Origin: an uncultured Candidatus Saccharibacteria bacterium
Lineage (GTDB): Bacteria; Patescibacteriota; Minisyncoccia; Phycocordibacterales; UBA918
Length of the DNA: 64,000 nucleotides
Reading direction: 5' to 3'
NCBI GenBank assembly: GCA_964350645.1
Contig: CAYGJY010000001.1
Coordinates: 399,939 to 463,938 of the forward strand
Made by a program: the position numbers and the translations under genes. The notes under the pieces are model-generated. The model had not been told where the DNA came from, ran no database searches, and worked only from the letters and a program-made list of their open reading frames with translations. How positions within the stretch are numbered: the first letter of the stretch is position 1; the number at the start of each line of letters is the position of its first letter. Below are positions 1 to 64,000 of this stretch, one piece after another.

Positions 1-1095
1 GTTGCCTGCCTCGTCAAATGCTTCAATAATCACCGTATGATACCCTGGCTCTAGTTCAGGCAAAGCTATCGTACTGCTGCCAGTTTCATCAATATATTCG
101 TACGGCTCATCACCATCAATTTTTACTGTAAAACGCTTTACTTCTGAAGTTTTATCGACAATAGTCAGCTGCAGAATTTGAGACGGATTAGACAAATCAG
201 CCCCTTCTACTAAAGCAATGTCAAATTTTTCAGGTTTACCAGTGTCAACCGCTAAGCGATAGTGTGTAATAGTGCCCCAACCATCTTCATTTTTAAATTG
301 AATGTGAAAATAAGAAATACCTTCATCAAGATCAGAAATTTCGATTTCAGAAATTGGTGTTTCGTACACTTTAGTCGGCACCGAACTTGGGCTACTACTC
401 AAAAGTGTTCGCACCGCAGTTACTCCAGCTGGTAGAGTCCAGTTGAGCGTGGCGGTCGTTTCTCGTGACCAGCCAGCCGGATCAGGGTGAGATTGTGAGG
501 TAATCTTGGGTGCGGAAGGAGTATTGGCAGGCGGAACATATTCAATCACCTCAGGTGCTGCTGGCACTTCTGCAGCAGCGATAGTGAATGCGGCACTCCC
601 CATACTTGAAAGGACATTGGTGCCACGACCATCAGCTGCAAGTGCTGAACCGCTAGAGAAAGACACTTTTGCATTACCAGCACTGACAGCTCGAAACGAT
701 ACATTCATAATGCCACCAGCTGATCCAGTGTAGCCAGCTGGTGAACCCCCACCAAAAGTGATCTTTCCTGAGGCATTAGAGAAGGTCGGTTCAACGGTCC
801 AGAGATTAAAAATTGTACCCTTTGAAATACCGACAACCTGCAATTTCTGGGGGTCATATGTCAAACTACCCTCTGCGGCATTAACAGGTTGACCTGCAGT
901 ATTGAGTCGAACTTGCACTGAAAAGGTACTGCCCACAGTTTGTACACCAGTTTGAGGACTAACTGAAAGTGTTGCAGCATCTGCAACTGACGCAACAAAA
1001 AGTACCAAGCCAGCCGCTAACACGAACAACACTTGGCAGAGTATATATCGACTGTTATTAGATGTACGCACTAAATTATTCTTCATCATACTCAT
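1..1095 (-). CDS. Cohesin-like domain surface protein, N-terminal part only (C-terminus runs off the window start); paralog of 32068..33597
   Basis: Not in the ORF track because it is truncated. Manual reverse-complement translation from ATG at 1095 gives MSMMKNNLVRTSNNSRYILCQVLFVLAAGLVLFVASVADAATLSVSPQTGVQTVGSTFSVQVRLNTAGQPVNAAEGSLTYDPQKLQVVGISKGTIFNLWTVEPTFSNASGKITFGGGSPAGYTGSAGG... The signal peptide and cohesin-like block are collinear with 32068..33597 (SPASGSFTAGQTF...VNAVEAKLSFDPAVLSVV...SLWTTEPAFSNSAGTIEFGGGSP). It overlaps the stop of the upstream gene by about 20 bp. Confidence 0.6.
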   Translation of the reverse strand, partial: MSMMKNNLVRTSNNSRYILCQVLFVLAAGLVLFVASVADAATLSVSPQTGVQTVGSTFSVQVRLNTAGQPVNAAEGSLTYDPQKLQVVGISKGTIFNLWTVEPTFSNASGKITFGGGSPAGYTGSAGGIMNVSFRAVSAGNAKVSFSSGSALAADGRGTNVLSSMGSAAFTIAAAEVPAAPEVIEYVPPANTPSAPKITSQSHPDPAGWSRETTATLNWTLPAGVTAVRTLLSSSPSSVPTKVYETPISEIEISDLDEGISYFHIQFKNEDGWGTITHYRLAVDTGKPEKFDIALVEGADLSNPSQILQLTIVDKTSEVKRFTVKIDGDEPYEYIDETGSSTIALPELEPGYHTVIIEAFDEAGN

Positions 1096-2140
1096 CTATT
1101 AGCTCAACTGCTTCAATTGTGGTACTAGCTCGTTTTCGGATTCGGCGACGGAGGAACCACACGATTAAACCAAGTAACCCAAGTAGCAATACAATCGACA
1201 GAGTTAAGATAGCTGCGAAAGTTATTTGATCAGCCATACTCTTAGTCCGAAGTGATTCGTCTGGTACCAACGTAGCAACGTATTGATTACCGGCTTTATC
1301 GAAAGCACGAACTCGGATAGTACTATTAAGTGACTGATCTTTGAGTAGGTACGGACTACGAGCAGTGATCCACGGTGTATCGGTACCTCCCCAGGCAAAA
1401 AGATTTAATTGTTCCAATGGTTCTTCAATAATTTCATAATGATCAATCCCTGATTGTTTATCAGAAGTATTGAAAACTACGTAGTAGCGGCCAGCATAAA
1501 TTGAGCGATCCGAATTCAAAGAAATTGTAAATGGATTTGGTGGTGCAGTATCATCACTGATTCGCTCCTGCCATTCGTCGTTCACAGAACCAGTTGGGCG
1601 CGTGTTGACAAGAATATTAGCCTCAATGGTGCGTAATTGTGCCGGAGTGCCAGCTCCATCATTTAGAAGCACAGCTGTTTCTGAAGAAAATGCAATTTGA
1701 GCGACTGGATCAACATCCTGTGCTCCAATGCGCAGGCCTGGAGCTTGAAAAATTATCTCGGCGATTGTATTCGTGAGTCGTGGATCACCTTCAATTCTCC
1801 CACAGTAACCATTTGGAATTCCGCCGGCAAACGTTATGCGCTGATTTTTTTTATCGATAACTGGTTCCTCAACCCAGACTGGAAAAATAGATGCTCCGAG
1901 CGAGATATCTACTGGTGAAATGTTTTCCGGGTACGTAATCACACCATCAATAGCATTGATGCATTCACCATCATCTGTATCAATTCTAACTGCTACTGCA
2001 ATGGTATCGCCAGGATCGATTTCTGCCTCGCGTGGATCAAGATACAGCGTGGCAGCTTCAACAGAAGTAGTCAGGGTAACAAAAAATACAAGTAAAATGC
2101 CCGAAATTAGAACTCTCATTGCTTTAAGTATATCAACCAA
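1076..2140 (-). CDS. Secreted cohesin-like domain protein with C-terminal TM anchor and basic stop-transfer tail (RRRIRKR) plus a short acidic cytoplasmic tail
   Basis: 354-aa ORF with an N-terminal signal peptide and LYLDPREAEIDPGDTIAVAVRIDT...INAIDGVITYPENISPVDISLG...ITFAGGIPNGYCG. This has the same β-sandwich pattern as the other cohesin-like genes here. The C-terminus FAAILTLSIVLLLGLLGLIVWFLRRRIRKR is a hydrophobic helix followed by basic residues. Confidence 0.6.
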   Translation of the reverse strand: MVDILKAMRVLISGILLVFFVTLTTSVEAATLYLDPREAEIDPGDTIAVAVRIDTDDGECINAIDGVITYPENISPVDISLGASIFPVWVEEPVIDKKNQRITFAGGIPNGYCGRIEGDPRLTNTIAEIIFQAPGLRIGAQDVDPVAQIAFSSETAVLLNDGAGTPAQLRTIEANILVNTRPTGSVNDEWQERISDDTAPPNPFTISLNSDRSIYAGRYYVVFNTSDKQSGIDHYEIIEEPLEQLNLFAWGGTDTPWITARSPYLLKDQSLNSTIRVRAFDKAGNQYVATLVPDESLRTKSMADQITFAAILTLSIVLLLGLLGLIVWFLRRRIRKRASTTIEAVELIDEYDEE

Positions 2141-2192
2141 TGTGACAAAAAAAATGATCAGCTTGTGTATACAAAATTAATAGAAACGAAAA

Positions 2193-2217
2193 ACCCCTCT
2201 CGTGGTGGGAGATAGGG
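2193..2217 (-). terminator. Imperfect hairpin followed by a T-run on the minus strand, downstream of the 2246..3403 gene
   Basis: aaaCCCCTCTCgtggtgGGAGATAGGGcttt gives one bulged stem. On the minus strand it is followed by GTTTTTCGTTTC. Confidence 0.3.
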
Positions 2218-2245
2218 CTTTCGCGTACTCTAAGCTGTTTGTAAT

Positions 2246-3403
2246 TTAGAACGTAGGCGTTGCTACGTAGGTGAGTGTGGCTTCGTAGTCATCACCAGCT
2301 TCTTGCAAAGCGGTAATTTGTACCTTATAGCCAACATCTGCAACTCCAACTCCGTTTCCAGAGGTAATTCCAGCTGCTGGACCATTGTGGGCCATCACTA
2401 CTCGTGGGCTCGTACTGGCTGCGATCCAGGTATCAGAAGCAAAATCTGCAGTCCGAACACCATTGGTGCTCGTGTCGCTTGATGTTACTCCCCAGTGACC
2501 ATAGGTCTCATCAAAACCAATCGTTGCCGCTGGCGCCGCCCAAGCGCCTGGTGTATCGGTCTCAACTCCATTGTTGAAGAGATCGATATCTGCTCCAGTT
2601 GAAGACAATAACGTATCATCAACTTGTACTGTGACAACATACCCTTGCTTAGCGTTTGTGTTTACTACAAGCCGCTGTGCGGACGTTGTAGCGTTGTCAC
2701 CTCCGGCTAGAAGTGTACCAAACCTAATTTGAGTAGGTGTCGTTGTACCAGTTGTAGTGGTACCGTTAACTGTTTGTCCTCCTCCAAGACCAAGCACTGA
2801 GAATTCGAATTGAGTGTCAATACTAGCGCTGACTAGAACATTTTCTAGAATCATTACTCGTGTTGCACCAATATCTCCTTCTGAAGTAGCAATATTGATC
2901 TCGTAAGAACTGGTTGCTGGGTTAACAATTTGACCGTTCCCCGTTCCACCAAAGGTGGCGTTGGTACCGATTTCAACTGTGACGGTTGTACCCGTTGCAA
3001 TTGTTTCTGTACCACTGGTGAAGACAATGCCAAATGTTGAGGTTGAAACCCCCCAGGTGGCTCCTGACGGTGAATCTGCAAGTGCATAATCAGTCGTCGT
3101 AGCTAAGTCGATATCGCCTGCGTCAATGTTTGACAAGTCGAAATCTGACGTGCCATCTGGGAAAGTAATTGTAATGGTGTCACCATTACTGACTGGTGTC
3201 CCTTCATCTGGGATCGTGAAAGTGATCGTATGATTGGACACCACATCCGGTGCTGAGTCAGAAAGTACATCACTGACTTCAGTTAGACTTGCAGCTTCCG
3301 AAAAACGGAGTGACGGCAAGCCAAGAGACCATAATAGGACTGCAAGGCCAGCAATCGCTGCAACAGCTTGGAGTACTCCGACGGATTTTTCCGATCGAAA
3401 CAT
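2246..3403 (-). CDS. Secreted Thr/Gly-rich surface protein with a WxL-like C-terminal domain (paralog of 43420..44568)
   Basis: 385 aa with a signal peptide and T/G/S-rich repeats. The C-terminal ...ETYGHWGVTSSD...ITALQEAGDDYEATLTYVATPTF is collinear with the paralog ending ...ITALQEAADDYSAILTYIATPTF. The terminal D-Y-x-(A/G)-T-L-T-Y-(V/I)-x-T-P pattern resembles the second WxL/YxL motif of Gram-positive WxL-domain proteins. Confidence 0.55.
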   Translation of the reverse strand: MFRSEKSVGVLQAVAAIAGLAVLLWSLGLPSLRFSEAASLTEVSDVLSDSAPDVVSNHTITFTIPDEGTPVSNGDTITITFPDGTSDFDLSNIDAGDIDLATTTDYALADSPSGATWGVSTSTFGIVFTSGTETIATGTTVTVEIGTNATFGGTGNGQIVNPATSSYEINIATSEGDIGATRVMILENVLVSASIDTQFEFSVLGLGGGQTVNGTTTTGTTTPTQIRFGTLLAGGDNATTSAQRLVVNTNAKQGYVVTVQVDDTLLSSTGADIDLFNNGVETDTPGAWAAPAATIGFDETYGHWGVTSSDTSTNGVRTADFASDTWIAASTSPRVVMAHNGPAAGITSGNGVGVADVGYKVQITALQEAGDDYEATLTYVATPTF

Positions 3404-3683
3404 ACTCTACGTTGATTGTTAGCTTACACCCCTTCGCAAAAGCACCAAGCTGTTAGTGCCTTACAAAGCTCGACTGTGGTAGTCGACACTACGCAAGTTC
3501 TCCACCCCTCACGTATGTAAAAGTGATGTAAACATATCTGCATGCATAACACCTGGCTGCTGGTGCCCGCGCGCAAGCGCACGTAATAACTAATTGTTAC
3601 CTTGTACAGCAGATACTAGTACATTGTAGCTCGGGTCATTTTCATTACAGAATTTTTGCTGGGGAAAACAATATTTTAGCGCA

Positions 3684-4802
3684 CTAACCAGTCCAGTTGA
3701 AAAGCAAAATTGAGAAGTCTTCAATACCAACATTACCGTTACCGTTGATGTCTGCCGGCGGATTTGAATCACCACCTGGAGTTTGCCACCAAAACAACAA
3801 AATTGAAAAGTCGATCAGATCTACTTCCCCGTCACGATTAAGATCTGACGGGGTTGTGGCTCGCCCTTCTACTCCTACAAACAATGTGAGAGCTGTACTG
3901 AAGCTGCTCTCAGTTGTTAGTGCACCGGTACCCTGGACATACCGAGCTTTAGCAATATACTCCGCTGGACGTAAATCTGACGTCGAATAAGCAATTCCCC
4001 ATGTCCCGTTAGCCGCAGCGTCAAGTCTCGCAGCAACGTCATTGTTGATATACAACTGTACCTGACTGTTAGGGGCAGCCTGACCACTGAAGACAATAGT
4101 ATCACCTGGGTTAATTTCAACATTATCAGCTGCAATTGTTGGTGGCAATAATAACCCTCGCAGATTTGTTACGGCTCCTTGGGTAACATCGAAAGTAGTG
4201 TTGTAGGTGATTGAGCGTACTCCATTAACATCTGTGGACCAAAACCCCATTGTAGCGGCTCCTGGGGACGTCTCAATTGAAAATTCAAACTCTCCTCGAC
4301 TGTTAGCATTCACTCGACCAACCGCTTCTGCATCAAGAATAATATTAACTTGACGATTGGGATACGCGATACCTTCGACACTGATAGATGTGTCGCCAAA
4401 GTCAACGCTACTACCACCTCCACCCCCTGAACCACCTCCCGATGATCCTCCCCCGCCAGACCCAGCTGGTTCAATCGTACAGTCAGCCCCACAAAAATCA
4501 CCATCTTCATTGTTGCCGTCATCACATTGCTCACTAAAAATTGTTTGCAAAATACCATCACCACAATACGGTCCATACGAACAAATTGGAGTGCATTGTC
4601 TACCAACAATAGTTGTACTGTATACACCAGTTTCACCTGGTACATCACATTCTTCTCCAGTCTCTACTAGTGAATTTCCACAGTTAGTCACTTGTAGTGA
4701 CGTAGAAGCTACGCTCATTGTTTGAGCGTTAGAAAAATGACTTGGATGTGCCACACCAAGTAATACCAGTACGACACTGAAAACTAGTACAAACAATTTC
4801 AT
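3684..4802 (-). CDS. Secreted protein: Myxococcus-type Cys-rich repeat, Gly/Ser linker, Ig-like domains, C-terminal type-I dockerin
   Basis: 372 aa with a signal peptide. YCGDGILQTIFSEQCDDGNNEDGDFCGADC matches the CGDG...E.CDDGN...DGC...C repeat. A GGGGSSGGGSGGGGGSS linker follows. The C-terminal DLNRDGEVDLIDFSILLFWW...ADINGNGNVGIEDFSILLFNW is a duplicated Ca-binding dockerin segment. Confidence 0.7.
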   Translation of the reverse strand: MKLFVLVFSVVLVLLGVAHPSHFSNAQTMSVASTSLQVTNCGNSLVETGEECDVPGETGVYSTTIVGRQCTPICSYGPYCGDGILQTIFSEQCDDGNNEDGDFCGADCTIEPAGSGGGGSSGGGSGGGGGSSVDFGDTSISVEGIAYPNRQVNIILDAEAVGRVNANSRGEFEFSIETSPGAATMGFWSTDVNGVRSITYNTTFDVTQGAVTNLRGLLLPPTIAADNVEINPGDTIVFSGQAAPNSQVQLYINNDVAARLDAAANGTWGIAYSTSDLRPAEYIAKARYVQGTGALTTESSFSTALTLFVGVEGRATTPSDLNRDGEVDLIDFSILLFWWQTPGGDSNPPADINGNGNVGIEDFSILLFNWTG

Positions 4803-4805
4803 AGC

Positions 4806-5744
4806 TTATACCTTACGTTTTTTGCGGCGCTGAGAGTAGAGTAATGAGGCTGTGATAAGGAAAATTGTTAGCAATGGCAAGATAATAGAGATCATGTGTG
4901 GTAATGATAAGCCAAGAAGACCATACCCAGCAGTCTGCAGTGTTCCGTACGGGACAATATTTAGAGTTACTTCCCCTTCCTGTTTCAGCTCTTCTTGATT
5001 ATAGATTTCATAACGAGCTAAATAACTCCCCGATGGTAATCTAGTCGGCAGCTCAGAAAGCACATCTTCAGTCCCAAATGGATCGACTTTTTTAATTCTA
5101 TTTGTGTGTTCAGTCTCTTCAAGCAGAATGGTTCCCGTTTGATCATAAATTTTAAAAACCACTTTTGATGGTGCCACTGGTACATTACCGATATTTTCGA
5201 TTAACATCTTGAACCGAATCTTTCCAGGGAAGTATAACCAAGCAAATTTATGTCCTTCATTTAGATCACCAATGTTAATTCGTCGCACACGGAAATCTAA
5301 AATTTCTTTGTCAATAACATTGAGACTAATATCAACCTGTGCCCCAAGCGAAATACTCACAGAACCACTTCCATTTCCATCGTCTGCTGGACCAGTCTTA
5401 ATACGTAGTTTCCCCTTATAGTTTTTGAACTCAGCATCGTCAGGAATTTTAACCCGCACTGTCATTGGCACCTTCTGTTCACCTGCAGGGAGTAAAAAGG
5501 TATCGCCTTCGATAATTTCGATCCAATCTGATACTTCGGGCGCATCTATACTAATCGTTGCCTTAAGAGCCTTATTAGGATCACTACGTACAAGCAAAAT
5601 TTGTTGCTCATAAACTGAGTTTCTCGTTAGGCTAGTATTTTGAAAATATGGCGGCGTTACACCAAAACCTGCGTGTGCCATTGGAGCACTCAAAATCTGC
5701 AGGATGCATACAAAAAATAAAGGTACTAGTAATTTCCTTACCAT
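4806..5744 (-). CDS. Signal-peptide protein with β-sandwich ectodomain and C-terminal TM anchor (RRKKRKV tail); DUF916/CscA-like architecture
   Basis: The ORF-track start is 5882, but the ATG at 5744 gives MVRKLLVPLFFVCILQILSAPMAHA, a clean signal peptide, and avoids overlap with the upstream gene. GFGVTPPYFQNTSLTRNSVYEQQILLVRSDPNK resembles the DUF916 N-terminus. It ends in a TM helix plus a basic tail. Paralog of 42224..43321. Confidence 0.5.
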   Translation of the reverse strand: MVRKLLVPLFFVCILQILSAPMAHAGFGVTPPYFQNTSLTRNSVYEQQILLVRSDPNKALKATISIDAPEVSDWIEIIEGDTFLLPAGEQKVPMTVRVKIPDDAEFKNYKGKLRIKTGPADDGNGSGSVSISLGAQVDISLNVIDKEILDFRVRRINIGDLNEGHKFAWLYFPGKIRFKMLIENIGNVPVAPSKVVFKIYDQTGTILLEETEHTNRIKKVDPFGTEDVLSELPTRLPSGSYLARYEIYNQEELKQEGEVTLNIVPYGTLQTAGYGLLGLSLPHMISIILPLLTIFLITASLLYSQRRKKRKV

Positions 5745-5856
5745 GAAAAAGAATGCGCGAGTCGCTGGTTTATTATCGAAGAAAAGTGACAAAAACGCAA
5801 CAGCCACTGCTTTATAACAGTGGCATAAGTTGCATTGACAAATTTGAAGTGAGGGT

Positions 5857-7719
5857 TTAATTACCCCACGTAGAGGTAGCACTGACTACTGCCGTAAAGA
5901 CGTTCTCACCGAAGTAGTTACCAGCAAAGGTAATCGTACCTGGGATTGCAATACCCCAGAAAGTATCGCGACTAGACGGAGTTGTAGTTGCTTGCGACTT
6001 TGGAATCAAAGACTCAAGAACCTGTGGTGTGGTTGAAGCATTGAGTGTAAAGCCAGAACCATAAGAGACTGCTGAAGTTGCGTACTGCTGCTGATCGACT
6101 GGAATAGTTGATGTGGATGATACTCGACATGGGCTACCTGGAACAAAGCTATTACACATTGACTCTCCGTACAGCTCTTGGTTTAAACCAGTGTTACCAG
6201 TAGTTTCTACAGTTGTAGAGGCATTTAGGTTTTGTGAATCGGTACCAGGTTCTAGCGGTCCATACGGGATTGATGTGTCGAGGAGGTTAAGAGCCAGCAA
6301 GCTATTAAGTTCAATGTTGGTGTTTGTACTTGGTACAAATTCACTACTGGCAGCATCATCATCGATACCTGAAACAGCGGCCAACCAACTCTCGTCGAAA
6401 TAGAATGCATTTACGTCAGTTGGATCAGCGATGTACCAAAGTGGGAACGTACAATCGAACTGTAATGTGGTATCGGTATCATCTGCTGCATACGTACAGC
6501 TAGTAGTAGAAGCAGTACATTCTAGATTCCACGTTGTTGTTGCTACCTGACTTGGATAACAATTATTGGCATTATACTCTCCTGCAGAATCACAAGAAGT
6601 AGTACCAACCCCAGACCGGAATACTGAAGCTGTATAATCAACAATTTCGTCATAGGTATTACCTCCAACTGCATCACAGCTATTAGCGTCCGTTACCTGG
6701 AAAGAAAGTAGGAAACCTGTTGTTTCTCCTCCCTCTGTAACAAGATCTATGTCTAGACCATCGTTTAGTATGATCTGAGCCCCAGTGATAGTAGGAGCGA
6801 CGTTATTGACAGTAAGAATAGAATCAGTACCTTGCGCAACTCCAATTGATGGATGCCCGTGATTGTCAACAATGAAACCATAAGCTGGGTAATCATCATC
6901 CTGCATCACAGCTCCTAGTTGGTAAGTTGCGGTTGCGTTTGTACTGACAGGAACTGTGGTTGATGCTAATTCAATACCATTACATCCTAATGAAGAAGTG
7001 GCGTTAAAGCTTGGTGTACTACAGACATATAAACTGACAGTGTCTTGCGTGCCGGTTGTGTCTGCGTCAGTTGAAGTGGCATAAAAGATTACTGTTGCGC
7101 CAGGATCAGCCGGTGAATCATCCCAATAACCAGTGAACGTTGGTCGATGATTTACGTTAAACGGTGAAGACGTAGAACCAGTTCCTTGCTGTGGAGTCAC
7201 GTTACAACGTGCGTTTGGCACTGAGTCACAAACCCAAGCGTACCAATCATTTTCTTCGGCAAATGCTTCAGTTGTTGTAGTGGCTGCCGTTGCTTGTGCG
7301 CCCGTGGTAGTGAGTCCTGAAACTGCCCATAGTACATCAGTGCCTCCACAGGTTGGTGGACCTCCGTTAACGGCAGTTGGTGTTGCGTTACCGTCACAGA
7401 TGAGCAGATAATAATCTTCAAGACTTGGGTCAGATGCTACTGCTGTCCAGGTCATGACGTCACCGGAGTTTGTCGGACTTGAGGTTGAAGACTCTGGTGA
7501 CTCAAAAGGACCAGTATCAAAAGATGGTGGTGTGTTAAGTACCGTGACTGTTGTCTGGGCTGTGCTCGAACTTTGCGCGATCGCTTGCTTGAATTCTTTG
7601 GCACCGATGTTTAACAAGAAGATAAACGTAAACACTAGTACTCCAGCAAAAGCGCTAAGAATAGAAATCTTTCCGGCTGTTTGAATATAGGTTTGAAACT
7701 GCTCTTTGTTGTACGACAT
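5857..7719 (-). CDS. Type-II (N-terminal signal-anchor) Cys-rich, Thr-rich surface protein
   Basis: 620 aa. The N-terminal ISILSAFAGVLVFTFIFLLNIG is a TM helix. There are many Cys in an otherwise T/S/G/D-rich ectodomain. The C-terminal motif FWGIAIPGT is shared with the giant protein C-terminus, which ends YWGIAIPFGT. Confidence 0.6.
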   Translation of the reverse strand: MSYNKEQFQTYIQTAGKISILSAFAGVLVFTFIFLLNIGAKEFKQAIAQSSSTAQTTVTVLNTPPSFDTGPFESPESSTSSPTNSGDVMTWTAVASDPSLEDYYLLICDGNATPTAVNGGPPTCGGTDVLWAVSGLTTTGAQATAATTTTEAFAEENDWYAWVCDSVPNARCNVTPQQGTGSTSSPFNVNHRPTFTGYWDDSPADPGATVIFYATSTDADTTGTQDTVSLYVCSTPSFNATSSLGCNGIELASTTVPVSTNATATYQLGAVMQDDDYPAYGFIVDNHGHPSIGVAQGTDSILTVNNVAPTITGAQIILNDGLDIDLVTEGGETTGFLLSFQVTDANSCDAVGGNTYDEIVDYTASVFRSGVGTTSCDSAGEYNANNCYPSQVATTTWNLECTASTTSCTYAADDTDTTLQFDCTFPLWYIADPTDVNAFYFDESWLAAVSGIDDDAASSEFVPSTNTNIELNSLLALNLLDTSIPYGPLEPGTDSQNLNASTTVETTGNTGLNQELYGESMCNSFVPGSPCRVSSTSTIPVDQQQYATSAVSYGSGFTLNASTTPQVLESLIPKSQATTTPSSRDTFWGIAIPGTITFAGNYFGENVFTAVVSATSTWGN

Positions 7720-7796
7720 ATCAATAAATTACTCTTAAGTAATTGTAACGGAAGTAAAAAAGTTTTTCAGTAGTTATACACAGGCTATACACAAGC

Positions 7797-9005
7797 TTAT
7801 TCGTACCTGATTGCATCAAGTGGATTAAGAGTCGACGCACGCTTAGCTGGGAAAATACCGGTTAGATACCCCACTACAGCCGAAAATAGTGCAATAAATG
7901 TGAGGAAGCCAAGTGGAAATGAGAACAATGAGACTGACTGTCCTCCAAATTGTCCCGCCACAATATTCAACATCAAGTTAATTGAAAGCCCTAATGTAAC
8001 CCCCATCACAATGCCGCTGATGCCCCCTAAAAAACCAACCACAATTGATTCTGAAACGAACAAATATTTAATATCAGTGGGAGCTGCGCCGATCGTACGC
8101 ATGATCCCAATCTCCTTAGTTCGTTCGAGGAGTGTCACTGTCATAGTGTTAAACATACCAATCGCTGACACGATTAAAGCGATGCCACCAAACGTACCCA
8201 GAACCGCTTGAACACCTTGAAAAATTTTTGATGCTTGTTCAACTGTCTTAGAGAGAGCCGTTACCCGATACCCTTCAGCGATCAGTTTCTCTTCTACCAA
8301 TGGTAGAGCTTCATTTGTTGCCACACGCACCTGAATTCTTTCGTACTCTTCAATACCAATGTGAGTTCGGAGCTCTGGAAGCATCATCAGCGCATTTAAC
8401 ACACCTTCTTCTTTAGTAATACCTTTAACGGTATATTCTTTATCGATGAAAATTTCATTGATGTTTTCGGTGCCATCATTGGCCGGTACCAGGATGCGAA
8501 ATTTTACCTTTTGGCCGACAAACTCTTCAGCATCTTCAATCCCAAAGAGCTTGAGTACCGCTGGAGAGAGCATAATACTCGTTGTATCACCTGCATCTTC
8601 ATCGACAAACACCTCCCCCACTTCGGCAGTTAAACCCGAATAACGCAAATACGGCGGCTCAGCTCCCTGAAGAAATACGTTACCGGTAAGACCTTTATAG
8701 GTGACCAAGGCCGGGAAACGAGCTAAGGGCGCTGCGTCTAAAATGTTTTCATCAAGCTCAAATAAGCGGACAGTATCATTGGTTAACTTCAAATTTTGTG
8801 CTCCAGTAGCAGAAACACCAAGCGAAAGCAAAGTTTCTCCAAAGACAATCTGTTCGAGAATAATTTGTTGCAACCCAAACCCAAGACCAACGAGCACCAC
8901 CACAGCACCAGTGCCAACACCCATACCAAGAATGGTTAGCCAGGTACGAAGTGGGTTAGTTTTGAAGTTTCGAGTCGACAAGCGAGCGAGATCTGATAGC
9001 AACAT
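7797..9005 (-). CDS. ABC transporter permease of the FtsX/MacB (ABC3) family
   Basis: 402 aa with TM1, a ~230-aa extracytoplasmic domain and three C-terminal TMs. The FtsX-family signature region is GGIALIVSAIGMFNTMTVTLLERTKEIGIMRTIGA. It is adjacent to the ABC ATPase gene with a 2-bp gap. Confidence 0.8.
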   Translation of the reverse strand: MLLSDLARLSTRNFKTNPLRTWLTILGMGVGTGAVVVLVGLGFGLQQIILEQIVFGETLLSLGVSATGAQNLKLTNDTVRLFELDENILDAAPLARFPALVTYKGLTGNVFLQGAEPPYLRYSGLTAEVGEVFVDEDAGDTTSIMLSPAVLKLFGIEDAEEFVGQKVKFRILVPANDGTENINEIFIDKEYTVKGITKEEGVLNALMMLPELRTHIGIEEYERIQVRVATNEALPLVEEKLIAEGYRVTALSKTVEQASKIFQGVQAVLGTFGGIALIVSAIGMFNTMTVTLLERTKEIGIMRTIGAAPTDIKYLFVSESIVVGFLGGISGIVMGVTLGLSINLMLNIVAGQFGGQSVSLFSFPLGFLTFIALFSAVVGYLTGIFPAKRASTLNPLDAIRYE

Positions 9006-9007
9006 AT

Positions 9008-10330
9008 TTATGATTTATAGCTTACATCAACACCTTGGGCGATTAATTTCTCAAAATATCGAGTGAGTGAATCAGCTTCTTTCTCATCAAGTGCTAGCCC
9101 ACCAACCGTCACCCCTTTTGACATTTTTTCGTTAAAGTCGCTCACATGAATGACACCAGTCACCCGGTCTGCAATAATATCAACTAGGTTCTCATTTTGC
9201 TTTTTGGAAAGTTTAATACGCTTTGACTGCAGGAGGTGGTCACGCAAACGTTCGGCTAGCTGATGCTGCGAGAAGAATGAGTGCTCATCGACTTTTTTAG
9301 ATCGAAAACGTTTGATGTCACTTGCTTGGTCAATGATCTTGGTAGCAGTCGATGCCATTTGCAATGCAACTTTGTGATTGATTTCTACACCGCCAGCTTC
9401 GTATTTTGTTTCTAACATTTTAACAAAGTCAGATTTTTGGATTCGTCCATTGATATATAGATTGAGAGCTTTTTCGAGACGCATTAACTGGTCATACGTA
9501 TAATCCTGAGTCAGGTAATTCACCATACTTTTAACACGAAGCGTGTCGACTGAATCATACGGAAATAGACGCGCTAACTGTTCGAGCTCTGTTACTATCG
9601 TCTCCCCTTCTTTAACTGGTTTGATTTGCTTGCGTTGAGGGTTTACCACTTCACGGACCACAAAACCATCTTTCAAATAATACACTCGATGAGCGTAACT
9701 CAAGTGGGCAGCATTATGGGAAACCATAATAATCGTCCGTCGATCGAACGTGTTAATTTCATCGATTTTATCCATCACCTGCTGTGTTGACACTGAATCA
9801 AGGTTTCCAGTCGGTTCATCCGCCAAAAGAATTTTTGGATCGTTAATCATCGAGCGAGCCACAGATACACGCTGTTGTTGACCTCCCGAAAGCATCGCAG
9901 GAATTTTGTGTGATACATGTCCTACTCCAAAACGATCGAGCAGCAACTGTGCCCGGCGTTCACGCGTGGCTTTATCACCATTACAAAAAATCATTGGCAG
10001 AGCCACGTTGTCGAGCACTGATAGTGACTTAATCAAGTTGAATGACTGGAAAATAATTCCCATTACATAACGCTGAAAGTACACTCGCTCCTGAGGTGGG
10101 TAGGAATAAATGTCATCACCTTTGATAAGCAAGGTACCCTCTCCCGGTGGCAAGGAGCCCTGAATCGAATACATCAACGTCGACTTACCCGAACCAGAAG
10201 CACCAAACAAAATAATGTATTCACCTTCGTAAATATCAGTATTAACCCCTTGCAAGGCTTTAAATTCATTGCTCTTTCCCTTGTTATAAATGATCGAAAG
10301 ATCACGACAAATAATAAACGGCTTCGCCAT
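9008..10330 (-). CDS. ABC transporter ATP-binding protein (MacB/LolD/FtsE-like NBD) with a ~200-aa C-terminal extension of unknown function
   Basis: Walker A is GASGSGKST. The ABC signature is LSGGQQQR and Walker B is ILLADEPT, with an H-loop SHN. AAGGAG sits 8 nt upstream of the ATG. The C-terminal extension (~aa 230-440) has no recognisable motif. Confidence 0.85.
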   Translation of the reverse strand: MAKPFIICRDLSIIYNKGKSNEFKALQGVNTDIYEGEYIILFGASGSGKSTLMYSIQGSLPPGEGTLLIKGDDIYSYPPQERVYFQRYVMGIIFQSFNLIKSLSVLDNVALPMIFCNGDKATRERRAQLLLDRFGVGHVSHKIPAMLSGGQQQRVSVARSMINDPKILLADEPTGNLDSVSTQQVMDKIDEINTFDRRTIIMVSHNAAHLSYAHRVYYLKDGFVVREVVNPQRKQIKPVKEGETIVTELEQLARLFPYDSVDTLRVKSMVNYLTQDYTYDQLMRLEKALNLYINGRIQKSDFVKMLETKYEAGGVEINHKVALQMASTATKIIDQASDIKRFRSKKVDEHSFFSQHQLAERLRDHLLQSKRIKLSKKQNENLVDIIADRVTGVIHVSDFNEKMSKGVTVGGLALDEKEADSLTRYFEKLIAQGVDVSYKS

Positions 10331-10466
10331 AAAAAATACTCCTTAATTACACCACAGTTTGCGAATTAACCGACCATTCGTATCCACACGTAATAAATTA
10401 TTAACAAAAAACTTTAGTATCCCCATGCAAAAAAAGATAGACATAATACACCTACAGTAACAATAT

Positions 10467-11978
10467 TTATCCACCAATGTTCTTAACCCAGCCAAAAGTA
10501 CTTTCAAAGTTTTCGAGAATGAGGTCGATGATGTTCTTTTCTTGGATTGGCGTGAAGAGGACAAAGTTTTCTGATTTTCTACTATTACCAGCTTCATCCG
10601 TACAATCAAGCCAAAATTGATAGACCGTCGCTGATGCAAAATCAACAATCACTTCAACGTGCCTTTCAGCATAGCTAATTTCTTCTGCCTCAATGACTGT
10701 TGGCTCAACACCACCTGCAACACCTTCTCGATATGTCATGGTGCAGTAGGCTGGCTCATCAGTATTCCACTCTACGATGGTTTGAATACGTGATTCTCCA
10801 CCAGGAAATAAGGTTGATTCATTAGTTACGTTGGTAATGAGTGGCGGAGCGGTATCTTTTACTGTAATGAATGTAATTGGTTGACTCTTTACTCGATCAC
10901 CACCACCATTTTCTGCAATCACAAAAGCTACATAGCGCGTTCCAAGTGTAAGGTCAGCGATACGCATCTGGTGTGAGGTAAGCAGCGTTGGCCGCCCTTT
11001 GGAGTTTTGGATACCCGTTGTGAGATCCTGATACTCAACCAGCGCTTTGGCTGGTACCGTCGTATCCCAAGCAAGTGTAGCTGCATCTTCCTCTACTTTT
11101 ATGATGCGCAAATTTCTGATTTCTGGTAATGAAGCTTTCGTCTTAAAGGTATAGTCAAAACTCTCACCTGTAATACCAAGACCATCAGTAGATCTCACCT
11201 GGAAGTGATACTCAGTGAACGGTTCGAGACCAATGAGTCTGACGGCGTGTTGAGCTACCGGATCACCCGGATCAGACTGAGCTAACGTATAATTTCCTGG
11301 CGTATATTCACTGGCTGGTGCAAATAATACTTCAGAGCTCGCTTCACGGTCAGTAGTCCACTCGACTAACGCGGAGGTAGTTTCTGGTGTAACCGTCGGT
11401 GGCCCAACGATTGTCAGGTCCTCAGTAATACCCTGAATCGCCTTTACGGTTTCGTTCAAAATTTCTTGGAGTTGCTGAGGATTAGAAATCTGCTGAATCT
11501 GCTCTTTGATTTCTTGGACCGTTTGAGTTTCAACTTGAACTTGTGAAGTAGTGGTAGTTTCAGTGGTTGTCTCTGAATCGCTTTGTCCATCACCACTACC
11601 TTCTTCAGTCGGCGGCTCTCCTAACTGGACTTTATAGTCGGCGGAAATACCTTGGTTCCCTTCTTCATCTGAAGAGACAACTCGGAAATGATATGTCCGA
11701 CCTGGCTCCAGATCATCAATAGTAATCGAGTGTTCACGACGCGTCGCTTCAGGTAAACGAACAATTCCGTAGTCATCTTTCAGACCATAGTTAACAATCG
11801 AGTCGGCGTCTTCATCTGTTTCCCAGGTAATAGTTACACTATCTTCTTGCACGTCAATGACCTGCACATTATTAATTTCTGGGGCACTCACATCACTAGA
11901 CTGCGCATAGGCAACACTGGTAGCCATACCCGCCAGTAAAAGCGCCGCGAACAACTTCGATCTCATAGTGCTAATCAT
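10467..11978 (-). CDS. Secreted protein with about four fibronectin-III / purple-acid-phosphatase-N-like domains
   Basis: 503 aa with a signal peptide and repeated W(E/D)T...Y...(Y/F)RV blocks, for example ITWETDEDADS...GRTYHFRVVSSD, VEWTTDREAS...EYHFQVRSTD and LAWDTT...RYVAFVIAE. It starts 4 bp after the giant-gene stop. Confidence 0.7.
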   Translation of the reverse strand: MISTMRSKLFAALLLAGMATSVAYAQSSDVSAPEINNVQVIDVQEDSVTITWETDEDADSIVNYGLKDDYGIVRLPEATRREHSITIDDLEPGRTYHFRVVSSDEEGNQGISADYKVQLGEPPTEEGSGDGQSDSETTTETTTTSQVQVETQTVQEIKEQIQQISNPQQLQEILNETVKAIQGITEDLTIVGPPTVTPETTSALVEWTTDREASSEVLFAPASEYTPGNYTLAQSDPGDPVAQHAVRLIGLEPFTEYHFQVRSTDGLGITGESFDYTFKTKASLPEIRNLRIIKVEEDAATLAWDTTVPAKALVEYQDLTTGIQNSKGRPTLLTSHQMRIADLTLGTRYVAFVIAENGGGDRVKSQPITFITVKDTAPPLITNVTNESTLFPGGESRIQTIVEWNTDEPAYCTMTYREGVAGGVEPTVIEAEEISYAERHVEVIVDFASATVYQFWLDCTDEAGNSRKSENFVLFTPIQEKNIIDLILENFESTFGWVKNIGG

Positions 11979-11982
11979 AGCA

Positions 11983-14900
11983 TTAGTCCCCAGTTACGTA
12001 GAAGGTATTTACCCCACTGTGCGGATTACTCTTTGTACCAAACGGGATAGCAATTCCCCAATAAATCTCGTCAGCAACTGGCGGTGAGACGGTGATTGGT
12101 TTTGACAAATCGACTTCAATCAACTGCGGAGTCGTACTTGGAAGATTAAAGCAGTCAACACATGAACTGTACGTAAATGTCGACGTTGAGAAAATTTGCT
12201 GAGTAGCTGGGATAAATGATGTCAAACCATCGGTCAGATCAGTTCCTTCGATTTCAATGTCGATGGCAGCGTTACCAATGTTGGCAACAGTGGTTGATGC
12301 ATTGGTCGATCCGGTGTCATCGAAGACAGCCAGCGCTCCGTAGTCGATATCATCATCAACTTCAAGAGCCCACATTGTTAGTAGATCAATACCTGGACTG
12401 GTCGCCAAATTACTCGCACCACTCTTATCAACCACTTCCAAGAAGGCATACCATAACTCTCCACCGTCGGTATCCGTCGGGTCAGCATGGAAGGCAAAGT
12501 CAGCGTAACACTGTAATTCACAGCTATTACCACTACAGTTCGTAAAGCTACATTGTGGTGTTGTGGTAGCAATATAACAGTTGTTATTGTCCGCCGTACA
12601 TGCGGCAGTGGCTGTCGTAGTAAACATAGTGGAGGTAGCCGCATCTAGATCGGTGTAGCCGTTGAGGTCAGTCACCGTCGTGGTTGCAAAGACTCTGGCA
12701 GTTCCGCCTGGGTTCAAGATAATATTCTGACCAAGGTTGAACTGAATTGGGCCAAATGTTGGAGGGAACTGCAGTGTCAACTCTGCGACTCGAGCGTATG
12801 AATCAAGTACTGAACCGTTATCGGTTACTCGGAAACAGTACGCCTCATCTGCTGCATTAGCAGTGACTACCACAGCATACTCAACTTCTGTATAGTCACC
12901 CTGGTTAATAGAAAGACCAGCAGTCTTATTCGATGGATCTTCAACAAATGCACCGGCACTGAAATCACCAATCGTACCCGTAAGAAGATCTACCGTGGCT
13001 GCACCGTTAGCCACAGTGGTAGAGGTCGCCATACAGATCGCTGAACTACCGCATGATGCGTCAACTGGCACTGCAGCGTAACTGCCACCAGAGACTGCCG
13101 CACAGGTTGGTGCGGCTCCTTTGCCAGCAAACTCAAGAGTCAGTAGCTGACCAGTCAAATCGAGACCACCGTTTTCAATAGCCAGTCGCAGGCGTTGTGG
13201 TACACCGATAGTAACCGTATCGAGAGTAGTATTTTGTGCTTTTGCCCAACTTGCACCACCGTCAGTCTGTTCAACACCAAAGTAAATAGTTGGCTCTTGA
13301 TTGAGTCGTGGTCGAGACAAGAAGCTGTCCCAGCCACCGTTATTTGTCCAGTACGTAAAGCCGTATCCTCCAGATGAATAGGTTGAATCAGCCGCTGACA
13401 CCGATGCCAATAGTGAACCTACTGGATCAAAGACCGTAACGTCAATCGAATCATCGGTCTGCCAATCAATTTCTACTTCATACCAACCAGTACCTGCAGT
13501 AGTGAAGGCAGCTGATGAAGTTGCCAACCTAACAACTGGTGTGAAACTGTCATTGCGGCGAGCATTTTTCACCAACGACACTCGCTCAGTACCGAAGAGC
13601 TCCATACACACACCATAGTTCTGGAAGCCAGATACCGGTGCCTGCACACCGAAGAGCGTACATATCTCGTCAGAGTCACCATCATCAACATCAATATACT
13701 GACGGTAGCGGATAATCTCACCCTGACTGACCGTCTGATCAAAGCGGGACATACCACCATTTGAGAAGTTTCCTGGGACAACCGCACTGAGTCCATATGA
13801 ACCACCAAAATTAAATGCTGCATTTGTCTGGAAATCACTTGTTTGGCCACTGTATTCGGAAATATTATTGTCCTCAAAATCATCCGCAGCGATAAATGTA
13901 GCGGTACTCGAACTGGTGGTGTTAACTGCCACGTTATCGTAGTACATATAAATACTTGTTACTGTGTCGCTCAGTAACGTCGGTACTGACACCCACACAA
14001 GAGCTTCAGTACTAGCGGTGAAACTTTCAACCCAATACGGAATCTCAGTTGTGCCATCGTCACTCGTGAAGCGGAGATCTTCAAAGTCACTCTGCATGTT
14101 GGCATCATATGGAATAGTAATTTCAATCGCTGCATCAGTGTAGGTTGATGCATCGCGGTTACGTAGACGAATCTGCTGTCGCTTATCCCAATCAGTATCA
14201 AACCACTCATCAGCTGGTACGCCAAGACCTCCATCATCATTGCGCCAACGATATTGAGTCTGTTCAATTAGTTGACAATCACTATCGTCCCAACGGATGG
14301 ATCCACAATCATCACTGACGTCACCATCATTATCAAACGCCTCACCGTAGAGTGATCCGCCACCATTTCGGAACGTCCAGGCACTGGTGGTGGTTGCTTC
14401 AAGATCGACGTTAGTACCAGAGAAACCTCCGTTATAGAAGTACGTGCCATCAATAATCAACGACGCATTCGCATCAAGCGCACTGGAGGCGAGCGAAATC
14501 ACTGCGCCAGTACTTGTGCTAAGTGTGAAGGAACCATTGTCGAGCAAGATAACAGTTGTGGTACCGAGTAGATTAAGCCCAAAATCATCCATTCCACTTA
14601 TATCAAAGTATTCTGCTTCGAAGGTACCACCAGCAAAAGTAAATCCATATGTGCCAGTATCAGACTGTACCGTCGTGGTTGCCGCATCAACACCAACAAT
14701 CTCAAGACGACCGTTATTACCAATACTGATACTTGAAGTCGCTGCATCAACAAAAGTTACCGTAACTGGCCGCGCGCTTGCACCAAGTGTCGAACCATCG
14801 AAATTCTGGTCATTATTCCAAAACTCAGTCGTTGTATCAATATTAAAGTCACCATAAATGAAGAGATCCCCGGGGGTGCCCGCATGATCTTGTGAATACC

Positions 14901-17900
14901 ACGAAGTAGGAGCTGTTAGTTTCGGTGTCGTCGCAGAACTATCCCAGCTACGAATATTGGTGTTAGCGGCAATTTCTAGTGTACTGTACACGTCACCTCC
15001 AGAGTTTTTAGTGTTAATACTGTAGTCAGTACCAGACAAGAGGCGCAAAGTTGAACTGAGCCACGTCGTATTAGCACCGCCAACCGCATTAGTGAAGACA
15101 CCACCAACTGACAATGTTTGGTTAGTATCGAGGGTAAATTGATTAGCACTGCTCAAGCTAAAGTTGTTAGTGACAGTAGCGGTTTGGAAAATCCAACCAC
15201 CATTAAGTCCGCCGATCACCACATTATAAAATTCATTTGCACCCGGATTGACTGTTTCTCCAAGGTCACTTGAATTGAAGAGAATGGTTCCAGTAGCAGT
15301 ATTCATAATACCGTTTGTCGCATCAAGTGAACCGCCAATTGCTAATGTTGTTGACGCAACGTTGAGTGTTCCACTCGCAATAGTGAGTGAACCGGCGAGA
15401 TTTACCTCAACATCGGTCATAGTGAATTCTGCTCCACCTACGATATCAAGTGACCCCAATGACTCATTCGAAAGTGTTAGGTCAGCTGTACCGGTGTTTT
15501 GTGCGAGTGCCAGTGTTCCACCATTGGCAGTGATCGTATCGAGCACAATAAAGTTTGCCCCAACTACTAGGGTGTCACTTGGCAACGTCACAGCTCCAGT
15601 AGTGACCACGAAACTGTCAGTTGCTGTCGCATTAACATCACTGATAGTCCAACTACCTGCTCCGTTGAAGACTACCTCATTGGCATCATTACCGCCGAAG
15701 GTCACTGTTTCACCACCAGTACCAGACGTAAACACAAGCCGACCACCGTTGGCATCAAACGTATCACTATTTACAAATGAACCAGCGACAGTCGTGGTGG
15801 CCGTTGGTAACGTCAATGATCCGGCAGTAATTGTGAGATCATCATTGGTAGTAAGCGTCACGTTAGTCACTGCCCAATCCCCAGCACCATTAAAGACCAC
15901 TGTGTTAAAAGCCTGATCGTTGGTGTCAATTAGCCGACCAGCATCATCAGTTGTAAACGTAAACGTAGAGTTGGCTGCTTCAAAGACTGCATCAGTACCA
16001 AAAATGAGACTGCCGCCAATAGAATGACTCTCGCTGCCAGCTGCGGTGAAAATTGCATCCGCTCGCGCTTCAAGTGTACCGTCATAGGCTGCACCCGCTC
16101 CGCCACCGCTTAAGGTAATATTTCCTCCTGGGGCAAACTCCTTCGTGTCCCAAATCAGCAACTTTGCATTGGCCGGTAATGTCAGAGTATCGGTACCAGC
16201 GTCGATCGCCGTAAATGGAATATCAGCATCGTTTGAACTATCAAAGACTGCCATATCTTCAATGGTAATCGGATCAGTGTTAGCGTGACGGACGATCACG
16301 TGGTTTTCATAGAGATCCATATCAGTGATTGATGTAATTGGATCAATCGTAACAGTAGATGCTTTTTCAGCTTCACCATTGATGTAAAGTGTCAGCGTAT
16401 CGTTAGCGCTGAAAGAAATGTCTGAAATACTATATGAACCATCAGCACTGGAGCAAGATGACGAGGCTTGCTGAGCCAAACTACCCGCAATCGCCAAGAC
16501 AATGTTAGTTGTACTATCATCACAAGCTGTCGAAACAGAACTTTCGTTGGACTGATAGACATTACCAGAAATTGTAATGATGGCAGCTGAGTCATCCCAA
16601 ATAATTTCACCCGGATCACCGGTATCAAGGTCATAATCTTCACCATCACGATTGCCACTGTGTTCGGTAAAGCGCCAGGCACTAAGCGAACTGCCTAGTA
16701 ACTCGACGTTGATTGCCCCAGTCACACCTGTATCAGCATTGAAACTACTACCACTAAAATTTTTGGCTGGGTTGGCATTAATAACTGATCCCTGGACACT
16801 AACCATACTGGCACTATTAATCTCAGCCAAGAGGTCGAGATTAGCAAAACCAGACACTATTGGTGTGCCAGTAAATTGCACACCATCGCTATCGATGTTT
16901 CGAACTAAGACTTCATTCCAATTGAAAGCCGTAGTGCCCCCAACAATCAGGGCATACGTGCCCGAACCTTGATTTTGAATCGTCGTGGTAGCAGTACTGG
17001 TACCAATCGCGCGCAGCGCACCAGCTGTCCATGATGCACTACCACCACCCTCAACATACACATCAACTTGCCGCTCATTACCACCAGTAAGATCAGTACC
17101 ATCAAAGTCAATTGCATAACTCCAATAATCACTAAAGGTGCTATTTTGATAATCACCAAAGATATAGAGATCCCCGGTTATATCAGTATGATCCATTGAG
17201 TAAAGTGATCCACCATTTGTAGTTACACTGCCGACAATTGAGTTCCACATACGCGGATGGGTACTGGCTCCAACAATAATATTTTCGTACACGTCAGTAG
17301 TGGTACTGGCATTGATTTCATAAGCTTGACCACCGTAGAGATAGAGAGTTGAGCCAGTCCAGGTAGTAGCTCCTCCACCGACTTCATTACTAAATGTTCC
17401 ACCAACGGCAAATTGAGTGCTCGGATTAACGGTTACAAGTGACGTTGATGCAAAGACTACATCATTACTTGACGTTGCACTTTCGGTGAAAGTAGCTAGC
17501 CCAGTTCCAGCCAAGGTGAGGTCGGCAAAGTCACTGCCGCCAGCAGCAATCGTGTGCGCTCCAGTTCCATCAAAGTACACCAAGCCACTATTAGCATTAA
17601 ACGTACCAGTGTTGGTGAAGCTGCCAGAAAGCGTCAGCGTATTACTATCACTCGCTGACAACGTGCCGTTTGCCCCAATTCGAACGTCACCCAGGACCGT
17701 CATGACTGGATCACTCGTGTTGAGATTAGCAGTCGTTGGTGCCGTACCAGCAACTACCAAATCATTTTGAACTAGTACACCCAGCGCTCCGAAACTATAT
17801 ACGGGCGTGCCAGCGCTACCAGCAATTGTCAGATTGTAATACGGAGTCGAAAGGATATTAGCCGATGCTACTCCACCATATGTAACCGTACTCGTGTCTT

Positions 17901-20900
17901 CGAGGAAAGTCCCTGATTCAACAAAGATAGTGCCAGAACCAGTCAGACTCCAGAATGATGAACCGGCATCAAGGAAATGCCCAGCAGCAATAGTTAATAC
18001 TCCGCCGACAGTTGTTGTGGCAGTATTGGTTCTCGTTGTCGTCCCAGTTACGGCGCCGTTACCCAAGGTAAGATCGAAGAACGTCCAACCCTGGGTACCA
18101 CCAAGTTCAGTCGTCGTTTCTACTGTAACTTCCCCACCACCCATTGACACCAATCCGTCACCACTGAATGTACCTGCTTGGAGTGTAATATCACCGGTAC
18201 CGGTCACCGTTCCCGTAGCTACCGTCATGTCAGCTCCGATTAGTAAATCTGAGTTGATGTTCCAACCGCCGCCAACTCCTGTAAATGCAAGTTCACGGAA
18301 CGTCGTTAAAGTAGCATCATCATGAGTAATGGCTTTACCGGTCGTAGTAGCGGTGAAAGTAAAGGTAGTTGAAGCAGCGGTGAAAGTTGAACCAGTATCC
18401 TGGAAGAAACTACCACCAATACTGTGTGACTGGTTAGTAGCCGCTGTGAAAATAGCGCTGTTATCAATATGTAATGAACCATCGTAGACGGCACCAGAGC
18501 CACCTGATTGTAGGGTAATATTTCCACCTGGTATAAACGTCGTGCTTGAAGCTATCAGTAGTTCGGTTTCTGGTCGTACAATCAAGGTATTGGTCGTACC
18601 GGTTGCCGCCACAAAACGTAAATCAGGATCATCTGTTTCATCAAAGACAGCCATCCGAGCAATGGTCATCGGCGCCACGTCTTCATGGCGTGTCATGACA
18701 CGATTAGCATACACATCTAAATCAATGATATCTCCAGTTGGTGTTCGCGTAACGATACTTCCCTTTGCAGCCACATTGTCGAGGTATACAACAATTGTTG
18801 GATCACCACCATATGACACATTACTAAAGCTGTAACTGCCATCGAGACCAGCACATGGTACTGAATCAGTGTACGCACCACCATCAACTACGATGGTAAC
18901 CGCATCAGTCACACCATCACACGTTGGACCACCAAGTGTACTTGCCCCATCATCAGCATAGACAGTACCTGCAACTGTAATCTGGTAATTACTATCATCC
19001 CAACGGATATTACCTGGATCTAAGTCACCCGTATCATAATCTTCACCATAACGATCACCGGATCCTTCACGGAACCACCAAAAAGAATTTGGTGATCCAC
19101 TTAAGGTTACGTTGACATTACCACCACCGGTGACAAAGTCGGTATTGAAGTATTGAGCAGCCGGGTTAGTGTCGATCGTGCTTGCATCCACCGTTACAGC
19201 TGATGAAACTGCCGGGATAGTAAAGAGAAGATTATCAAAAGTAGTGACGGTCGTTGAGCTAAGCAACTGGAAGCCACTTGGGTCTGTGCCTGTCATAGTA
19301 AAGTATTCGGCGTTTAAGGTGGCTCCTTCTGTTGCGAGTGCAAATGAACCACTCTGGGCATCAACTGTTGTTGAAGCGCTGCTCGTGCCAATAATAGACA
19401 AGTTTGAGGAGCTAGCAATCACACTTGCACCATTAGCGACGCGCACATCAACCTGCCGCTCACTGCCACCTGAGAGATCAGCGCCATCAAAGTCAGTGGC
19501 ATAGCTCCAATGTTCAGTGCCGGCACTACGAACATACTCACCAAAGATATACAAGTCACCGCTATTACCCGCATGATCTTGAGAGTAGATCGACGCAGTA
19601 TCTTGGGTATCGTATGTTGCAGCAGTACTATTCCACATAGCAATATCGCCATCACCGGTAATTGACAAGATGTTGTAATCATCACCGTCGTTAGTCTTGT
19701 CGTTAAAGGTAAAGTCTCCACCACCACTTAATAACAATGTGGCTCCAGCCCAACTAGTCGAGGCATTACTCATAGCGTTCGAGAACGTGCCGGTAGACTC
19801 AAGTGTCAGAGCTGTATCTACTGTGAAATCATTACCATCGATTAGAGTAATAGCATTGGTTGCAGTGGCTGCTTCAGTCACGGTCCAGCCACCACCATCA
19901 CCATTAAATGCTAGGGTATAGAAAGATGAGACACCTGGAGCGACAGAGTGCCCAGTTGTATTGGCATTAAAGGTAACGGCTCCGGTGCCAGCCGAGAACG
20001 TTGCATCATTGTCAAATGAGCCTCCGATAGAGAAATTGGTGCTTGGGAATTGCGCCGACGCACTTTCAATCACTACGTCACCAGTTGCAGTCACACTCGC
20101 ATCAGCAAAAATACGAGTGCTCGTGCCTCCGCCAGAGGTAACACTATAGAAGGTTGTTGGCGCAGACATATTGCTGTATTCAGCTGCAATCCAATCGGCT
20201 GATCTTTCAATTTGTGAAATTCTAAACTCATCAACCAATCCACCAAAGTCAAAAGCTGTCTGCCAGCGACCAATGTTTGAACCACCCGTGTTGGTTGGAA
20301 TCGTAGTTTCAGCACCAGTCCTGGTATTTCGCAGTACACCATCCACATAAATATAGCGATTGCCTGCCTGCATAGCTGAAGTAACTAATTGCCAGGTACC
20401 ACCAGCTGAAATTCCCGTTGGTGCGGCGTCAACGCGGTTTCCGGTACCAGTACCCCCGACGCTAAATGTATAGGTATCGTTGTTGGTGGTACCGCTAATA
20501 TTGTCCCAAATCAAAATTGGCGTCCCACTTTGGGTAGCAAACAATACGTCATCTGCACCATCTTCATTTACATTTACCCACGTAGAGATAGTAACTTCGC
20601 TACCACCATTAAGTTCAGATAGGTTGCTGTTCAAATTAATATAATCATCACCGCCACTGTCAGTGATACTGACAGCTGTTCCTAATATTCCTGTAGTGGT
20701 TGTCAATGTTCCAACCGCCGTTGCATCTCGATCAAAACTGGTTGAATCAACTGCATCTTCATCCTCCATGTGATAGACAGCTAAGAAGTCATCATCCCAG
20801 ACATTTTCTGCTCCCAGCGGATCATCGATCAGATAATCACTTTCGCCACTATTGCCATAATACACATAGAAAGTACTGTTCGTGGTTGAAGACAACGTAG

Positions 20901-23900
20901 TGGCTTTAAAGTACAGCTCGCCCGTCTCGCCACCAGTAGAGATTGACACAATCTCACGTGGTACTTCAGTCAGTCCATCACTCTCTGTGATGCGGATGTC
21001 GCCGCCATCGGCATTTACGTTAGCAAAGAAACTGCTATCAAAATCTGATAAGTCAACGTAGACCGGGAAATCAGTCAGATCATCATCAACCTCGGTCGCA
21101 TTGATGGTAATAACGTCGCGATACAACCACGCACTATCAAAGTCACCGCCTCGAACTGGTGTTCCTTGGCGAATGCGCACATCATTAAAACTCGAACCGT
21201 TAGCAGTAATATTGTCAGCACTTCGTGCCAAGAAAAGCACTTCTCCACCATTAGCATCAAAGGCGCCACTACCAGTAGTTGTGAAGTCGCGCGCTATAGA
21301 AAGTTGGCCACTTGGGAATACGACCGTACCATTGCTGATAGCAAAGGTGTTACTGGTGGTTGCGTTCGTATCGAGGAAGCTCCATTGCGCACTACCCGTG
21401 AACGACACATCATAGAAGTTATTAAGGAAAACTGATCCATTGGTTTGAATGGTCCTAGTGCCCGAGCCAGTAAAGCGAACTTCAGCATTATTGTGAGCAA
21501 AAGTACCACCAGTATTGCTAAATGATCCACCAATGAGCGTCGAAGTAGTTGGCAGTGTGACTGTACCAGTTGCGATCGTGAAGTCACCCAACATAGTGAC
21601 ACTAGTTTGGTTAAATGATACTGATCCACCATCTGTCGTTGACGCCCTAAAGCTATAGAGTGACGAACCACCAGTAGTAATGACCGCATCAGTAGCTGTA
21701 CCAACAATTGCTATGGTTCCTGTGCGGGCCGTGAATACATTGTTGTTGGTGAAATCACCTTCAAGACTTAGGGTGAAAGCTCCACCTGCGTTTAGTGTGT
21801 CATTGGCTCCGATAGTCAGACTGTCAGCCAATACACTCGAACCGAGACGAACAGTCTTAGCTGTACCATCAACGATAACAGTACCAAGATTTTGTTTTGC
21901 TGCACTGTTGTCGGTCCAGATTGATAAACCAGCGCTGTCAAATGTCGTAGTCGCAACCCCGCTGATAACGCCACTGCTTTGGATCGTCACATCACCAGCT
22001 ACGTTGATTGTCGATGAAGAACGATCAAAGGTACCAAACGCCACGACCAAGTCATCAGAAAGGTCAATCGGATTATAGCTCTGCCACGTCGCAGAACCTG
22101 AGCCAGAGCCGAAGGTAAGATCATTGAAATCAAGCGTGCCATCAGCATCAGAGAGCGTTTCGCTACCTGCCGTAGCAGTGAAGACTACTGCCGCTGTACC
22201 AGTCGTCAAATCACCTTGGTTATCCCATGAACCGCTGACATTAAGCGTATTACCTGAAAGCGTCGTTGTCCCATAGTTCACAAAGTCATGGGTAGTAATA
22301 ACTTCATTAGTAGATGTGGCTGGAATGAAGACATTATTGCTTCCTATATATAGATTGGCATCACTACAACTACCCACTGCACACACCAATAAGTTACCAC
22401 TACCATCAACATCGAAGAAGACATTGTCGTTACCGGTTGTGCTGTTATCAGAGGCTGCGAGCTTGCTGAGGGTGATTGTTCTCGTCTCATCAGAGGAGAA
22501 GCTTAAGTGCTGCTCAAACAACTCAACTCCAGTCATGTCGCCCAGACCATCGTATACAAAGACTCCCACTGCTTCTTCTGCATCGTTTGTCGTCGATGCA
22601 AAGACTGTCACAGTATCGCCGGCAAACGCTGTGACGTTGCTGATACTCCAAATCCCAGCCGTTACCACACCGGTTCGATTAGCCACGCCACCATTAACAG
22701 ACACTGTCACCGTAGCATTAGCAACATTAGTCAAACGATCATACTCTTTAAGTGTTCCCGTCATCGTAACTCCCTCTGACCACTCGACAGTCCAGTCATC
22801 AAGTGACGGGCAGCTGGCAGCAGCACACTGGAGTGTGGCAAATAATCGAATGACCGGATAGGTAGCAACATCAACTCCTGTCAAGTCAACTGGTGAAGAC
22901 GTAAAGCCAGTGCTATTACCTGGAAGATCCACATCAGGAATCAGCTCCCATAAACCACCACCTGTTTGGTATTGAATCTGCAGTGTAGTTGTGCCAGAGC
23001 CAGTTGAGCTAAACAATGCCCGGTCAAACTTTGGACCAAGACCATCACTGAAGAGCACTTCTTCACTGGCTATAGTGCCCGATAATCCGCCTCCAGAAGA
23101 GCTTTCGCGAGTGATGATGCCCGTACCATTTTCAAATGCTAAAACTGAAACGTCCTCTGTCGCGTGATTCCCAGCTGATGCCCCAATTTCAGCAATAGTG
23201 ATATCAAGGTCAGTGGCAGTGACAACCGTATCTGTATCAACTTGAGCAAACCCTCCATCACCACCATTGTTCGCGTTGTTTTGTACCACTATTACTTGTG
23301 GTGCCGAACTAAATGTCTGATTAAAGGTGGTCGCTGATTCAGTTTCAGATTCAGTAATGGTATTGCCCGTATTAAAGGCATCGAATAACGTGCCGTTATT
23401 ATCACCAGTACCAACTTCAAAAGCAATATAATCAATATCCTCTGGTACCCGAACCGTATCAGTATCAAGTGAGATACCCAGAGAAACATGCATCTCAGTG
23501 GTACCAACTTCACCAGTCTGTGTTCCATCGTCAACAAACGCTCCAACCCATTTTGAGCCATTAGCTGAAGAGACTGTCACGAGAGCTCCTGGGGTACTCC
23601 CAAAGTCAGGATTGAAGTCAACCACTGACCCAGTGGTGTAGCCTGGATTGCTACCCTCAACTACCGACACACTTTCTTGAGTTCCGGCAATAATGCGTAA
23701 ACCGCCGCCGCCATCTTGAATCTGCCAATCTCCGGCTTCCATCACAATGTAGTCAATATCGGTTGCACCTGCCAACGAGAGAGTATAGTTTTCTGCCTTA
23801 ATTTCAAATGAGTCAGCCGTCTTGTTACGAACCTGAACAGTACGTCCGTTAGTAGAGCCATTAAAAGCGTATTTCGGTGAAGCTACTACTACCATGTTGT

Positions 23901-26900
23901 CGTAGGTGAGCAAGGTGTTGACGGTCGTCCAGTCATTATTATTGACAGTGGTTGTCCCATATTCACCAATGTCATTACTCAGCTCGATCGAATCAGAGGT
24001 TGATGCAGTTACACCATCAAGCACTCCTTCAGCAAATTGAGCCTGAGTTGTTTGGAACCATGTTGAGATACTGACACCCGTATCAACAGTAAAGTTATCG
24101 GCTACAGACCAAGGTGAGAATGAGTTAGACGCGTCTGGGTCTTTAGCCCTGACCCGCCACCAGTACGTCTCACCATCTGATAACGGTGAACCACCCGGTA
24201 TCGTATAGGTGATGGTGTCGCCGGAGTTAAACGGTCCGGTGTCAGCTGGCGTTGTCAGGTTTGCAAAATTAGCTGGTGTTGTTGTTGAATTAATCGTAGT
24301 CGAACTAGTCAAGAAGGTCGGATCTGTACTGTACGAGATTTCATATTGAAGATCGTCGCCTTGTGGGTCAGTCGTAGTGAAGTCAAACGTTGGTGTTGTA
24401 TCAACAGTCTTTTCGTTATCAAACGGGTCACCGAGTGTCGGTGTCTCAACTCGCTGCCCCCACGTCACGCGCCAATCAAATAGCTCAGGATTCACTCCTC
24501 CAAAATTAGCTACCAACCTGATTTCATTGTATGTAACAGTGTCTAAGTTGAGAATATTGATTGGTCCGGAAGTAAAGCCGGCACTGTTGCCAGGCAAATC
24601 ACTATCCGGAATATCCTGGAAACCAGATCCGGTGTTGTATTCGATTTGATACGTAATCGTACCCGCATCGTTAAAGTCGACCTCACCCCACGCGTTCCCT
24701 ACATCAGCATCATCAAAGTCAATCGGTGTACTAACTACCTGCGCTGTTCCCGCTCGAATAATATCACCTGAGCTATCTTCGAAGGCAATGATTGCCACGT
24801 CTTCATCAGCATGACCTCGGTCTGCCCCATTTCCTCCTTCTTCAACTGAGACGGTTACATCTGTTGCAGTTGGGGGTGTATCTGTATCAACTTGAGCATA
24901 ACCTCCTTGAGTACCATTCATAGTAGACATCTGCACTACCACTACCCCTGGTGCGCTGCCGAATGTTTGTGCGAAATTAAAGGTATCCGGTACATCATCC
25001 ACGAACCCAGCAGTCCCATCGATCCCAGTATTAAAGACATCAAACGGTACTAAATTGTTTGTCCCTATTCCAGTATCAAATACAACTATATCAATATCCT
25101 CTGCAGCCGTATGACCATTGGCGTCTAGGTTGTCATTGAGGTATACACTCACCTGTGAGGCTGTTGGTGGATTTGAAATATCATTCCCGTCATAGACACT
25201 TGAGACTACCCAGTCCTGGTCATTGATGGTGGTCACCATTGTCATCACCGCTGGCTGGCCACTAAACGAAGTCGGGAACACGATGTCAGTTCCACCTGGA
25301 TCAGTCGGAATGGTATTGCCAGCGATCGCTGAAACGCTCGTGCTCGTAGCAAAGACTCTGAGCCCATCATCTCCATTGTCCATGAGATAATCGCCTGCTT
25401 CCATCACAATGTAGTCAAAGGTTGAAGTACCGGAAGAATCTTTAGAGAAGTTTTCTGCTAAAACATCAAAGGTAGTCGCAGTCTTATTGAAGACTCTGGC
25501 AGCTGGCTGATTTGGACTAGCGATACTCCGAGCATATCTAACCGAACCAACCACTACTGGGTTAGTAAATGAGTTGTTGAGATTAACAGTAGTAGTAGCT
25601 CCGTTAGTAAGTGCGACTGAGCCATACTCACCAATAAGTGAACTACCACCAATGTCGGGCTCAATCGAATCACTACCTGATGAGACTGCACTTGAGAGTG
25701 AATTCGTTTCAAACTGCTCATCAGTAGTCTGAAACCACTCAGACACAGTGATACTCGTGTTAATCGTAAAGCTTTGTGGTGATGTCCATGCACTGAATGT
25801 ATTTGATCCGTCTGGGTCAATCGCTCGCACGCGCCACCAATACGTAACTCCATTACTCAGTGCAGACGGTGGTGTATAGCGAATTAGTTGTCCATTGTTG
25901 AATGGAGTTTTGTCAGATGGAATCAAGACGTTTGCAAAATCAAACAGATCAGTATCTGAATTACTATCGATCAGCGTACTAGCGAAAGTATTATCAGTAC
26001 TCACTTGTACTTGATAATCGAGCTCATCCCCTCCTTGATCAGACGCCACAAATTCAAGCGTCGGCTGCGTACTTGATGCGTGTTCATTATCGAAACGCTC
26101 AGTGGTAATTGGGGTTTCTGGAGGGCCAGCGGTTGCGAGTTCCGGGTACGTAGTATAGGTAACTAATTCTTCTTCAGTTGACCGAATCATGCGGAAACAA
26201 TAATTTGCGTTCGGAGTAATTACGCCAGATACTGCAGTTATTACCCAGTCGAACTCGACCGCTTCGCCATTTCCAACTTCATTTGGTAACGTAGCACTGA
26301 AATTTTGTTCTTCATAGGAAGCCTCAACGTCACTATCACTCAACAGAGTACTCGGTAACGCATCCCCGTCAGCCACACCAGCGTTGTCATAACCAGCAAA
26401 GGCGGCCGTAGTACTGCCAATATCACCTAAGTCACGCCAGCTATTATCGGTGACCGCTGCGCACGAGTTCGCCTCAGCATATTGCAGAACAAAAGCTGTT
26501 GAATCAACAGTACCAGTTCCATTATTTGCCAAGAGATTCATGCGTAAACGAACAACATCTCCTCCATTCAGTGATTCAGTACCAGTGATGGCATCTCCTT
26601 CATTAGCGGAATCTCCATCATCAAGTGGCCAGGGTGTTGTCGGAGTTATGGCGTTTGTGTTGACATACCAGCGATAATTTAATTGTTCGTACTGAGCATC
26701 TTGATTCTCCTCTTCAGCACCAAAGGTTGAATTAAGATAGAGTGCATTAAATTTCTTAGCCTGAACAGCACTCCAAGTATTTGTTTCGTCATCATTGTCA
26801 AGACCAGTTTCAATGTGGTCATAGTACATGTAGAACGGTTTGTTGTCCGTAGCTACTACTTGAGTTCCTGGACCATAGTCACTGGCTGGATTAATGTTTA

Positions 26901-29900
26901 ACGCACCAGGATACTCACCTGTTGGAGTACAGGTACCAGAATCAAGAAAACCTCCAGCTGCGGTTTGGACTTCGATATTCACCTCTCCAAATCTTGGGGC
27001 ACACACTATGCTTACGTACTCAGCTGACTGAGGAATGATGTAGCGGGTTCCAAATTCAGGTGTCGGCAAGAAACGGCTGGTTTCAGTTCCGTCACCGTCA
27101 GCTTCTTGTGAAGCACCAATCGGACTAGTCTGATTGGTGAGACGTACACCATCTCCTGCCCCGCCAGAACCATTGGCACAAAAACTGTTACTTTGCTGTG
27201 CTCCCCGATTCATTCCCGTAGTTGTTCCGTTAGCTGTGCCACTAGAACAATATATCTCCACACTAGTGCCGCTAGTGATAGCTGCGTAGCGATAGTTGTT
27301 AGAGCGCACTCCATATAGATCACGCAGAGTTGGCGGATAGGCTACAAAACTGTCTCCCGGACTGTTCTGATAGAACAAAATCGGTTCGTCAGACTCGACC
27401 ACTGGAACGTCACTGCCACCGAGTGTAAGACTAAATAAGCTTGTTGCCCCTGCAGAGATTGTTCCACTGACAGTTGGAGTAACAGCTGCTCCAGCAAATA
27501 CATCTACGGCCGCAGCCGTAAACGGTGCGTGTATGTACAGGTCTTCACTACCACGGTTGGTAGAACTAATATGCGTAGTCGTAGCAAACGAGATAGGGAC
27601 CGGCGGCTCACTCGAGTTATCAATTGAGCGTGCAGTAATTGGCCCAAGAGCACTAATAACTGAAGTGGAGGCATACTGTGCTGAAGTAAATGAAGTCGTC
27701 TCCCCACTCTGCAGCGTTACCGGCGCACCACCATCGATACTCACTTCGTTATTGTCGATCAAGCTGTAGACGACGATATCGTTCGTTTGGGTATCGTTGA
27801 CGACATAGTACAAATCCGTAGTGGTGCTGTATGTAAACGGCTCGTACTCATCACTTTCACTCGTAGCTGAATCATTGCCGTAGTAAAGATAGATAGTTGA
27901 TGTAGCGTTGCCCGGCACCTCATTTACTTGTACCCAGATATCAGCTTCGTCAGCAGTATTATCGAAGTGCTGTACCCAATGATCGAGTTCATTGAATGTA
28001 GTAGGGATTACAACCTGACTGGTAGACGTAGCGTAGAAGTCTGTACTGGTAGACTGGTTGCGGAAAGAAGCTGAAATCCAGTCAGCTGACAACACATTGT
28101 CATGCACTCTGAATTCGTCTAAGAATCCCTCGTAGTTCTGTTGATTGTCCCCTACAGACAGACAACTTGTATCCTGCTCACCTCCAATCATAATACAATC
28201 AGCCGGTACCGAGAGAGCCGTCATTGCTTCAGCCGAAGGACTTTCATTATCCTCAACACCGTCAACATATAAACGCCATTCGCTGCTGTTAGCATCACGA
28301 ACCACAACCATATGCTTCCAGCCAGTACCAGTTACGTCTTTATCAAAAGTAAATATATCTTGGGCACTACCATCAAACAGTGTGATCTGAGTGTTGCGCA
28401 AGAATAAAATGAGCTCATTATTAGCGCCCGCGTTAATAATCGATTGATCACCATTTTGTGACGTATTGAACCAGAAAGAAAACGAAAGTTCGTTCTCACC
28501 ATTTAGGGCATCACTTGGGACCAAAATATAGTCATCTGGATTCGTATCACGAGCCAATATTTCTTGTCCACGGCCAAGCTTGCCACTCTTTCCAGTCGCA
28601 GTAATCTCGTCATCTCCATCATAGTCATTGCTAGTAGCATCTTGATATAGACCAGCATTTCCATTACCAGACGCATCTTCTTCAAGGTGGTAATTGAGAA
28701 TAAAGCCATTGGTCCAGACACTCTCTGATCCAAATGGATCATCTGCCACATAGCCCGGGGCGGCTGCATTGCCGTAATAAATATAGAAGGTAGTGTCAAC
28801 ACTGCTCGAAATACTGTCAGCCTTGAAGTGCAACTCACCGGTTTCTGCGCCGGTATCAATTGACACGATTTCTCGTGACAATTCACTCTGTCCATCAGCC
28901 GTGGTAATTCGAATATCATCTCCATCAGATTGGACATTAGCAAAGAAGTCAGCTCCAAGATCGGCAAGATTAACGTACACCGGGAAGTTACTCAGCGTAG
29001 CGTCAACTTCACTGGCTTGAATGGTTATTGGTAAACGATTATCCCAGTTGACATCATACCAATCGTCAGTATTGCCAGGTACTTCTTGAATAAAGCGGAT
29101 GTCTGAACCGTCACTGTTTACGTTAGACCAAAAATCACTTTCTGCTGGGGTAATTTCCAAGAAGACTTGCTGTTCGGTCGACGTTGCCCCATTACGATTA
29201 TCAATCTCAATTGGCTTTCGATACCGCCAGAGACTACTCCAAAACGGGTCGAGAAGTCCATACTCACTATCTCCAATCGCCTCTATCCAAAACTCACCCT
29301 GTGTAAACGGTGGGAAACTAATCTCCATCTTAAAGTACTTGGTTTCTCCTGGTGCAATCTTGTAAGTATTTGGGGTGTGGTTACTCACTTCGAAGTGATC
29401 GGGAACAGGCTTGATGTCAGGTCCAAAGCCAAAGAAATCAAACGTCTTTTTTACTAGACCTCGCGTATCTGGCGGAGTCCCGGTCGCAATTGGTTCTGAT
29501 TCCCAATTTGGTAGATACTTGGTCATTTCATGTTCGCGCACTTTTACGTTATCTACCACACAGCTAGTGTTGTCACCATCGAGTGAATCACAAGTCCGGA
29601 TAATATTCGTATCACGACACGAATACATTTGAGCTGCATCTTCTGTACTTGTTAAGCTTGATGAAGCCGTCGACAAGGAAGTAGTCGCTCGGATACTTGA
29701 TGTACCCACCGCTGGAATATTAAGAGCAGACATTGCCTGAGCAAACGGCAAAAGTGTTTGTCCAGCTGAGCGGAATGCAGTTGTTGTAGCAAACAAATCC
29801 TCTTCGGGTACGGCTGTGGCTGCTGGCGTCTCTGAAGCAGACTCAGTATCAAGCACTTCAGAAGAAACACTCTCTGGTTCAATTTCATCAGGAGTAGTAA

Positions 29901-31959
29901 TCTCCTCAACCTCCTCAGGCACAGATTCAGTCGTGCTAGCTTCAAAAATCTCTTCGATCACATTAGTAATCTCTGCTTCGAACTCTGTCTCAACAACTGG
30001 ATCTCCAACTGGTACGAACGCAGGAGTTATTTGTCGTGAAATATCAAAAATATCTTGACCGGTTGGATTATCCGTTTGTTCCCAACCAGCCTCACAGTGA
30101 TAGACATACGAACGATACTCTGGCACAACGACCTCTTTTGGCTTATTTATATTCCATTCTTCAAGACTAAGTACTTCACCAGCTCCCGTTGGGAAATATG
30201 TTTTCAAACTAAACTCGTCTTCATTGTCGCTCTCGTTCGTAACATTGAAATATGTCACTGTCTTGGTGAGACCGGAGTAGTCAGTTTTGTCAGACTTAAT
30301 AATCAAAGTCTCATCTTCGTTTTCATCTGTGAAAGAGAAATTAATTACCGTACCATCTGGGAGCACCAATTGATCACCCGATAAAACCTGATCACTGAAG
30401 CCCGTATCAGCTAGCACTGAATCGATGTCGATATCAGACAAGTTAGTAGCCTCAAGTGTGAAAAGCTCTAACCACACACTCTCAATAAAGATATTTTCTA
30501 AGGCACGCGGGTCATGTTCATAACGTAACTGAATCACTAGATCATCAAGTACTGCAGGATCAGTAATAGTTGGCAACGCAAATAAGAAGTACCCACCATT
30601 AATACTATTTGATGCTTCACCATCAATTAAAATACTTGACCCTTCATCATACGTAGCACCGTCATCGAGTGAGTAGTGTACCTTGAGTTCCTGAATGACA
30701 TCGCGAGTAATCTTCTCTTTCGCTGCAAACGAAACCCGTAACTGTACGTTACCAAGTTCAAGTTCTTCATTAAAAATTGGCAAACCAAAACCTTCGAGGG
30801 TCATGGTATACGGTGCGCACTTCTCTTCACACAAAGGCACCGAGACAGACTCTGATTCAGTAGACTCCTGACCAGCTTGACCATTAGTCTCGCTGACTGG
30901 CGTCGTCGTTGCTATATCTAGTTCTACTTCATCGCTACTAGTAGATACAGTACTAGTAGCAAGTTCAGTTAGATCAGGTTCTGCAGTGGTCGTGGTTGCT
31001 GGCAAAACGTCTTCAGTAGTAACTTCTGGTGTCACAGTAGCTGTAGTTGTCGCAGCCATTACTTGTTGAGCTGGAGTATTAGTCGCTCTAGATGTGCGCT
31101 CAGTATCAAGGACGACCTCATCATCAACCACAGGTAACACTTCCGCTGCCTCATCACCAGTTGTTGAAGCTGACTCCGTAAATGGCAATAGATCAATTGC
31201 TGAAGCCAAAGCAAATTCAAAGAAACTGGTGACTCGTTTGGAGATAGTAGTTGAAGAAGAATTTTCCGGCGTCACGGCAGGGACTTCAAGTACCTCCATT
31301 TCTTCTACTTCTTCTTCACCTTCAGTTTCAGTTTCAGTTTCAGTTTCAGTTTCAGTTTCAGTTTCAGTTTCAACAATAGGTTCTTCGTCAGACTCTTCAA
31401 CTACCGTATCCACTATTTCGACTGGTTGCTCTAGCTCTTCTATCGCAGCTTCAGTACCAGTTGCTGTAGTTGCTTCGGAATTCTCTTGATCGACGTCAAC
31501 AACACTCTCTACCTCTTCTGATGACACATCAGCTGTAGTCAGCTTTGAGTCTTCTGTAACATCAGATGAAGACTCAAGCACAACTTCATCCTTATCCTGG
31601 TAACGGCGCTGATAACCGATATGCTGAGTGCTATCAATATAGGCTGAGTTAATTTTGTTGAAATCTTGATAGAGGGAGAACGCTTCAACATTTTGATCAC
31701 GTACAGTATCGACATTTCTCCATCCTTCTGTCTTAACCGTGTCGGGGAAGACATGTACAGTTTGAATGGTATAACGTTGTCCGGCCGTACTTTGGGCATA
31801 GACAAGCGCAGATGTAGAAATGAGAAGCGTAACTGCAAATGTAAGCAGGGTAAACTTGCGAGCACTACTAAAACACCCGATTTGTAATTTTATCGCTTTA
31901 AATAAGGATTTTATGAAGTTTTCTTTGGTTTTGTGAGAGTGAAATCTCATTACCAACAA
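11983..31959 (-). CDS. Giant secreted protein (6,658 aa) with three DUF2341-like + concanavalin/LamG-like modules, long Thr/Gly/Ser-rich β-helix-like repeat tracts and kb-scale internal duplications
   Basis: A single uninterrupted ORF with an N-terminal signal peptide (LLTFAVTLLISTSALVYAQS). There are three DUF2341-like blocks: DVNWDNRLPITIQASEVDATLSNFPVYVNL...DGDDIRITTADG...TTFYIYYGN, DFDSAWLYRDVITINATEVDDDLTDFPVYVDL...DGGDIRITESDG...STFYVYYGN and DTDWDKRQQIRLRNRD...FEDLRFTSDDG...TSIYMYYDN. A large repeat, GEDYD.GD.G.IRWDDS...AGTVY...DG.YS.S...V.RH...P..I..MAVFD..., recurs at least three times. An (ET)8 tract lies near the N-terminus. Confidence 0.85.
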   Translation of the reverse strand: MLVMRFHSHKTKENFIKSLFKAIKLQIGCFSSARKFTLLTFAVTLLISTSALVYAQSTAGQRYTIQTVHVFPDTVKTEGWRNVDTVRDQNVEAFSLYQDFNKINSAYIDSTQHIGYQRRYQDKDEVVLESSSDVTEDSKLTTADVSSEEVESVVDVDQENSEATTATGTEAAIEELEQPVEIVDTVVEESDEEPIVETETETETETETETETEGEEEVEEMEVLEVPAVTPENSSSTTISKRVTSFFEFALASAIDLLPFTESASTTGDEAAEVLPVVDDEVVLDTERTSRATNTPAQQVMAATTTATVTPEVTTEDVLPATTTTAEPDLTELATSTVSTSSDEVELDIATTTPVSETNGQAGQESTESESVSVPLCEEKCAPYTMTLEGFGLPIFNEELELGNVQLRVSFAAKEKITRDVIQELKVHYSLDDGATYDEGSSILIDGEASNSINGGYFLFALPTITDPAVLDDLVIQLRYEHDPRALENIFIESVWLELFTLEATNLSDIDIDSVLADTGFSDQVLSGDQLVLPDGTVINFSFTDENEDETLIIKSDKTDYSGLTKTVTYFNVTNESDNEDEFSLKTYFPTGAGEVLSLEEWNINKPKEVVVPEYRSYVYHCEAGWEQTDNPTGQDIFDISRQITPAFVPVGDPVVETEFEAEITNVIEEIFEASTTESVPEEVEEITTPDEIEPESVSSEVLDTESASETPAATAVPEEDLFATTTAFRSAGQTLLPFAQAMSALNIPAVGTSSIRATTSLSTASSSLTSTEDAAQMYSCRDTNIIRTCDSLDGDNTSCVVDNVKVREHEMTKYLPNWESEPIATGTPPDTRGLVKKTFDFFGFGPDIKPVPDHFEVSNHTPNTYKIAPGETKYFKMEISFPPFTQGEFWIEAIGDSEYGLLDPFWSSLWRYRKPIEIDNRNGATSTEQQVFLEITPAESDFWSNVNSDGSDIRFIQEVPGNTDDWYDVNWDNRLPITIQASEVDATLSNFPVYVNLADLGADFFANVQSDGDDIRITTADGQSELSREIVSIDTGAETGELHFKADSISSSVDTTFYIYYGNAAAPGYVADDPFGSESVWTNGFILNYHLEEDASGNGNAGLYQDATSNDYDGDDEITATGKSGKLGRGQEILARDTNPDDYILVPSDALNGENELSFSFWFNTSQNGDQSIINAGANNELILFLRNTQITLFDGSAQDIFTFDKDVTGTGWKHMVVVRDANSSEWRLYVDGVEDNESPSAEAMTALSVPADCIMIGGEQDTSCLSVGDNQQNYEGFLDEFRVHDNVLSADWISASFRNQSTSTDFYATSTSQVVIPTTFNELDHWVQHFDNTADEADIWVQVNEVPGNATSTIYLYYGNDSATSESDEYEPFTYSTTTDLYYVVNDTQTNDIVVYSLIDNNEVSIDGGAPVTLQSGETTSFTSAQYASTSVISALGPITARSIDNSSEPPVPISFATTTHISSTNRGSEDLYIHAPFTAAAVDVFAGAAVTPTVSGTISAGATSLFSLTLGGSDVPVVESDEPILFYQNSPGDSFVAYPPTLRDLYGVRSNNYRYAAITSGTSVEIYCSSGTANGTTTGMNRGAQQSNSFCANGSGGAGDGVRLTNQTSPIGASQEADGDGTETSRFLPTPEFGTRYIIPQSAEYVSIVCAPRFGEVNIEVQTAAGGFLDSGTCTPTGEYPGALNINPASDYGPGTQVVATDNKPFYMYYDHIETGLDNDDETNTWSAVQAKKFNALYLNSTFGAEEENQDAQYEQLNYRWYVNTNAITPTTPWPLDDGDSANEGDAITGTESLNGGDVVRLRMNLLANNGTGTVDSTAFVLQYAEANSCAAVTDNSWRDLGDIGSTTAAFAGYDNAGVADGDALPSTLLSDSDVEASYEEQNFSATLPNEVGNGEAVEFDWVITAVSGVITPNANYCFRMIRSTEEELVTYTTYPELATAGPPETPITTERFDNEHASSTQPTLEFVASDQGGDELDYQVQVSTDNTFASTLIDSNSDTDLFDFANVLIPSDKTPFNNGQLIRYTPPSALSNGVTYWWRVRAIDPDGSNTFSAWTSPQSFTINTSITVSEWFQTTDEQFETNSLSSAVSSGSDSIEPDIGGSSLIGEYGSVALTNGATTTVNLNNSFTNPVVVGSVRYARSIASPNQPAARVFNKTATTFDVLAENFSKDSSGTSTFDYIVMEAGDYLMDNGDDGLRVFATSTSVSAIAGNTIPTDPGGTDIVFPTSFSGQPAVMTMVTTINDQDWVVSSVYDGNDISNPPTASQVSVYLNDNLDANGHTAAEDIDIVVFDTGIGTNNLVPFDVFNTGIDGTAGFVDDVPDTFNFAQTFGSAPGVVVVQMSTMNGTQGGYAQVDTDTPPTATDVTVSVEEGGNGADRGHADEDVAIIAFEDSSGDIIRAGTAQVVSTPIDFDDADVGNAWGEVDFNDAGTITYQIEYNTGSGFQDIPDSDLPGNSAGFTSGPINILNLDTVTYNEIRLVANFGGVNPELFDWRVTWGQRVETPTLGDPFDNEKTVDTTPTFDFTTTDPQGDDLQYEISYSTDPTFLTSSTTINSTTTPANFANLTTPADTGPFNSGDTITYTIPGGSPLSDGETYWWRVRAKDPDASNSFSPWSVADNFTVDTGVSISTWFQTTQAQFAEGVLDGVTASTSDSIELSNDIGEYGTTTVNNNDWTTVNTLLTYDNMVVVASPKYAFNGSTNGRTVQVRNKTADSFEIKAENYTLSLAGATDIDYIVMEAGDWQIQDGGGGLRIIAGTQESVSVVEGSNPGYTTGSVVDFNPDFGSTPGALVTVSSANGSKWVGAFVDDGTQTGEVGTTEMHVSLGISLDTDTVRVPEDIDYIAFEVGTGDNNGTLFDAFNTGNTITESETESATTFNQTFSSAPQVIVVQNNANNGGDGGFAQVDTDTVVTATDLDITIAEIGASAGNHATEDVSVLAFENGTGIITRESSSGGGLSGTIASEEVLFSDGLGPKFDRALFSSTGSGTTTLQIQYQTGGGLWELIPDVDLPGNSTGFTSSPVDLTGVDVATYPVIRLFATLQCAAASCPSLDDWTVEWSEGVTMTGTLKEYDRLTNVANATVTVSVNGGVANRTGVVTAGIWSISNVTAFAGDTVTVFASTTNDAEEAVGVFVYDGLGDMTGVELFEQHLSFSSDETRTITLSKLAASDNSTTGNDNVFFDVDGSGNLLVCAVGSCSDANLYIGSNNVFIPATSTNEVITTHDFVNYGTTTLSGNTLNVSGSWDNQGDLTTGTAAVVFTATAGSETLSDADGTLDFNDLTFGSGSGSATWQSYNPIDLSDDLVVAFGTFDRSSSTINVAGDVTIQSSGVISGVATTTFDSAGLSIWTDNSAAKQNLGTVIVDGTAKTVRLGSSVLADSLTIGANDTLNAGGAFTLSLEGDFTNNNVFTARTGTIAIVGTATDAVITTGGSSLYSFRASTTDGGSVSFNQTSVTMLGDFTIATGTVTLPTTSTLIGGSFSNTGGTFAHNNAEVRFTGSGTRTIQTNGSVFLNNFYDVSFTGSAQWSFLDTNATTSNTFAISNGTVVFPSGQLSIARDFTTTGSGAFDANGGEVLFLARSADNITANGSSFNDVRIRQGTPVRGGDFDSAWLYRDVITINATEVDDDLTDFPVYVDLSDFDSSFFANVNADGGDIRITESDGLTEVPREIVSISTGGETGELYFKATTLSSTTNSTFYVYYGNSGESDYLIDDPLGAENVWDDDFLAVYHMEDEDAVDSTSFDRDATAVGTLTTTTGILGTAVSITDSGGDDYINLNSNLSELNGGSEVTISTWVNVNEDGADDVLFATQSGTPILIWDNISGTTNNDTYTFSVGGTGTGNRVDAAPTGISAGGTWQLVTSAMQAGNRYIYVDGVLRNTRTGAETTIPTNTGGSNIGRWQTAFDFGGLVDEFRISQIERSADWIAAEYSNMSAPTTFYSVTSGGGTSTRIFADASVTATGDVVIESASAQFPSTNFSIGGSFDNDATFSAGTGAVTFNANTTGHSVAPGVSSFYTLAFNGDGGGWTVTEAATATNAITLIDGNDFTVDTALTLESTGTFSNAMSNASTSWAGATLLLSGGGDFTFNDKTNDGDDYNILSITGDGDIAMWNSTAATYDTQDTASIYSQDHAGNSGDLYIFGEYVRSAGTEHWSYATDFDGADLSGGSERQVDVRVANGASVIASSSNLSIIGTSSASTTVDAQSGSFALATEGATLNAEYFTMTGTDPSGFQLLSSTTVTTFDNLLFTIPAVSSAVTVDASTIDTNPAAQYFNTDFVTGGGNVNVTLSGSPNSFWWFREGSGDRYGEDYDTGDLDPGNIRWDDSNYQITVAGTVYADDGASTLGGPTCDGVTDAVTIVVDGGAYTDSVPCAGLDGSYSFSNVSYGGDPTIVVYLDNVAAKGSIVTRTPTGDIIDLDVYANRVMTRHEDVAPMTIARMAVFDETDDPDLRFVAATGTTNTLIVRPETELLIASSTTFIPGGNITLQSGGSGAVYDGSLHIDNSAIFTAATNQSHSIGGSFFQDTGSTFTAASTTFTFTATTTGKAITHDDATLTTFRELAFTGVGGGWNINSDLLIGADMTVATGTVTGTGDITLQAGTFSGDGLVSMGGGEVTVETTTELGGTQGWTFFDLTLGNGAVTGTTTRTNTATTTVGGVLTIAAGHFLDAGSSFWSLTGSGTIFVESGTFLEDTSTVTYGGVASANILSTPYYNLTIAGSAGTPVYSFGALGVLVQNDLVVAGTAPTTANLNTSDPVMTVLGDVRIGANGTLSASDSNTLTLSGSFTNTGTFNANSGLVYFDGTGAHTIAAGGSDFADLTLAGTGLATFTESATSSNDVVFASTSLVTVNPSTQFAVGGTFSNEVGGGATTWTGSTLYLYGGQAYEINASTTTDVYENIIVGASTHPRMWNSIVGSVTTNGGSLYSMDHTDITGDLYIFGDYQNSTFSDYWSYAIDFDGTDLTGGNERQVDVYVEGGGSASWTAGALRAIGTSTATTTIQNQGSGTYALIVGGTTAFNWNEVLVRNIDSDGVQFTGTPIVSGFANLDLLAEINSASMVSVQGSVINANPAKNFSGSSFNADTGVTGAINVELLGSSLSAWRFTEHSGNRDGEDYDLDTGDPGEIIWDDSAAIITISGNVYQSNESSVSTACDDSTTNIVLAIAGSLAQQASSSCSSADGSYSISDISFSANDTLTLYINGEAEKASTVTIDPITSITDMDLYENHVIVRHANTDPITIEDMAVFDSSNDADIPFTAIDAGTDTLTLPANAKLLIWDTKEFAPGGNITLSGGGAGAAYDGTLEARADAIFTAAGSESHSIGGSLIFGTDAVFEAANSTFTFTTDDAGRLIDTNDQAFNTVVFNGAGDWAVTNVTLTTNDDLTITAGSLTLPTATTTVAGSFVNSDTFDANGGRLVFTSGTGGETVTFGGNDANEVVFNGAGSWTISDVNATATDSFVVTTGAVTLPSDTLVVGANFIVLDTITANGGTLALAQNTGTADLTLSNESLGSLDIVGGAEFTMTDVEVNLAGSLTIASGTLNVASTTLAIGGSLDATNGIMNTATGTILFNSSDLGETVNPGANEFYNVVIGGLNGGWIFQTATVTNNFSLSSANQFTLDTNQTLSVGGVFTNAVGGANTTWLSSTLRLLSGTDYSINTKNSGGDVYSTLEIAANTNIRSWDSSATTPKLTAPTSWYSQDHAGTPGDLFIYGDFNIDTTTEFWNNDQNFDGSTLGASARPVTVTFVDAATSSISIGNNGRLEIVGVDAATTTVQSDTGTYGFTFAGGTFEAEYFDISGMDDFGLNLLGTTTVILLDNGSFTLSTSTGAVISLASSALDANASLIIDGTYFYNGGFSGTNVDLEATTTSAWTFRNGGGSLYGEAFDNDGDVSDDCGSIRWDDSDCQLIEQTQYRWRNDDGGLGVPADEWFDTDWDKRQQIRLRNRDASTYTDAAIEITIPYDANMQSDFEDLRFTSDDGTTEIPYWVESFTASTEALVWVSVPTLLSDTVTSIYMYYDNVAVNTTSSSTATFIAADDFEDNNISEYSGQTSDFQTNAAFNFGGSYGLSAVVPGNFSNGGMSRFDQTVSQGEIIRYRQYIDVDDGDSDEICTLFGVQAPVSGFQNYGVCMELFGTERVSLVKNARRNDSFTPVVRLATSSAAFTTAGTGWYEVEIDWQTDDSIDVTVFDPVGSLLASVSAADSTYSSGGYGFTYWTNNGGWDSFLSRPRLNQEPTIYFGVEQTDGGASWAKAQNTTLDTVTIGVPQRLRLAIENGGLDLTGQLLTLEFAGKGAAPTCAAVSGGSYAAVPVDASCGSSAICMATSTTVANGAATVDLLTGTIGDFSAGAFVEDPSNKTAGLSINQGDYTEVEYAVVVTANAADEAYCFRVTDNGSVLDSYARVAELTLQFPPTFGPIQFNLGQNIILNPGGTARVFATTTVTDLNGYTDLDAATSTMFTTTATAACTADNNNCYIATTTPQCSFTNCSGNSCELQCYADFAFHADPTDTDGGELWYAFLEVVDKSGASNLATSPGIDLLTMWALEVDDDIDYGALAVFDDTGSTNASTTVANIGNAAIDIEIEGTDLTDGLTSFIPATQQIFSTSTFTYSSCVDCFNLPSTTPQLIEVDLSKPITVSPPVADEIYWGIAIPFGTKSNPHSGVNTFYVTGD
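31318..31372 (-). repeat. Hexanucleotide microsatellite (TTCAGT)~8 inside the giant gene, encoding (ET)n
   Basis: ttcagtttcagtttcagtttcagtttcagtttcagtttcagtttcagtttca is read directly. It is in frame, so copy-number change alters length but not frame. Confidence 0.9.
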
Positions 31960-32006
31960 GTAGCCCGCCGGTTCATAATATATAACCCGGGGCTATTATA
32001 AATTAT

Positions 32007-32035
32007 AGCGCGCCGGAGGTGATCTCCGGCGCGCT
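32007..32035 (-). terminator. Perfect 12-bp GC-rich hairpin between the 32068..33597 stop and the giant-gene promoter
   Basis: AGCGCGCCGGAG-gtgat-CTCCGGCGCGCT. On the minus strand it is followed by TATAATTTATAATAG, which has a TATAAT -10 about 40 nt upstream of the giant-gene ATG. Confidence 0.6.
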
Positions 32036-32067
32036 AGGTGTGGATTGATTATACCAAAATAACTTTA

Positions 32068-33597
32068 TTATTTCAGTATTTTCTTCACATCATTAATTTC
32101 TTTTTCGATTAGCGTCTCTGATACTTCAAGCGCCTGGTTCAATCCCTCAACTGCTTCTTTTTCTTTCTTAGACAGTCGAGGTCGTTTAGTGATGGTGTTG
32201 ATTTGATCATAAATTTCATCACGGAGGGCAGAGAAGATTTTTTCCATCTGATCTTGAATTTCACGGGTTTCCTTACGCAGCTTTTCTTCTGTCTTATTAA
32301 ATTGTTTTCGTTCGTAAATGATGTAGATAAATTGTAATACAACAAGTAGGAGCAAAACGATAATAAAGATATTTTTACCAGAGAAGAAATCCCAAATTGA
32401 AGACGCTTCAGCTAAGTCTGACGGCTTAATCCAACCAGCGGTGATAAGAACAGGAACCGTACTGACTGTTTTATTACCAGCCATGTCTGAAGCAGTTACT
32501 TTCACTGTATACGTACCATCTTCAAGATCTTTCAAGAGGTATCCCAGCTTGGCTTCGTCAGGTGTGACTTCAACTGGCTCTCCTCCAGCGATAATCATTT
32601 CATAACTTTCAATACCTGAAGTTTTGTCGATTGCTTCAAAGACTAACAACGGGAAACCAGTCTTACTATTAGCTGCCTGTACATCAATCTTAAATGCTTC
32701 TGGTGGCTGTGTGTCAATCTTAATTAATCGATTAGTGATACCCCCCCAGCCAACCTGGTTCTGGAATTGTACACTTAGGTACTGAATACCTTCGATTAAG
32801 TTTTCACTCGATACAACAAACTCTTCAATTGGTGGATCGAATACCTCTGACGGATCATTGTCTGACGAAGTTGCTAGTTCAACTGCCACTGCAGAAACGT
32901 CAAATGGTAGATCCCAAGCAAAGAGAGCATCAGTTTGGCTATACCAAGTGTCTGGATCGAGGAAAGCTTGCGAACCAACTTCTGGTGCACGAGGCGGATC
33001 TCCAAAAGCAATTGCAGCATTACTTTCTTCTGACTCAGGTTGTGGCGTGGTTGTTTGTTCTGGCTGAGCTACTGGTTCTGGTGTAGTAGCCGCTGCAACC
33101 GTAAAGGTTGCACCTGGTGAATTTTCTAGCACATCGGTACCACGCCCGTCAGCCGCAAGCGCTGAAGCATTATCAAATGAGACCGAACCCGAACCAACTG
33201 CATTGGCTCTAAAGGTCACTACCAAAAGTGACGATCTAGCGGTAAATGGTGTTGGACTACCCCCACCAAATTCAATCGTCCCAGCTGAGTTTGAGAAAGC
33301 TGGTTCTGTTGTCCAGAGTGAAAAAACCGAACCAGTTTTGGAAACATTGACGACTGACAATACTGCAGGGTCAAACGATAGTTTTGCCTCAACGGCATTA
33401 ACACTCGCACCATTTGGGACAGCCTGAATAGTGGCAGTAAACGTCTGACCAGCTGTGAATGAACCCGAGGCAGGAGAGATAACAACATCAGCTGCATCAG
33501 CCTGCGCAGCAAACAGAAAAAAAGCTGCAGCACACACGAGTGCCAAAACAAGTTTTTGTATTATTGAAAAATAAGAACGTACCCCAAAGACCACCAT
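32068..33597 (-). CDS. Secreted cohesin-like domain protein with Ig-like domain, C-terminal TM anchor and coiled-coil cytoplasmic tail
   Basis: 509 aa. The signal is LVCAAAFFLFAAQADA. The cohesin-like block is collinear with the 1..1095 paralog. TM is IFIIVLLLLVVLQFIYIIY, then a K/E-rich tail. Confidence 0.65.
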   Translation of the reverse strand: MVVFGVRSYFSIIQKLVLALVCAAAFFLFAAQADAADVVISPASGSFTAGQTFTATIQAVPNGASVNAVEAKLSFDPAVLSVVNVSKTGSVFSLWTTEPAFSNSAGTIEFGGGSPTPFTARSSLLVVTFRANAVGSGSVSFDNASALAADGRGTDVLENSPGATFTVAAATTPEPVAQPEQTTTPQPESEESNAAIAFGDPPRAPEVGSQAFLDPDTWYSQTDALFAWDLPFDVSAVAVELATSSDNDPSEVFDPPIEEFVVSSENLIEGIQYLSVQFQNQVGWGGITNRLIKIDTQPPEAFKIDVQAANSKTGFPLLVFEAIDKTSGIESYEMIIAGGEPVEVTPDEAKLGYLLKDLEDGTYTVKVTASDMAGNKTVSTVPVLITAGWIKPSDLAEASSIWDFFSGKNIFIIVLLLLVVLQFIYIIYERKQFNKTEEKLRKETREIQDQMEKIFSALRDEIYDQINTITKRPRLSKKEKEAVEGLNQALEVSETLIEKEINDVKKILK

Positions 33598-33613
33598 AGA
33601 ACTAATACTTATA

Positions 33614-34081
33614 TTATGACATACGCTTCCGCCGTTTATCCTTAGTTATCTTCAGTTGGACTTTTTCTTTCTCCTCCGCTTTCAAAAGTGGCAACACAAG
33701 CACTAGGACACCGTTTTTAATTTTTGCCTCAGCTCGCTCAATGTCGACACTTTCAGGCAAAATAATGCGGCGATAAAAATCACCCCACACACACTCTTCC
33801 GTAAAGAATGCCCCATCAGGTTTCTTTTTTGGAAAAGCGAGGAACTCAGGACGCAGACGTCTCCCTTCGATTAAGACAATGTCTGCATCTCCCTCAATTG
33901 ACACTTGAATGTCACTCAAGTCAGTACCGGCCGCCTGTGCGTAGACAATAATTAAATCGTCAGTCTGAAAGACATCGACGTTCAGCTGGACAATTTTATC
34001 AAGAGCAGTCTCCTCTTCACTCGATAATAATTTCTCGCCCGAACGAACACCGCGAGTTTTAAGTCTTTGTAAAAAGGACAT
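33614..34081 (-). CDS. Hsp20/alpha-crystallin family small heat-shock protein
   Basis: 155 aa. The ACD core is VSIEGDADIVLIEGRR...FYRRIILPESVDIERAEAKIKNGVLVLVLP, with an I-x-I-like C-terminus. Confidence 0.8.
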   Translation of the reverse strand: MSFLQRLKTRGVRSGEKLLSSEEETALDKIVQLNVDVFQTDDLIIVYAQAAGTDLSDIQVSIEGDADIVLIEGRRLRPEFLAFPKKKPDGAFFTEECVWGDFYRRIILPESVDIERAEAKIKNGVLVLVLPLLKAEEKEKVQLKITKDKRRKRMS

Positions 34082-34144
34082 ATTAAACCAATTATAGCTT
34101 GCTTTACCCGGAATCGAATACTGACTTTCCCACAGGTCAAGGTA

Positions 34145-36049
34145 TTAACCTGTCCAGTTGAAAAGGAGAATCGAGAAGTCGGTCAACGACACCGTGCCAT
34201 CGCCGTTAATATCAGCTGGTGGATCAGAATCTCCACCTGCCCCGCCCCACCAGAAAAGTAAAATTGAGAAGTCGATCAGGTTAACACTGCCATCTCGATT
34301 TAGGTCAGGACTTAATTGCTGATCAGCTTCTTGTCCGACACCATAGTACGTATAGTTTGAAAAGTTAGTAGAAACTCCGCCTGACTGTACTGCCCTAGCA
34401 CGTACTTTATAGGTACCCTGAGTAAACCCAGCTGTGCTAATAACCGTAGACCACGCTCCCGAGCTGTTTGAAGTTGTTGTAAATGATTTGAGTGATAGAG
34501 CGGTTTTGTCGTTTTGATTTTCAACCGTTATGGTTGCATCCGGGATCGCAAATCCACTCACCGTCACTTGCGAACCGATTTCTACTGGATCAGGTCGAAC
34601 TAATATAGTGGGCATCACGTTTACGTTGGAGAGACTTGAAGTACGAGCTCCTTGCACTGAAAAGGACGTGCTAAAAGTACTCGACTTAATATTATTATCA
34701 TCAGTTGCGTACACACCAAAGGTATAGACACCGCGAGCTATTTCATCAATTGTGGCCGTAAATTCACCCCTATTATTTGCTCGCACTGTCTCAGCAATCT
34801 GCCCGTCAACCAAAATAGTAACATCTGCACTCGGGAACGAATATCCGTTAATGATTACCCGTCCATCTCCGCTACGAAAAGGGGCATCAGTACTTTCAAA
34901 GCCTCCACCACCACCTGAAGATGAATTTGATCCAGATCCTCCTCCACCTCCACCGCCTGAACCACCACCACCTGAGGTACTTCCACTAGTGCTAGCATCA
35001 CCGTCACTACCGCCAGTTTGTCCACCACCGCCATCTCCACTACCACTACCATCATTACCGCTACCAGTTCCATCACCGTCTACGTCACCCTCAGTATTCG
35101 GATCACCTTCGGGCACATCAAGAATCGTAAACGAGATTTCATAGTCGTCGATGTTAATGTTCCCTTCATCATCACGGCAACGTACATAGTATGTATATGA
35201 TGTGTTATTTGCTAAGCCTACAATCAGTTGCACATGTACAATTGAACCAGTGGTTTGGAATGTATCAGTCATAGCTGTAAATTCAACTCCCGGAGTAAGA
35301 CTATACCGACAAGCGGCAAACTCATTAGTTTCTAGCGAGAGTTCAACTGACAACGTGGTACCTCCGACATTACCTGTAGGCGCTCCGTTAAAGCGCTCAG
35401 GAGGGATCTCCTCAGTCGTATCAATTGGTCCCAGCGTTACTTCGTCAACTAGCGCAATTACAAAATTTGCATAGGCTGCTTGTGCACCACCCCCAATAGT
35501 AATTCTTGGTTTGTGTGTACCGGTAGTTGAGGCGTTTAATATCCCGATATCTTGCCCTAATGTTGTTGTCCCCGTAGAGGTACTAAAGACTGTATTACCG
35601 TTTCCTGCCCCTGAAGTATTAGTCCCAATTAACAACTGAACCTGGTCGCCACTAGTAATGCCAGTAGATGGATTAAGCGTGTACCTAATGGCCCCAGGCG
35701 TACCCGGAGTAATCAATACTGTGTCAGTAGTAGCATTGCCAACTGCTGCTGCTGTGCGCGCTGCACCATTTACCAACACCTCAACATTTCTAGCAGAAAA
35801 TGAAGAGGTAGATACAATCGTAAAGCCTGGCGGGGGCGTGAATTCAATATAACCACCAGGTGCAATTGACGTATCAATAGTAAATTCTAAATTATGATTT
35901 GAGTAGTCACCGGGAGTCGAATCTGAGATTGTGTCTCGATACGAAGAAATATTAAGCGCCTGTGCGACTGAACTGCCAAGCATGAAAAGTATCCCGAACA
36001 CCAGGAATGGTAAAACTATTTTTGCAACTTGTGAGAATCTACTACTCAT
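34145..36049 (-). CDS. Secreted protein with Ig-like domains, an extreme Gly/Ser linker and a C-terminal type-I dockerin
   Basis: 634 aa with a signal peptide. The linker is GSGSGDGGGGQTGGSDGD...GGGGSGGGGGGGSGSNSSSGGGGG. The C-terminal DLNRDGSVNLIDFSILLFWWGGAGGDSDPPADINGDGTVSLTDFSILLFNWTG is nearly identical to the dockerin of 3684..4802. Confidence 0.7.
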   Translation of the reverse strand: MSSRFSQVAKIVLPFLVFGILFMLGSSVAQALNISSYRDTISDSTPGDYSNHNLEFTIDTSIAPGGYIEFTPPPGFTIVSTSSFSARNVEVLVNGAARTAAAVGNATTDTVLITPGTPGAIRYTLNPSTGITSGDQVQLLIGTNTSGAGNGNTVFSTSTGTTTLGQDIGILNASTTGTHKPRITIGGGAQAAYANFVIALVDEVTLGPIDTTEEIPPERFNGAPTGNVGGTTLSVELSLETNEFAACRYSLTPGVEFTAMTDTFQTTGSIVHVQLIVGLANNTSYTYYVRCRDDEGNINIDDYEISFTILDVPEGDPNTEGDVDGDGTGSGNDGSGSGDGGGGQTGGSDGDASTSGSTSGGGGSGGGGGGGSGSNSSSGGGGGFESTDAPFRSGDGRVIINGYSFPSADVTILVDGQIAETVRANNRGEFTATIDEIARGVYTFGVYATDDNNIKSSTFSTSFSVQGARTSSLSNVNVMPTILVRPDPVEIGSQVTVSGFAIPDATITVENQNDKTALSLKSFTTTSNSSGAWSTVISTAGFTQGTYKVRARAVQSGGVSTNFSNYTYYGVGQEADQQLSPDLNRDGSVNLIDFSILLFWWGGAGGDSDPPADINGDGTVSLTDFSILLFNWTG

Positions 36050-36054
36050 ACTCT

Positions 36055-36855
36055 TTATTGTACACAGCGAAAGCCAATCGCTGCACCCTGCATCGTTGGT
36101 AACGTAGCAGCGTGCACGCTATGCACCCCTGCATCATTACCACTACCATAAAACCCGCCACGCATCATAGCGAATGCCCCCTCCGCTTCAGACCAGACGT
36201 AATCTGCAAAAAATTGTTCAACCGGGGTACTGCTACTCATCGTTGCTACCCCGCCACGATCAACCTGACTTACGTATCCACTGTCTGGCAGCAGTCGGCC
36301 ATTATAAACACCGTCAAAAATATCGTCGTGGGTCCACTCCCACACATTACCGATCGCATCATAAGCCCCGATAGCCGAGCGGCACCCATCTGAACTACCG
36401 GTTTCAGCGATCGATCGAGTATCAGTGTTGCAAACGTCTGTATCAGGTGTACCAACTGCAAGTAACTGCCATTCTTCACTTGTTGGCAAGCGCTTTCCGG
36501 CTCGAACACACGCCAATTGGGCTGATTCACGATCAACATGGCGCCAAGGCTCTACTTCTGCTTTTGAGTCAGCCCAACAGGCGGTGTCGGTCAAATTTTT
36601 CTGGGTATCAAATTGGTTCATTGGTTGCACAACAGGGCATTCTTCATTGGGAGAAGCTTCATACTGGTCTACACACCGAAAGGTAGTAGCGGCCGGAACC
36701 GTCAGCATGCCTGCTGGGCAGGTTCCGGCCGTACTCCCCGCCAGCTGTCCTAGCAACGTGCCGCTCGTGCCTTGCAGGGTATCAGCCGCATCAATTCCAA
36801 GCGCAGTAATCACCACCGCACCAAAAATAACGCCCCCGGCTTTAAGCCATTTCAT
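36055..36855 (-). CDS. FGE-sulfatase (SUMF1/C-type-lectin fold) domain protein with N-terminal TM/signal; paralog 1 of 3
   Basis: 266 aa. The key motifs are CPAGMLTVPAATTFRCVDQYEAS, GNVWEWTHDD and RGGFYGSGNDAG...GFRCVQ. Confidence 0.75.
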   Translation of the reverse strand: MKWLKAGGVIFGAVVITALGIDAADTLQGTSGTLLGQLAGSTAGTCPAGMLTVPAATTFRCVDQYEASPNEECPVVQPMNQFDTQKNLTDTACWADSKAEVEPWRHVDRESAQLACVRAGKRLPTSEEWQLLAVGTPDTDVCNTDTRSIAETGSSDGCRSAIGAYDAIGNVWEWTHDDIFDGVYNGRLLPDSGYVSQVDRGGVATMSSSTPVEQFFADYVWSEAEGAFAMMRGGFYGSGNDAGVHSVHAATLPTMQGAAIGFRCVQ

Positions 36856-36900
36856 AGCTTTATTATACGCGCTGTAAACTAAGAAATAGTGAGTATTCCC

Positions 36901-37776
36901 CTAATGTAGCAGAGCTAAGGCTGCGATGGATAATATGATGGCCGTTACTTTTCGTGCGTTCCAGTGTTCGTTGTAGAAAATGATGGAAAGGATGATAGGG
37001 ATGAGGATGTAAAGCGAATTTATGGTGTACACAATGCCGAGTGGGCCTCCATGACCATACGCGTACACTCCGCTACCGACACCGATACTAATACTGACAG
37101 CACGCCAAGAAATGAACCACATATACGACCGTGTGAAAATTTCTGCCGATACAATCGTTTTTTTCTTTATAAAAGCTGCGACGCCAGAACCCACCAGAAC
37201 CCCAGCCTGCATACATAACAAAACCCAAAACACCACATCACCCAAACCAGTGGCATACTTCTGTAATACAGCTGCCATCGTCGTTAGAACTGCAGTTACC
37301 CCAATTAATACTAACCCGAGACGCAAATTTGTCTGCCGGCTATTTTCAGCTGCTGAGATCAGCAATAATGGCACAATCAAACTGAGGATTAGCCCGACCC
37401 ATTCAATATTCGTAAAGGATTCTTGAAATAAAACAATTCCAAAAATAACTGCCAAGAATGGCGACGCCACTTTAAAAAGAGGAAAATAAATAGACGAATC
37501 AATACTTCGAAGGGCTGCAATTTTTAGAGTTGCCGAGATAGATATAATTAGTCCAGATAAAAAAGAGACAGCTGTCACTACAGGTGTCAGCACAGCAATT
37601 CCATCTACAACAAAAGCCAATGGCACAAAAATTATCAGTGTCAAAATACTCGATGTAAAGACAAGCGCTGACGAATGATAATTACGGTGGGCCGCTACTT
37701 TTATAGAAAAAGCACCAATCCCACCAAACAAAGCTGAGGAAAGCGCTGCTACAAACCACAATTCCATCCCAAACAT
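36901..37776 (-). CDS. EamA/DMT-superfamily 10-TM transporter, tandem copy 1
   Basis: 291 aa and all-TM. It starts MFGMELWF and ends ILSIIFYNEHWNARKVTAIILSIAALALLH, like copies 2 and 3. Confidence 0.75.
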   Translation of the reverse strand: MFGMELWFVAALSSALFGGIGAFSIKVAAHRNYHSSALVFTSSILTLIIFVPLAFVVDGIAVLTPVVTAVSFLSGLIISISATLKIAALRSIDSSIYFPLFKVASPFLAVIFGIVLFQESFTNIEWVGLILSLIVPLLLISAAENSRQTNLRLGLVLIGVTAVLTTMAAVLQKYATGLGDVVFWVLLCMQAGVLVGSGVAAFIKKKTIVSAEIFTRSYMWFISWRAVSISIGVGSGVYAYGHGGPLGIVYTINSLYILIPIILSIIFYNEHWNARKVTAIILSIAALALLH

Positions 37777-37782
37777 ATCCGT

Positions 37783-38664
37783 CTAGTGTAGCAGACCCAG
37801 CGCTGCGATGGATAATACAATAGCGGCTACTTTGCGGGCGTTCCAGTGTTCGTTGTAGAAGATAATTGAAAGCACAATTGGGATGAGGATGTAGAGTGAC
37901 TGGATAGTATAGACAATCCCAAATGGACCATACAAAAATGCAAAAAAGAGAGCCCCTACTCCGCCAGCATTAAACAGACCCATGAACAGAGAGAAACCAA
38001 CAAAGCTAGGGGTGATACTAACTAATACAGAACCATCAAGCTTTGACCTATTTTTATAAATAGTAAGAACTGTGGCGCCAATTGCTGTAGCCAGCGTAGC
38101 TACGGCAGTAAACAACCAAACATTACTTACTGCGTCGACACCAAATTTTGAAATTGCAGCTACTATCAAGGCAACGAGCGAAGCCAGTACTAAGAGTTGC
38201 AGTCCACGAATCAGGTTTTTCTGTCGCGACTGTTCCGCATTTGTGACAAGAAATAGTGGGACCAGGATGCTGATACCAAGTCCAATAACTTCAGTTGTTG
38301 TAAAGCGTTCACCCAACCACAAAATCCCAAATAAAACTGCCAGCAACGGCGTCAATGTTTTGTAGATTGGGTAAAAAATTGCGGTATCAATACACTGCAG
38401 CCCCTTATGCCTAATCATGTTACCAATCAAATATAGTAAACCTGAGGCCAGGGCATATAAAAAAAGTTCGAGTGTAAAACCACTATAATCAGACCAGAAG
38501 AAAGTAGCTACAAACAAGAGCAGTGCCGAGAAATACATCGGCACAGTGTTTACGAGCACAACATCATAATCTCTTTCTACTCCAACTTTTACAAGAAAAA
38601 CAAACAATCCGCCGGAAATAGCGGAGATAATAGTGAGAACAAACCACAATTCCATCCCAAACAT
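37783..38664 (-). CDS. EamA/DMT-superfamily transporter, tandem copy 2
   Basis: 293 aa with MFGMELWF...ILSIIFYNEHWNARKVAAIVLSIAALGLLH. It starts 6 bp after the stop of copy 3. Confidence 0.75.
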   Translation of the reverse strand: MFGMELWFVLTIISAISGGLFVFLVKVGVERDYDVVLVNTVPMYFSALLLFVATFFWSDYSGFTLELFLYALASGLLYLIGNMIRHKGLQCIDTAIFYPIYKTLTPLLAVLFGILWLGERFTTTEVIGLGISILVPLFLVTNAEQSRQKNLIRGLQLLVLASLVALIVAAISKFGVDAVSNVWLFTAVATLATAIGATVLTIYKNRSKLDGSVLVSITPSFVGFSLFMGLFNAGGVGALFFAFLYGPFGIVYTIQSLYILIPIVLSIIFYNEHWNARKVAAIVLSIAALGLLH

Positions 38665-38670
38665 ATTTGC

Positions 38671-39546
38671 TTAGTGTAACAGACCTAACGCCGCGATGGA
38701 TAATATTATGGCTGCTATTTTGCGGGCGTTCCAGTGTTCGTTGTAGAAAATGATGGAGAGGATGATTGGAATGAGGATGTAGAGGGAGTTGATAGTATAA
38801 ACAATGCCAAGTGGGCCGTCGGCAATAGCAAACACCAAGGTCGCAAAGCCAGTTACTTGGAATAAAGACATCCAGGCAATCAGCGTAAGAAACTCTGTGT
38901 TTTTTAATTTTTGTAATCGAACTATCAATGGTTGTTTTGTTTTCTGAATCAGCAAAATTGTCATCCCTGCCACAGCTACACCCAGATCAGTTAAGAAAAT
39001 AAATAACCACGTATTTTCAGTGCCACCAGTGCCATATTTAATACTAATGGTCGCAATCACTGCCAAAAATGCAGCTCCGAGGAGTAATCGAAGACCACGC
39101 ACTAAATCTCTTTGTCTTGATTTTTCAGCTTTAGAAATAAGTAATAATGGAACTAATAAACTTAGCACTAAGCCTATCCATTCAATAGGAGTAAAAGTTT
39201 CAGCAAACAAAAAGATACCAGCAATAATGGTCAAAGCGGGTGTAATCGTTTTATAAATTGGGTAATAAATAGCCGTATCTATACACTGCATAGCATTATG
39301 GCGCAGTATATTTACCCACATGTAACTTACTGAATTGACGATTGCCACCACAAGCATCAGTCGACTAAAACCAGTAAAATCGCTAAATATCAATGTGGCA
39401 AAGAAAAATAATATTGCAGAAGCGGTCAGTGAGGCTGTGCTCATCAAAACTACATCATAATTGCGTTCAGCAGCAATCTTGGTAATAAAAATAAACAAAC
39501 CGCCCAAGATGGCGGAAAGCACGGAAAGTAAAAACCATAATTCCAT
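38671..39546 (-). CDS. EamA/DMT-superfamily transporter, tandem copy 3
   Basis: The ORF-track start is 39627, but the ATG at 39546 gives MELWFLLSV, matching the paralog N-termini and avoiding overlap with the divergent Ham1 gene. It ends ...ILSIIFYNEHWNARKIAAIILSIAALGLLH. Confidence 0.7.
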   Translation of the reverse strand: MELWFLLSVLSAILGGLFIFITKIAAERNYDVVLMSTASLTASAILFFFATLIFSDFTGFSRLMLVVAIVNSVSYMWVNILRHNAMQCIDTAIYYPIYKTITPALTIIAGIFLFAETFTPIEWIGLVLSLLVPLLLISKAEKSRQRDLVRGLRLLLGAAFLAVIATISIKYGTGGTENTWLFIFLTDLGVAVAGMTILLIQKTKQPLIVRLQKLKNTEFLTLIAWMSLFQVTGFATLVFAIADGPLGIVYTINSLYILIPIILSIIFYNEHWNARKIAAIILSIAALGLLH

Positions 39547-39586
39547 AGAAAGAGTATAACTGAAAATTGCTTGATATACTGTAGTT

Positions 39587-40171
39587 ATGAACTGCACGTA
39601 TATCACTGGTAACCCTGAGAAAGCCAAGCGCTTCAGCAGACACCTCGGTATGGAGTTGGCACATCAAGCGCTTGATATCCCTGAGATTCAGTCGCTGTCG
39701 ATTGATGAGGTGGTGGAAGCGAAAGCGCGAAGCGCCTTCGCTTCCCTAGGCTCACCGGTAATTGTTGAGGACACCGCCCTCACCTTCACTGCTCTAGGTC
39801 AGCTCCCTGGCACATTTATTAAGTTCTTTTTAGACTCAATGTCTATCGAGGAAATCACACAGCTAGTCCCAGCAGATAATCGAACTGCCTACTGTGAAGT
39901 AGCTATTGCGTATTACGACGGTGACCGTCTAGAGGTTGCAAAAAGTCATGTTCCTGGAACAATCGCGGAAGCACCCCGAGGAACTGGTGGCTTCGGCTGG
40001 GATGCAATCTTTATTACCGACGAACATCCTCATCAGACCATGGCTGAACTCTCAGAAACTGAGTATGAAACCATATATGCCAAAACGATAAAACCGTTTA
40101 CCGCCCTACGCAAAATATTAGATTCACTGTCTAAAGATCAAATACACAGCGAAAACCAATTGCACCACTAG
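39587..40171 (+). CDS. Non-canonical purine NTP pyrophosphatase (Ham1/RdgB/ITPase family)
   Basis: 194 aa. MNCTYITGNPEKAKRF matches the family start (ATGN.gK). VEDTALTFTALGQLPGTFIKF matches DDSGL.v.ALgG.PG.YSARf. EAPRGTGGFGWDAIFI matches EP.GTGGFGYDPIF. This is the only clear plus-strand gene inside the array, and its 3' end overlaps 40131..40952 by 41 bp. Confidence 0.75.
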   Translation: MNCTYITGNPEKAKRFSRHLGMELAHQALDIPEIQSLSIDEVVEAKARSAFASLGSPVIVEDTALTFTALGQLPGTFIKFFLDSMSIEEITQLVPADNRTAYCEVAIAYYDGDRLEVAKSHVPGTIAEAPRGTGGFGWDAIFITDEHPHQTMAELSETEYETIYAKTIKPFTALRKILDSLSKDQIHSENQLHH

Positions 40172-40952
40172 AAAACGACGGGCTTGTCTTCAAGTGGGCA
40201 CTATATATACCAGCATCTTCCCCACTTCCGTAAAATCCACCGCGCAGTAGGGTGTAATTACCTACTTGGTCAGACCAGAAATAATCATTGTTATAGAGAT
40301 CATTTGGTGTATCACTGGTAGCAGCAGCGATGCCAGTCATATCAGCCTCAGTGACGTAACCTTGCTGAGGCACTGGTCGAGCGTTATATGTGCCTTCAGA
40401 TATTTCTTCATCTACCCATTCCCAGGCATTACCAATCATGTCGTACACCCCTCTAGCTGAGATACACGTTACCCCATTACCAGCTACTTGTAATGAACCA
40501 TTGCCAATGTTGCAGGCGTCTGTATCGGGAGTACCTAGGGCGGCTTCATACCACTCAAGACTTGTCGGCAACCGCATTTCTCTTGCAGCACATAGTTCTT
40601 TAGCTTGATGAAAGGTGACCTGTACCCACGGCAACTGCTTAGGGACTGACTCTGCCCAGCAATCTTCAGACCCAAGATTTAACTTAGTATCCAAAGCAGA
40701 ATTTGGGATTTGCATTGGACAATCTATATATGGACTAACTTCATACTGATCAATACAAAAATATCTTTCACCCAAGCTCACTTCTGCCATTCCTTCTGGA
40801 CAGGTGGCCTTAATACTATTTTGTACTAGACTGCTCAAGGCTGAATTTGAGCCGCGCAGTGCATCAGTCGCATCAATACCAAGACTGGTAAGAACAACGA
40901 TGCCAACAGTCACTAACAAAAAGCGTAGCGAGTTTTTAATAACCTTCCCCAT
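40131..40952 (-). CDS. FGE-sulfatase/C-type-lectin-fold domain protein with N-terminal TM; paralog 2
   Basis: 273 aa with CPEGMAEVSLGERYFCIDQYEVS, GNAWEWVDEE and RGGFYGSGEDAG...GFRCVFDL. Confidence 0.75.
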   Translation of the reverse strand: MGKVIKNSLRFLLVTVGIVVLTSLGIDATDALRGSNSALSSLVQNSIKATCPEGMAEVSLGERYFCIDQYEVSPYIDCPMQIPNSALDTKLNLGSEDCWAESVPKQLPWVQVTFHQAKELCAAREMRLPTSLEWYEAALGTPDTDACNIGNGSLQVAGNGVTCISARGVYDMIGNAWEWVDEEISEGTYNARPVPQQGYVTEADMTGIAAATSDTPNDLYNNDYFWSDQVGNYTLLRGGFYGSGEDAGIYSAHLKTSPSFSSGAIGFRCVFDL

Positions 40953-40983
40953 GTACGTACAGTATAGCTAACCTAAACTCATC

Positions 40984-41793
40984 TTAGATATCTTGTACAC
41001 AGCGGAAACCCACTCCTGCAGTTTTAAAGTTGAGGTCGACAGCGGCGTTTAAGGTAAACAGTCCAGCATCCGCCTGACTACCATAAAAACCACCACGCAG
41101 AATTCCACGAACCCCATTATCACTCGTCCAAGCGTAATCTTCACCATATTCTGCAGCTGGCAAGGGTGCTGTTTCTAACACCACTCCATTTGTATCCACT
41201 AAGGATACATAGCCTGAAGATGGGAGGTCTCGGTTTTCATACTGACCATCAATCACCTGACCGTCTACCCATTCCCAGACATTGCCTACCATGTCGTGAA
41301 TACCTGAAGGTGTTTCACATTCGCTAGCACCGGTTAATTGCACATCATCTTCGGTGAGACCTATCGCACACTGACTGACATCACTCATACCTAGCACTGC
41401 TTTATACCATTCTTCGTTACTTGGTAATCGTTTACCTGACCGTGCGCACAGTTGTTGTGCCTGTGTAACACTGACAAAGCGCCACGGTGTCACTCCAGCC
41501 GCAGACTGCGACGTACACGTTACATCAGTGAGATTTCTCAGTGTATCGATTTCATTCTGTGGGTCATTCACAACGCAACTCGGCGCTGGACTTGCTTCAT
41601 ACGTATCTACACATAAAGCGTGATCACCAAGCTGTAAGATCACTGCCGAATCACCACAAATGCCGCCACTTTGATTCACTAAACCGACTAAATTTCCATC
41701 AAGCCCCCGCAACACATCACTTGCGTTTATTGCTAACGTAGAAAATCCAATTGCTCCTACTACAACGAGAACCGATTTAAGCCGGCGATTCAT
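40984..41793 (-). CDS. FGE-sulfatase/C-type-lectin-fold domain protein with N-terminal TM; paralog 3
   Basis: 269 aa with ALCVDTYEASP, GNVWEWVDGQ and RGGFYGSQADAG...GFRCVQDI. Confidence 0.75.
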   Translation of the reverse strand: MNRRLKSVLVVVGAIGFSTLAINASDVLRGLDGNLVGLVNQSGGICGDSAVILQLGDHALCVDTYEASPAPSCVVNDPQNEIDTLRNLTDVTCTSQSAAGVTPWRFVSVTQAQQLCARSGKRLPSNEEWYKAVLGMSDVSQCAIGLTEDDVQLTGASECETPSGIHDMVGNVWEWVDGQVIDGQYENRDLPSSGYVSLVDTNGVVLETAPLPAAEYGEDYAWTSDNGVRGILRGGFYGSQADAGLFTLNAAVDLNFKTAGVGFRCVQDI

Positions 41794-42205
41794 CTTGGGG
41801 TAGATATGTTAAACGTCGATAGCGAGCAAAATCAAGTGCGTAATTGAGCACCAACATCACTACTATGATAAACAACACGAGACTCAAAATATATGTAGAA
41901 AGCTCATTTGATTGACCTCCAACTTCGCCACCACCAAGACCAACGTTCATCTCACGACTCGATAGCGCGGCTTCTCTGGCATCAAGATCACGCTGACGCT
42001 CTGTGAGCTGGGCGGTAAGGGTATTAAGTTCAGTTGGTGCTACTTGGGCCCCAACCCCAACCACGTTCGCCACATACAGTTGTGTCCCCTGCGAGAGCTG
42101 CTTGGTTAAAGGTGAAAGAAGACCACTGTCAAACAAGAGTACCAGAGCCAGAGTCAGAGCCGATATTCGCAAAAGCATATGATACGTAGTGTATTGCATC
42201 ATCAT
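41777..42205 (-). CDS. Small membrane protein with central coiled-coil (hypothetical)
   Basis: 142 aa with N- and C-terminal hydrophobic helices and an LTAQLTERQRDLDAREAALSSRE segment. It overlaps the downstream FGE gene start by 17 bp. Confidence 0.5.
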   Translation of the reverse strand: MMMQYTTYHMLLRISALTLALVLLFDSGLLSPLTKQLSQGTQLYVANVVGVGAQVAPTELNTLTAQLTERQRDLDAREAALSSREMNVGLGGGEVGGQSNELSTYILSLVLFIIVVMLVLNYALDFARYRRLTYLPQDESPA

Positions 42206-42223
42206 ACTTCTATACTATCAAGC

Positions 42224-43321
42224 TTATGCAAACAGAGCGAGTAAAATAATCAAGAACACTGCCGTAACTCCAAGCATCACTACCATCACGAGGAGTAATG
42301 TTGATGTACCGCCTGGTCGTTGTCGTTTTCTTTGAACTAACCGACGTCCGCCCGACATGGTTGCAACTGTTCGCCTGACATACATCCTGATCATGACATA
42401 GGTTGCTAACAACAGTATTCCGAGGATAATCAGTGCCGGGGTAATAATATTCATTGGCAAAATCCAAAATGATACAGTGCTTGAGATAGTAGCTTGACGA
42501 CCCGGCACGCCATAAACCATAGATAACACTGCCTCATAGCGACCAAATCCAAGACCGTCATCCTTCCAGGAAATTGAAAAATCTCGCTTGGTGAACGGGA
42601 ACACGCCGCCCTGTGAATCATTAATACTCAAATTAGCCACTCGCTCACCAAACATATTATAGATTTCTATCGGACCATACGGTCTGATCAAGACATTTCC
42701 TTTGTTTTCTACTTCAGCCATAAAATCTACGTTGGTACTACCGTAGATGAATTTATCAGTCCTAAATGAACGTATAATCGCAGATTCTTGAACTTCACCT
42801 GAAATCCGAATGCTGACAATGTTTGCTACTTCATACCCAACACTGGCACCAATCTGTCGTAGTTTAGGTGGCTGCATCGAAACAAAAATCCCTCCAAAGT
42901 GACTCCCTGGTGTAGCCGACTCGGGTACATTGATAGTAACTGGAATCGTCTGTTGCTCTTGTGGTTCGAGCGTTACTTCAGACAATGCAATATCAAGCCA
43001 TTCTGTTAATTCAAAACCAGTTTTTTCCTTGCCTGGCTCTGCATAGACTGGTGTACCACCGTCACGCACGGTTACAATGTCACGTTTGAATAGATAATAA
43101 GTTTGTACCTCAGTACTTAAGTTTGTGAGAGTTATCGAACGTTCTAAGACATCACCCGGATCAGCCCCTTCTTCTATCAATGACGGCTGCAATCCAATAC
43201 CTGATGTTGCCTGTGCATTAACTACAGTTGGTAATAAAAACAAAAAAAGTGCACAGCACAGTACAAGACGTTGTAAAAATGTCATAACAAAAATTACTGG
43301 TTTACCAAATTGTACCATCAT
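42224..43321 (-). CDS. Signal-peptide β-sandwich protein with C-terminal TM anchor(s); DUF916/CscA-like, paralog of 4806..5744
   Basis: 365 aa; the likely true start is the internal MTFLQRLVLCCALFLFLLPTVVNAQA. ERSITLTNLSTEVQTYYLF resembles the DUF916 core L.v.L.N.s.......v. The C-terminus has a TM, an RRLVQRKRQR stretch, then a second TM. Confidence 0.5.
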   Translation of the reverse strand: MMVQFGKPVIFVMTFLQRLVLCCALFLFLLPTVVNAQATSGIGLQPSLIEEGADPGDVLERSITLTNLSTEVQTYYLFKRDIVTVRDGGTPVYAEPGKEKTGFELTEWLDIALSEVTLEPQEQQTIPVTINVPESATPGSHFGGIFVSMQPPKLRQIGASVGYEVANIVSIRISGEVQESAIIRSFRTDKFIYGSTNVDFMAEVENKGNVLIRPYGPIEIYNMFGERVANLSINDSQGGVFPFTKRDFSISWKDDGLGFGRYEAVLSMVYGVPGRQATISSTVSFWILPMNIITPALIILGILLLATYVMIRMYVRRTVATMSGGRRLVQRKRQRPGGTSTLLLVMVVMLGVTAVFLIILLALFA

Positions 43322-43374
43322 TCAAAACCATCAAAACAAACTGATGTACATAAGCGTAAATACACTAACACAAC

Positions 43375-43400
43375 AAAAAAATCCCTTTCGGGATTTTTTT
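43375..43400 (-). terminator. Rho-independent terminator hairpin downstream of 43420..44568
   Basis: AAAAAAATCCC-tttc-GGGATTTTTTT is a perfect 11-bp stem with A/T tracts on both sides. It is near-identical to the hairpin at 49717..49740. Confidence 0.7.
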
Positions 43401-43419
43401 GCAACTTTCAAGTGGTTAT

Positions 43420-44568
43420 CTAGAAGGTTGGAGTTGCGATGTATGTAAGGATCGCACTGTAGTCATCAGCCGCTTCCTGCAGCGCAGTAATCTCAATCTG
43501 GAAACCAACAGTTGTTGATCCAATTCCAGGTGTTGACGCATCCGCTACACTAGTGTGACTAAAGAGAACAGCTGGTGAAGTACTAGCTCCTTCCCATTCG
43601 TTTGCGCCGAATTCGGCAGCAGCTCCACGGGTGGTGTCAGTATCTTCAGTAGTCCAACCCCAGTGACCCCAAGTGTTTTCATCAGAGATACTTGGTGTAC
43701 CGTCTCCTGGAGCTTCCCAGGCTTTTGGATTAAGGAAAGCACCATCATCAAAGGCGTCAATATCGGCACCTGTTGACGAAAGAAGTTGTTGATCAACCTC
43801 AGCAGTGACTACGAAGCCACGAATAGCGTTGGTAGCAACAGTGAGTTCTTGAGCTAGTGTTTCAATTTCACCGTTAGCCAAGAGACCGAACGGTAAACTT
43901 GTAGCTGTAGTTGTACCAGTTGTTGACGTACCGTTTACCGCAATCCCCGCAGTGGCAAACCCACTCACTGTAAACTCAAAGTTAGTGTTAACTTGAGCTG
44001 TGACGTAGACTGAATCAACGATAGCTACTTCAGTAGTACCACCATCAACACCGTTAAAATCGATATCGATTTCATACGAGCCTTGCGTACCCGGGTTAAC
44101 AATTCTATTAAGGTCGTCTCCAGTACCAAACGCTGTAGCGTTGCTACCGATTTCGATAGTGACAGTTGCATTTGGTGCAATCGTGTCAGTCCCAGATTCG
44201 ATAATGATGTCTTGGCCAACAATAGTTACTCCCCAGACTGCAGCTGCAGCAGCTGCAGCTGTGTCTTCGTCGACGCCATTAACTGCAAAGTCAATGTCGT
44301 CTTCGGTAACACTGCTAAGGTCAAATCCAACTTGGAAAGTGACAGTGGCAGTACCACCAGCAACCATTCCGGTTGGTGTGACAAATTGAATGGTGTGGTT
44401 TGATGCGGTACTCGTAGCAGAAGTTTCAAGCAAGTCCTGAAAATTTGTCAGGTTGGCAGCTTGAGCACTGTGTACGTGTGCACCGTATCCCCACAACACA
44501 AGAGCTAATGAAACGAGGGTCGCGATCACTCGAAACATAGCATTATCTTGTTTTGATAATACGAACAT
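43420..44568 (-). CDS. Secreted Thr/Gly-rich surface protein with a WxL-like C-terminal domain (paralog of 2246..3403)
   Basis: 382 aa, probably starting at the second Met (MFRVIATLVSLALVLW). It has a poly-Ala run (DTAAAAAAAVWG). The C-terminus ...ENTWGHWGWTTED...ITALQEAADDYSAILTYIATPTF is collinear with 2246..3403. Confidence 0.55.
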   Translation of the reverse strand: MFVLSKQDNAMFRVIATLVSLALVLWGYGAHVHSAQAANLTNFQDLLETSATSTASNHTIQFVTPTGMVAGGTATVTFQVGFDLSSVTEDDIDFAVNGVDEDTAAAAAAAVWGVTIVGQDIIIESGTDTIAPNATVTIEIGSNATAFGTGDDLNRIVNPGTQGSYEIDIDFNGVDGGTTEVAIVDSVYVTAQVNTNFEFTVSGFATAGIAVNGTSTTGTTTATSLPFGLLANGEIETLAQELTVATNAIRGFVVTAEVDQQLLSSTGADIDAFDDGAFLNPKAWEAPGDGTPSISDENTWGHWGWTTEDTDTTRGAAAEFGANEWEGASTSPAVLFSHTSVADASTPGIGSTTVGFQIEITALQEAADDYSAILTYIATPTF

Positions 44569-44867
44569 GTTCTTTTTATATTAATTGTAAATAACTTTTT
44601 TCAATGATGTGCCGCTCTACATTGTACGTGAGCGTCTCTCATCGAAACCGACCAAGAAAGAAAATTTTGTGGAGCGACTACAACCTATGTGTAATTAAAA
44701 TGGACAGCCATTTTTCCACAGGTCATAGTCTTTTTCTTTCCCGATCTCTAACTATATTGTAACTGCATTAGACATAACGGTCGTCCAATGTCTGTTGATA
44801 ACTTTTCTATTACCACCTAAGTTTAAGCTTATTTACTTGCAGTCAAAAATGCAGCTCTCTCCACGTA

Positions 44868-44909
44868 CGTAAAGGCCACAAAAGACAGATGTCTTTTGTG
44901 GCCTTTACG
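44868..44909 (+). terminator. Strong hairpin (19-bp stem) followed by TTTTAATTT on the plus strand; it overlaps the umuC stop codon
   Basis: CGTAAAGGCCACAAAAGAC-agat-GTCTTTTGTGGCCTTTACG then ttttaatttc. The T-tract is on the plus strand, which has no gene upstream. This suggests a plus-strand small transcript from the 336-bp gap 44569..44904, or a bidirectional terminator for umuC. Confidence 0.5.
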
Positions 44910-46155
44910 TTTTAATTTCAGCTATATCCGACCATTTTGTCGTATAACTTGGGGATACATAATCCCGACTAGCTTTCCAGGCAGTGTCATATATATTACG
45001 TCCAATTGTAATCGTCTCTTTTCCAAAGCGTCGGTTGAGAGTATCGATTGTACTCATCATAGTTGAATCCCTCTGCGCTTCAGCACTACCAAACAAATCA
45101 AGCTGCTCAACTGCAGCGCCACTAAACATCCCCAGCACCACCCCTGCTTTCTTGTAGGGCACATCTGTCTCATACAGGTCTCGCAGCAGTCGCAAACCTT
45201 CTTTTAATAACACCCGGGTGTCAGCTGTTGGCGTCGGCAAAAGTGCCTCATTGCTACCACCCCGCATAAACCAATCACCATGCCGGCTCGTCCGGGCCAT
45301 AACCGAAATATACTGGGCTTTCAAACCCAGTGACCGTAGTTCTTCAGCAGCGTGAGCAATATGATATGCCAAAGAATCTTCCACCACACCGAGCTCAGTT
45401 GTCTCTTTTTTAAACGATCGAGTACTCATAATGCTCTTCTGCTCGCCACTTCGTGAACCAAGTCTGTGTGCAACTACTTCAGAAAGTTCAGAAAATAGCC
45501 GCAACCCCCCAATTCCAAATAACTTATCGATCCGCGCCTGATCCTGCTGCAAAAAGTCTGCCACCGTGACAACTCCGTGACTACGCAATTTCTCACTAGT
45601 CTTCCTTCCTATACCCCAAATACTACTGATATCTAGCGTCTTCGCTGCCTGTTGCCAGGACAAACTATGAACAAAAGCGATACCAGAATCTTTCTTACCC
45701 ACTTCACTGGCATACTTGGCAATGGTTTTAGTCTTCGCGGCTCCAATTGAAACCGGAATCCCAACTTTCGACTGGACCGTGTGTCGGAGGTGTATAAGCA
45801 CCTCCAACACACGGTCCTCATCGATTTCTAGTCCGAAGAACGCTTCATCGACTGAATATTGCTCCACCACCGCCATTTCCTCTCGCAGGACCGCCATCAC
45901 TCGGGCAGAAATATCCCGATAGAGCGGAAAATTTGATGAAAAAATAGCCGCGTTGACTGCCGACAATTCTTTCTTCACCTGAAAATAGGGTACCCCCATC
46001 GGAATCCCCATTTCTTTTACCTCTTTGGAGCGCGCCACGACACAACCATCATTACCAGACAACACAACTGTTGGACGAGTCTGTAAATCAGGCCGAAACA
46101 AACGCTCACACGATACAAAAAAGTTATTACAATCTAGCAATCCGATATAGCTCAT
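44905..46155 (-). CDS. umuC: Y-family translesion DNA polymerase, UmuC subfamily
   Basis: 416 aa. CNNFFVSCERLFRPDLQTRPTVVLSGNDGCVVARSKEVKEMGIPMGVPYF is nearly collinear with the E. coli UmuC N-terminus (VNAFYASCETVFRPDL..KPVVVLSNNDGCVIARN.EAKALGVKMG.P). A UmuC-like C-terminus (LDLFGSAEAQ...MSTIDTLNRRFGK) is present. Confidence 0.8.
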   Translation of the reverse strand: MSYIGLLDCNNFFVSCERLFRPDLQTRPTVVLSGNDGCVVARSKEVKEMGIPMGVPYFQVKKELSAVNAAIFSSNFPLYRDISARVMAVLREEMAVVEQYSVDEAFFGLEIDEDRVLEVLIHLRHTVQSKVGIPVSIGAAKTKTIAKYASEVGKKDSGIAFVHSLSWQQAAKTLDISSIWGIGRKTSEKLRSHGVVTVADFLQQDQARIDKLFGIGGLRLFSELSEVVAHRLGSRSGEQKSIMSTRSFKKETTELGVVEDSLAYHIAHAAEELRSLGLKAQYISVMARTSRHGDWFMRGGSNEALLPTPTADTRVLLKEGLRLLRDLYETDVPYKKAGVVLGMFSGAAVEQLDLFGSAEAQRDSTMMSTIDTLNRRFGKETITIGRNIYDTAWKASRDYVSPSYTTKWSDIAEIKT

Positions 46156-46181
46156 TTATTAACATTCTACCGCAAAATGCT

Positions 46182-46679
46182 ATGCTGTACTTAATGGAAA
46201 ATAAGTACTTCCGAGCTGGGGTAGGCACTGTTATTTATAATGACAACGACAAAATTGCCTGTTTTGAAAAAGCCTCATACCCACTTGAACCCTGGTTATT
46301 ACAGCAAGGTGGTATCGATGCTGGTGAAACAACTGAACAAACTCTCTGGCGAGAACTGCAAGAAGAAGTGGGCTTGGAAAAAACTGACATCGAGTCTGTC
46401 TACGAATTCCCAGAGTGGACACTCTATACGTATCCCCCTGAACATATAAAAACCTATGGACATGGACCTGATCGACTAGGACAATGCCATCGTTGGTTTT
46501 ACCTACAGCTCAAGCCCGGCCACATCATAGACCTGACCAGGGCCCTTGAAAAGGAATTTGTAACGATGAAATGGATTACTCCTGATGAATTGGCTGACTT
46601 AGGCGGCATCAGAGATCATATTTACAAAGATCTGGCTCACTACTTCACTTCCAACATCATCAACCACGAAAATAACTAG
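46182..46679 (+). CDS. Nudix hydrolase
   Basis: The Nudix box GGIDAGETTEQTLWRELQEEVGL fits G-x5-E-x7-REuxEExGu. The ORF-track start at 46071 would overlap umuC by 85 bp. The ATG at 46182 (MLYLMENK) is preferred. Confidence 0.75.
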   Translation: MLYLMENKYFRAGVGTVIYNDNDKIACFEKASYPLEPWLLQQGGIDAGETTEQTLWRELQEEVGLEKTDIESVYEFPEWTLYTYPPEHIKTYGHGPDRLGQCHRWFYLQLKPGHIIDLTRALEKEFVTMKWITPDELADLGGIRDHIYKDLAHYFTSNIINHENN

Positions 46680-46723
46680 GCACGACAGATAGAAAGTTCA
46701 TACTGCTGCCCAATGAAGTGGGA

Positions 46724-47899
46724 CTAAAACAGTGTCCAGATTCGTTGGTCCTCTTCGCCGTCGACTTTAAAAATCGCTACACCACGCAAATCGTACTTTT
46801 CTGCCAGACGCACTTTGTCGCGAACAGCATATGCGTCACTCCAAGTGACAAAACGCACTACTGTCTCCTGTCCAGTCAAATTGCTGTACCAGAGCGCTTT
46901 AGCAGCAGCTTCATAGCCTTTTGGGGTGCCGGCTGGAGTTGGGACTGAATTTAAAACGCGCCAGACAGAATCATTAGGGAAATAACTAATTACACCTTCC
47001 CCGCCTTTGTCACGACCAATAGGTGCCTTGTAAATACTCCGAGAGAGTTCACGGATTCGGGGGTGATTAAGGGCAGCGACTGATTGATAACTTTTAAACC
47101 AATCTGGCGCTACGGTGACATCCCACGCTCTACCGTACGTCGCAACTCCCAACATAATCTTATCTTTATCGATATCTTCTAAGGCCAACTTGATGACACT
47201 CTCTACCCACTCTTTATCAGCTACTGGTGCGTACGGGAGACCTTTTCTTTTATCATTCAAGGTTAAAACTGCTCTTTGCTGGTCGTACGCCATAATTTCT
47301 ACCCAATCACAATACTGGTTCATAGCCTTGTAGTCGTTGGCATAATTAAGCGTTTCAGGAACTTCGCGATACAAATCTTCTGGTGGTGTTCGAGCCTCGA
47401 TCGTACACGTTAGTGTGTCATCTTTAAGTGCTCTTTTAAGATCACGTAAGAATCGCGAATAGTAGTCCTTAGTCTGAGGTAACTTTCCTTCATAGTCGAT
47501 ATTAACCCCATCAAAATCACCATCTTTGACCATTTTTACAATCTGCTTGATGTGGGCGCTACGGCGCTTACTGTCAGCCAATACATAGTGCATTGCCGCT
47601 CCATCAAACCACATCACACTCGGGATTACCGTCACTTTTTTATCTTGAGCTTCCTCAATCAAATCATCCCAAGCACCCTCTTTCAGCTTAGCTTTAGGGA
47701 TCAAATTGCCATAAAAATCAACTTCAAAGGAAAAAGGGTAAATCACATCGAGATCATCGAGATGTTTTTCAACTGCCTCAACACTCTCTTCACCCGTCCA
47801 CCAGGGAATCCAACCAGCTACTTGACCATCATACCTGGCTTCTGCCATCGCTGGCATACACAATACGCTCATCAGTGCCAAGATAATAATTTTTTTCAT
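46724..47899 (-). CDS. Secreted glycoside hydrolase family 18-like protein (chitinase/YdhD-like), catalytic motif variant DGVNIDYE
   Basis: The signal peptide MKKIIILALMSVLCMPAMA starts at the ATG at 47899. The motif DFDGVNIDYE corresponds to GH18 D-x-x-D-x-D-x-E with the middle Asp replaced by Asn. Confidence 0.5.
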   Translation of the reverse strand: MKKIIILALMSVLCMPAMAEARYDGQVAGWIPWWTGEESVEAVEKHLDDLDVIYPFSFEVDFYGNLIPKAKLKEGAWDDLIEEAQDKKVTVIPSVMWFDGAAMHYVLADSKRRSAHIKQIVKMVKDGDFDGVNIDYEGKLPQTKDYYSRFLRDLKRALKDDTLTCTIEARTPPEDLYREVPETLNYANDYKAMNQYCDWVEIMAYDQQRAVLTLNDKRKGLPYAPVADKEWVESVIKLALEDIDKDKIMLGVATYGRAWDVTVAPDWFKSYQSVAALNHPRIRELSRSIYKAPIGRDKGGEGVISYFPNDSVWRVLNSVPTPAGTPKGYEAAAKALWYSNLTGQETVVRFVTWSDAYAVRDKVRLAEKYDLRGVAIFKVDGEEDQRIWTLF

Positions 47900-47936
47900 G
47901 TAGTAGTTATGACGTTCGGTCAGTAATAATCTTTCA

Positions 47937-48374
47937 CTAAAACTGGCGGACACTGCCGACGACGACCCCCCAAATAAAGCAGTCTTCGTTGTCTGAGACA
48001 ACAATTGGTTCATACGAGTCATTTTCAGAATAGAGAGTGAACTGGCCAGCAGTATTACGAAGACGCTTTACAACCATTTCGCCATACACGGCTGCAACCA
48101 CAATCTTGCCGTCACGAGCTTCAACTGCCTTGTCGACAACAAGCACATCACCTGAAAAAATCCCCGCTCCTTCCATTGAATCGCCGCGAACCCGAACAAA
48201 AAAGGTCGAAGCCGGGTTTTGGACGACTAAATCATTGATATCAAGGGCTTTTTCTACCAAATCATCAGCCGGCGCAGGAAAACCAGCCGCTGGCTGACTC
48301 GCATAGAGTGGCGCGGTTGTGCGGTAGGTGCGCTTTGCCGTATGCACCTCAACAGCAACAGTTTCTTTTGACAT
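47937..48374 (-). CDS. umuD: S24 LexA/UmuD-type self-cleaving peptidase domain protein without an N-terminal HTH (UmuD-like)
   Basis: 145 aa. The Ser-Lys dyad context is VRGDSMEGAGIFSGDVLVVD...GEMVVKRL. The length and absence of a DNA-binding domain fit UmuD rather than LexA. Confidence 0.65.
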   Translation of the reverse strand: MSKETVAVEVHTAKRTYRTTAPLYASQPAAGFPAPADDLVEKALDINDLVVQNPASTFFVRVRGDSMEGAGIFSGDVLVVDKAVEARDGKIVVAAVYGEMVVKRLRNTAGQFTLYSENDSYEPIVVSDNEDCFIWGVVVGSVRQF

Positions 48375-48382
48375 TAACTAAG

Positions 48383-48430
48383 TATAGCAAACTGCCGGCG
48401 GTCCGATAGGACCACCGGCAGTTTGCTATA
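48383..48430. promoter_or_regulatory. 48-bp near-perfect palindrome between the CAP-gene stop and the umuD-like start: candidate operator plus terminator
   Basis: TATAGCAAACTGCCGGCGGTCC-gata-GGACCaCCGGCAGTTTGCTATA has 16-bp perfect outer arms plus inner arms. Its minus-strand copy supplies TTTGCTATACT, an extended -10 (TGnTATACT) 6 nt upstream of the umuD-like ATG. Confidence 0.5.
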
Positions 48431-48433
48431 CAT

Positions 48434-49639
48434 CTACACAATTAGTGCCCCAGCACTAATAACGACATGAACATAGAAGAGTAACAGCATAGTAGCCATC
48501 AAACCAGCACTGTAAGCAACTTGCACGCGATGGTGACGCTGCCATTCAATCTGAACTGAGAGAATAAGCGCTATAAGGACAAAGGCCCCGATAATGGTAT
48601 ATAAAATCTGCAGCACGAGCTGTGGTTGCGTGGCCATAGCCAATACGGTTGGAGCTTCTTTACTGACAATTGTATCGCCGGGTTCAGTGGTTGCTGGTAT
48701 ACCACCAGTTGAAGTAGAAATAAAGCCAGAATATAGTGAAACTGATTCATCATCATTAATTTCTACCGCTGCGATCTCTACCGTCTCAGTGGCCGTCTGA
48801 GTTGATGACGAAATCACCATCACTGGATCCCGGCTGGTTCCAAGCGATACCACTGTGCCATCTTCAGCACCATCGATCACTTCATCTGAGCCAGCAATCT
48901 GTTGTGTGGCCGGATCTTGGACAGGGACTGGAGTTGGTACTGATTCAGTTATAGGTATCTCTTCAGGTGGCAGCGGAACAACACTTGGTTGAGCGGTAGT
49001 TTCCGTCTCAGCCGATACTACTGGTTGTGACTGAGTCACTATAGCTGGTGGTGTCACCACTACTGGCTGACTAGCCGCCGCTGGAGTACCGAAGAGTTGC
49101 ACCACGTAAACAGTTTTAAATCCTTCATAACTACCTGCAGCAGCACCAACACCTATCTCAGTATAATTACCATTCAAAATATTTTCACGATGTGAAGGGG
49201 AATTCATCCAGGCATCTACCACTTCGTCAGAGTCAGTAAAATGCACCGCTAGATTTTCTCCAGCGTGAACAAAGCTATAGTTTGTCTGATTAAACCAATA
49301 CCAAGGAGAAACACCATCTGGACTATAGTGTGAAAAATATTCGTTGGCTGCCATATGTTCAGCTTTCAGCCGAGCCGCCTCATCAAGTGTGCTATTGCGT
49401 CGCAAATTGCTAAGAGCAAAATCTGCTCGTTCTTCATTAGTCAAATCAACCACCACAGCTGGCAAAATCGTTGATACCAGCCAATCTGAACTAATCCACA
49501 GCAGTGACTGGAGGTTGGTGACCGTAAACGACAAAAGAATCATCGCAGTCATACCGACACAAGCAGCTTTACGCAGACTTTGCGGTTGATATTCATTCCC
49601 TTCGTGTGGAATAAAATAATCTTTTAGATGCCGTTTCAT
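48434..49639 (-). CDS. CAP/SCP/PR-1-like extracellular domain protein with Thr/Pro-rich linker and C-terminal TM
   Basis: 401 aa. The CAP motifs are HYSPDG..., GENLAV and WMNSPSHRENILNGNYTEIGVG. It has N- and C-terminal hydrophobic helices. Confidence 0.7.
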   Translation of the reverse strand: MKRHLKDYFIPHEGNEYQPQSLRKAACVGMTAMILLSFTVTNLQSLLWISSDWLVSTILPAVVVDLTNEERADFALSNLRRNSTLDEAARLKAEHMAANEYFSHYSPDGVSPWYWFNQTNYSFVHAGENLAVHFTDSDEVVDAWMNSPSHRENILNGNYTEIGVGAAAGSYEGFKTVYVVQLFGTPAAASQPVVVTPPAIVTQSQPVVSAETETTAQPSVVPLPPEEIPITESVPTPVPVQDPATQQIAGSDEVIDGAEDGTVVSLGTSRDPVMVISSSTQTATETVEIAAVEINDDESVSLYSGFISTSTGGIPATTEPGDTIVSKEAPTVLAMATQPQLVLQILYTIIGAFVLIALILSVQIEWQRHHRVQVAYSAGLMATMLLLFYVHVVISAGALIV

Positions 49640-49716
49640 AGCACTATTCTAGCAAATTTATAATACATCATTTTTTTAAAAAGTCAATTTATAGCTCTAT
49701 CCTGCAAAAACAACGC

Positions 49717-49740
49717 AAAAATCCCCTTTCGGGGATTTTT
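49717..49740 (-). terminator. Rho-independent terminator downstream of the 1,418-aa gene
   Basis: AAAAATCCCC-tttc-GGGGATTTTT is a perfect 10-bp stem with flanking A/T. Confidence 0.7.
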
Positions 49741-49761
49741 ACTGCTGTTTTCGATTATTCC

Positions 49762-52700
49762 TTATGGAAGCTCAGGAAAAGCTTGGATTCCAGGACATTT
49801 CATGTCATTGATCTTCCAACGGGTAGTCTTGAAGACGTAACCACTCGGAGTCAGGTCATAACTTGGATCGACTGCAACCCATGGTAGCAGAATCTCTGAA
49901 GAATATACCTGCTGAAAAGCTTTAACATTGTTTTCAGTTGTAATGTCGAACACTCCTGTGTAAGGGGTTATAAATCCCTGTTCATTAAGGAAGGTTTGCA
50001 ATTTAGTTACCTGCAATACGTCATTAACTTGACCAGATTTCATGTACTCCGTTAAGTAGAGGTCACACTGATTACTGGTAGTAACTCCAAGTACTTGGGA
50101 TTCTGATTCAGTAGAAATTGAAGCACCAGCCACAATCCCAGCTTGTGCAGACCCTCCACCACCGCCACTCATCTCTCTAACTTCTACTGCAGTGGAACAG
50201 GTCACCGTCTCTTCACCGTTAATGGCGGTCAGGGTATACGTAACAGTTCCTTCATTAACTGGGACATTTACTTGAATTGATCCATCACTTGCAACTGCCC
50301 CAATGTTAGTATCAATGACAACCGAATCTGCATCAGTTGTATTCCAACTTAAGATAATCGGATTCCCAACATCGACAAGTGATCGATTAGTGGTGAAGGA
50401 ATCACATGCGAGGGTGCTCTCCGACACCTCGGGCTGACTTTCTTCATAGTTTCCAAAGTTACATTCATAGAATGAAACTTCATTTTGTGGAATATTGAAT
50501 TCACAGACACCTAGTTCCGAATCTGGTGCAGACTGAGTCCAACCAATTTGTTGCACCTCACTAACTGTCCAGTCACCAGCTTCTACCTGAAATTCGTAGT
50601 TACCTTCACCATCTGTAGTAGTTTCAAGTAGTGTTTCTCCATCAGAAGCCTGAATAGTCCAGCCATTTAGGGTTGGTTCTTCTTCGTCCCAAATACCATC
50701 TTCATCGAGGTCATTCCATTTCGCACCCTGAATTGTGTAGGTCAATGGACAGTTGTACTCATCTCCTAGTCCTACCTCGACAGACACGCCATCATTACCA
50801 GTGTCGACTCGCATATCGAATTCAATTGATTCATCGGTTTTATCAAAGATGTCAATAAATGCTGGTGACTTATCTTCTAGTTTGAATGACGGATTCGGTG
50901 ACCGATCTATCTTACCGAGGTCAATACCAATTGTCTCGATTGAACCAGCCACAATGTCAATCTGACGACTTTGATTGTCCCCAGTGAATGCTAACTTAAG
51001 CTCGCTATTTTCCTGGTTTCGCTCAACAGCTAGACCTTGTACGCCATTTGCTAACGTGTTGAAAGCTAGGTCACCAACTTCATTAAAGTTAAACCAAGTT
51101 CCGCTTGGAATAATATTATCTTCAGCACCAAGGTAAATTTGACCATCAAATGAAACCGATTCTGTTTCATTTAATGTAATTTTGACAAGTTTCTCTGCTG
51201 AACACTGGTTTTCAAACAAACAGTATTCTGTACAACCTTCATCCCCAATCTCACACTGCTCCCAACTGTTAGCTCCCTCTGTCTGTACAATGCCATCTCC
51301 ACAGTATGCACCGTAGACAACTTCAACAATGTTCTCAAGGAAAAATGGCTGAGTTTCACGCAGATTTGGACCTGAACTTTCGTTCGGATTAGCAATAAAG
51401 CAGTACTGACCGTCAGCCAGAGCTGACATATCAACTGTCGCTCCAAATGACGCACCGTCAAAGCTGCTGACGTCAGTAAAGCCATCAACGTTACCAGCAA
51501 CAGTCGTACCGCCAATACCACAATCCCCAGTTCGTACCGCCCACTGCATCGTATCTGGTGTGTCATCACCGTCTACATATTCAGCCGCAAACGAAACTAT
51601 GCCTGATAGAGTTTGATCAGCCGTCTCTGGATTTGTGATAACAAGTGAAGCATCCGGTCGCTCAACAACTTCAATGTCGTGGAACTTATATCTGAAGTTA
51701 CCTTCAGTATCAAATGCTTGTGCTTTGAGGCGATAAAAACCTGCTGTAAGAGCGTCTACGGCAAATGACCATAAGTTTGTGCCAATAGCTGTACCACTAT
51801 CTACTGAAGCAACATAATCACCTCCTAACGTATCGATCTGAGTTACGGTATAAAGCACATCCTCAATCTCTGACTGAGCGTCACTGGCAGTACCAGTAAC
51901 AGTAAACGGATCGTCAGCTACGACTGCACCGTTGGCAGGAGAAGTAATAACTACGTCTGGCTTGGTGATATCTGGCTCGACGATCACAAACGATTTCACA
52001 TGGTTTCCGCCACCGTTATTGTTTCCAACCGTGTCAGAGCTGAGCACAGTCACACAGTATCGTCCTGGAAGAAACGCACTGACATCAAACGTAGTTGAAA
52101 ACGCTCCTGTTTCACCGACTGTTGCATCGGCTGAACTTACAAAGGCACCACACTTACCGTTTTCTTTAAGTGGACGCAAGTGAACTGCTACTTGATCACC
52201 CTCAATGCCAGCGGGGTCAGTAGCTGAACCAGTTACGGTCACTTCCTGACTGATCACCTCATCGACGACTGGAGTGTTAATCGTGATGGCTGGTCCAGTA
52301 GTATCAATTGTAAATAGTCTTGAGACAGTATTACTAATGTTTCCAGCTGCATCACGAGCATTAGCTTTGTAGCCAAATTCTCCCTCACCAAGCGCTGCTA
52401 CCGAAACTGTACAGCTAGCATCGTAGGTAGTAACAGCTCCAGTTGGTTCATTTAGACATGAGGCTAAATTAGCACCATTTTCATCTTTTAGGTTAACCAC
52501 AACAGAAGCCAGTTCTTCATTGTCGGTTGCTTGAATGACAATATCGAAGTCTGCATTGGTGACAAAACCATTCTCAGGTTCAATCACGGTCATGGTCGGC
52601 TTACCGGTATCTGGCTCTGGTTCAAAGTCCCAAGTAGTGATTGCTGAAGCCGTTTCGAGAACAACATTGTCATAATATCCAGCCAAACCCTCATCTGAGT

Positions 52701-54018
52701 CAGTTGTGTCACCCACGCTAAGTGAGAAGAAATACACAAAACTACCAGCTGGCATTTCAGCTAAAGTCGCTGGACAATTAGCGATCCGTACTCCTCGCTT
52801 CGAGACATTTACTGGAGTGTCAGTCGCGTCAAAGGTGACGGTGGTAAAGTCAGCCGTTGATCCAGTGCTTGGGACATAGTCAAATCGACAATCAAAGAAG
52901 TTCTGTGACTCATCGATATTTGTGTAGACATTCAGATAGAACTCGTTAGCATCACCACTATTGCCATTACCGGCAATCTTAAAGTCGTAGGTGAAGCTAT
53001 CAATATCTTCTACCGGTACCTGGATGAAGTTTTCGCCAATAAATTTATCGGCTGGTACGTCAGACACTGGACCGACAAATAGTGACCCATTACCAATACT
53101 TGCGTCATCGTCATTAAACTCGAATATAGTTGTTGAATCACGGTTGAACAACCAACCACCATTTTCCAGTGTGAAGTCATCTCCTGTTACCACGATTGTA
53201 TTTTCATCCTTTGGTATAGGCGCCTGAACGTCAAACCGAGTCCAGTTAAATCGCTCATCCGTTTCTGCACCAAATGATAATCGTACTTCCACAAAAGCAT
53301 TCGCTGAAAGAGTTACCTGCTTTGTCTCGTTGGTGACACACACAAATGGGTATAGCCCATCAGTGATTTCAGGATTGAAGTTGACGCCACCGTTAGTTGC
53401 GATTATTTGTGAAGTGTCGCCATCAGTTCGATACTCAAAACATGAAGCAAAATTTCGCGTTGAGACAAAATCAAGTGTTATTTCACCTGGTGCTGAGGCT
53501 GTTTCTTCCACATACGCAAACCCAGCCGTAGTATTTATTGCATTGGTACTTGGAAAGACTGAACTAGTAGTATTTTCTTGAACCTCAACGGTTACAGTAG
53601 CATCAGCCCCAATTTGGGTTCCGCCTGGTCCGTCGAGTAGTTGAACAGTAATAGTGTAGTCACCAGCAGTAGGATTGCTATAACAAATTCCTTTGTTTTC
53701 ATCTATTGCAAACTCGCTATCTACAGTAAGGCTATTACATTCACCACCGATTGTACCTGAGAAAAATGAACCACCACCATCGTCTGAAACCGCTACTACG
53801 GTGCCTGCTGTACGTGTTGTGTCGTCAGTGGTGACCGTCGCGACAAAATTAACTTGTTCATCAACAAGCGCAGTGAGTGTTGATTCATTAGTCGTGACGC
53901 CCGTACTGGCCGCAAAGGCGACAAAAAAAGACGCCGGAAAAGCGCTAAGTAGAAGAGAAAGCATAGTCGCCAAAGCAACAATACGAACTGAAATGAGTCG
54001 GGGGTTAATAAAAGCCAT
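49762..54018 (-). CDS. Large secreted surface protein (1,418 aa): multiple Ig-like domains, Myxococcus-type Cys-rich repeat, CnaB/SdrD-B-like domain, C-terminal peptidoglycan-binding (PG_binding_1-like) domain
   Basis: It has a signal peptide. The Cys-rich repeat is YCGDGIVQTEGANSWEQCEIGDEGCTEYC. GAKWNDLDEDGIWDEEEPTLNGWTIQASDGETLLETTTDGEGNYEFQVEAGDWTV resembles CnaB/SdrD-B. The C-terminal LTEYMKSGQVNDVLQVTKLQTFLNEQGFITPYTGVFDITTENNVKAFQQVY resembles PG_binding_1. Confidence 0.7.
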   Translation of the reverse strand: MAFINPRLISVRIVALATMLSLLLSAFPASFFVAFAASTGVTTNESTLTALVDEQVNFVATVTTDDTTRTAGTVVAVSDDGGGSFFSGTIGGECNSLTVDSEFAIDENKGICYSNPTAGDYTITVQLLDGPGGTQIGADATVTVEVQENTTSSVFPSTNAINTTAGFAYVEETASAPGEITLDFVSTRNFASCFEYRTDGDTSQIIATNGGVNFNPEITDGLYPFVCVTNETKQVTLSANAFVEVRLSFGAETDERFNWTRFDVQAPIPKDENTIVVTGDDFTLENGGWLFNRDSTTIFEFNDDDASIGNGSLFVGPVSDVPADKFIGENFIQVPVEDIDSFTYDFKIAGNGNSGDANEFYLNVYTNIDESQNFFDCRFDYVPSTGSTADFTTVTFDATDTPVNVSKRGVRIANCPATLAEMPAGSFVYFFSLSVGDTTDSDEGLAGYYDNVVLETASAITTWDFEPEPDTGKPTMTVIEPENGFVTNADFDIVIQATDNEELASVVVNLKDENGANLASCLNEPTGAVTTYDASCTVSVAALGEGEFGYKANARDAAGNISNTVSRLFTIDTTGPAITINTPVVDEVISQEVTVTGSATDPAGIEGDQVAVHLRPLKENGKCGAFVSSADATVGETGAFSTTFDVSAFLPGRYCVTVLSSDTVGNNNGGGNHVKSFVIVEPDITKPDVVITSPANGAVVADDPFTVTGTASDAQSEIEDVLYTVTQIDTLGGDYVASVDSGTAIGTNLWSFAVDALTAGFYRLKAQAFDTEGNFRYKFHDIEVVERPDASLVITNPETADQTLSGIVSFAAEYVDGDDTPDTMQWAVRTGDCGIGGTTVAGNVDGFTDVSSFDGASFGATVDMSALADGQYCFIANPNESSGPNLRETQPFFLENIVEVVYGAYCGDGIVQTEGANSWEQCEIGDEGCTEYCLFENQCSAEKLVKITLNETESVSFDGQIYLGAEDNIIPSGTWFNFNEVGDLAFNTLANGVQGLAVERNQENSELKLAFTGDNQSRQIDIVAGSIETIGIDLGKIDRSPNPSFKLEDKSPAFIDIFDKTDESIEFDMRVDTGNDGVSVEVGLGDEYNCPLTYTIQGAKWNDLDEDGIWDEEEPTLNGWTIQASDGETLLETTTDGEGNYEFQVEAGDWTVSEVQQIGWTQSAPDSELGVCEFNIPQNEVSFYECNFGNYEESQPEVSESTLACDSFTTNRSLVDVGNPIILSWNTTDADSVVIDTNIGAVASDGSIQVNVPVNEGTVTYTLTAINGEETVTCSTAVEVREMSGGGGGSAQAGIVAGASISTESESQVLGVTTSNQCDLYLTEYMKSGQVNDVLQVTKLQTFLNEQGFITPYTGVFDITTENNVKAFQQVYSSEILLPWVAVDPSYDLTPSGYVFKTTRWKINDMKCPGIQAFPELP

Positions 54019-54136
54019 ATCGATATAAATCTTAAAGTAGTAATCCCACCTGTGGCAAAAGCCAAAGTACGCTGATGATACAACTTTTATTACACAAATT
54101 CAATTAAAGCGACGTCACTTGAAATTTGTCAATAAT

Positions 54137-55024
54137 TTACATCGAATCACCAATCCGCTCGATTATTTTCAACTCCACACATCTACCCATTTCTCTGCCA
54201 GCTAGCGTCTCATCACGCAAGCCTTTTAATCGTTCGGCCTCATCCATAAAGGAATACATCCGCTCCAAAAACGCTCGTCTCTCTTCAGAAATCATCTTCG
54301 GCGGCATTGCCTTGTCAAACATCCACGGGAATACTCCACAGGCATAAAATTCATTTGTGGTAGAGGCCGGCAGACCGAGTAAACGGACTTTTTCACCACT
54401 CAACAAGCGATCTTGATCTGGCTGACGCAACTCACTGATATTGAGTGTCCAGCTGGCGCCAGTAACATCAAGCAGTGTAGTCGTATTTTCATCGTTTGAA
54501 GTAAGAATGCCAACCAACCTACCTTCTTCTGGTGCTTGCCACAATTTTAACTCCATTTTTCCCTGAGACATATACATCGGCATTTGTTCACCGAGTATCC
54601 TATCGGCCAATGCTCCAACTCCCGCAAAGTGTAAAACTGCTCCCCCAACAATACTGAACAACAAACTACTCCCAATAATCTGTCCCACCGGGTAGCGATA
54701 GCCACGCTTAGTTTTTCGGAGATAAAATACCGCTAAAACTGTCATAGCCGCAAAGACTCCAATCCACACAAATGGAATCACGGTCACAAGAAACTGCCAA
54801 GCTGAATCATGGGTAGCCTCAAAAATATCACGACTGCGGGTAACGAGCGCACTGCAAAATATTGCCATCGAAATAGCCCCTAATAACACCGTAGTCACCC
54901 ACAAGACCCAGACGAGACATTCGGTACACCAAAACCACATTTTTGGTGTGGGTGTAATCGAATCACGTGTGAGGCGATCCAACACTGCGTCTTTGATATT
55001 TGGTTGTTCTGGCTGAGTGTTCAT
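54137..55024 (-). CDS. Multi-TM membrane protein, putative anti-sigma factor
   Basis: 295 aa. Its start overlaps the stop of the ECF sigma gene (ATGA overlap at 55021-55024). It has several hydrophobic helices. Confidence 0.5.
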   Translation of the reverse strand: MNTQPEQPNIKDAVLDRLTRDSITPTPKMWFWCTECLVWVLWVTTVLLGAISMAIFCSALVTRSRDIFEATHDSAWQFLVTVIPFVWIGVFAAMTVLAVFYLRKTKRGYRYPVGQIIGSSLLFSIVGGAVLHFAGVGALADRILGEQMPMYMSQGKMELKLWQAPEEGRLVGILTSNDENTTTLLDVTGASWTLNISELRQPDQDRLLSGEKVRLLGLPASTTNEFYACGVFPWMFDKAMPPKMISEERRAFLERMYSFMDEAERLKGLRDETLAGREMGRCVELKIIERIGDSM

Positions 55025-55596
55025 AAGCGTACGTGGTCGGTATTAATATATTTTTTGAGTTGTTGTTTACCGCGATGAATTAAGGTACCTACTGATCCAA
55101 TCGGAATTTGTAAAATATCGGAGATATCTTCGTATTCATGATGTTCGAAAAATCTTAAAATTAAGACATCACGGTATTTTGCATCAAGTTGTGATAGAGC
55201 GTTATTAATGGTGACGGCATTTAATTCACCGTCAAAAAGTACTTCCTGGCTTTTTTCAGGAGCTTTTACTAAATTTAAAATATCATCACTTTCGCTTACC
55301 AGGTGACCCTCAGGACGTACGTTGCGCTTGCGAAACCAAGAAATAGCTTCATTGTGCGCAATGCGGTAAATCCAGGATGAAAATTTCATGTTGGTATCAA
55401 ACCCATGCAGGTTTTTATACACCTTAATAAAAATCTCCTGCAATACATCTTGCTGGTCTTCGCGTACGCGAACTCCCAATCGATTAATATACCGACACAG
55501 TTGTGATTCGTAACGATCAATAATATGTCCAAAGAGGGCTGGCTCACGTAAGGTTGCAACCACTACTTCTTCATCTTTCATAGCGCTATAATCCAC
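55021..55596 (-). CDS. ECF (sigma-70 family group 4) RNA polymerase sigma factor
   Basis: 191 aa. Region 2 is QEIFIKVYKNLHGFDTNMKFSSWIYRIAHNEAISWFRKR. Region 4 is DVLILRFFEHHEYEDISDILQIPIGSVGTLIHRGKQQLK. Confidence 0.8.
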   Translation of the reverse strand: MDYSAMKDEEVVVATLREPALFGHIIDRYESQLCRYINRLGVRVREDQQDVLQEIFIKVYKNLHGFDTNMKFSSWIYRIAHNEAISWFRKRNVRPEGHLVSESDDILNLVKAPEKSQEVLFDGELNAVTINNALSQLDAKYRDVLILRFFEHHEYEDISDILQIPIGSVGTLIHRGKQQLKKYINTDHVRL

Positions 55597-55675
55597 TCCT
55601 GCATCGTATCTTTTTTTACGCTTTTTTGCACGGATTCTTTCACGCAGGCACGCTATAAGCTATACTATCTGTCAT

Positions 55676-56179
55676 ATGAAAAAATTTCTTTTATTTGTAG
55701 CACTGACAATCGTCAGTTGTGTACCAGTAGCGACTAGTGCCTTTGTATTTGAAGACTCTCGAGTACTAAAACTAAACGATACAACGGCTTTATTTAGTAT
55801 TAGTTATTCAGCAAGATTTGTGGATCGAGTTACCTATCACCCTCTACAAGCAACTGTAGCAAGTACTAAGGCAGATGTATCTGCAGCTCACGTTGAAATC
55901 TTCGGAGCAACTGAACCAGTAACTGTATTTGGATTTGTGGAAAGCGAAGCTCCTGTCATCACAAGAAAGTATCGCCTACCCACTAACAGTAAAGGAGTCC
56001 AGACCGTGCACGTATTAGTTAGTGTCTCCGATCCAAGTGAACTAAACGCTATCTCAGTTGGTTTACAGCAGATTCCAATTAATGCCGTTATTCCCGGCGA
56101 AAAATCTGAAATTTTCTTCCTCCGCGGCGCGGTCGTCGAGCAAGCTCAAACAGAAACAGTGGCCGAAAGCCTGCAGTAG
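55676..56179 (+). CDS. Secreted hypothetical protein
   Basis: 167 aa with a signal peptide (LLFVALTIVSCVPVATSA) and no recognisable motif. Confidence 0.5.
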   Translation: MKKFLLFVALTIVSCVPVATSAFVFEDSRVLKLNDTTALFSISYSARFVDRVTYHPLQATVASTKADVSAAHVEIFGATEPVTVFGFVESEAPVITRKYRLPTNSKGVQTVHVLVSVSDPSELNAISVGLQQIPINAVIPGEKSEIFFLRGAVVEQAQTETVAESLQ

Positions 56180-56201
56180 AGCAGGAGTAACCTAAAACAA
56201 A

Positions 56202-56230
56202 AACGGCCGGGAGCGAAGCTCCCGGCCGTT
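56202..56230. terminator. Bidirectional rho-independent terminator between convergent genes
   Basis: AACGGCCGGGAGC-gaa-GCTCCCGGCCGTT is a perfect 13-bp stem. It is preceded by AAAACAAAAA and followed by GTTGTTT. Confidence 0.75.
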
Positions 56231-56238
56231 GTTGTTTC

Positions 56239-57498
56239 CTACACCGCTTCCCCAGCCACCCAACCAGTTGTCCAGCAAAGCTGCAGTGAGTACCCACCAC
56301 TCGGTCGATTAATGTGAAGTACATCACCGGTAAAATACAGATTGGAATGTAAGGTAGACACCATGGTCTTTGTATCAACTTCAGTCAAATCAACTCCACC
56401 ATCTGAAATAACTGCCCAATCCAAGCCCATCGTATCGGTGATTGTAAGTGGCATTGCTTTTAGTCGGTTCACCAAATCATGTCGCACCTCTTTACTAACA
56501 CTATGCACCTTCATCTCTTGAATCTCAGGATCTAACTGTGCCGCTACTGCGTCACTCATACCATGTGGTACAAATTCCTTCAGTACATTTTTAAGCGTCT
56601 TATTTTTATTTATATTAAACACCTCAATGACTCGGTTACGCAGAGTACCTATCTCCGTATCGGGATACATATCAATACTGGCTGGGACCACGCCGTGGAC
56701 CAAAAGCTGCTTTACCTCATGAGCAGCGTTAAGAATCAAAGGACCCGAAATACCAAAATGAGTAAACAGAACTTTTCCAGTTCGAGAGAAGCCATTTGGT
56801 TTTTTACTACCGTCACGATTCACATTAAAATTTATCTTCATAAACGACAGTGTTTTCCCAGAACTCTGCTTTACCCATTCTTCTTCAACTTTTAATGGCA
56901 CAATATTGGGACTTGATTCGTGTATGGTGTGACCAAGTGCTTTTAACCACTCAATTCCTTCACCTGAGGCTCCCGTTTCTGCATGCGAAGAGCCACCAGT
57001 GGCTAAGATAAATTTTTTGGCTCGAAATTCCCCATTGTTAGTTTCAATCCCTACTAACTGGCCAGCTTCAGTAATAAAGCTCAGTACCCGTGTCTTTAAT
57101 TTTAATTCAACGTTATTACTCGTTACATACTGCCGCATCACCTTGGTTACGTCAGCAGCTGACTGACTTTCTGGGAAAGCTCGTTTGCGAGCTTCAACTA
57201 CTAAAGGTACATTGCGCTTCGTAAAAAAGTCCCAAGAATCCTGCATCCCGTGTTGTGAGAACGGTGAATGAAGAAACTTAGCCGCATCGCCATAGTGCGA
57301 CAGTAATAAGCGTGTATCTGTTTCGGCATTCAAAATATTACAACGACCACCTCCAGTGATTGAGAGTTTTTTACCCAACTCTTTATTTTTTTCCACGAGT
57401 AATACCCGCCGGCCTCGCTCCGCCGCTCGGCCGGCCGCCATCATTCCAGATGCACCACCGCCAATTACAATGACGTCATAGATAGTTCCACTTGACAT
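56239..57498 (-). CDS. HI0933/YhiN-family FAD-dependent oxidoreductase (BaiN-like flavoprotein)
   Basis: 419 aa. The N-terminal FAD site is YDVIVIGGGASGMMAAGRAAERGRRVLLVEKNKELGKKLSITGGGRCN. The C-terminus ends with GEAV. Confidence 0.8.
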   Translation of the reverse strand: MSSGTIYDVIVIGGGASGMMAAGRAAERGRRVLLVEKNKELGKKLSITGGGRCNILNAETDTRLLLSHYGDAAKFLHSPFSQHGMQDSWDFFTKRNVPLVVEARKRAFPESQSAADVTKVMRQYVTSNNVELKLKTRVLSFITEAGQLVGIETNNGEFRAKKFILATGGSSHAETGASGEGIEWLKALGHTIHESSPNIVPLKVEEEWVKQSSGKTLSFMKINFNVNRDGSKKPNGFSRTGKVLFTHFGISGPLILNAAHEVKQLLVHGVVPASIDMYPDTEIGTLRNRVIEVFNINKNKTLKNVLKEFVPHGMSDAVAAQLDPEIQEMKVHSVSKEVRHDLVNRLKAMPLTITDTMGLDWAVISDGGVDLTEVDTKTMVSTLHSNLYFTGDVLHINRPSGGYSLQLCWTTGWVAGEAV

Positions 57499-57542
57499 AG
57501 TGGCAAGATATTAGCATAATATGCCACTAAATCAACCTTTCT

Positions 57543-58247
57543 ATGCCAGAACCAGTCCGCATTAATAAACGTCTCGCCGAACTCGGCCTCTGCTCTCGTC
57601 GTGAGGGTGATGTTTTAATTGCAGCCGGCCAGGTTTTGGTTAATGGTAAGCCAGCCGCACTGGGACAAAAAGTCAACACATCTGACTCGGTGACTATCGA
57701 AGGGAAAACTAAAGACTTAGTCTATCTTGCCTATTACAAAGGCCGTGGCATTATCACTCACTCGCCAGAAACTCATGAAGTAGACATTGTCACTCGACTT
57801 AAGAAAGACTATCAACTTACCGATATCTACCCAGTCGGACGTCTCGACAAAGACTCTGAAGGACTAATTATCGTCACTAATGACGGCCGTATCACTGGTC
57901 CCCTACTTGACCCCGACGCTAACATTGCGAAAACCTATGAAGTTGAAGTCGACAAACCAGTTACAGCTAAGTTTTTGAAATTACTCGAATACGGTGTCGA
58001 TATTGAAGGATACCTCACAAAGCCTGCAACTACGAAAGAAAAATCAGCCAAGCACTTTACTCTCACTATTACCGAAGGGAAAAAACACCAAATTCGTCGG
58101 ATGTGTGCGGCCCTCGGCTATCAGGTTCAGTCACTCAAACGACTACAGATAGCCAATATCGAACTTGGCACAATAAAACCCAACCAATACCGCAAAATTG
58201 CGGGACCTGAGTTGACGGAATTATTACACACCCTCGCTATTCAATAG
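57543..58247 (+). CDS. RsuA/RluB-family 23S/16S rRNA pseudouridine synthase with N-terminal S4 domain
   Basis: 234 aa. The S4 domain is RINKRLAELGLCSRREGDVLIAAGQVLVNGK. The catalytic motif is VGRLDKDSEGLIIVTNDG...KKHQIRRM. Confidence 0.8.
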   Translation: MPEPVRINKRLAELGLCSRREGDVLIAAGQVLVNGKPAALGQKVNTSDSVTIEGKTKDLVYLAYYKGRGIITHSPETHEVDIVTRLKKDYQLTDIYPVGRLDKDSEGLIIVTNDGRITGPLLDPDANIAKTYEVEVDKPVTAKFLKLLEYGVDIEGYLTKPATTKEKSAKHFTLTITEGKKHQIRRMCAALGYQVQSLKRLQIANIELGTIKPNQYRKIAGPELTELLHTLAIQ

Positions 58248-58293
58248 CAATACTATTTTTGTAGTATTTTATACTTATTGTGCTGGCAAAAGC

Positions 58294-59523
58294 TTACCAT
58301 TGCCAACCCTCAATATCTTCGTATGCCTGTACGTACGCACTCAGACAATGCTGAGTAAAATCGATCCGCTGCTTCAACTCTGTTTCCCCAGTAAGAAATC
58401 CACCATGTGAGATAGTCGGCTTGGTCTGACTCATAAATTGTAATCCTTCCTCAGTCATAACCAATCGGTACAGCTGGTCCTCATGCAACTGTAATCTAGC
58501 AGTCTTCGCCAACCAAAAATCAATTTCGTGCTCCAGAAGGCTGGCGAGCTGGTTATCAGTGCCGTTGACGACAATACTCTGTGCACTGACCATACCCTCA
58601 ATTGGAGCACAATAGTTATGACGTATAGTGTGATTACTTTGTGATCGGATTACTTGTTCAGCGGTAAAATCTTCAGCGTAAGCTTGATAGTCATCATTTG
58701 GCCAGACGGTCTTTGCATCTTTGAGTGCAGCCATAATCCAGAGATACAAAGCAGATTCCTTTTCTTCAGTCGTAAGATACGCAAACGTATCAGCAAAAGC
58801 ATCTTTGACCGCTTCCTCTGATTGGTATTGGTAATAGCGCACTAAGGCCAACATGGCTTCTCCATTAAAGAAAGGTGACTCTGAATTTGCCAAACCAGTT
58901 CTGAGGCGATACACATTGCTAAATCCAGCGCCTTCGAACTTAGCGGCCAATAAGTACTCTTTGTACGACTCAATCAGGTCAGCATGGCTATCTCCTGCAG
59001 TCGGGTTAGCTGCGGCATAACTTAAAAGTCCCAAAAGAGCCAATGCAGAAGAACCTAAACGACACTCTGTATCAAACTGGGAATTCTGCACACAGGCAAA
59101 TTTCCCATCACTATCAGCGACTGTCTCTGTATGGTCTCTAAAATACGCGATTGAAGTTTCGAGAGCGGTCTGCACCTGCGGATTATTTGCGCCAGTGCTC
59201 CGGTAATATTCCGCCAAAGCGTAGAATGTACCGGCTTGTCGGACCATAGCATTATCATCAGTGTAACTTCCTTCATACGGTAAGTACTCGTATCCAAAGC
59301 CCTTATCTGCTTGTTGCGAACTGACAATCCAGTCAGCACTAGCAACAATAATTTCTTTCATCTCCTCTTTAGTCAACGGTTCTGGTTCAGGATCTACTAA
59401 TGCTTCGAGGTACATAACCATTGCTTGCAGCTTAGAGAGCTGTACGTCTGGATTACTTGCCAAGACAAACTGCGGCAGCAGGGTTGCACCTACGAGGAAT
59501 AAAAGGAATAGTTTTTTTAACAT
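58294..59523 (-). CDS. Secreted hypothetical protein (possibly alpha/alpha-toroid fold)
   Basis: 409 aa with a signal peptide and no confident family assignment. Confidence 0.45.
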   Translation of the reverse strand: MLKKLFLLFLVGATLLPQFVLASNPDVQLSKLQAMVMYLEALVDPEPEPLTKEEMKEIIVASADWIVSSQQADKGFGYEYLPYEGSYTDDNAMVRQAGTFYALAEYYRSTGANNPQVQTALETSIAYFRDHTETVADSDGKFACVQNSQFDTECRLGSSALALLGLLSYAAANPTAGDSHADLIESYKEYLLAAKFEGAGFSNVYRLRTGLANSESPFFNGEAMLALVRYYQYQSEEAVKDAFADTFAYLTTEEKESALYLWIMAALKDAKTVWPNDDYQAYAEDFTAEQVIRSQSNHTIRHNYCAPIEGMVSAQSIVVNGTDNQLASLLEHEIDFWLAKTARLQLHEDQLYRLVMTEEGLQFMSQTKPTISHGGFLTGETELKQRIDFTQHCLSAYVQAYEDIEGWQW

Positions 59524-59528
59524 AGATA

Positions 59529-59726
59529 CTAAGTGTCTGTAACACTTTTTGCTTCATCCCAATCCTTAGCAAACCGCTCCATCCAGGCTTTTTTCTCGGT
59601 CTCTGAAGCACTTGAGATAACGTCCTTATGTTCACTCATATAATGAGCATACAACTGATTAAGAATATCCTCACGAGATTCTGACTGGAAGCTTTGTTCA
59701 CAGTCGTAGCAAGTAAATGTTTTCAT
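59529..59726 (-). CDS. DUF1059-family small protein
   Basis: 65 aa. MKTFTCYDCEQSF...HYMSEHK matches the MKTFTC.DC...H.KE.HG DUF1059 pattern. Confidence 0.5.
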   Translation of the reverse strand: MKTFTCYDCEQSFQSESREDILNQLYAHYMSEHKDVISSASETEKKAWMERFAKDWDEAKSVTDT

Positions 59727-59734
59727 ATACGTTC

Positions 59735-59745
59735 AGTATAGCAAA
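59735..59745 (-). promoter_or_regulatory. Extended -10 element TTTGCTATACT (minus strand) 8 nt upstream of the DUF1059 ATG; same 11-mer as upstream of umuD-like
   Basis: The minus-strand sequence TTTGCTATACTgaacgtatATG is read directly. The proximity of the -10 to the ATG implies a leaderless or near-leaderless mRNA. Confidence 0.4.
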
Positions 59746-59747
59746 CG

Positions 59748-59778
59748 AAACGGGCCGAAGCTTCGCTTCGGCCCGTTT
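59748..59778 (-). terminator. Rho-independent terminator downstream of 59788..60384
   Basis: AAACGGGCCGAAGC-ttc-GCTTCGGCCCGTTT is a perfect 14-bp stem. Confidence 0.7.
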
Positions 59779-59787
59779 CCGTTTGTA

Positions 59788-60384
59788 TTACCGATTCCAC
59801 CACTGCCACTCACTCAATTTTATTCCGATGATAAAAATCATTTCTTGCATCTGTGTTCGTAAACGATTTTTCCAATCCTCCTTACTCACTTCACTCACAC
59901 CCCCTTCTTGTCCCGCTTCACTAAGCGCTGCGACAATATCAGTCGCCAACGGCGAGTCAACTGCATAAGAATTCACAACCTGTGGTAAATCAAACAGGCC
60001 AGCACGCTGACTCACGATATACAACGTTTCTTCTCCTTCAACTGCTGGTCCACCAGCACACAAATAACCCCAGGTAGAATTTTTTTCGTAGTACACCCAA
60101 AACATCTCATCGACATAGCCTTTATGAGCCTCAGTCACTTCTACATACTGACCGGTGTATCCGCTGTCATATTGAAAATTAGGATCACCATCAGTCGAAG
60201 CTTTTTCACTCACATGCTCTACAATTTGACCAGCCGTAGCCGTGAAGACCTGATAATCATCCTGACTGACATAATATTCAATCATTCCGGCCGGATCAAG
60301 ACAACTCAACGCTTGTGCAGTAACCGGCATTACTGCGCTAGTAACAAAAATGGCGGCGATTAAGCCCGTAAGAATATGTTTCAT
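59788..60384 (-). CDS. Secreted hypothetical protein
   Basis: 198 aa with a signal peptide (LIAAIFVTSAVMPVTAQA) and no recognised motif. Confidence 0.5.
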   Translation of the reverse strand: MKHILTGLIAAIFVTSAVMPVTAQALSCLDPAGMIEYYVSQDDYQVFTATAGQIVEHVSEKASTDGDPNFQYDSGYTGQYVEVTEAHKGYVDEMFWVYYEKNSTWGYLCAGGPAVEGEETLYIVSQRAGLFDLPQVVNSYAVDSPLATDIVAALSEAGQEGGVSEVSKEDWKNRLRTQMQEMIFIIGIKLSEWQWWNR

Positions 60385-60440
60385 ATACTAAGTTATGACG
60401 ATCTTAAAAAGACAATCTTACACATACAGTAGCACACAAA

Positions 60441-60468
60441 AACCTCGCTGGATCATCCGAGCGAGGTT
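60441..60468. terminator. Bulged hairpin with T-runs on both sides inside the 371-bp non-coding gap 60385..60755
   Basis: AACCTCGCTGGA-tca-TCCgAGCGAGGTT is preceded by ACACAAAA and followed by TTATGTGTG. Confidence 0.4.
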
Positions 60469-60755
60469 TTATGTGTGTTGTGTAGTCTGCATTACGAAAT
60501 GGTTATCCAAAAATCCATCGAACGCGTGCTTGCAAAAGTTAGTTGTGGCTGACGGCCAACCATATGGATATAGTCGGGACCACCACGGCAGATGTTTTAC
60601 AAGACAGAATGAGTCAAGAATCTAAGTTTAGGCAATCACTCAAAAGTGGTGCAGAAATTATACGACTCACTAGTGACGGACCATCTGTAGTCACACTCAC
60701 TACTTACTATGACGTATGAGATCATGATTTATTTCACAAACTGTGTCACTCTGTC

Positions 60756-61298
60756 TTAATCAACCAAAATTTGGACAGTACTTGGCAAACCTTGCTTAAT
60801 AACTACGAGATCAGCAGCAGTATACTTAGTGCCGCGTAAATCAAGTACTTCAAGGTTTTTCAGATTTGCCAGTTCATGAGGCAGGCCAGTGAATGGGTTA
60901 TTGGCCAGATTAAGAACTTTGAGCTTGTTGAGTTGACCAACCTCAGCCGGCAGGCCAGTGAAGTTATTGACGCTTAGGTTAAGCACAGTCAAATCTTCCA
61001 GGTGACGTACTTCGGCTTTCAGTGAGCCCGACAAAGCCCGGCCCGAGAGATCAACGTTCGTGGAGTTTTCTGGGACACTGATCCCGGCGTAAACTTCAAC
61101 CATTGCTCCAGTACCTGAGAGCTGTTCTGCAGCTGACTTAGCACTATCAAGTGCTTCAGTGTAAAGATTGCCCTGCGTTGTTTCGTCGTTACTTACTACT
61201 GTTTTACGACTACTCATGTCTGACGACAGGTGAGAATAGCCTAAGCCAGCAGCCATAGCAAGGACCAAGAAAAGTCCGATGATACCAATGAATTTCAT
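60756..61298 (-). CDS. Secreted leucine-rich-repeat protein
   Basis: 180 aa with a signal peptide. The repeats are LTVLNLSVNNFTGLP, LNKLKVLNLANNPFTGLP and LKNLEVLDLRGTKY. Confidence 0.7.
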   Translation of the reverse strand: MKFIGIIGLFLVLAMAAGLGYSHLSSDMSSRKTVVSNDETTQGNLYTEALDSAKSAAEQLSGTGAMVEVYAGISVPENSTNVDLSGRALSGSLKAEVRHLEDLTVLNLSVNNFTGLPAEVGQLNKLKVLNLANNPFTGLPHELANLKNLEVLDLRGTKYTAADLVVIKQGLPSTVQILVD

Positions 61299-61360
61299 AC
61301 TACCGATACTTATTGAATAGTAGTTTAGTATACGCTTGTTTTCACTAATGTTGTTGTTAA

Positions 61361-61399
61361 GAAAGCAGCAGGGCGGCCAAAGGCCGCCCTGCTGCTTTC
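61361..61399 (-). terminator. Perfect 18-bp hairpin terminator downstream of typA
   Basis: GAAAGCAGCAGGGCGGCC-aaa-GGCCGCCCTGCTGCTTTC. The T-rich tract is on the plus side only. Confidence 0.65.
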
Positions 61400-61414
61400 T
61401 TTCCTCTTCGCAAA

Positions 61415-63196
61415 CTACTTTGCTTTCTTTCGTTCACTTTCCTTCAGACCTTGCTTCCGTAAGCGGATTGATTGTGGGCAGACTTCAAGATATTCATCTT
61501 GCTGAACAATTTCTAGTCCAAGTTCGATAGACAGTGGCCGATGTGGCGTGAGTACAGTCGCATCATCACTTCCAGACGCACGCATGTTGGTAAGTTGCTT
61601 TCCTTTAGTTGGATTCACAATCATCTCTTCTCCCTTACTCGTGTTACCGATCACCATTCCTTCATACACTTCTGTACCAGCACCAATGTAGAGCTCACCT
61701 CGGTCCTGTAGACCCATCAGACCAAAGCCAAGGGCTTTTCCAGTTGCCATTGACGTCATTGAGCCAACTTGTCGTTTCTTGATCTCGCCAGCGTATGGTC
61801 GGAACTCAAGGAAGCGTGAAGCTAGAATACCTTCACCTTTCGTATCAATAATAAATTGGTTTTTATACCCAAGGAGACCGCGAGTTGGACCTTCAAAAAG
61901 AAGTCGCACTTGGTTCTCATGTGGCACCATGTTTTGCATGATGAAGCCTCGGTTTGAGAGTCGTTCAATAACTGAACCTTGGTATTCACTTGGCACATCG
62001 ATCGTTACCTCTTCAAACGGCTCACTCTTTACGCCATCAACATCTTTCACAATTACTTGCGGCTGAGAAACTGAGAGCTCATACCCTTCACGGCGCATGT
62101 TTTCAAGCAGAATCGAAATGTGCATTTCTCCCCGTCCTTTTACTTCGTACGTATCGCCATTGTTTACTACCTGGAGACCAACGTTGATTTCAAGCTCTTT
62201 TTCAAGGCGCTCACCAATCTGACGACTGGTGACATACTTCCCTTCGCGACCAGCAAATGGTGACGAGTTCACCAAGAAGGTCATTGCCACAGTTGGTTCA
62301 TCAACTGAAATTTCTGGTAACAGCTCAACTCCCTCAACATCTGAGATTGTTTCACCGATATTGATATCTTCGAGTCCGGCAATCAGTACGATGTCGCCTG
62401 CAAACGCTTCGTCAAGCTCAACTTGCTGCACTCCTTTGTAGCCTGAAAGCTTAACCACCTTTCCTTTCTTAGTCGGGCCCTCGTGCGAAGCGATCACCAC
62501 TTGTTGTCCCTTCTTAATTTTTCCGTCATAAATCCGAGCCACCGCCAAACGGCCCAGGAAGTTGTCGTAGCCAAGGTTAAATACCTGCGCGCGAAGAGAT
62601 TCACCTTCAACATAGCCCTTTGAGGCTGGTACATGTTCAAGAATTGTATCGAGGACTGGTGAGAGGTCTTTCATTTCGTCAGCCATATTGCGCTTCGCGA
62701 GACCATCACGACCAATCGCGTACACCACTGGGAAATCAGACTGCTCATCTGAAGCGCCAAGCTCGAGAAAGAGTTCAAGGACTTGTTCTTCACACCGATC
62801 CGTATCAGCCGCTGGCTTATCGATCTTGTTGACGATCACAATTGGCTTCAAGCCAAGTTCAAGGGATTTTTTCAGCACAAAGCGCGTTTGCGGCATTGGA
62901 CCTTCCTGCGCGTCTACGACGAGGAGTACTGAGTCAATTGAACGCAACACTCGCTCCACTTCAGAGCCGAAGTCGGCGTGACCAGGGGTGTCGACGATGT
63001 TGATTTTGGTGTCTTTGTATTCTACAGAGGTATTCTTAGCATAAATGGTAATTCCCCGCTCTTGCTCGAGCGCGTTATTGTCCATCGACGCGTCCCCTTG
63101 GCGTGAACCAGTGAATTCCATCAAACCATCGGTCAAAGTAGTCTTTCCGTGGTCAACGTGGGCAATAATAGCAATGTTTCGAATTGGTTGGCTCAT
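61415..63196 (-). CDS. typA: Translational GTPase TypA/BipA
   Basis: 593 aa with MSQPIRNIAIIAHVDHGKTTLTDGLM (G1), DTPGHADFGSEVER, NKIDK and the EF-G-like domain order typical of BipA. Confidence 0.9.
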   Translation of the reverse strand: MSQPIRNIAIIAHVDHGKTTLTDGLMEFTGSRQGDASMDNNALEQERGITIYAKNTSVEYKDTKINIVDTPGHADFGSEVERVLRSIDSVLLVVDAQEGPMPQTRFVLKKSLELGLKPIVIVNKIDKPAADTDRCEEQVLELFLELGASDEQSDFPVVYAIGRDGLAKRNMADEMKDLSPVLDTILEHVPASKGYVEGESLRAQVFNLGYDNFLGRLAVARIYDGKIKKGQQVVIASHEGPTKKGKVVKLSGYKGVQQVELDEAFAGDIVLIAGLEDINIGETISDVEGVELLPEISVDEPTVAMTFLVNSSPFAGREGKYVTSRQIGERLEKELEINVGLQVVNNGDTYEVKGRGEMHISILLENMRREGYELSVSQPQVIVKDVDGVKSEPFEEVTIDVPSEYQGSVIERLSNRGFIMQNMVPHENQVRLLFEGPTRGLLGYKNQFIIDTKGEGILASRFLEFRPYAGEIKKRQVGSMTSMATGKALGFGLMGLQDRGELYIGAGTEVYEGMVIGNTSKGEEMIVNPTKGKQLTNMRASGSDDATVLTPHRPLSIELGLEIVQQDEYLEVCPQSIRLRKQGLKESERKKAK

Positions 63197-63402
63197 ATAC
63201 TAAATAAAATGATAAATAAAAAGGAGCCTTAGCTCGGCTCAATATTGGCAGCATCATACTGTGGAAACAGGGTTTTGTCGAGTAATGATTGTCAAATTTC
63301 TAAATAGCTGTACTATGTCGAAACCCGACAACATGTGTGTAATTGCGTTAGTCGGTAGAGACTCTTCAGCCTGTTTCAGTACTACGAAGAGTTCTCCGTG
63401 TG

Positions 63403-63445
63403 AGAGGCCGGTCATTCATCTGCCACCCCAAGTGACCGGCCTCTC
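63403..63445. other. GC-rich 13-bp-stem hairpin in the typA upstream region
   Basis: GAGAGGCCGGTCA-17 nt-TGACCGGCCTCTC. Its function is unknown; it could be a terminator, attenuator or ncRNA element. Confidence 0.4.
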
Positions 63446-63551
63446 CATGGACTTGTTCTTCGTCGAATCTTCGTGCTTCAAGCAATCCAGCTTGGAGCAT
63501 TGTCGTTTTTAGATACTTAGAATGTCCCATTTAAATAGTAGACAAGAGAAA

Positions 63552-63596
63552 GGGCCGCGCGAATGTGTGGAGGCCCTCCTCCTATTCGCGCGGCCC
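63552..63596 (-). terminator. GC-rich compound hairpin immediately downstream of the GC-rich minus-strand ORF
   Basis: GGGCCGCGCGAAT-19 nt-ATTCGCGCGGCCC is a perfect 13-bp stem. The loop contains a nested GGAGG/CCTCC stem. It marks the boundary where base composition changes. Confidence 0.55.
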
Positions 63597-63609
63597 GTGG
63601 GCCGCTTCT

Positions 63610-64000
63610 TCATTTCCGCTTCCACCACCAGACGCCGAAGCTAAGCAGCCCGACCGGCAGCAGCAGCCCAGCTGCCGGGAGCGGAACTGCCGTGGTGCCG
63701 CCATCATTGTCGATCCGCCAATCGTAGTTGACGATGACGACGACCGTTGGATCTACACCTCTGGGATCATTTTCATCCCGTGGCGGCTGTACCACCACGA
63801 CCGGGATGAAATCCAGCGGTGAGCCACCAAAGCCACCACCTTCCCCGAAACCCCCGCCAGCGAAGACCAGCGGGAAGGTGTCCGACGTCTGTGGCGGTGC
63901 CGGAGCGATTGCTCCAGGCGGCGGGAGGGGCGTTTTCCGCCCCACCCAATTGCCACACGTGAACACTTTGATCAGCTCATAGAGCCAACCTTCGTGCTCG
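63610..64000 (-). CDS. 3' end of a GC-rich ORF (N-terminus beyond the window) encoding a Gly/Pro-rich protein with a PEP-CTERM-like C-terminal sorting signal
   Basis: The translation reads ...GGGFGEGGGFGG...VIVNYDWRIDNDGGTTAVPLPAAGLLLPVGLLSFGVWWWKRK-stop. It has VPLP, a hydrophobic helix and KRK, the PEP-CTERM architecture. The codons are GC3-rich (ccg, ggc, gtc), unlike the rest of the window. Confidence 0.5.
   Translation of the reverse strand, partial: EHEGWLYELIKVFTCGNWVGRKTPLPPPGAIAPAPPQTSDTFPLVFAGGGFGEGGGFGGSPLDFIPVVVVQPPRDENDPRGVDPTVVVIVNYDWRIDNDGGTTAVPLPAAGLLLPVGLLSFGVWWWKRK

What the first reader, a model, noticed from the sequence alone, without database searches (positions are those of the whole stretch)
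1..44568. 44-kb same-strand surface-complex array with duplicated cohesin / dockerin / WxL-like / DUF916-like modules flanking a giant adhesin gene
Every gene from 1 to 44568 except one (Ham1) is on the minus strand, and almost all encode secreted or anchored proteins. On the low-coordinate side the order is cohesin-like (1..1095), cohesin-like + TM (1076..2140), WxL-like (2246..3403), dockerin (3684..4802), DUF916-like (4806..5744), Cys-rich type-II protein, FtsX permease, ABC ATPase, FN3 protein and the 6,658-aa giant protein. On the other side are cohesin-like (32068..33597), Hsp20, dockerin (34145..36049), FGE-fold paralogs, DMT transporters, DUF916-like (42224..43321) and WxL-like (43420..44568). 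The paralog sets are collinear at protein level but diverged, so this looks like an old segmental duplication around the giant gene. A cohesin-dockerin scaffold combined with a WxL/DUF916 (Csc-type) wall-association module and a giant LamG/DUF2341 protein is not a described combination. There are no glycoside hydrolases, so it is not a cellulosome; an attachment or cell-cell adhesion complex is more likely.
Basis: partly seen in the sequence, partly recalled or inferred. Interest (0 to 1): 0.85.

Follow-up and report, generated by a model that had tools for sequence, protein, structure and literature searches.

The report
Conserved surface-protein supercluster of an ultra-small bacterium
This is a real 45-kb gene cluster, conserved among ultra-small Patescibacteria (CPR bacteria), that combines two kinds of non-covalent cell-surface anchoring pairs around a 6,658-residue secreted protein, and it is a strong, so far undescribed candidate for how these cells decorate their surface and attach to hosts.

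Summary
From 1 to 44568 every real gene except Ham1 is on the minus strand, and nearly all products carry a signal peptide or membrane anchor. Pfam hits above the curated cut-offs confirm two cohesins, two C-terminal dockerins, one DUF916 (WxLIP) protein, a MacB-type ABC pair, FN3, Hsp20, three FGE-fold proteins and DUF2341/LamG in the giant. The third cohesin-like and the second DUF916-like protein are confirmed by profile-profile comparison (97.9-99.9%).

The two 'WxL-like' proteins hit no WxL model. They belong to a large unannotated family (2,522 clusters at 50% identity). It resembles WxL only weakly by sequence (hhalign P about 0.01) but matches it in context, in C-terminal position and in motif blocks. 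Its C-terminal domain folds like donor-strand-exchange fibre subunits.

The full layout recurs on one contig of a second genome, and each half recurs in several more Patescibacteria assemblies. The paralog sets are therefore old. Gene order, however, differs between the two halves, and the second WxL-like gene is a recent addition.

Most likely function: non-covalent display of adhesive proteins on membrane-anchored cohesin and WxLIP scaffolds, together with the giant protein. This is a new variant of known kinds. Binding and adhesion are inferred, not shown.

The parts
1..1095 (-). Cohesin protein 3: signal peptide + cohesin + Ig-like region. The C-terminus is cut by the window edge. Orthologues are 548-626 aa, with a TM helix and a cytoplasmic coiled-coil tail in the orthologues inspected.
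   Evidence: Pfam Cohesin E 8e-12, 45.9 bits; orthologues in L005-L011; hhalign 100% to the 32068 group
1076..2140 (-). Cohesin-like protein 2 with signal peptide and C-terminal TM anchor
   Evidence: No Pfam hit. BLASTP 36%/163 aa, E 8e-17 to 2-1095. hhalign 99.8-99.9% to both Pfam-positive cohesin groups. TM at 301-334.
2246..3403 (-). WxL-like protein 2 (two beta-sandwich domains); a lineage-specific extra copy
   Evidence: 46% identical to 43420-44568; found only in the window and L005
3684..4802 (-). Dockerin protein 2: signal peptide, Cys-rich DUF4215/myxo_disulf repeat, Gly-rich linker, Ig-like domains, C-terminal dockerin
   Evidence: Dockerin_1 24.3 bits; TIGR02232 E 1e-11; duplicated DxNxDGxVxxxDF loops conserved in 13 orthologues
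4806..5744 (-). WxLIP-like protein 2: signal peptide, two Ig-like domains, C-terminal TM + basic tail
   Evidence: hhalign 97.9%, E 5.5e-13, 291 columns against 7 bona fide DUF916/DUF3324 proteins; TM at 321-351
5857..7719 (-). N-terminally membrane-anchored Cys-rich protein whose C-terminal half is homologous to the C-terminus of the giant protein
   Evidence: BLASTP 32%/243 aa, E 5e-13 to giant residues 6433-6639; alignment A3 with invariant NNCY, ADPTD and WGI.IP motifs; no Pfam, NCBIfam or PDB hit
7797..9005 (-). MacB-type (type VII) ABC permease
   Evidence: MacB_PCD E 3e-16 + FtsX E 4e-15
9008..10330 (-). ABC ATPase with an extra C-terminal region of about 220 aa
   Evidence: ABC_tran E 6e-32 at residues 26-174 of 440
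10467..11978 (-). Secreted multi-FN3 protein
   Evidence: fn3 E 1e-24, 3 stretches
11983..31959 (-). Giant secreted protein, 6,658 aa, acidic (pI about 4), non-repetitive; DUF2341 x3, Laminin_G_3, Ig_Rha78A_N
   Evidence: No internal BLASTP repeats at E<=1e-5. Orthologues of 5,607-7,042 aa at the same position.
32006..32036 (-). Strong terminator-like hairpin (13-bp stem, 10 GC pairs) between cohesin gene 1 and the giant gene
32068..33597 (-). Cohesin protein 1: signal peptide, cohesin, Ig-like domains, TM helix, cytoplasmic coiled-coil tail
   Evidence: Cohesin 25.8 bits; TM at 401-431; orthologues 61-68% identical
33614..34081 (-). Hsp20 small heat-shock protein; always sits between the dockerin and cohesin genes
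   Evidence: HSP20 E 2e-10; 83-88% identical orthologues, among the highest identities of the locus's genes
34145..36049 (-). Dockerin protein 1: signal peptide, N-domain shared with the WxL-like family, Gly/Ser linker, Ig-like domains, C-terminal dockerin
   Evidence: Dockerin_1 31.7 bits; the family N-domain HMM hits its orthologues at E 1e-13 to 2e-17; alignment
36055..36855 (-). Membrane-anchored FGE-fold protein (paralog 3)
   Evidence: FGE-sulfatase E 3e-12
36901..39627 (-). Three tandem EamA/DMT transporters: a lineage-specific insertion, not part of the conserved cluster
   Evidence: EamA hits; absent at this position from L002-L004 and L021; 3' ends 78-84% identical in DNA
39587..40171 (+). 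Ham1/ITPase, the only plus-strand gene; part of the same insertion
   Evidence: Ham1p_like E 4e-33
40131..41793 (-). Two membrane-anchored FGE-fold proteins (paralogs 1 and 2), conserved in the cluster
   Evidence: FGE-sulfatase E 1e-14 and 3e-11; weak PDB matches to EgtB and SUMF2; synteny
41777..42205 (-). Small conserved protein with an N-terminal and a C-terminal hydrophobic segment
   Evidence: Orthologues 50-57% identical in L002-L004; TM scan
42224..43321 (-). WxLIP-like protein 1: signal peptide, DUF916 + second Ig domain, TM
   Evidence: WxLIP_PGBD 29 bits. tblastn to annotated DUF916 proteins, E 5e-7. hhalign 99.6%, E 1e-23. Its profile hits solved EfmWxLIP1 9i1y at E 5e-5.
43420..44568 (-). 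WxL-like protein 1: signal peptide, BslA/MSCRAMM-like N-domain, pilin-like C-domain ending in ...DDYSAILTYIATPTF
44867..44910 (.). 20-bp-stem hairpin at the end of umuC; marks the upstream border of the cluster

Best explanation
The window comes from a Patescibacteria (CPR) genome related to Paceibacterota/Kaiserbacteria assemblies. Positions 1-44568 are a conserved cell-surface assembly locus. It encodes two old paralogous anchoring modules on either side of a 6,658-aa secreted LamG/DUF2341 protein.

Each module contains two anchoring pairs:
(i) Type-I membrane proteins that expose a cohesin, together with a secreted Ig-rich protein ending in a canonical two-loop, Ca-binding dockerin.
(ii) A WxLIP-type protein (signal peptide, two Ig domains, C-terminal TM helix). 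In module 1 and in this lineage's module 2 it is joined by a secreted two-domain 'WxL-like' protein.

Proposed mechanism (inferred, not shown):
- The membrane-anchored cohesins capture the dockerin tails.
- The WxLIP-like proteins hold the pilin-like C-domain of the WxL-like proteins by beta-strand complementation, as predicted for bona fide WxLIP/WxL.
- Secreted adhesive modules are thereby displayed non-covalently on a monoderm envelope.
- The same N-terminal 'head' domain occurs on both a WxL-like tail and a dockerin tail, so one head is displayed through two anchoring routes.
- The giant protein is the long-reach adhesin. Its C-terminal domain is shared with a membrane-anchored neighbour (5857-7719), which may tether it.
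- The adjacent MacB-type ABC machine would supply mechanical work at the membrane.

The overall role is most likely attachment to host cells or surfaces.
For: Shown here:
- Domain identities above Pfam cut-offs.
- All three cohesin groups are homologous (hhalign 99.8-100%).
- Both WxLIP-like groups match bona fide DUF916/DUF3324/TM proteins over about 290-300 columns (99.6% and 97.9%). The module-1 profile hits the solved E. faecium WxLIP1 as the only significant PDB match (E 5e-5).
- There are exactly two dockerins in the window, with duplicated DxNxDGxVxxxDF loops conserved in 13 orthologues.
- Cohesin and WxLIP-like proteins have C-terminal TM helices, and their partners have only signal peptides.
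- The N-domain is shared between the WxL-like family and dockerin protein 1 (E 1e-13 to 2e-17).
- Adjacency is conserved. WxL-like/WxLIP-like/small TM/FGE/dockerin/Hsp20/cohesin/giant occurs in L002, L003, L004 and L021. Module 2 recurs, in whole or in part, in L005-L013: L005 shows the full series from the giant's 3' end to the cohesins, L010 and L011 have FN3/ABC/FtsX/5857/WxLIP2/dockerin2/cohesins, and the other loci are cut by contig ends, with L007 rearranged. Both halves lie on one contig of GCA_964552045.1.
- In 'large' family members the unit sits at the extreme C-terminus behind LVIVD, LamG, CarboxypepD_reg or Flg_new passenger domains, as in large WxL proteins. One database protein fuses a WxLIP-like part to it.

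From the literature:
- WxLIP binds and stabilises WxL, with a predicted strand insertion (PMC10599100).
- A dockerin-domain envelope protein is essential in the Saccharibacterium Southlakia epibionticum. That genome also has a DUF916/WxL/LPXTG cluster next to FN3/RCC1 proteins and an ABC transporter (PMC10633639, main text and Table S2).
Against: - No binding was tested or modelled; no multimer prediction was available.
- WxL membership of the 'WxL-like' family is unproven. There is no Pfam WxL hit in 65 members and no HMM hit to bona fide WxL. hhalign gives only P 0.012-0.015, and 3 of 100 shuffles do as well.
- In six related loci WxLIP-like 2 has no adjacent WxL-like gene, so its partner there is unknown.
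- The WxL-like family is much better conserved (50-75% identity over more than 100 sequences) than is usual for host-specific adhesins. That fits a structural role at least as well.
- Roles for Hsp20, the FGE-fold proteins and the ABC machine are guesses.
- No expression data or host information are available.
Confidence: 0.6

Rival explanations
1. Fibre or pilus system. The WxL-like proteins polymerise, or are capped, by donor-strand exchange into surface fibrils. The two-Ig WxLIP-like proteins act as membrane-anchored PapD-like chaperones or bases. The cohesin/dockerin proteins and the giant protein are accessories.
- The family is very large and well conserved.
- A conserved N-terminal segment follows the signal peptide.
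- Published WxLIP models show two perpendicular Ig domains and a strand predicted to insert into WxL (PMC10599100).
Against: - The C-domain folds as a complete, confident domain on its own.
- No usher, SipW-type peptidase or other known assembly factor is present in the locus.
- The protein has a second globular N-domain that is also used on a dockerin protein. That fits a displayed module better than a fibre subunit.
Confidence: 0.2
2. Structural envelope layer. The locus builds a constitutive, S-layer-like or wall-associated protein coat needed for envelope integrity, not primarily for adhesion.
For: - The WxL-like, Hsp20 and cohesin proteins are highly conserved across genomes.
- All secreted parts are acidic, pI about 4.
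- Every component is membrane-anchored.
- The cluster sits next to an ECF sigma/anti-sigma-like pair and wall-related genes such as PG_binding_1, CAP and GH18.
Against: - LamG, DUF2341, FN3 and Ig-rich modules and a 6,658-aa protein are typical of adhesins.
- The giant protein diverges fast (35-50% identity).
- 'Large' family members carry variable passenger domains.
- No S-layer-type model hit passes its cut-off. The only such hit, NF033506, scores 16.8 bits against a cut-off of 110.
Confidence: 0.15
3. Cellulosome-like enzyme complex for polysaccharide breakdown.
For: Cohesins and dockerins are present. A GH18 gene lies 2 kb outside the array.
Against: - Only two dockerins exist in the window, both on Ig-rich non-enzymatic proteins.
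- GH18 has no dockerin.
- There is no CBM-bearing scaffoldin and no multi-cohesin protein.
Confidence: 0.03

Closest known systems
Csc / WxL gene clusters of Lactobacillales, Listeria and Bacillus (CscA = WxLIP with DUF916+DUF3324+TM; CscB/C = WxL proteins; CscD = LPXTG protein)
   Same: - The WxLIP-type protein has the same architecture and demonstrable homology.
- It is encoded next to a secreted protein whose conserved unit is C-terminal.
- 'Small' and 'large' versions exist with variable N-terminal passenger domains.
- The C-terminal motif AGDDYxxTLTYIATPTF resembles AGTYKSVFTYTATSGI of a Pfam-positive Paenibacillus WxL.
   Different: - No WxL HMM hit. The W-x-L tripeptides are replaced (GFVV and TYIA).
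- There is one WxL-like gene per WxLIP rather than two or more.
- No LPXTG partner is present.
- An extra N-domain is present.
- The host is a Patescibacterium.
- The cluster is coupled to cohesin-dockerin genes and a giant gene.
Non-cellulosomal cohesin-dockerin pairs and cellulosome anchoring scaffoldins
   Same: Canonical cohesin fold hits and a duplicated F-hand dockerin at the C-terminus of secreted proteins. Cohesin genes lie next to dockerin genes.
   Different: - Each protein has a single cohesin, anchored by its own TM helix with a conserved cytoplasmic coiled-coil tail, rather than by SLH or sortase.
- The cargo is Ig-like or Cys-rich modules, not enzymes.
Envelope proteins of the cultivated Saccharibacterium Southlakia epibionticum (PMC10633639)
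   Same: - Same phylum.
- A dockerin-domain envelope protein is essential in Tn-seq.
- A DUF916/WxL/LPXTG cluster lies next to FN3/RCC1 proteins and an ABC transporter, listed only in a supplementary table.
   Different: - The two features are at separate loci there.
- No cohesin is reported.
- That WxL protein is a 188-aa canonical-looking one found by Foldseek.
- Sequence homology to the window proteins could not be tested.
Donor-strand-exchange fibres (TLP-1a/b from pond water, archaic Csu pili, TasA, archaeal bundling pili)
   Different: No sequence similarity, no assembly machinery in the locus, and no evidence of polymerisation.
Giant DUF2341/FhaB-type proteins of Patescibacteria (PMC11809585)
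   Same: A protein of more than 4,000 aa with DUF2341, proposed to act in adhesion.
   Different: Here the giant gene has a fixed, conserved neighbourhood and orthologues of 5.6-7.0 kaa in several genomes. That paper stressed the lack of full-length homologues.

Membership tests
Cohesin (PF00963) | Match to the family model above the curated cut-off | tested here: met
   2-1095: 45.9 bits; 32068-33597: 25.8 bits (GA 24.1). 1076-2140 has no Pfam hit but reaches hhalign 99.8-99.9% to both.
Dockerin type I (PF00404) | Model match, plus two tandem Ca-binding loops each followed by a helix | tested here: met
   24.3 and 31.7 bits (GA 22.9). DLNRDGxVxLIDFSILLF ... DINGxGxVxxxDFSILLFNW is conserved in 13 orthologues.
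Cohesin-dockerin system | Physical, Ca-dependent binding of the dockerin to a cohesin of the same organism | not testable with these tools
   No multimer prediction or experiment is available. Only conserved adjacency is shown.
Cellulosome | Dockerin-bearing glycoside hydrolases and a multi-cohesin, CBM-bearing scaffoldin | tested here: not met
   There are two dockerins only, both on non-enzymatic proteins. Each protein has one cohesin. GH18 outside the array has no dockerin.
WxLIP (DUF916 + DUF3324 + TM helix) | DUF916/PGBD domain | tested here: met
   42224-43321: 29.0 bits (GA 27.3); tblastn E 5e-7 to annotated DUF916 proteins; profile hits solved EfmWxLIP1 at E 5e-5. 4806-5744: hhalign 97.9%.
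WxLIP (DUF916 + DUF3324 + TM helix) | Second Ig-like domain (DUF3324/HBD) followed by a single C-terminal TM helix | tested here: met
   There is no Pfam DUF3324 hit. However, hhalign to full-length bona fide proteins covers 291-300 columns, including the second domain and the TM/basic tail. TM segments.
WxL domain (PF13731) | Match to the WxL model | tested here: not met
   No hit in the two window proteins or in 65 family members at E<=1. The family HMM does not find bona fide WxL. Actinobacterial proteins, some of which a source names WxL, also have no PF13731 hit on record, so the model is not exhaustive.
WxL domain (PF13731) | Two Trp-x-Leu motifs on the last and an earlier strand of a C-terminal domain | tested here: inconclusive
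   The positions aligned by hhalign carry G-F-V-V and T-Y-I-A instead of W-x-L. The flanking blocks (FG; V.T[DN]...G[WF].[LV].V; AG.Y...[LF]T[WY]) are similar. hhalign P 0.012-0.015; 3 of 100 shuffles reach that score. The unit is C-terminal in 10 of the 11 long members that carry it.
WxL/Csc gene cluster as defined in PMC10599100 | [quoted passage not shown] | tested here: not met
   Each WxLIP-like gene has one WxL-like neighbour in the window and none in six related module-2 loci. No LPXTG protein is present in the array.
Donor-strand-exchange pilins / TLP-1-type fibres | Pilin-like Ig fold | tested here: met
Donor-strand-exchange pilins / TLP-1-type fibres | Polymerisation through an N-terminal donor strand, plus a dedicated assembly factor | not testable with these tools
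   No usher or SipW-like gene was seen. Oligomer modelling was not available.
MacB-type (type VII) ABC transporter | FtsX permease with a MacB periplasmic core domain, plus a separate ABC ATPase | tested here: met
   MacB_PCD, FtsX and ABC_tran hits
Formylglycine-generating enzyme | FGE-sulfatase fold | tested here: met
   Three paralogs at 44-55 bits (GA 23.3); weak matches to EgtB and SUMF2
Formylglycine-generating enzyme | Catalytic cysteine pair upstream of the C-terminal GFRC motif (motif recalled from knowledge of FGE) | tested here: not met
   In all three paralogs the last 50 or more residues before GFRC contain no Cys (sequences). They are probably non-catalytic FGE-fold proteins.

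The most novel reading that the evidence does not exclude
The WxLIP-like / WxL-like pairs are a monoderm counterpart of chaperone-subunit systems. In this reading a membrane-anchored, PapD-like two-Ig protein donates or exchanges a strand with a pilin-fold subunit from a 2,500-cluster unannotated family. That interaction builds strand-complemented anchors or TLP-1-like fibrils on CPR cells. Together with TM-anchored cohesins, dockerin-tagged heads and the giant protein, they would form a dedicated host-attachment organelle of Paceibacteria-type bacteria.
Probability: 0.2. Interest if true: 0.85.

Novelty: new variant of a known kind. Interest (0 to 1): 0.62.

Why it matters
How ultra-small CPR/Patescibacteria bacteria attach to hosts is largely unknown beyond type IV pili. 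This locus gives a concrete, conserved parts list that can be tested:
- three membrane-anchored cohesins and two dockerin proteins;
- two WxLIP-type anchors;
- a very large unannotated secreted family with a pilin-like C-domain;
- a giant LamG/DUF2341 protein with a fixed neighbourhood.

It shows that two non-covalent surface-anchoring principles known from Firmicutes (cohesin-dockerin and WxLIP/WxL) occur together in CPR. It also shows that one head domain is displayed through both routes. The WxL-like family is a family-annotation gap: 2,522 clusters at 50% identity with no Pfam, NCBIfam or PDB sequence match.

Tried and rejected
- **Sequence searches on the WxL-like proteins.** Pfam, NCBIfam and PDB sequence searches gave nothing.
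- **Pfam scan of 65 divergent family members at E<=1.** No WxL hit.
- **Family HMMs against bona fide WxL proteins.** No hit.
- **Larger WxL profile.** Enlarging it to 122 sequences did not improve hhalign: P 0.015, C-terminal 71 columns only.
- **AlphaFold-database fold libraries.** Not available, so the decisive comparison with predicted WxL structures could not be run.
- **WxL chains in the PDB.** None could be found by sequence.
- **Whole-protein fold searches.** They gave only generic Ig-like, MSCRAMM or pilin matches.
- **The 5857-7719 family.** No Pfam, NCBIfam or PDB sequence match.
- **Internal repeats in the giant protein.** None at E<=1e-5.
- **Non-coding RNA.** No Rfam families or tRNAs in the window.
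- **Promoter scan.** No more matches than in shuffles.
- **Organism name.** Exact look-up gave no name for the source contig.
- **Cellulosome reading.** Rejected, because no dockerin-tagged enzymes are present.
- **Recent DNA-level segmental duplication.** Rejected. The paralogs are only 22-46% identical as proteins, and each has its own orthologues.

Full report
**1. Observation**

The ORF map reproduces the coordinates given. From 1 to 44568 the long ORFs are all on the minus strand except Ham1 (39587-40171, Ham1p_like E 4e-33). The other plus-strand ORFs lie inside minus-strand genes. The strand bias itself is unremarkable: most genes in the rest of the window are also on the minus strand, and GC skew is negative throughout. 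Hydrophobicity scans and inspection of the translations show a signal peptide or membrane anchor in almost every product. The exceptions are the ABC ATPase, Hsp20 and Ham1.

**2. Components**

- Cohesin in 2-1095 (45.9 bits) and 32068-33597 (25.8 bits).
- Dockerin_1 at the extreme C-terminus of 3684-4802 (24.3 bits) and 34145-36049 (31.7 bits).
- WxLIP_PGBD (DUF916) in 42224-43321 (29.0 bits).
- MacB_PCD+FtsX (7797-9005), ABC_tran (9008-10330) and fn3 x3 (10467-11978).
- HSP20, three FGE-sulfatase proteins and three EamA transporters.
- In the 6,658-aa protein: DUF2341 x3, Laminin_G_3 and Ig_Rha78A_N.

Three labels had no Pfam hit and were tested with profiles built from orthologues:
- The cohesin-like 1076-2140 group gives hhalign 99.8-99.9% to both Pfam-positive cohesin groups.
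- The DUF916-like 4806-5744 group gives 97.9% (E 5.5e-13, 291 columns) to seven bona fide DUF916/DUF3324/TM proteins taken from annotated plasmids.
- The 42224 group gives 99.6% (E 1e-23, 300 columns) to the same set. Its profile finds the solved E. faecium WxLIP1 (9i1y/9i25) as the only significant PDB hit (E 5e-5).

A dockerin HMM built from 13 orthologues finds exactly two dockerins in the six-frame translation of the window. Both have the duplicated DxNxDGxVxxxDF loops.

The cohesin proteins are type-I membrane proteins. Cohesin groups A and C carry a conserved cytoplasmic coiled-coil tail with a KEIxDVE motif.

**3. Paralogy and history**

| Pair | BLASTP result |
|---|---|
| cohesin | 40%, E 5e-65 |
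| dockerin proteins | 41% over the C-terminal 246 aa |
| WxL-like | 46%, E 3e-80 |
| WxLIP-like | 22%, E 4e-5 (hhalign 96%) |

Each copy has its own orthologues elsewhere, at about 31-88% identity depending on the gene and locus. The duplications therefore predate the divergence of these genomes.

A single collinear segmental duplication is nevertheless not what the data show:
- Gene order differs between the halves.
- WxL-like 2 is found only in the window and its closest relative L005, not in L008-L013.
- The EamA x3 + Ham1 block is an insertion specific to this genome.

**4. Source organism and conservation**

Homologues of the WxL-like protein carry names such as Candidatus Paceibacterota, Candidatus Kaiserbacteria and Patescibacteria group.

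- Module 1 runs umuC | WxL-like, WxLIP-like, small TM protein, 1-3 FGE-fold proteins, dockerin protein, Hsp20, cohesin-TM, giant of 5,607-7,042 aa. It recurs in L002, L003 (GCA_020632155.1), L004 and L021.
- Module 2 runs giant 3' end, FN3, ABC, FtsX, 5857-like, WxLIP-like 2, dockerin 2, cohesin-TM 2, cohesin 3. It recurs, in whole or in part, in L005-L013: L005 has the full series, L010 and L011 start at FN3, the other loci are cut by contig ends, and L007 is rearranged.
- L005 and L021 lie on the same contig with consistent coordinates, so the whole layout exists in a second genome.
- A strong hairpin (32036-32006) separates cohesin gene 1 from the giant gene. Another (44867-44910) closes umuC.

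**5. The 'WxL-like' family**

It has no Pfam, NCBIfam or PDB sequence match. It is nevertheless very large: more than 1,517 close homologues and 2,522 clusters at 50% identity with E<=1e-3.

AlphaFold2 gives a confident two-domain beta structure (pLDDT 88).
- The N-domain has generic BslA/YweA, MSCRAMM or Gram-positive-pilin neighbours. It is shared with dockerin protein 1 (HMM E 1e-13 to 2e-17).
- Among the lower C-domain matches are CsuA/B, a Pyrobaculum bundling pilin, CS17/CS20, CupE, Fim/Pap pilins, Caf1 and TasA.

Tests against bona fide WxL proteins:
- Reference proteins were a Paenibacillus protein with PF13731 on record (P0271) and plasmid proteins annotated as WxL (Bacillus) or lying next to DUF916 genes (Clavibacter, Arthrobacter).
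- HMM searches fail, and 65 family members show no Pfam WxL hit.
- hhalign gives a collinear 143-column alignment at P 0.012. Three of 100 block-shuffled controls reach that score, and the reversed control scores 13.8 against 22.4.
- A 122-sequence WxL profile gives P 0.015 over the last 71 columns only.
- The aligned blocks are FG, V.TNA..GFVVTV versus V.D.RG...GW.L.V, and AGDDY..TLTYIATPTF versus AGTYKSVFTYTATSGI.

Contextual evidence is stronger:
- A WxLIP-like gene is adjacent in both modules of the window and in L002, L003, L004, L021 and L005.
- The unit is C-terminal in 10 of the 11 long family members that carry it.
- Variable N-terminal passenger domains occur (LVIVD, LamG, CarboxypepD_reg, Flg_new).
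- One database protein fuses a WxLIP-like part to the unit.

Actinobacterial proteins recovered by the WxL profile, some of which a source names WxL, also have no PF13731 hit on record, so the negative Pfam result is not decisive. I treat WxL membership as unproven and the functional analogy as likely.

**6. Mechanism (inferred)**

- Membrane-anchored cohesins capture the dockerin tails.
- Membrane-anchored WxLIP-like proteins hold the pilin-like C-domain of WxL-like proteins, probably by strand complementation as predicted for WxLIP/WxL (PMC10599100).
- The same head domain is thereby displayed by two routes.
- The giant protein is secreted, acidic and non-repetitive, and carries LamG/DUF2341. 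It shares its C-terminal domain of about 300 aa with the N-terminally anchored protein 5857-7719. This suggests a tether.
- The neighbouring MacB-type ABC pair could supply mechanical work.
- The FGE-fold proteins lack the catalytic cysteine pair (by inspection; motif recalled from knowledge). They are probably structural or binding modules.
- Only the domain identities, topologies, paralogy and synteny are shown. Binding and adhesion are inference.

**7. Rivals**

- A donor-strand fibre system, supported by the fold of the C-domain.
- A constitutive envelope layer, supported by the high conservation of the WxL-like family.
- A cellulosome, rejected because there are no dockerin-tagged enzymes.

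**8. Relation to known systems and novelty**

The pieces are known kinds: Csc/WxL clusters (PMC1534035, PMC9772566, PMC10599100), non-cellulosomal cohesin-dockerin pairs, MacB-type ABC machines and giant DUF2341 proteins of Patescibacteria (PMC11809585).

Within the phylum, a dockerin-domain envelope protein is essential in Southlakia epibionticum. A DUF916/WxL/LPXTG cluster is also listed there, in a supplementary table (PMC10633639).

I found no paper describing their combination, the TM-anchored single-cohesin proteins, the shared head domain, or the WxL-like family. Verdict: new variant of known kinds, with moderately high interest.

Noticed in passing
window 36901-40171: Three tandem EamA/DMT transporter genes plus a plus-strand Ham1 gene are inserted inside module 1 in this genome only. 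The 3' 154 nt of the three EamA genes are 78-84% identical in DNA, although the proteins are only 40-51% identical overall. This suggests partial homogenisation by gene conversion.
   Followed up: partly
window 44905-48374: The umuD (47937-48374) and umuC (44905-46155) genes are separated here by a GH18 gene and an opposite-strand NUDIX gene (46071-46679). In L003 umuD and umuC are adjacent. The umuDC pair sits immediately upstream of the surface cluster in all five genomes examined.
   Followed up: partly
window 48434-55596: Conserved synteny continues upstream of the finding: CAP-domain protein, a 1,418-aa Ig-rich protein ending in PG_binding_1, a three-TM protein (possible anti-sigma factor) and an ECF sigma factor. 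Relatives (L002, L003, L021) have a sortase next to the large Ig protein; this window does not. The surface island may therefore be longer than 44.5 kb and under ECF-sigma control.
   Followed up: partly
window 33614-34081: The Hsp20 gene wedged between the dockerin and cohesin genes has among the highest identities to its orthologues of the locus's genes (83-88% identity against about 50-68% for its neighbours). It keeps this position in every genome examined. Its relation to the surface proteins is unexplained.
   Followed up: no
window 32068-32400 and orthologues of 1-1095 (L005 16866-18626, L007 3181-4944): The cytoplasmic tails of the TM-anchored cohesin proteins are coiled-coil-like and share a conserved ...(V/I)EKEIxDV(E/K)... 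motif. This hints at an intracellular partner.
   Followed up: no
P0126, P0224 (database relatives of 43420-44568): P0126 (3,077 aa) carries ten tandem copies of the family's N-domain and no C-domain. P0224 (666 aa) is a fusion of a WxLIP-like part (residues 16-306) with a complete WxL-like unit. It could be a true fusion or a gene-calling artefact.
   Followed up: partly
window 63610-63966 (-): A small ORF lies in a locally GC-richer stretch (GC 0.51 against about 0.44). It ends in LPAAG, a hydrophobic segment and KRK, which looks like a sortase-type sorting signal. It has no Pfam hit.
   Followed up: no
window 60756-61298 (-): A small secreted leucine-rich-repeat protein (LRR_4/LRR_8) lies next to two secreted proteins without Pfam hits (58294-59523, 59788-60384). 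These are further candidate surface or interaction proteins outside the finding.
   Followed up: no
L008-L013 (module 2 in more distant genomes): WxLIP-like 2 is conserved between the 5857-like gene and dockerin protein 2 even where no WxL-like gene is nearby. Its binding partner in those genomes is unknown; it may be one of those two neighbours.
   Followed up: no

What the first reader, a model, noticed from the sequence alone, without database searches (positions are those of the whole stretch)
2246..3403. Paralog pair with conserved C-terminal D-Y-x-A-T-L-T-Y-(V/I)-A-T-P-T-F motif: WxL-like surface proteins
2246..3403 and 43420..44568 share a signal peptide, a Thr/Gly-rich body and an almost identical last 30 aa (ITALQEA.DDY.A.LTY.ATPTF), plus an internal GHWG(V/W)T motif. 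The C-terminal pattern resembles the second WxL/YxL motif (…Y.GTLTW.L.D.P) of the WxL peptidoglycan-binding domain of Enterococcus/Lactobacillus Csc clusters. Those clusters also encode DUF916 proteins with a C-terminal TM anchor. Here each WxL-like gene has a DUF916-like neighbour: 4806..5744 near the first and 42224..43321 adjacent to the second.
Basis: inference. Interest (0 to 1): 0.6.

Follow-up and report, generated by a model that had tools for sequence, protein, structure and literature searches.

The report
Patescibacteria surface proteins paired with DUF916 anchors
Two related genes encode secreted, very acidic, threonine-rich surface proteins of an unannotated family restricted to ultra-small Patescibacteria; each lies beside a true homologue of the membrane anchor used by Gram-positive "WxL" surface complexes, but the proteins themselves are not detectably WxL domains.

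Summary
Both genes are on the minus strand, 46% identical over their full length, and share a signal peptide, GHWG and a …LQEAxDDYxAxLTY[VI]ATPTF end. The family is large (2,449 representatives at 50% identity) and has no Pfam or NCBIfam model. All 80 retained genome loci come from Patescibacteria MAGs. The C-terminal domain ends the protein in 261 of 263 members, always with F or Y.

The neighbour claim is right. The 42224..43321 product passes Pfam's DUF916 (WxLIP_PGBD) cut-off and aligns to real WxLIP proteins at E 8e-29. The 4806..5744 product does so at E 1.7e-13.

The WxL claim is not supported. No member hits PF13731, mature A and B contain no W-x-L, and profile comparison gives 4% probability. 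Only the last β-strand looks similar, and the structural neighbour lists of the two models do not overlap.

Both paralogs sit in gene clusters conserved across these MAGs, about 40 kb apart. One relative is a DUF916–membrane helix–module fusion. Larger relatives carry lectin or propeller domains in front of the module.

Best reading: a new surface-display module that works like WxL, held by a WxLIP-type anchor. That is a new variant of a known kind.

The parts
2246..3403 (-). Paralog A, 385 aa (type I orthologue group). Signal peptide is about aa 1-38 (nt 3290..3403), the N-terminal Ig-like module about aa 39-189 (nt 2837..3289), and the family-specific C-terminal beta domain aa 190-385 (nt 2249..2836).
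   Evidence: ORF; BLASTP; alignment; AF2 model pLDDT 79.9 with two beta domains; domain HMMs
2249..2323 (-). C-terminal signature of A: VQITALQEAGDDYEATLTYVATPTF-COOH. It forms the last beta-strand (aa 374-383 in the model) and ends in the invariant aromatic residue.
43420..44568 (-). Paralog B, 382 aa (type II orthologue group), with the same architecture as A
42224..43321 (-). WxLIP/DUF916 homologue, 365 aa: signal peptide, two Ig-like domains, then two C-terminal hydrophobic helices separated by an Arg/Lys-rich loop. It ends …LLALFA.
   Evidence: PF06030 29.0 bits > GA 27.3; 19/21 orthologues; hhalign to real WxLIPs E 8e-29; tblastn to annotated DUF916 genes
4806..5744 (-). Divergent WxLIP/DUF916-like protein, 312 aa, with a signal peptide and a C-terminal membrane helix
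   Evidence: no Pfam hit but hhalign to 42224 family E 1.7e-12 and to real WxLIPs E 1.7e-13
43374..43400 (-). Intrinsic-terminator-like hairpin plus U-run between B and its DUF916 gene
   Evidence: sequence; -16.8 kcal/mol, z -6.2; same feature in 26/28 type II loci versus 2/41 and 3/27 for control genes
2186..2217 (-). Hairpin plus U-run just downstream of A
   Evidence: sequence; -16 kcal/mol, z -3.3; found in 12/47 type I loci by a strict scan
41777..42205 (-). 142-aa protein with hydrophobic helices at both ends, a conserved member of the type II cluster
   Evidence: present in 25 loci
3684..4802 (-). Secreted Cys-rich-repeat / Ig / dockerin protein lying between A and the DUF916-like gene; a conserved member of the type I cluster
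   Evidence: Dockerin_1 24.3 bits > GA 22.9; TIGR02232 repeat 44 bits > cut-off 20.8; synteny
1076..2140 (-). Cohesin-like protein with a C-terminal membrane helix, immediately downstream of A
   Evidence: BLASTP E 2e-8 over the region where 32068..33597 hits Pfam Cohesin; synteny
5857..7719 (-). 620-aa Thr-rich protein with an N-terminal membrane helix, member of the type I cluster
7797..10330 (-). MacB-type ABC transporter at the head of the type I cluster: permease at 7797..9005 and ATPase at 9008..10330
   Evidence: MacB_PCD, FtsX and ABC_tran hits; permease 72-83% identical across loci
34145..36049 (-). Third window protein that carries the A/B N-terminal module directly after its signal peptide; it ends in a dockerin
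   Evidence: N-domain HMM E 1.5e-15; BLASTP 30% identity, E 8e-6; Dockerin_1 31.7 bits

Best explanation
A and B are the two anciently duplicated copies of a large, unannotated, Patescibacteria-restricted family of secreted cell-surface proteins. Each has a Sec-type signal peptide. Next comes an Ig-like N-terminal module that other surface proteins of these bacteria reuse. Last is a family-specific beta domain of about 190 aa that always terminates the polypeptide with …LQEAGDDYxxTLTY[VI]ATP[TV][F/Y]. I infer that the module is a surface-display and anchoring unit. After export it would be held non-covalently at the envelope by the neighbouring membrane-anchored WxLIP (DUF916 plus second Ig domain plus membrane helix) homologue. 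This is the same logic as the Csc/WxL cell-surface complexes of Lactobacillales, but with a different partner domain in place of WxL. The result would be an acidic, Thr-rich coat and, in larger relatives, displayed lectin or propeller domains. Shown here: the family and its conservation, the two-domain prediction, the WxLIP homology of both neighbours, the conserved clusters, a fusion protein and the terminator. Inferred: physical docking to WxLIP, surface location, excess production of B over its anchor, and any wall binding.
For: Family size and absence of any model: 2,449 representatives at E<=1e-3, and no Pfam or NCBIfam hit. All 80 retained genome loci are from Patescibacteria MAGs. The AF2 model has two beta domains and pLDDT 79.9. 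Its Foldseek neighbours are two-Ig surface adhesins. Both neighbours are WxLIP homologues. Two cluster types are conserved. About 50 loci carry ABC transporter, 620-aa protein, DUF916-like, dockerin protein, A, cohesin-like. About 28 carry umuC-like, B, DUF916, 142-aa protein, two FGE-like genes. Both types lie on one contig 36-45 kb apart in six other MAGs (coordinates). The two orthologue groups are distinct: 56-57% identity within, 49% between, and the nearest neighbour is of the same type in 73 of 79. P0343 is a Rosetta-stone fusion of DUF916, Ig domain, membrane helix, loop, signal-like helix and the A/B module; it is encoded by a called gene on a metagenome contig. Larger relatives place Laminin_G_3, LVIVD, Listeria-Bacteroides or Y_Y_Y/fn3-like domains in front of the module, which stays C-terminal. 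A terminator hairpin separates B from the DUF916 gene in 26 of 28 loci. Published work states that WxLIP binds its WxL partner and is tightly associated with it (PMC10599100, PMC9772566).
Against: No interaction was tested, and co-location plus a single fusion is indirect evidence. In the type I cluster A is separated from the DUF916-like gene by the dockerin gene. WxLIP homologues on actinobacterial, Deinococcus and Paenibacillus plasmids sit beside varied small proteins, so partner choice is not fixed. The fusion comes from one contig of one sample. The interdomain geometry of the model is uncertain (pTM 0.47). The strictly terminal aromatic residue is not a feature of WxL proteins and is not explained by this model.
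Confidence: 0.55

Rival explanations
1. The C-terminal domain is a true but highly diverged WxL domain. The two Trp-x-Leu motifs would be replaced by (Y/F)-V-V in …TNAxNG(Y/F)VVTV… and by Y-[VI]-A in …TLTY[VI]AT…. On this reading the clusters are genuine Csc/WxL clusters and the domain binds peptidoglycan.
For: The last strand aligns to WxL motif 2: DDYEATLTYVA against GEYVSTLTWTL, hhalign score 23.2 versus about 11 for reversed decoys. A Pfam-recognised Paenibacillus WxL protein ends …AGTYKSVFTYTATSGI, with Tyr in place of Trp. With relaxed settings the alignment is collinear, matching FG to FG and TNAxNGFVVTV to TDxRGxGxGWxLxV. The strand order of the two AF2 models is broadly similar. Both domains are C-terminal, acidic, follow a signal peptide and lie next to a WxLIP gene (PMC9772566).
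Against: None of 32 members hits PF13731 at E<=10. hhalign probability is 4%, and 2 of 30 block-shuffled decoys score as high. HMM searches are no better than reversed decoys. Nothing was found against two large-WxL C-termini. Foldseek neighbour lists do not overlap: Ig-like for A, weak jelly-roll-type for WxL. There is one family gene per cluster rather than a small plus a large WxL. From my own knowledge, 'AGxYxxT-hydrophobic-T-aromatic' final strands are common in unrelated Ig-like pilins and adhesins.
Confidence: 0.2
2. A and B are self-assembling structural subunits of an S-layer-like lattice or a fibre built by beta-strand complementation. The invariant C-terminal strand and terminal aromatic residue would be the assembly interface. 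DUF916 proteins would be accessory factors or merely neighbours.
For: The composition is typical of S-layer and coat proteins: pI about 4, Thr-rich, no Cys, almost no Lys or Arg. Conservation is very high for a surface protein, at 50-70% identity across many MAGs. The gene has its own terminator ahead of the accessory genes, as with major-subunit genes. The terminal residue is invariant. BslA, a self-assembling Ig-like coat protein, is among the single-domain structural matches.
Against: No repeat, lattice or polymer evidence was obtained. The AF2 monomer places the last strand in an intramolecular hairpin, aa 351-363 paired with 374-383. The fusion with DUF916 and the larger relatives with the module at the C-terminus point to an anchoring role. 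This rival is compatible with the best explanation rather than exclusive of it.
Confidence: 0.2
3. The terminal Phe is an outer-membrane beta-signal, A and B are outer-membrane beta-barrel proteins, and the organism is diderm.
For: The last ten residues alternate hydrophobic and polar and end in F or Y, as OMP beta-signals do.
Against: The AF2 model is two beta-sandwich domains, not a barrel, and matches Ig-like adhesins. The N-terminal module recurs as a soluble repeat, ten times in a 3,077-aa protein and once in a dockerin protein. Every retained locus is from Patescibacteria, which are regarded as lacking an outer membrane; that is established knowledge and was not tested here. The partners are inner-membrane-anchored Gram-positive-type WxLIP proteins.
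Confidence: 0.02

Closest known systems
Csc / WxL cell-surface clusters of Lactobacillales and Bacillales (CscA = WxLIP/DUF916-DUF3324-TM; CscB/C = small and large WxL proteins; PMC1534035, PMC9772566, PMC10599100)
   Same: Both are clusters of secreted proteins built around a membrane-anchored two-Ig WxLIP protein. The partner protein is acidic and carries a conserved C-terminal domain. Larger versions place binding domains in front of that domain. The final strand has a similar motif, (A)G-x-Y-x-x-T-L-T-aromatic.
   Different: The partner domain is not detectably WxL: no PF13731 hit, no Trp-x-Leu, and an Ig-like rather than WxL-like structural neighbourhood. There is one partner gene per cluster instead of a small plus a large WxL, and no LPXTG protein. 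The partner carries an extra Ig-like N-module. The terminal F/Y is strictly terminal. The host is Patescibacteria rather than Firmicutes. The clusters also include a MacB-type ABC transporter, cohesin/dockerin proteins or FGE-like proteins.
WxLIP (PF06030 WxLIP_PGBD + PF11797 WxLIP_HBD + membrane helix)
   Same: The neighbours 42224..43321 and 4806..5744 share the signal peptide, both Ig domains and a C-terminal membrane helix. Their lengths (365 and 312 aa) are close to the published 337-365 aa range.
   Different: PF11797 is not hit directly. The conserved NQIDKxxxYFDLK motif is absent. The 42224 family has a second C-terminal hydrophobic helix that ends the protein.
Two-domain Ig-like adhesins of Gram-positive bacteria (MSCRAMM N2-N3 such as Cna, SdrD and ClfA) and BslA
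   Same: These are the best Foldseek matches to the A model. Like A, they are secreted surface proteins with tandem beta-sandwich domains.
   Different: TM-scores are low (0.2-0.27 on the query). There is no sequence similarity and no LPXTG sorting signal. With almost no Lys, isopeptide chemistry is unlikely.
Cohesin-dockerin surface display
   Same: It operates in the same type I cluster: the 1076..2140 cohesin-like membrane-anchored protein and the 3684..4802 dockerin protein. This parallels the proposed anchor-plus-ligand logic.
   Different: A and B have neither a cohesin nor a dockerin domain.

Membership tests
WxL domain (Pfam PF13731) | Match to the PF13731 profile at or above its gathering score (25 bits) | tested here: not met
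   A and B have no hit. None of 32 family members hits at E<=10. Positive controls from Bacillus and Paenibacillus plasmids scored 30-213 bits.
WxL domain (Pfam PF13731) | Two conserved Trp-x-Leu motifs about 70-110 residues apart (PMC9772566) | tested here: not met
   There is no W-x-L in mature A or B. Candidate equivalents are (Y/F)VV at aa 255 or GHWG at aa 302, and Y-[VI]-A at aa 379.
WxL domain (Pfam PF13731) | Detectable profile-profile homology of the C-terminal domain to WxL proteins | tested here: not met
   hhalign of 263 C-domains against 102 small WxL proteins gives 4% probability, score 23.2, over 21 columns. Reversed decoys score about 11, and 2 of 30 block-shuffled decoys reach 23.2 or more. 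HMMER is no better than reversed decoys. Large-WxL C-termini give nothing.
WxL domain (Pfam PF13731) | Same fold as the small or large WxL domain | tested here: inconclusive
WxL domain (Pfam PF13731) | Domain at the C-terminus of a protein with an N-terminal signal peptide | tested here: met
   The domain is terminal in 261 of 263 members. The N-terminus is signal-peptide-like.
WxL domain (Pfam PF13731) | Encoded in a cluster with a WxLIP (DUF916/DUF3324/TM) gene | tested here: met
   B is adjacent to one in the type II loci. A is one gene away from one in the type I loci.
WxL domain (Pfam PF13731) | Cluster contains at least two WxL proteins, one small and one large (PMC10599100) | tested here: not met
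   There is one family gene per cluster in nearly all loci; L065 has a tandem pair.
WxL domain (Pfam PF13731) | Non-covalent binding to peptidoglycan | not testable with these tools
   This needs biochemistry.
WxLIP (DUF916 + DUF3324 + TM), for the neighbours | PF06030 (WxLIP_PGBD) at or above its gathering score | tested here: met
   The 42224..43321 product scores 29.0 bits against 27.3, and 19 of 21 orthologues hit. The 4806..5744 product has no direct hit but is linked by hhalign at E 1.7e-12 and 1.7e-13.
WxLIP (DUF916 + DUF3324 + TM), for the neighbours | Second Ig-like domain (PF11797) following the first | tested here: met
   There is no direct PF11797 hit. The hhalign alignment to real WxLIPs nevertheless spans residues 47-285, which covers both domains.
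WxLIP (DUF916 + DUF3324 + TM), for the neighbours | N-terminal signal peptide and C-terminal membrane helix | tested here: met
   Both are read directly from the translations. No dedicated predictor was run.
Outer-membrane beta-barrel protein with C-terminal beta-signal | Beta-barrel fold | tested here: not met
   AF2 predicts two beta-sandwich domains, and Foldseek matches Ig-like adhesins.
Outer-membrane beta-barrel protein with C-terminal beta-signal | Terminal aromatic residue after an alternating strand | tested here: met
   The last residue is F in 235 and Y in 26 of 261.
Outer-membrane beta-barrel protein with C-terminal beta-signal | Diderm host with the BAM machinery | not tested
   Only Patescibacteria MAGs carry the family. 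Their lack of an outer membrane is taken from the literature; no genome-wide BamA search was run.

The most novel reading that the evidence does not exclude
The A/B family is the major envelope coat protein of Paceibacteria-type Patescibacteria. It would be displayed on WxLIP-type membrane anchors through its invariant C-terminal strand. WxLIP-plus-partner display would then be an ancient monoderm surface system shared by CPR bacteria, Firmicutes and Actinobacteria, with WxL and the CPR domain as interchangeable, or very distantly related, partner modules. The conserved 40-kb island bounded by the two paralogs (giant protein, cohesin/dockerin pairs, MacB transporter) would be the attachment apparatus these episymbionts use on their hosts.
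Probability: 0.2. Interest if true: 0.7.

Novelty: new variant of a known kind. Interest (0 to 1): 0.5.

Why it matters
Patescibacteria (CPR) are mostly uncultured ultra-small bacteria thought to live attached to other cells, and little is known about the proteins on their surface. This result defines a very large, strongly conserved surface-protein family that has no database model. It links that family, by conserved gene order and one gene fusion, to homologues of the WxLIP anchor. That anchor has so far been described in the WxL clusters of Firmicutes; full-text searches found no paper linking WxL or DUF916 clusters to Patescibacteria. The work gives concrete pairs to test for binding: B with the 42224..43321 product, and A with the 4806..5744 product. 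It also shows that WxLIP anchors can work with partners other than WxL, and it flags a conserved 40-kb envelope island as a candidate host-attachment locus.

Tried and rejected
Direct WxL detection failed. This covered Pfam and NCBIfam scans of A, B and 30 relatives, hmmsearch in both directions with reversed decoys, and hhalign with shallow and deep profiles, with global and relaxed settings and with decoys.

A profile for the large-WxL subtype could not be built. The search with a Bacillus large-WxL C-terminus returned one protein, and single-sequence comparisons gave nothing.

PDB sequence searches found no solved relative of the family or of WxL.

A Deinococcus DUF916 neighbour ending …KLTGTF looked like a possible bridge. 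It did not match the family HMM.

Rfam and tRNA scans of the window found nothing.

No source gives the family a meaningful name. Listed names are 'hypothetical protein', apart from one 'acyl-CoA hydrolase' label.

Literature searches found no useful paper.

I considered and rejected an FGE (formylglycine) target motif in A and B: there is no Cys and no S/C-x-P-x-R (read from the translations; Cys content). I also rejected the outer-membrane barrel reading.

Full report
**Observation**

Both ORFs exist at the stated coordinates, but on the minus strand: 2246..3403 encodes 385 aa (A) and 43420..44568 encodes 382 aa (B). They are 46% identical over their whole length, E 7e-82.

- The last 30 residues match at 21 of 30 positions.
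- GHWGVT and GHWGWT are present in A and B respectively.
- The mature proteins have 16-18% Thr and 10-11% Gly, pI about 4.05, almost no Lys or Arg, and no Cys.

**The family**

A search of 5.8 billion proteins gave more than 1,700 relatives, most of those listed about 380 aa long. None had a Pfam domain or a meaningful name. An exhaustive profile search of 1.84 billion representatives gave 2,449 hits at E<=1e-3 and 417 at E<=1e-30. Pfam and NCBIfam have no model for it.

A scan of one genome per species confirmed 256 relatives, and all 80 retained loci are Patescibacteria MAGs labelled Paceibacteria, Parcubacteria, Kaiserbacteria, Nomurabacteria and similar.

In a 32-sequence alignment G-x-W-G (with His at least 90% conserved), S-x-x-G-A-x-I-x-x-F and the terminal L-Q…D-Y…L-T-Y-x-A-T-P-x-F are invariant. 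In 263 relatives the C-terminal domain ends the protein in 261, and the last residue is F (235) or Y (26).

**Architecture**

AlphaFold2 on this alignment gives pLDDT 79.9 and pTM 0.47. It predicts a signal-peptide helix, a confident beta domain at about residues 40-185, and a second beta domain at about 197-385 whose last hairpin is 351-363 paired with 374-383.

The N-terminal module is reused elsewhere. It occurs once in window protein 34145..36049, which ends in a dockerin, and about ten times in a 3,077-aa relative. The C-terminal domain occurs only in A and B within the window.

Foldseek against the PDB returns two-Ig surface adhesins (integrin calf/thigh domains, Cna, SdrD, ClfA, Als) plus BslA and TTHA1873, all with low TM-scores.

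**Is it a WxL domain?**

I obtained genuine WxL proteins from plasmid clusters found with the DUF916 neighbour as query, and 120 more by profile search. The comparison results were:

- No member of the family hits PF13731 even at E<=10. The control WxL proteins score 30-213 bits.
- HMM searches in both directions are no better than reversed decoys.
- hhalign of 263 C-domains against 102 small WxL proteins gives 4% probability. It aligns only the last strand, DDYEATLTYVA with GEYVSTLTWTL.
- That score (23.2) exceeds reversed decoys (about 11), but 2 of 30 block-shuffled decoys reach it.
- Two large-WxL C-termini give nothing.
- A model of a genuine small WxL protein (pLDDT 84) has no PDB neighbour below E 1e-3 and only weak jelly-roll-type matches. 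None of these is shared with the A model's list.

The resemblance is therefore real at the level of one beta-strand. A Pfam-recognised Paenibacillus WxL protein even ends …TYKSVFTYTATSGI. But domain homology is not demonstrated. A direct structural superposition could not be run.

**The neighbours are WxLIP homologues**

The 42224..43321 product passes the PF06030 cut-off (29.0 versus 27.3 bits), as do 19 of 21 orthologues. tblastn finds annotated DUF916 genes. hhalign to real WxLIPs gives 99.8% probability, E 8e-29, across both Ig domains.

The 4806..5744 product has no direct Pfam hit. Its family aligns to the 42224 family (E 1.7e-12) and to real WxLIPs (E 1.7e-13). Both have a signal peptide and a C-terminal membrane helix.

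**Context**

tblastn of the window's neighbours against the 80 loci shows two conserved cluster types.

- Type I, about 50 loci: MacB-type ABC transporter, 620-aa protein, DUF916-like, Cys-rich dockerin protein, A, cohesin-like membrane protein.
- Type II, about 28 loci: umuC-like gene, B, DUF916, 142-aa membrane protein, two FGE-like genes.

Six other MAGs carry both types on one contig, 36-45 kb apart, as the window does. Family members split into two orthologue groups that match the cluster types: 56-57% identity within, 49% between, and the nearest neighbour is of the same type in 73 of 79. The V/I before ATP is the only fixed difference.

A stable hairpin with a U-run follows B (-16.8 kcal/mol, z -6.2) and another follows A (-16 kcal/mol, z -3.3). 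The feature after B recurs in 26 of 28 type II loci, against 2 of 41 and 3 of 27 for control genes.

**Functional links**

P0343 (666 aa) reads signal peptide, DUF916 (28.3 bits), Ig domain, membrane helix, basic loop, signal-like helix ending VQA|AS, then the A/B module. It is encoded by a called gene on a metagenome contig. The window's 42224 protein has the same helix-loop-helix tail but stops after it.

Other larger relatives put Laminin_G_3, LVIVD, Listeria-Bacteroides repeat or Y_Y_Y/fn3-like domains in front of the module, which remains C-terminal. This is the arrangement reported for large WxL proteins (PMC9772566).

**Interpretation**

The most likely reading (0.55) is a surface-display module that works like WxL. 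It would be exported, then held by a WxLIP-type anchor, forming an acidic coat or presenting binding domains.

The rivals are:

- True but very diverged WxL homology (0.2).
- A self-assembling S-layer or fibre subunit (0.2). This is partly compatible with the main reading.
- An outer-membrane barrel (0.02), which is contradicted by the fold prediction and the host lineage.

Binding, localisation and stoichiometry are inferred, not shown.

**Novelty**

Full-text searches found no paper linking WxL or DUF916 clusters to Patescibacteria. The published WxL and WxLIP surveys describe clusters that are overwhelmingly in Firmicutes (PMC9772566, PMC10599100). I rate this a new variant of a known kind, of moderate interest.

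Noticed in passing
window 11983..31959 (-): A single 6,658-aa ORF lies between the two clusters on the same strand. Pfam finds DUF2341 (three matched stretches across the two halves), Laminin_G_3 and a Rha78A-like Ig domain. It is probably a giant surface protein within the conserved 40-kb island.
   Followed up: partly
window 1076..2140, 3684..4802, 32068..33597, 34145..36049 (all -): Two cohesin-type proteins and two dockerin-bearing proteins occur in a Patescibacteria genome. 32068..33597 hits Pfam Cohesin, and 1076..2140 is its membrane-anchored paralog. This suggests cohesin-dockerin surface display alongside the DUF916 system.
   Followed up: partly
window 34145..36049 (-): This is a third protein that starts, right after its signal peptide, with the same mature N-terminus and Ig-like module as A and B (…DTISDSTPGDYSNHNLEF versus …DVLSDSAPDVVSNHTITF). 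The conserved start hints at a shared function for the extreme N-terminus.
   Followed up: partly
window 42224..43321 (-) C-terminus; P0343; L086 6001..8001: The type II DUF916 protein ends with a second hydrophobic helix after an Arg/Lys loop (…LLALFA-stop). That tail looks like the signal peptide which, in the fusion protein P0343, continues into an A/B module. This suggests the two genes arose by fission or fusion of one gene.
   Followed up: partly
window 36055..36855, 40131..40952, 40984..41793 (all -): Three paralogous FGE-sulfatase-like (SUMF1-type) proteins with hydrophobic N-termini. Two of them are conserved members of the type II cluster. No target motif was found in A or B, and their role is unknown.
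   Followed up: no
window 44867..44910: A perfect 20-bp-stem palindromic hairpin lies at the end of the umuC-like gene, just upstream of the long intergenic region that precedes B. It is probably a bidirectional terminator that sets B apart as its own transcription unit.
   Followed up: no
window 44905..46155 and 47937..48374 (-): A UmuC-type Y-family polymerase (IMS domains plus DUF4113) and an S24 peptidase (UmuD/LexA-like) lie nearby. The polymerase gene is the conserved upstream neighbour of B in 26 loci.
   Followed up: no
A aa 266-277 (window about 2573..2608, -) and the same segment of B: The loop SSTGADID(G/L/A)F is nearly invariant in the family. Its Asp-rich pattern could be a metal (Ca2+) site. 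This was not tested.
   Followed up: no
L084 3869..4750 (Deinococcus plasmid NZ_CP140100.1): A 293-aa secreted protein next to a DUF916-like gene also ends in …AGDKTAAVNFKLTGTF-stop, so it has a terminal Phe like the CPR family. It does not match the family HMM.
   Followed up: partly
L065 10064..12512; L078 16005..17857: Some MAGs carry a tandem pair of family genes, or extra weakly similar DUF916-like genes nearby. Copy number of the system therefore varies.
   Followed up: no

Follow-up and report, generated by a model that had tools for sequence, protein, structure and literature searches.

Two secreted proteins of an uncultured, ultra-small bacterium (Patescibacteria), P1 and P2, encoded in the window (the whole stretch of 64,000 nucleotides analysed here) end in what their sequences and a structural model identify as true calcium-binding dockerins, and the three cohesin domains encoded alongside them are likewise real at the sequence level. 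Together they probably constitute a non-cellulosomal, membrane-anchored cohesin-dockerin display system, in which the binding itself is the step that we infer. The conserved gene context of these dockerins and cohesins is a new result of this study, and a search of the open-access literature and bioRxiv brought up no publication in which a cohesin-dockerin system is connected with Parcubacteria or the Candidate Phyla Radiation.

Patescibacteria account for much of bacterial diversity, and for most of them a life in attachment to other cells is assumed. To our knowledge, almost nothing is known about how those outside the cultivated Saccharibacteria build their surface or attach. The about 14 genes in fixed order described below provide a specific, testable set for Patescibacteria surface and attachment.

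Table 1. Coordinates of the features discussed, numbered from the start of the window
Feature	Coordinates	Strand	Extent	Basis or remarks
Cohesin C, partial	1..1095	minus	365 aa, cut by window start	signal peptide, cohesin module, Ig-like domains
Cohesin C module	526..978	minus	about aa 40-190
Cohesin B	1076..2140	minus	354 aa	phmmer, hhalign, synteny
g385	2246..3403	minus	385 aa	secreted; between P1 and cohesin B; N-terminal domain of P2-head kind
P1	3684..4802	minus	372 aa	ORF, Pfam/NCBIfam, homologues
P1 dockerin	3687..3851	minus	aa 318-372	two F-hand repeats, ends ...FNWTG; Pfam, PDB phmmer
P1 tandem Ig-like domains	3873..4403	minus	aa 134-310	AF2, Foldseek, profile match
P1 Gly/Ser linker	4404..4466	minus	aa 113-133	read from sequence
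P1 Cys-rich head	4467..4691	minus	aa 38-112	two 4-Cys repeats, second = TIGR02232/DUF4215
P1 signal peptide	4725..4802	minus	about aa 1-26	sole hydrophobic segment in P1
g358 and g620	4806..7719	minus		directly upstream of P1 in 66/66 loci
MacB/FtsX-type permease, ABC ATPase, 3xFn3 protein	7797..11978	minus		Pfam, synteny
Giant surface protein	11983..31959	minus	6,658 aa	DUF2341, Laminin_G_3, Ig-like (Pfam)
Cohesin A	32068..33597	minus	509 aa	Pfam Cohesin, hydrophobic segments, synteny
Cohesin A module	33043..33492	minus	aa about 36-185
Hsp20	33614..34081	minus		Pfam HSP20 41.3 bits; between P2 and cohesin A
P2	34145..36049	minus	634 aa	ORF, Pfam, alignment to P1
P2 dockerin	34148..34312	minus	aa 580-634	Pfam, AF2, Foldseek
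P2 linker and Ig-like pair	34313..35098	minus	about aa 318-395 and about aa 396-579	alignment with P1 aa 99-317
GH18 gene	46724..48022			in window
Degenerate Cys motif	51220..51306	minus	aa 905-933 of 1,418-aa protein	YCGDGIVQ...EQCEIGDEGCTEYC

Dockerins and the proteins that carry them

The C-terminal segments of P1 and P2 scored 24.3 bits (aa 319-366) and 31.7 bits (aa 582-628), respectively, against Pfam Dockerin_1 (PF00404), the gathering score of which is 22.9 bits. They were identical at 42/53 positions (53 aa each), in agreement with the first-pass annotation, which had described near-identical dockerin segments at the ends of both proteins. Only four matches to D.[ND].[DN]G.[VI]...D were obtained in the six frames of the window, two loops per dockerin. 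In P1 these 12-residue loops span aa 320-331 and 351-362, and the best PDB matches obtained by phmmer were dockerins, with both loops in register. Among the calcium-ligand positions singled out beforehand (1, 3, 5, 9 and 12), all were fully or almost fully conserved in repeat 1 of the 35 orthologues (D1 35/35, N3 34/35, D5 35/35, N/D9 35/35, D12 35/35), as were positions 1, 3, 5 and 12 of repeat 2 (D1, N3, N5 and D12, each 35/35). Position 9 of repeat 2, a Gly or Ser offering no side-chain Ca ligand, is the sole deviation. A chance occurrence of the motif was also considered and rejected. When just the 65-aa dockerin served as query, the homologues obtained were short contig-end fragments only; they provided the dockerin alignment but no usable architectures.

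Modelled in isolation, the P2 dockerin (AF2; pLDDT 87.5, pTM 0.75) displayed a helix after each 12-residue loop. When this model was compared with the PDB using Foldseek, ranks 1-23 were all occupied by dockerins, with TM reaching 0.72/0.76 and probability reaching 1.0, and these come from cohesin-dockerin complexes, e.g. 2y3n_B (TM 0.72/0.76) and NagH 2ozn_B (rmsd 2.1). Calmodulin-type EF-hand proteins appeared in the same list only from rank 24 downwards, with TM <0.3 and probability <=0.04; the reading as a plain EF-hand was rejected on these grounds and the dockerin assignment proposed earlier was retained. The full-length AlphaFold model of P1, which relied on 35 near-identical orthologues, was uninformative for the dockerin and the Cys-rich head (both below pLDDT 60, the dockerin non-helical) and is superseded by the domain-only model.

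Protein P1 is composed of a signal peptide, a Cys-rich head, a Gly/Ser linker, two Ig-like domains and the C-terminal dockerin. More than 1,800 homologues (about 60-84% identity along the whole length) occurred among Kaiserbacteria and Patescibacteria, under the names DUF4215 or cysteine-rich repeat protein. The signal peptide, with its inferred cleavage site, was present in all orthologues, though its sequence is variable, and the linker (AF2 pLDDT <50) kept its length and composition in the 35 orthologues.

The second repeat of the P1 head (aa 78-112, CGDG..E.CDDGN..DG..C...C) matched TIGR02232 with 44 bits (NCBIfam cut-off 20.8) and lay marginally under the Pfam gathering score for DUF4215 (26.3 vs 27 bits). 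The first one (aa 41-74) is divergent and reached 15.4 bits, below the TIGR02232 cut-off. All eight head cysteines were invariant (8/8) in the 35 orthologues. What had been announced as a Myxococcus-type Cys repeat thus holds as a repeat but not as a Myxococcus-specific one, the best solved match being human pappalysin-1 (residues 864-899; profile match, E 2e-4). Compared with the long arrays of family TIGR02232/DUF4215, P1 has just these two copies, and its host belongs to the Patescibacteria. The family is also represented in an adhesive-trail protein of a diatom (bioRxiv 10.1101/2023.03.06.531300). Across the six frames, the four-Cys regular expression hit three places, namely the two copies in P1 and one motif in the 1,418-aa protein (49762..54018), where the repeat had been said to recur. 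This recurrence could not be upheld: as an isolated segment the motif scored 13.7 bits (E 0.04) against the TIGR02232 cut-off of 20.8, Pfam gave no match for aa 905-933, and no more than one degenerate copy can be claimed there.

Protein P2 displays a signal peptide, a head homologous to g385 (hhalign 96%), a long Gly/Ser/Asp linker, two Ig-like domains and the dockerin. Residues 99-372 of P1 could be aligned with residues 348-634 of P2 over the Gly/Ser linker, the Ig-like pair and the dockerin, which confirms the linkers and Ig-like domains reported earlier in front of both dockerins. In both proteins the N-terminal signal peptide is the only membrane-type signal. Pfam Big_6 scored 23.9 bits in P2 and 24.9 bits, under the gathering score, in P1. 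The P1 Ig-like pair (AF2 pLDDT about 90) found its best Foldseek matches in the PDB among adhesin Ig domains (Bap C-region 7dm0, SiiE 2yn3) and matched Bap at the profile level (E 2.7e-6). In contrast to the long repetitive stalks of Bap and SiiE (Big_6, Big_13), which it resembles by profile and by fold, it comprises two domains only and forms an invariant spacer of the dockerin cassette.

This cassette corresponds to the last ~240 residues, i.e. two Ig-like domains and a WTG-ending dockerin, and occurs behind several differing N-terminal heads. It was present in 58/58 full-length WTG-ending representatives of a 50%-identity set, always with an Ig-like domain immediately N-terminal to the dockerin, and the heads of these proteins were diverse (g385-type, Cys-rich, FG-GAP propeller, Fn3 and others). 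At one locus (L056), the free g385 is replaced by a dockerin-fused g385-type protein. The idea of a general surface-assembly device, put forward in the first-pass annotation, gains from this reuse of the cassette on several heads, but "general" is an extrapolation, two head classes being predominant. No glycoside hydrolase, esterase, lyase or CBM was found on P1, P2 or any sampled cassette protein; the supposed non-cellulolytic setting is borne out in that no dockerin-bearing protein has a glycoside hydrolase or CBM.

Membrane cohesins and a conserved gene cluster

Cohesin A consists of a signal peptide, the cohesin module, an Ig-like stalk, a TM helix (about aa 403-430) and a cytoplasmic helical tail of ~80 aa. 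It scored 25.8 bits against PF00963 (gathering score 24.1). Cohesin C, the module of which is 48% identical to that of cohesin A, reached 45.9 bits with the same model, and its orthologues (about 584 aa) have a cytoplasmic tail and, some 100 aa before their C-terminal end, a TM helix. Cohesin B (signal peptide, divergent cohesin-like module at about aa 28-180, Ig-like domain, C-terminal TM helix and basic tail) had no Pfam match. The cohesin A module used as a phmmer query retrieved it (E 2e-10), and its family profile matched the A/C profile with an hhalign probability of 99.8% (E 3e-30); the C-terminal TM was observed in 55/57 of its orthologues. Both complete proteins (A and B) thus combine a signal peptide with a membrane helix at the C-terminus, and the partial C shows the signal peptide. 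The cohesin-like partners suspected from the outset are hence present, two above the Pfam threshold and one by homology. The three families have in common the invariant motifs INA, SIF..W..EP, F.GG.P.GY and L..DG.GT, a conservation matched by that of the near-invariant dockerin. Neither the cohesin B nor the A/C profile matched any solved cohesin among PDB sequences at the sequence level.

The conserved gene order reads FGE-like, P2, Hsp20, cohesin A, the 6,658-aa giant protein, Fn3, ABC, MacB, g620, g358, P1, g385, cohesin B and cohesin C. These about 14 genes form a ~37-kb block common to Paceibacteria/Kaiserbacteria-type genomes. Counts were made over every related genome or metagenome locus long enough to check. 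In 54/54 genome loci P1 was followed by cohesins B and C, and in 43/45 metagenome loci P2 was followed by Hsp20 and cohesin A; the adjacency of dockerin and cohesin genes noticed in this genome therefore extends beyond it. The cluster counts three cohesins against two dockerins. The giant protein is located between both cohesin-dockerin sets and its two ends are syntenic in related loci, while MacB was present in 64/66 loci.

Proteins g385, g358 and g620 had no Pfam or NCBIfam relatives, even at E<=10, and PDB profile searches with g385 and g358 gave no informative ones. Protein g620 is secreted, whereas g358 has a C-terminal TM and is WxL-interacting-protein-like: its family matched the product of 42224..43321 (hhalign 94%), which itself scored 29 bits with PF06030 (vs 27.3). 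The WxL/Csc clusters of Firmicutes combine WxL-domain proteins with an adjacent DUF916/WxLIP protein that is anchored by a TM at its C-terminus; Pfam detected no WxL domain in g385. Over 1..12500, a scan for promoters and terminators gave no more hits than with shuffled sequence, and neither tRNA genes nor Rfam matches were found in the window.

Proposed display system and competing explanations

True dockerins adjoining membrane cohesins in a conserved cluster suggest a plug-and-socket pair that most likely mounts non-enzymatic surface proteins. P1 and P2 would be such proteins, Sec-exported in Paceibacteria/Kaiserbacteria-type Patescibacteria, with a common ~240-residue anchoring cassette connected to the variable head by a flexible Gly/Ser linker. 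The putative cargo of P1 is a small acidic module of DUF4215/TIGR02232 repeats with four predicted disulfides, and that of P2 a domain of ~300 aa matching in kind the secreted g385 encoded nearby. Most likely, the dockerin would plug, by non-covalent binding, into the one cohesin module that each of the three membrane proteins of the cluster bears at its N-terminus; cohesin A is encoded next to P2, and cohesins B and C are encoded next to P1. Given their signal peptide, Ig-like stalk and C-terminal TM, the cohesins would be held outside the wall and the heads tethered to the cell. The cluster, with its giant protein, MacB-type ABC transporter and several secreted proteins, most likely builds a surface structure, with adhesion as its probable role.

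Many natural dockerins have no known cohesin partner. P1 and P2 might carry real dockerins that leave the neighbouring cohesins unbound and instead bind cell-wall or host glycans in a Ca2+-dependent manner or self-associate, the cohesin-like proteins acting independently in the same structure. We consider this unlikely: it sits badly with the presence of cohesin genes beside each of the dockerin genes, in two distinct neighbourhoods that are both conserved (54/54 and 43/45), with closest structures that were determined for cohesin-bound dockerins, and with dockerin and cohesin motifs that are each nearly invariant. It would nevertheless be in line with the fact that dockerins outside cellulosomes abound (the dockerin profile has 26,498 matching representatives at E<=1e-3), that the cohesin profiles lack a sequence match to solved cohesins, and that an essential dockerin-domain protein of Saccharibacteria was read as possibly glycan-targeting (PMC10633639).

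The C-terminal ...DFSILLFNWTG, with its exact WTG end in 102/144 top representatives, could also be viewed as a sorting or processing signal and not as a cohesin ligand, its reader being machinery encoded in the cluster, for instance an unknown transpeptidase or the MacB-type ABC transporter, the ABC/MacB pair being conserved there. Such a function is very improbable, as P1 and P2 already possess N-terminal Sec signal peptides, the WTG residues lie within the confidently folded P2 dockerin (AF2 pLDDT about 95 at the C-terminus), and the ORFs scanned included neither a sortase-like nor an exosortase-like gene.

Cellulosomes consist of a multi-cohesin scaffoldin, dockerin-bearing carbohydrate-active enzymes and a CBM. 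A miniature complex of this type degrading polysaccharide, evoked by the fact that both domain families are best known from cellulosomes and by the GH18 gene of the window, is hardly conceivable and was rejected: there is one cohesin per protein and therefore no multi-cohesin scaffoldin, the dockerin proteins and sampled cassette relatives lack the enzyme and CBM domains listed above, and the GH18 protein has no dockerin since the whole window contains only four F-hand loops.

The preferred display system would extend cohesin-dockerin biology to TM-anchored single cohesins, a WTG-ending Ig-Ig-dockerin cassette and non-enzymatic cargo. Should binding be confirmed, this pair, being compact and strongly conserved, could find use as an orthogonal tag for assembling proteins. 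A broader and more doubtful proposal is that the ~37-kb block might encode one previously undescribed surface organelle of Paceibacteria, where membrane-spanning cohesins, whose cytoplasmic tails are conserved, surround a giant fibre protein with the interchangeable dockerin-cassette heads that they hold. If true, this organelle would be the attachment apparatus of presumed episymbionts and would operate via cohesin-dockerin coupling, not via sortase, SLH domains or pili.

Relation to known systems and dockerin type

Non-cellulosomal cohesin-dockerin pairs are exemplified by NagH-NagJ of Clostridium perfringens (PDB 2OZN), and cohesin/dockerin genes are also on record from ANME archaea and from further microbes that are not cellulolytic. 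As in these pairs, cohesin and dockerin are found here on separate secreted or surface proteins of an organism that is not cellulose-degrading, and their presumed role is extracellular protein-protein assembly; the dockerin fold with two Ca-binding F-hand repeats is also that of NagH. Unlike in these systems, the dockerin carriers have no enzyme domain, each cohesin protein crosses the membrane once and bears one cohesin module at its N-terminus, two Ig-like domains always precede the dockerin in a protein ending with WTG, and the genes are gathered with that of a giant protein in one fixed cluster.

Anchoring of cellulosomes relies on type II/III X-dockerin modules binding cohesins of cell-bound scaffoldins, e.g. 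SdbA, OlpB and ScaE. A dockerin protein would similarly be anchored to a cell-bound cohesin here, yet through a TM helix instead of SLH domains or sortase, and multi-cohesin scaffoldin, enzymes and CBM are all missing. The Ig-like module directly N-terminal to the dockerin recalls the X-Doc dyads, where the X-module contacts the cohesin.

A precedent within Patescibacteria is SEML1_0315 of the saccharibacterium Southlakia epibionticum, an essential dockerin-domain protein (Wang et al. 2023, PMC10633639). It also places a dockerin on a cell-envelope protein, which was noted as unusual for a non-cellulolytic organism. In contrast to P1 and P2, neither a cohesin partner nor a cassette or gene cluster is mentioned for it in that report (PMC10633639).

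At the positions that serve recognition in clostridial type I dockerins, those of P1 and P2 displayed hydrophobic residues, with L/I at 10-11 (L-I and I-E) and L-F at 17-18 in both repeats. Their best structural matches were type II dockerins (2y3n_B, 5k39_B, 4u3s_B) within a list that mixes type II, type I and non-cellulosomal NagH dockerins. The type I rule established for C. thermocellum is Ser/Thr at 10-11 and Lys/Arg at 17-18, without an adjoining X-module. With these recognition residues absent, an Ig-like domain adjoining and structural matches of mixed types, the "type I" designation given in the first-pass annotation was abandoned. "Type I" is simply the name of the Pfam model. Many of the 26,498 representatives retrieved with the dockerin profile are multi-copy arrays, unlike P1 and P2.

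The C-terminal module of P1 and P2

The secreted proteins P1 and P2 both ended in a dockerin, an identity established by sequence matches, calcium-ligand conservation and fold ranking together. Pfam Dockerin_1 was found at their extreme C-termini (24.3 and 31.7 bits, respectively; gathering score 22.9) and 42 of 53 residues were identical between the two modules. The loop pattern D.[ND].[DN]G.[VI]...D occurred only four times in the six frames of the 64-kb window, twice in each dockerin, a confinement that ruled out a chance motif. When the P1 C-terminus was compared with the PDB (phmmer), type I dockerins of A. cellulolyticus came first, followed by many other dockerins, and both P1 loops were in register with both loops of the solved domains. 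A profile of 35 P1 orthologues also matched a series of dockerins among PDB sequences. The calcium ligands that the first-pass annotation had proposed to check at positions 1, 3, 5, 9 and 12 were encountered throughout repeat 1 (D1, D5, N/D9 and D12 in 35/35 orthologues, N3 in 34/35) and at positions 1, 3, 5 and 12 of repeat 2 (D1, N3, N5 and D12, each 35/35). Position 9 of repeat 2, occupied by Gly or Ser, was the sole departure from the canonical pattern.

A plain EF-hand, which the same annotation had set against a dockerin, was ruled out by register, ligand positions and fold. The isolated P2 dockerin, modelled from an alignment of greater diversity (A5, 43 sequences), displayed a helix after each loop (pLDDT 87.5, pTM 0.75). 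In a Foldseek ranking against the PDB, ranks 1-23 were all dockerins from cohesin-dockerin complexes (2y3n_B, TM 0.72/0.76; also 5k39_B, 4u3s_B and 3kcp_A). Among them was 2ozn_B (rmsd 2.1), the dockerin of NagH, which is non-cellulosomal. Calmodulin-like proteins started at rank 24, with TM <0.3 and probability at most 0.04. In the AlphaFold model of full-length P1, whose alignment was near-invariant, the Ig-like pair reached a pLDDT of about 90, head and dockerin were unresolved and the dockerin helices were absent. Since the isolated P2 domain folded confidently, the low-confidence dockerin of the whole-protein model is no counter-evidence to the fold.

The earlier label "type I" found no support. 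It is the name of the Pfam model only, the top structural matches were of mixed types, and residues at the clostridial type I recognition positions were hydrophobic. An Ig-like domain always adjoined dockerins of this kind, as in type II/III X-dockerins.

A cassette with interchangeable heads

P1 (aa 99-372) and P2 (aa 348-634) aligned from a Gly/Ser linker through two Ig-like domains to the end of the dockerin. The sole hydrophobic segment of P1 was its N-terminal signal peptide; apart from the signal peptides, scanning for hydrophobic segments revealed no membrane segment in either protein. Among the 35 P1 orthologues, all eight head cysteines were invariant, linker length was kept and the dockerin was near-invariant. 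Their profile matched the biofilm protein Bap over the Ig region (E 2.7e-6, PDB sequences); at the structural level (Foldseek), the Ig pair resembled Bap, SiiE and other adhesin stalks.

When 1.84 billion 50%-identity representatives were searched with the dockerin profile, 26,498 matched at E<=1e-3, of which 2,869 were retained at E<=1e-10. The exact WTG end was present in 102 of the 144 best new matches, and 58 of these 102 were full-length. All 58 shared a C-terminal unit of ~240 residues (P1 aa 136-372, P2 aa 397-634) behind varying N-terminal heads; the dockerin is therefore part of an anchoring cassette, Ig-Ig-dockerin, that is used repeatedly. The commonest head was of the g385/P2 type (two invariant cysteines, proteins of 555-665 aa), g385 being the secreted protein encoded between P1 and cohesin B; the P2 head was homologous to this free protein (hhalign 96%). 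Other heads were of the Cys-rich P1 type (6-14 Cys), resembled the 43420..44568 protein of the window, or consisted of an FG-GAP propeller, an Fn3 domain or a segment resembling the giant protein. At one related locus (L056:9358-12439), a 671-aa P2-like dockerin protein directly followed the P1 orthologue, in the usual slot of free g385.

The cysteine-rich repeat reported earlier in P1 was recovered: its second unit scored 44 bits against NCBIfam TIGR02232 (cut-off 20.8) and 26.3 bits against Pfam DUF4215, narrowly below the gathering score of 27, and the first unit was divergent (15.4 bits, TIGR02232). The orthologue profile also matched human pappalysin-1 residues 864-899 (E 2e-4, PDB sequences). 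The claimed recurrence in the 1,418-aa protein did not hold, since aa 905-933, also as an isolated segment, reached 13.7 bits with TIGR02232 and had no Pfam match. A loose four-Cys regular expression matched three times in six frames, on both P1 units and on this motif, which is probably a degenerate relative failing the family test.

Features of the cohesin/dockerin region and its surroundings
Feature	Position	Strand	Remarks
P1	3684..4802	(-)	intact ORF, 372 aa
P1 Cys head	aa 41-74 and 80-108	(-)	two four-Cys units, eight cysteines in total
P1 Gly/Ser linker		(-)	21 residues, between head and Ig pair
P1 Ig-like pair	aa 134-310	(-)	two domains
P1 dockerin	aa 318-372	(-)	C-terminal end
P2	34145..36049	(-)	intact ORF, 634 aa
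Cohesin A	32068..33597	(-)	509 aa; Pfam Cohesin 25.8 bits
Cohesin B	1076..2140	(-)	354 aa; matched to cohesin A/C by orthologue profile
Cohesin C	1..1095	(-)	partial ORF; Pfam Cohesin 45.9 bits
Giant protein	11983..31959	(-)	6,658 aa, TTG start; DUF2341, Laminin_G_3, Ig-like (Ig_Rha78A_N)
Hsp20/alpha-crystallin gene	33614..34081	(-)	between P2 and cohesin A, 43/45 related loci
FGE-sulfatase-like paralogues	36055..36855, 40131..40952, 40984..41793	(-)	formylglycine-generating-enzyme fold
WxL-interacting-protein-like genes	4806..5882, 42224..43321	(-)	C-terminal TM; hhalign 94% between the two
g385-type secreted proteins	2246..3403, 43420..44568	(-)	paired with the WxL-interacting-protein-like genes
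Cys motif YCGDGIVQ...EQCEIGDEGCTEYC	51220..51306	(-)	aa 905-933 of 1,418-aa protein; TIGR02232 13.7 bits

Cohesins, gene order and proposed head display

The cohesin-like domains announced beside the dockerin genes were confirmed. Cohesins A and C exceeded the Pfam gathering score (24.1) and their modules were 48% identical; cohesin B had no match in the Pfam scan and its orthologue profile was related to that of A/C over the cohesin module and the next Ig-like domain (hhalign 99.8%, E 3e-30). Invariant motifs were common to the three families, and no solved cohesin was found when their profiles were compared with PDB sequences. In all three proteins a signal peptide preceded the cohesin module. 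Cohesin B ended in a transmembrane helix and basic tail (55/57 orthologues), and cohesin A in a transmembrane helix followed by a helical tail of ~80 residues, predicted to be cytoplasmic. Cohesin C, cut before this region in the window, displayed the cohesin A layout in its orthologues (tail of ~85-100 residues; L015, L024, L035, L036, L059 and L068). The tail of this A/C type was conserved (~85-100 aa, SRKTKKLTKAE...KEI.DVE; 32068..32400, minus strand), which suggests a link from the surface cohesin to something intracellular.

The cohesin/dockerin genes all lay on the minus strand. Mapping the window proteins on 82 loci revealed a fixed order: giant protein, 3xFn3, ABC ATPase, MacB/FtsX permease, g620, g358, P1, g385, cohesin B and cohesin C. 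Cohesins B and C followed P1 at 54/54 loci with enough downstream sequence; upstream, g358 and g620 were present at 66/66 and MacB at 64/66. Around P2 (metagenome scan, P2 alignment), the order was FGE-sulfatase-like gene, P2, Hsp20, cohesin A and giant protein, with Hsp20 and a cohesin A-type gene <=3 kb downstream at 43/45 loci; the other two were distant relatives (~32% identity). In related genomes, synteny with the P1 and P2 gene sets held at both ends of the giant protein, and positions 1 to about 36,855 are one conserved block in which two dockerin and three cohesin genes flank the giant gene.

P1 homologues were numerous (>1,800, ~60-84% identity along the entire protein), with names including Patescibacteria and "cysteine-rich repeat protein". 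When one genome per species was scanned, 286 contained relatives; almost all of these genomes bore the label Paceibacteria, Kaiserbacteria, Parcubacteria or Patescibacteria. Some cluster-bearing contigs carried Azotimanducaceae, Acidimicrobiales, Balneolia or Saccharibacteria labels (L004, L036, L076 and many "uncultured Candidatus Saccharibacteria" TPA bins), probably through mis-binning or default labelling of Paceibacteria-type contigs.

The identity of the domains, the fold of the dockerin and its conserved ligands, the topology signals, the modular cassette and the synteny kept across loci make it fairly likely that membrane-anchored cohesins hold the P1 and P2 dockerins for head display. 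After Sec export, the dockerins would bind Ca2+ and insert into the cohesin at the distal end of the stalk proteins, so that the heads would be displayed above the envelope on a flexible linker. Adjacency suggests pairing of P2 with cohesin A and of P1 with cohesin B or C. The P1 head would contain disulfides, and the system would have an adhesive role. Free g385-type proteins may, speculatively, associate with the dockerin-anchored copies. With cohesin genes conserved beside both P1 and P2, dockerins binding something other than these neighbours seem rather unlikely, and a C-terminus acting as a sorting signal is still less probable. A cellulosome-like enzyme complex is hardly credible, as no sampled dockerin carrier bore an enzyme or CBM and each cohesin protein had a single cohesin.

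Cohesins and dockerins are familiar outside cellulosomes too (C. perfringens NagH/NagJ, ANME archaea), PF00404 and PF00963 had already been assigned to these proteins by automated annotation, and the domains described here are new members of known families. An essential dockerin-domain protein was described in a saccharibacterium, cohesin being unmentioned (PMC10633639). No paper on a Parcubacteria/Candidate Phyla Radiation cohesin-dockerin system, cassette or cluster was found in the searchable library. What appears new is the arrangement: transmembrane proteins that each combine one cohesin with a cytoplasmic tail, an Ig-Ig-dockerin(WTG) cassette whose heads are non-enzymatic and exchangeable, and a gene order that is fixed around the giant protein. 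Its significance would be greater if the block were the attachment apparatus of these organisms.

Accompanying genes

The Hsp20 gene lacked a signal peptide and is odd, yet conserved, in a surface-protein cluster. An FGE-sulfatase-like copy occurred upstream of P2 at most related loci reaching that far; at least the first of the three paralogues (36055..36855) displayed an N-terminal hydrophobic segment. The two pairs of WxL-interacting-protein-like and g385-type genes resembled the WxL/Csc surface clusters of Firmicutes (42224..43321 against PF06030, 29 bits). Since orthologues were ~318 aa long, the 4806..5882 ORF probably starts at Met47 (nt 5744). At 44905..48374 (minus strand), a GH18 glycoside hydrolase gene, whose product had no dockerin in the six-frame loop-pattern search, lay between the genes for a Y-family polymerase resembling UmuC (IMS domains) and an S24 peptidase resembling LexA/UmuD. 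The secreted 1,418-aa protein (49762..54018, minus strand) combined several Ig-like domains and SdrD_B with a C-terminal peptidoglycan-binding PG_binding_1 domain, which represents a different mode of wall anchoring encoded in this part of the genome.
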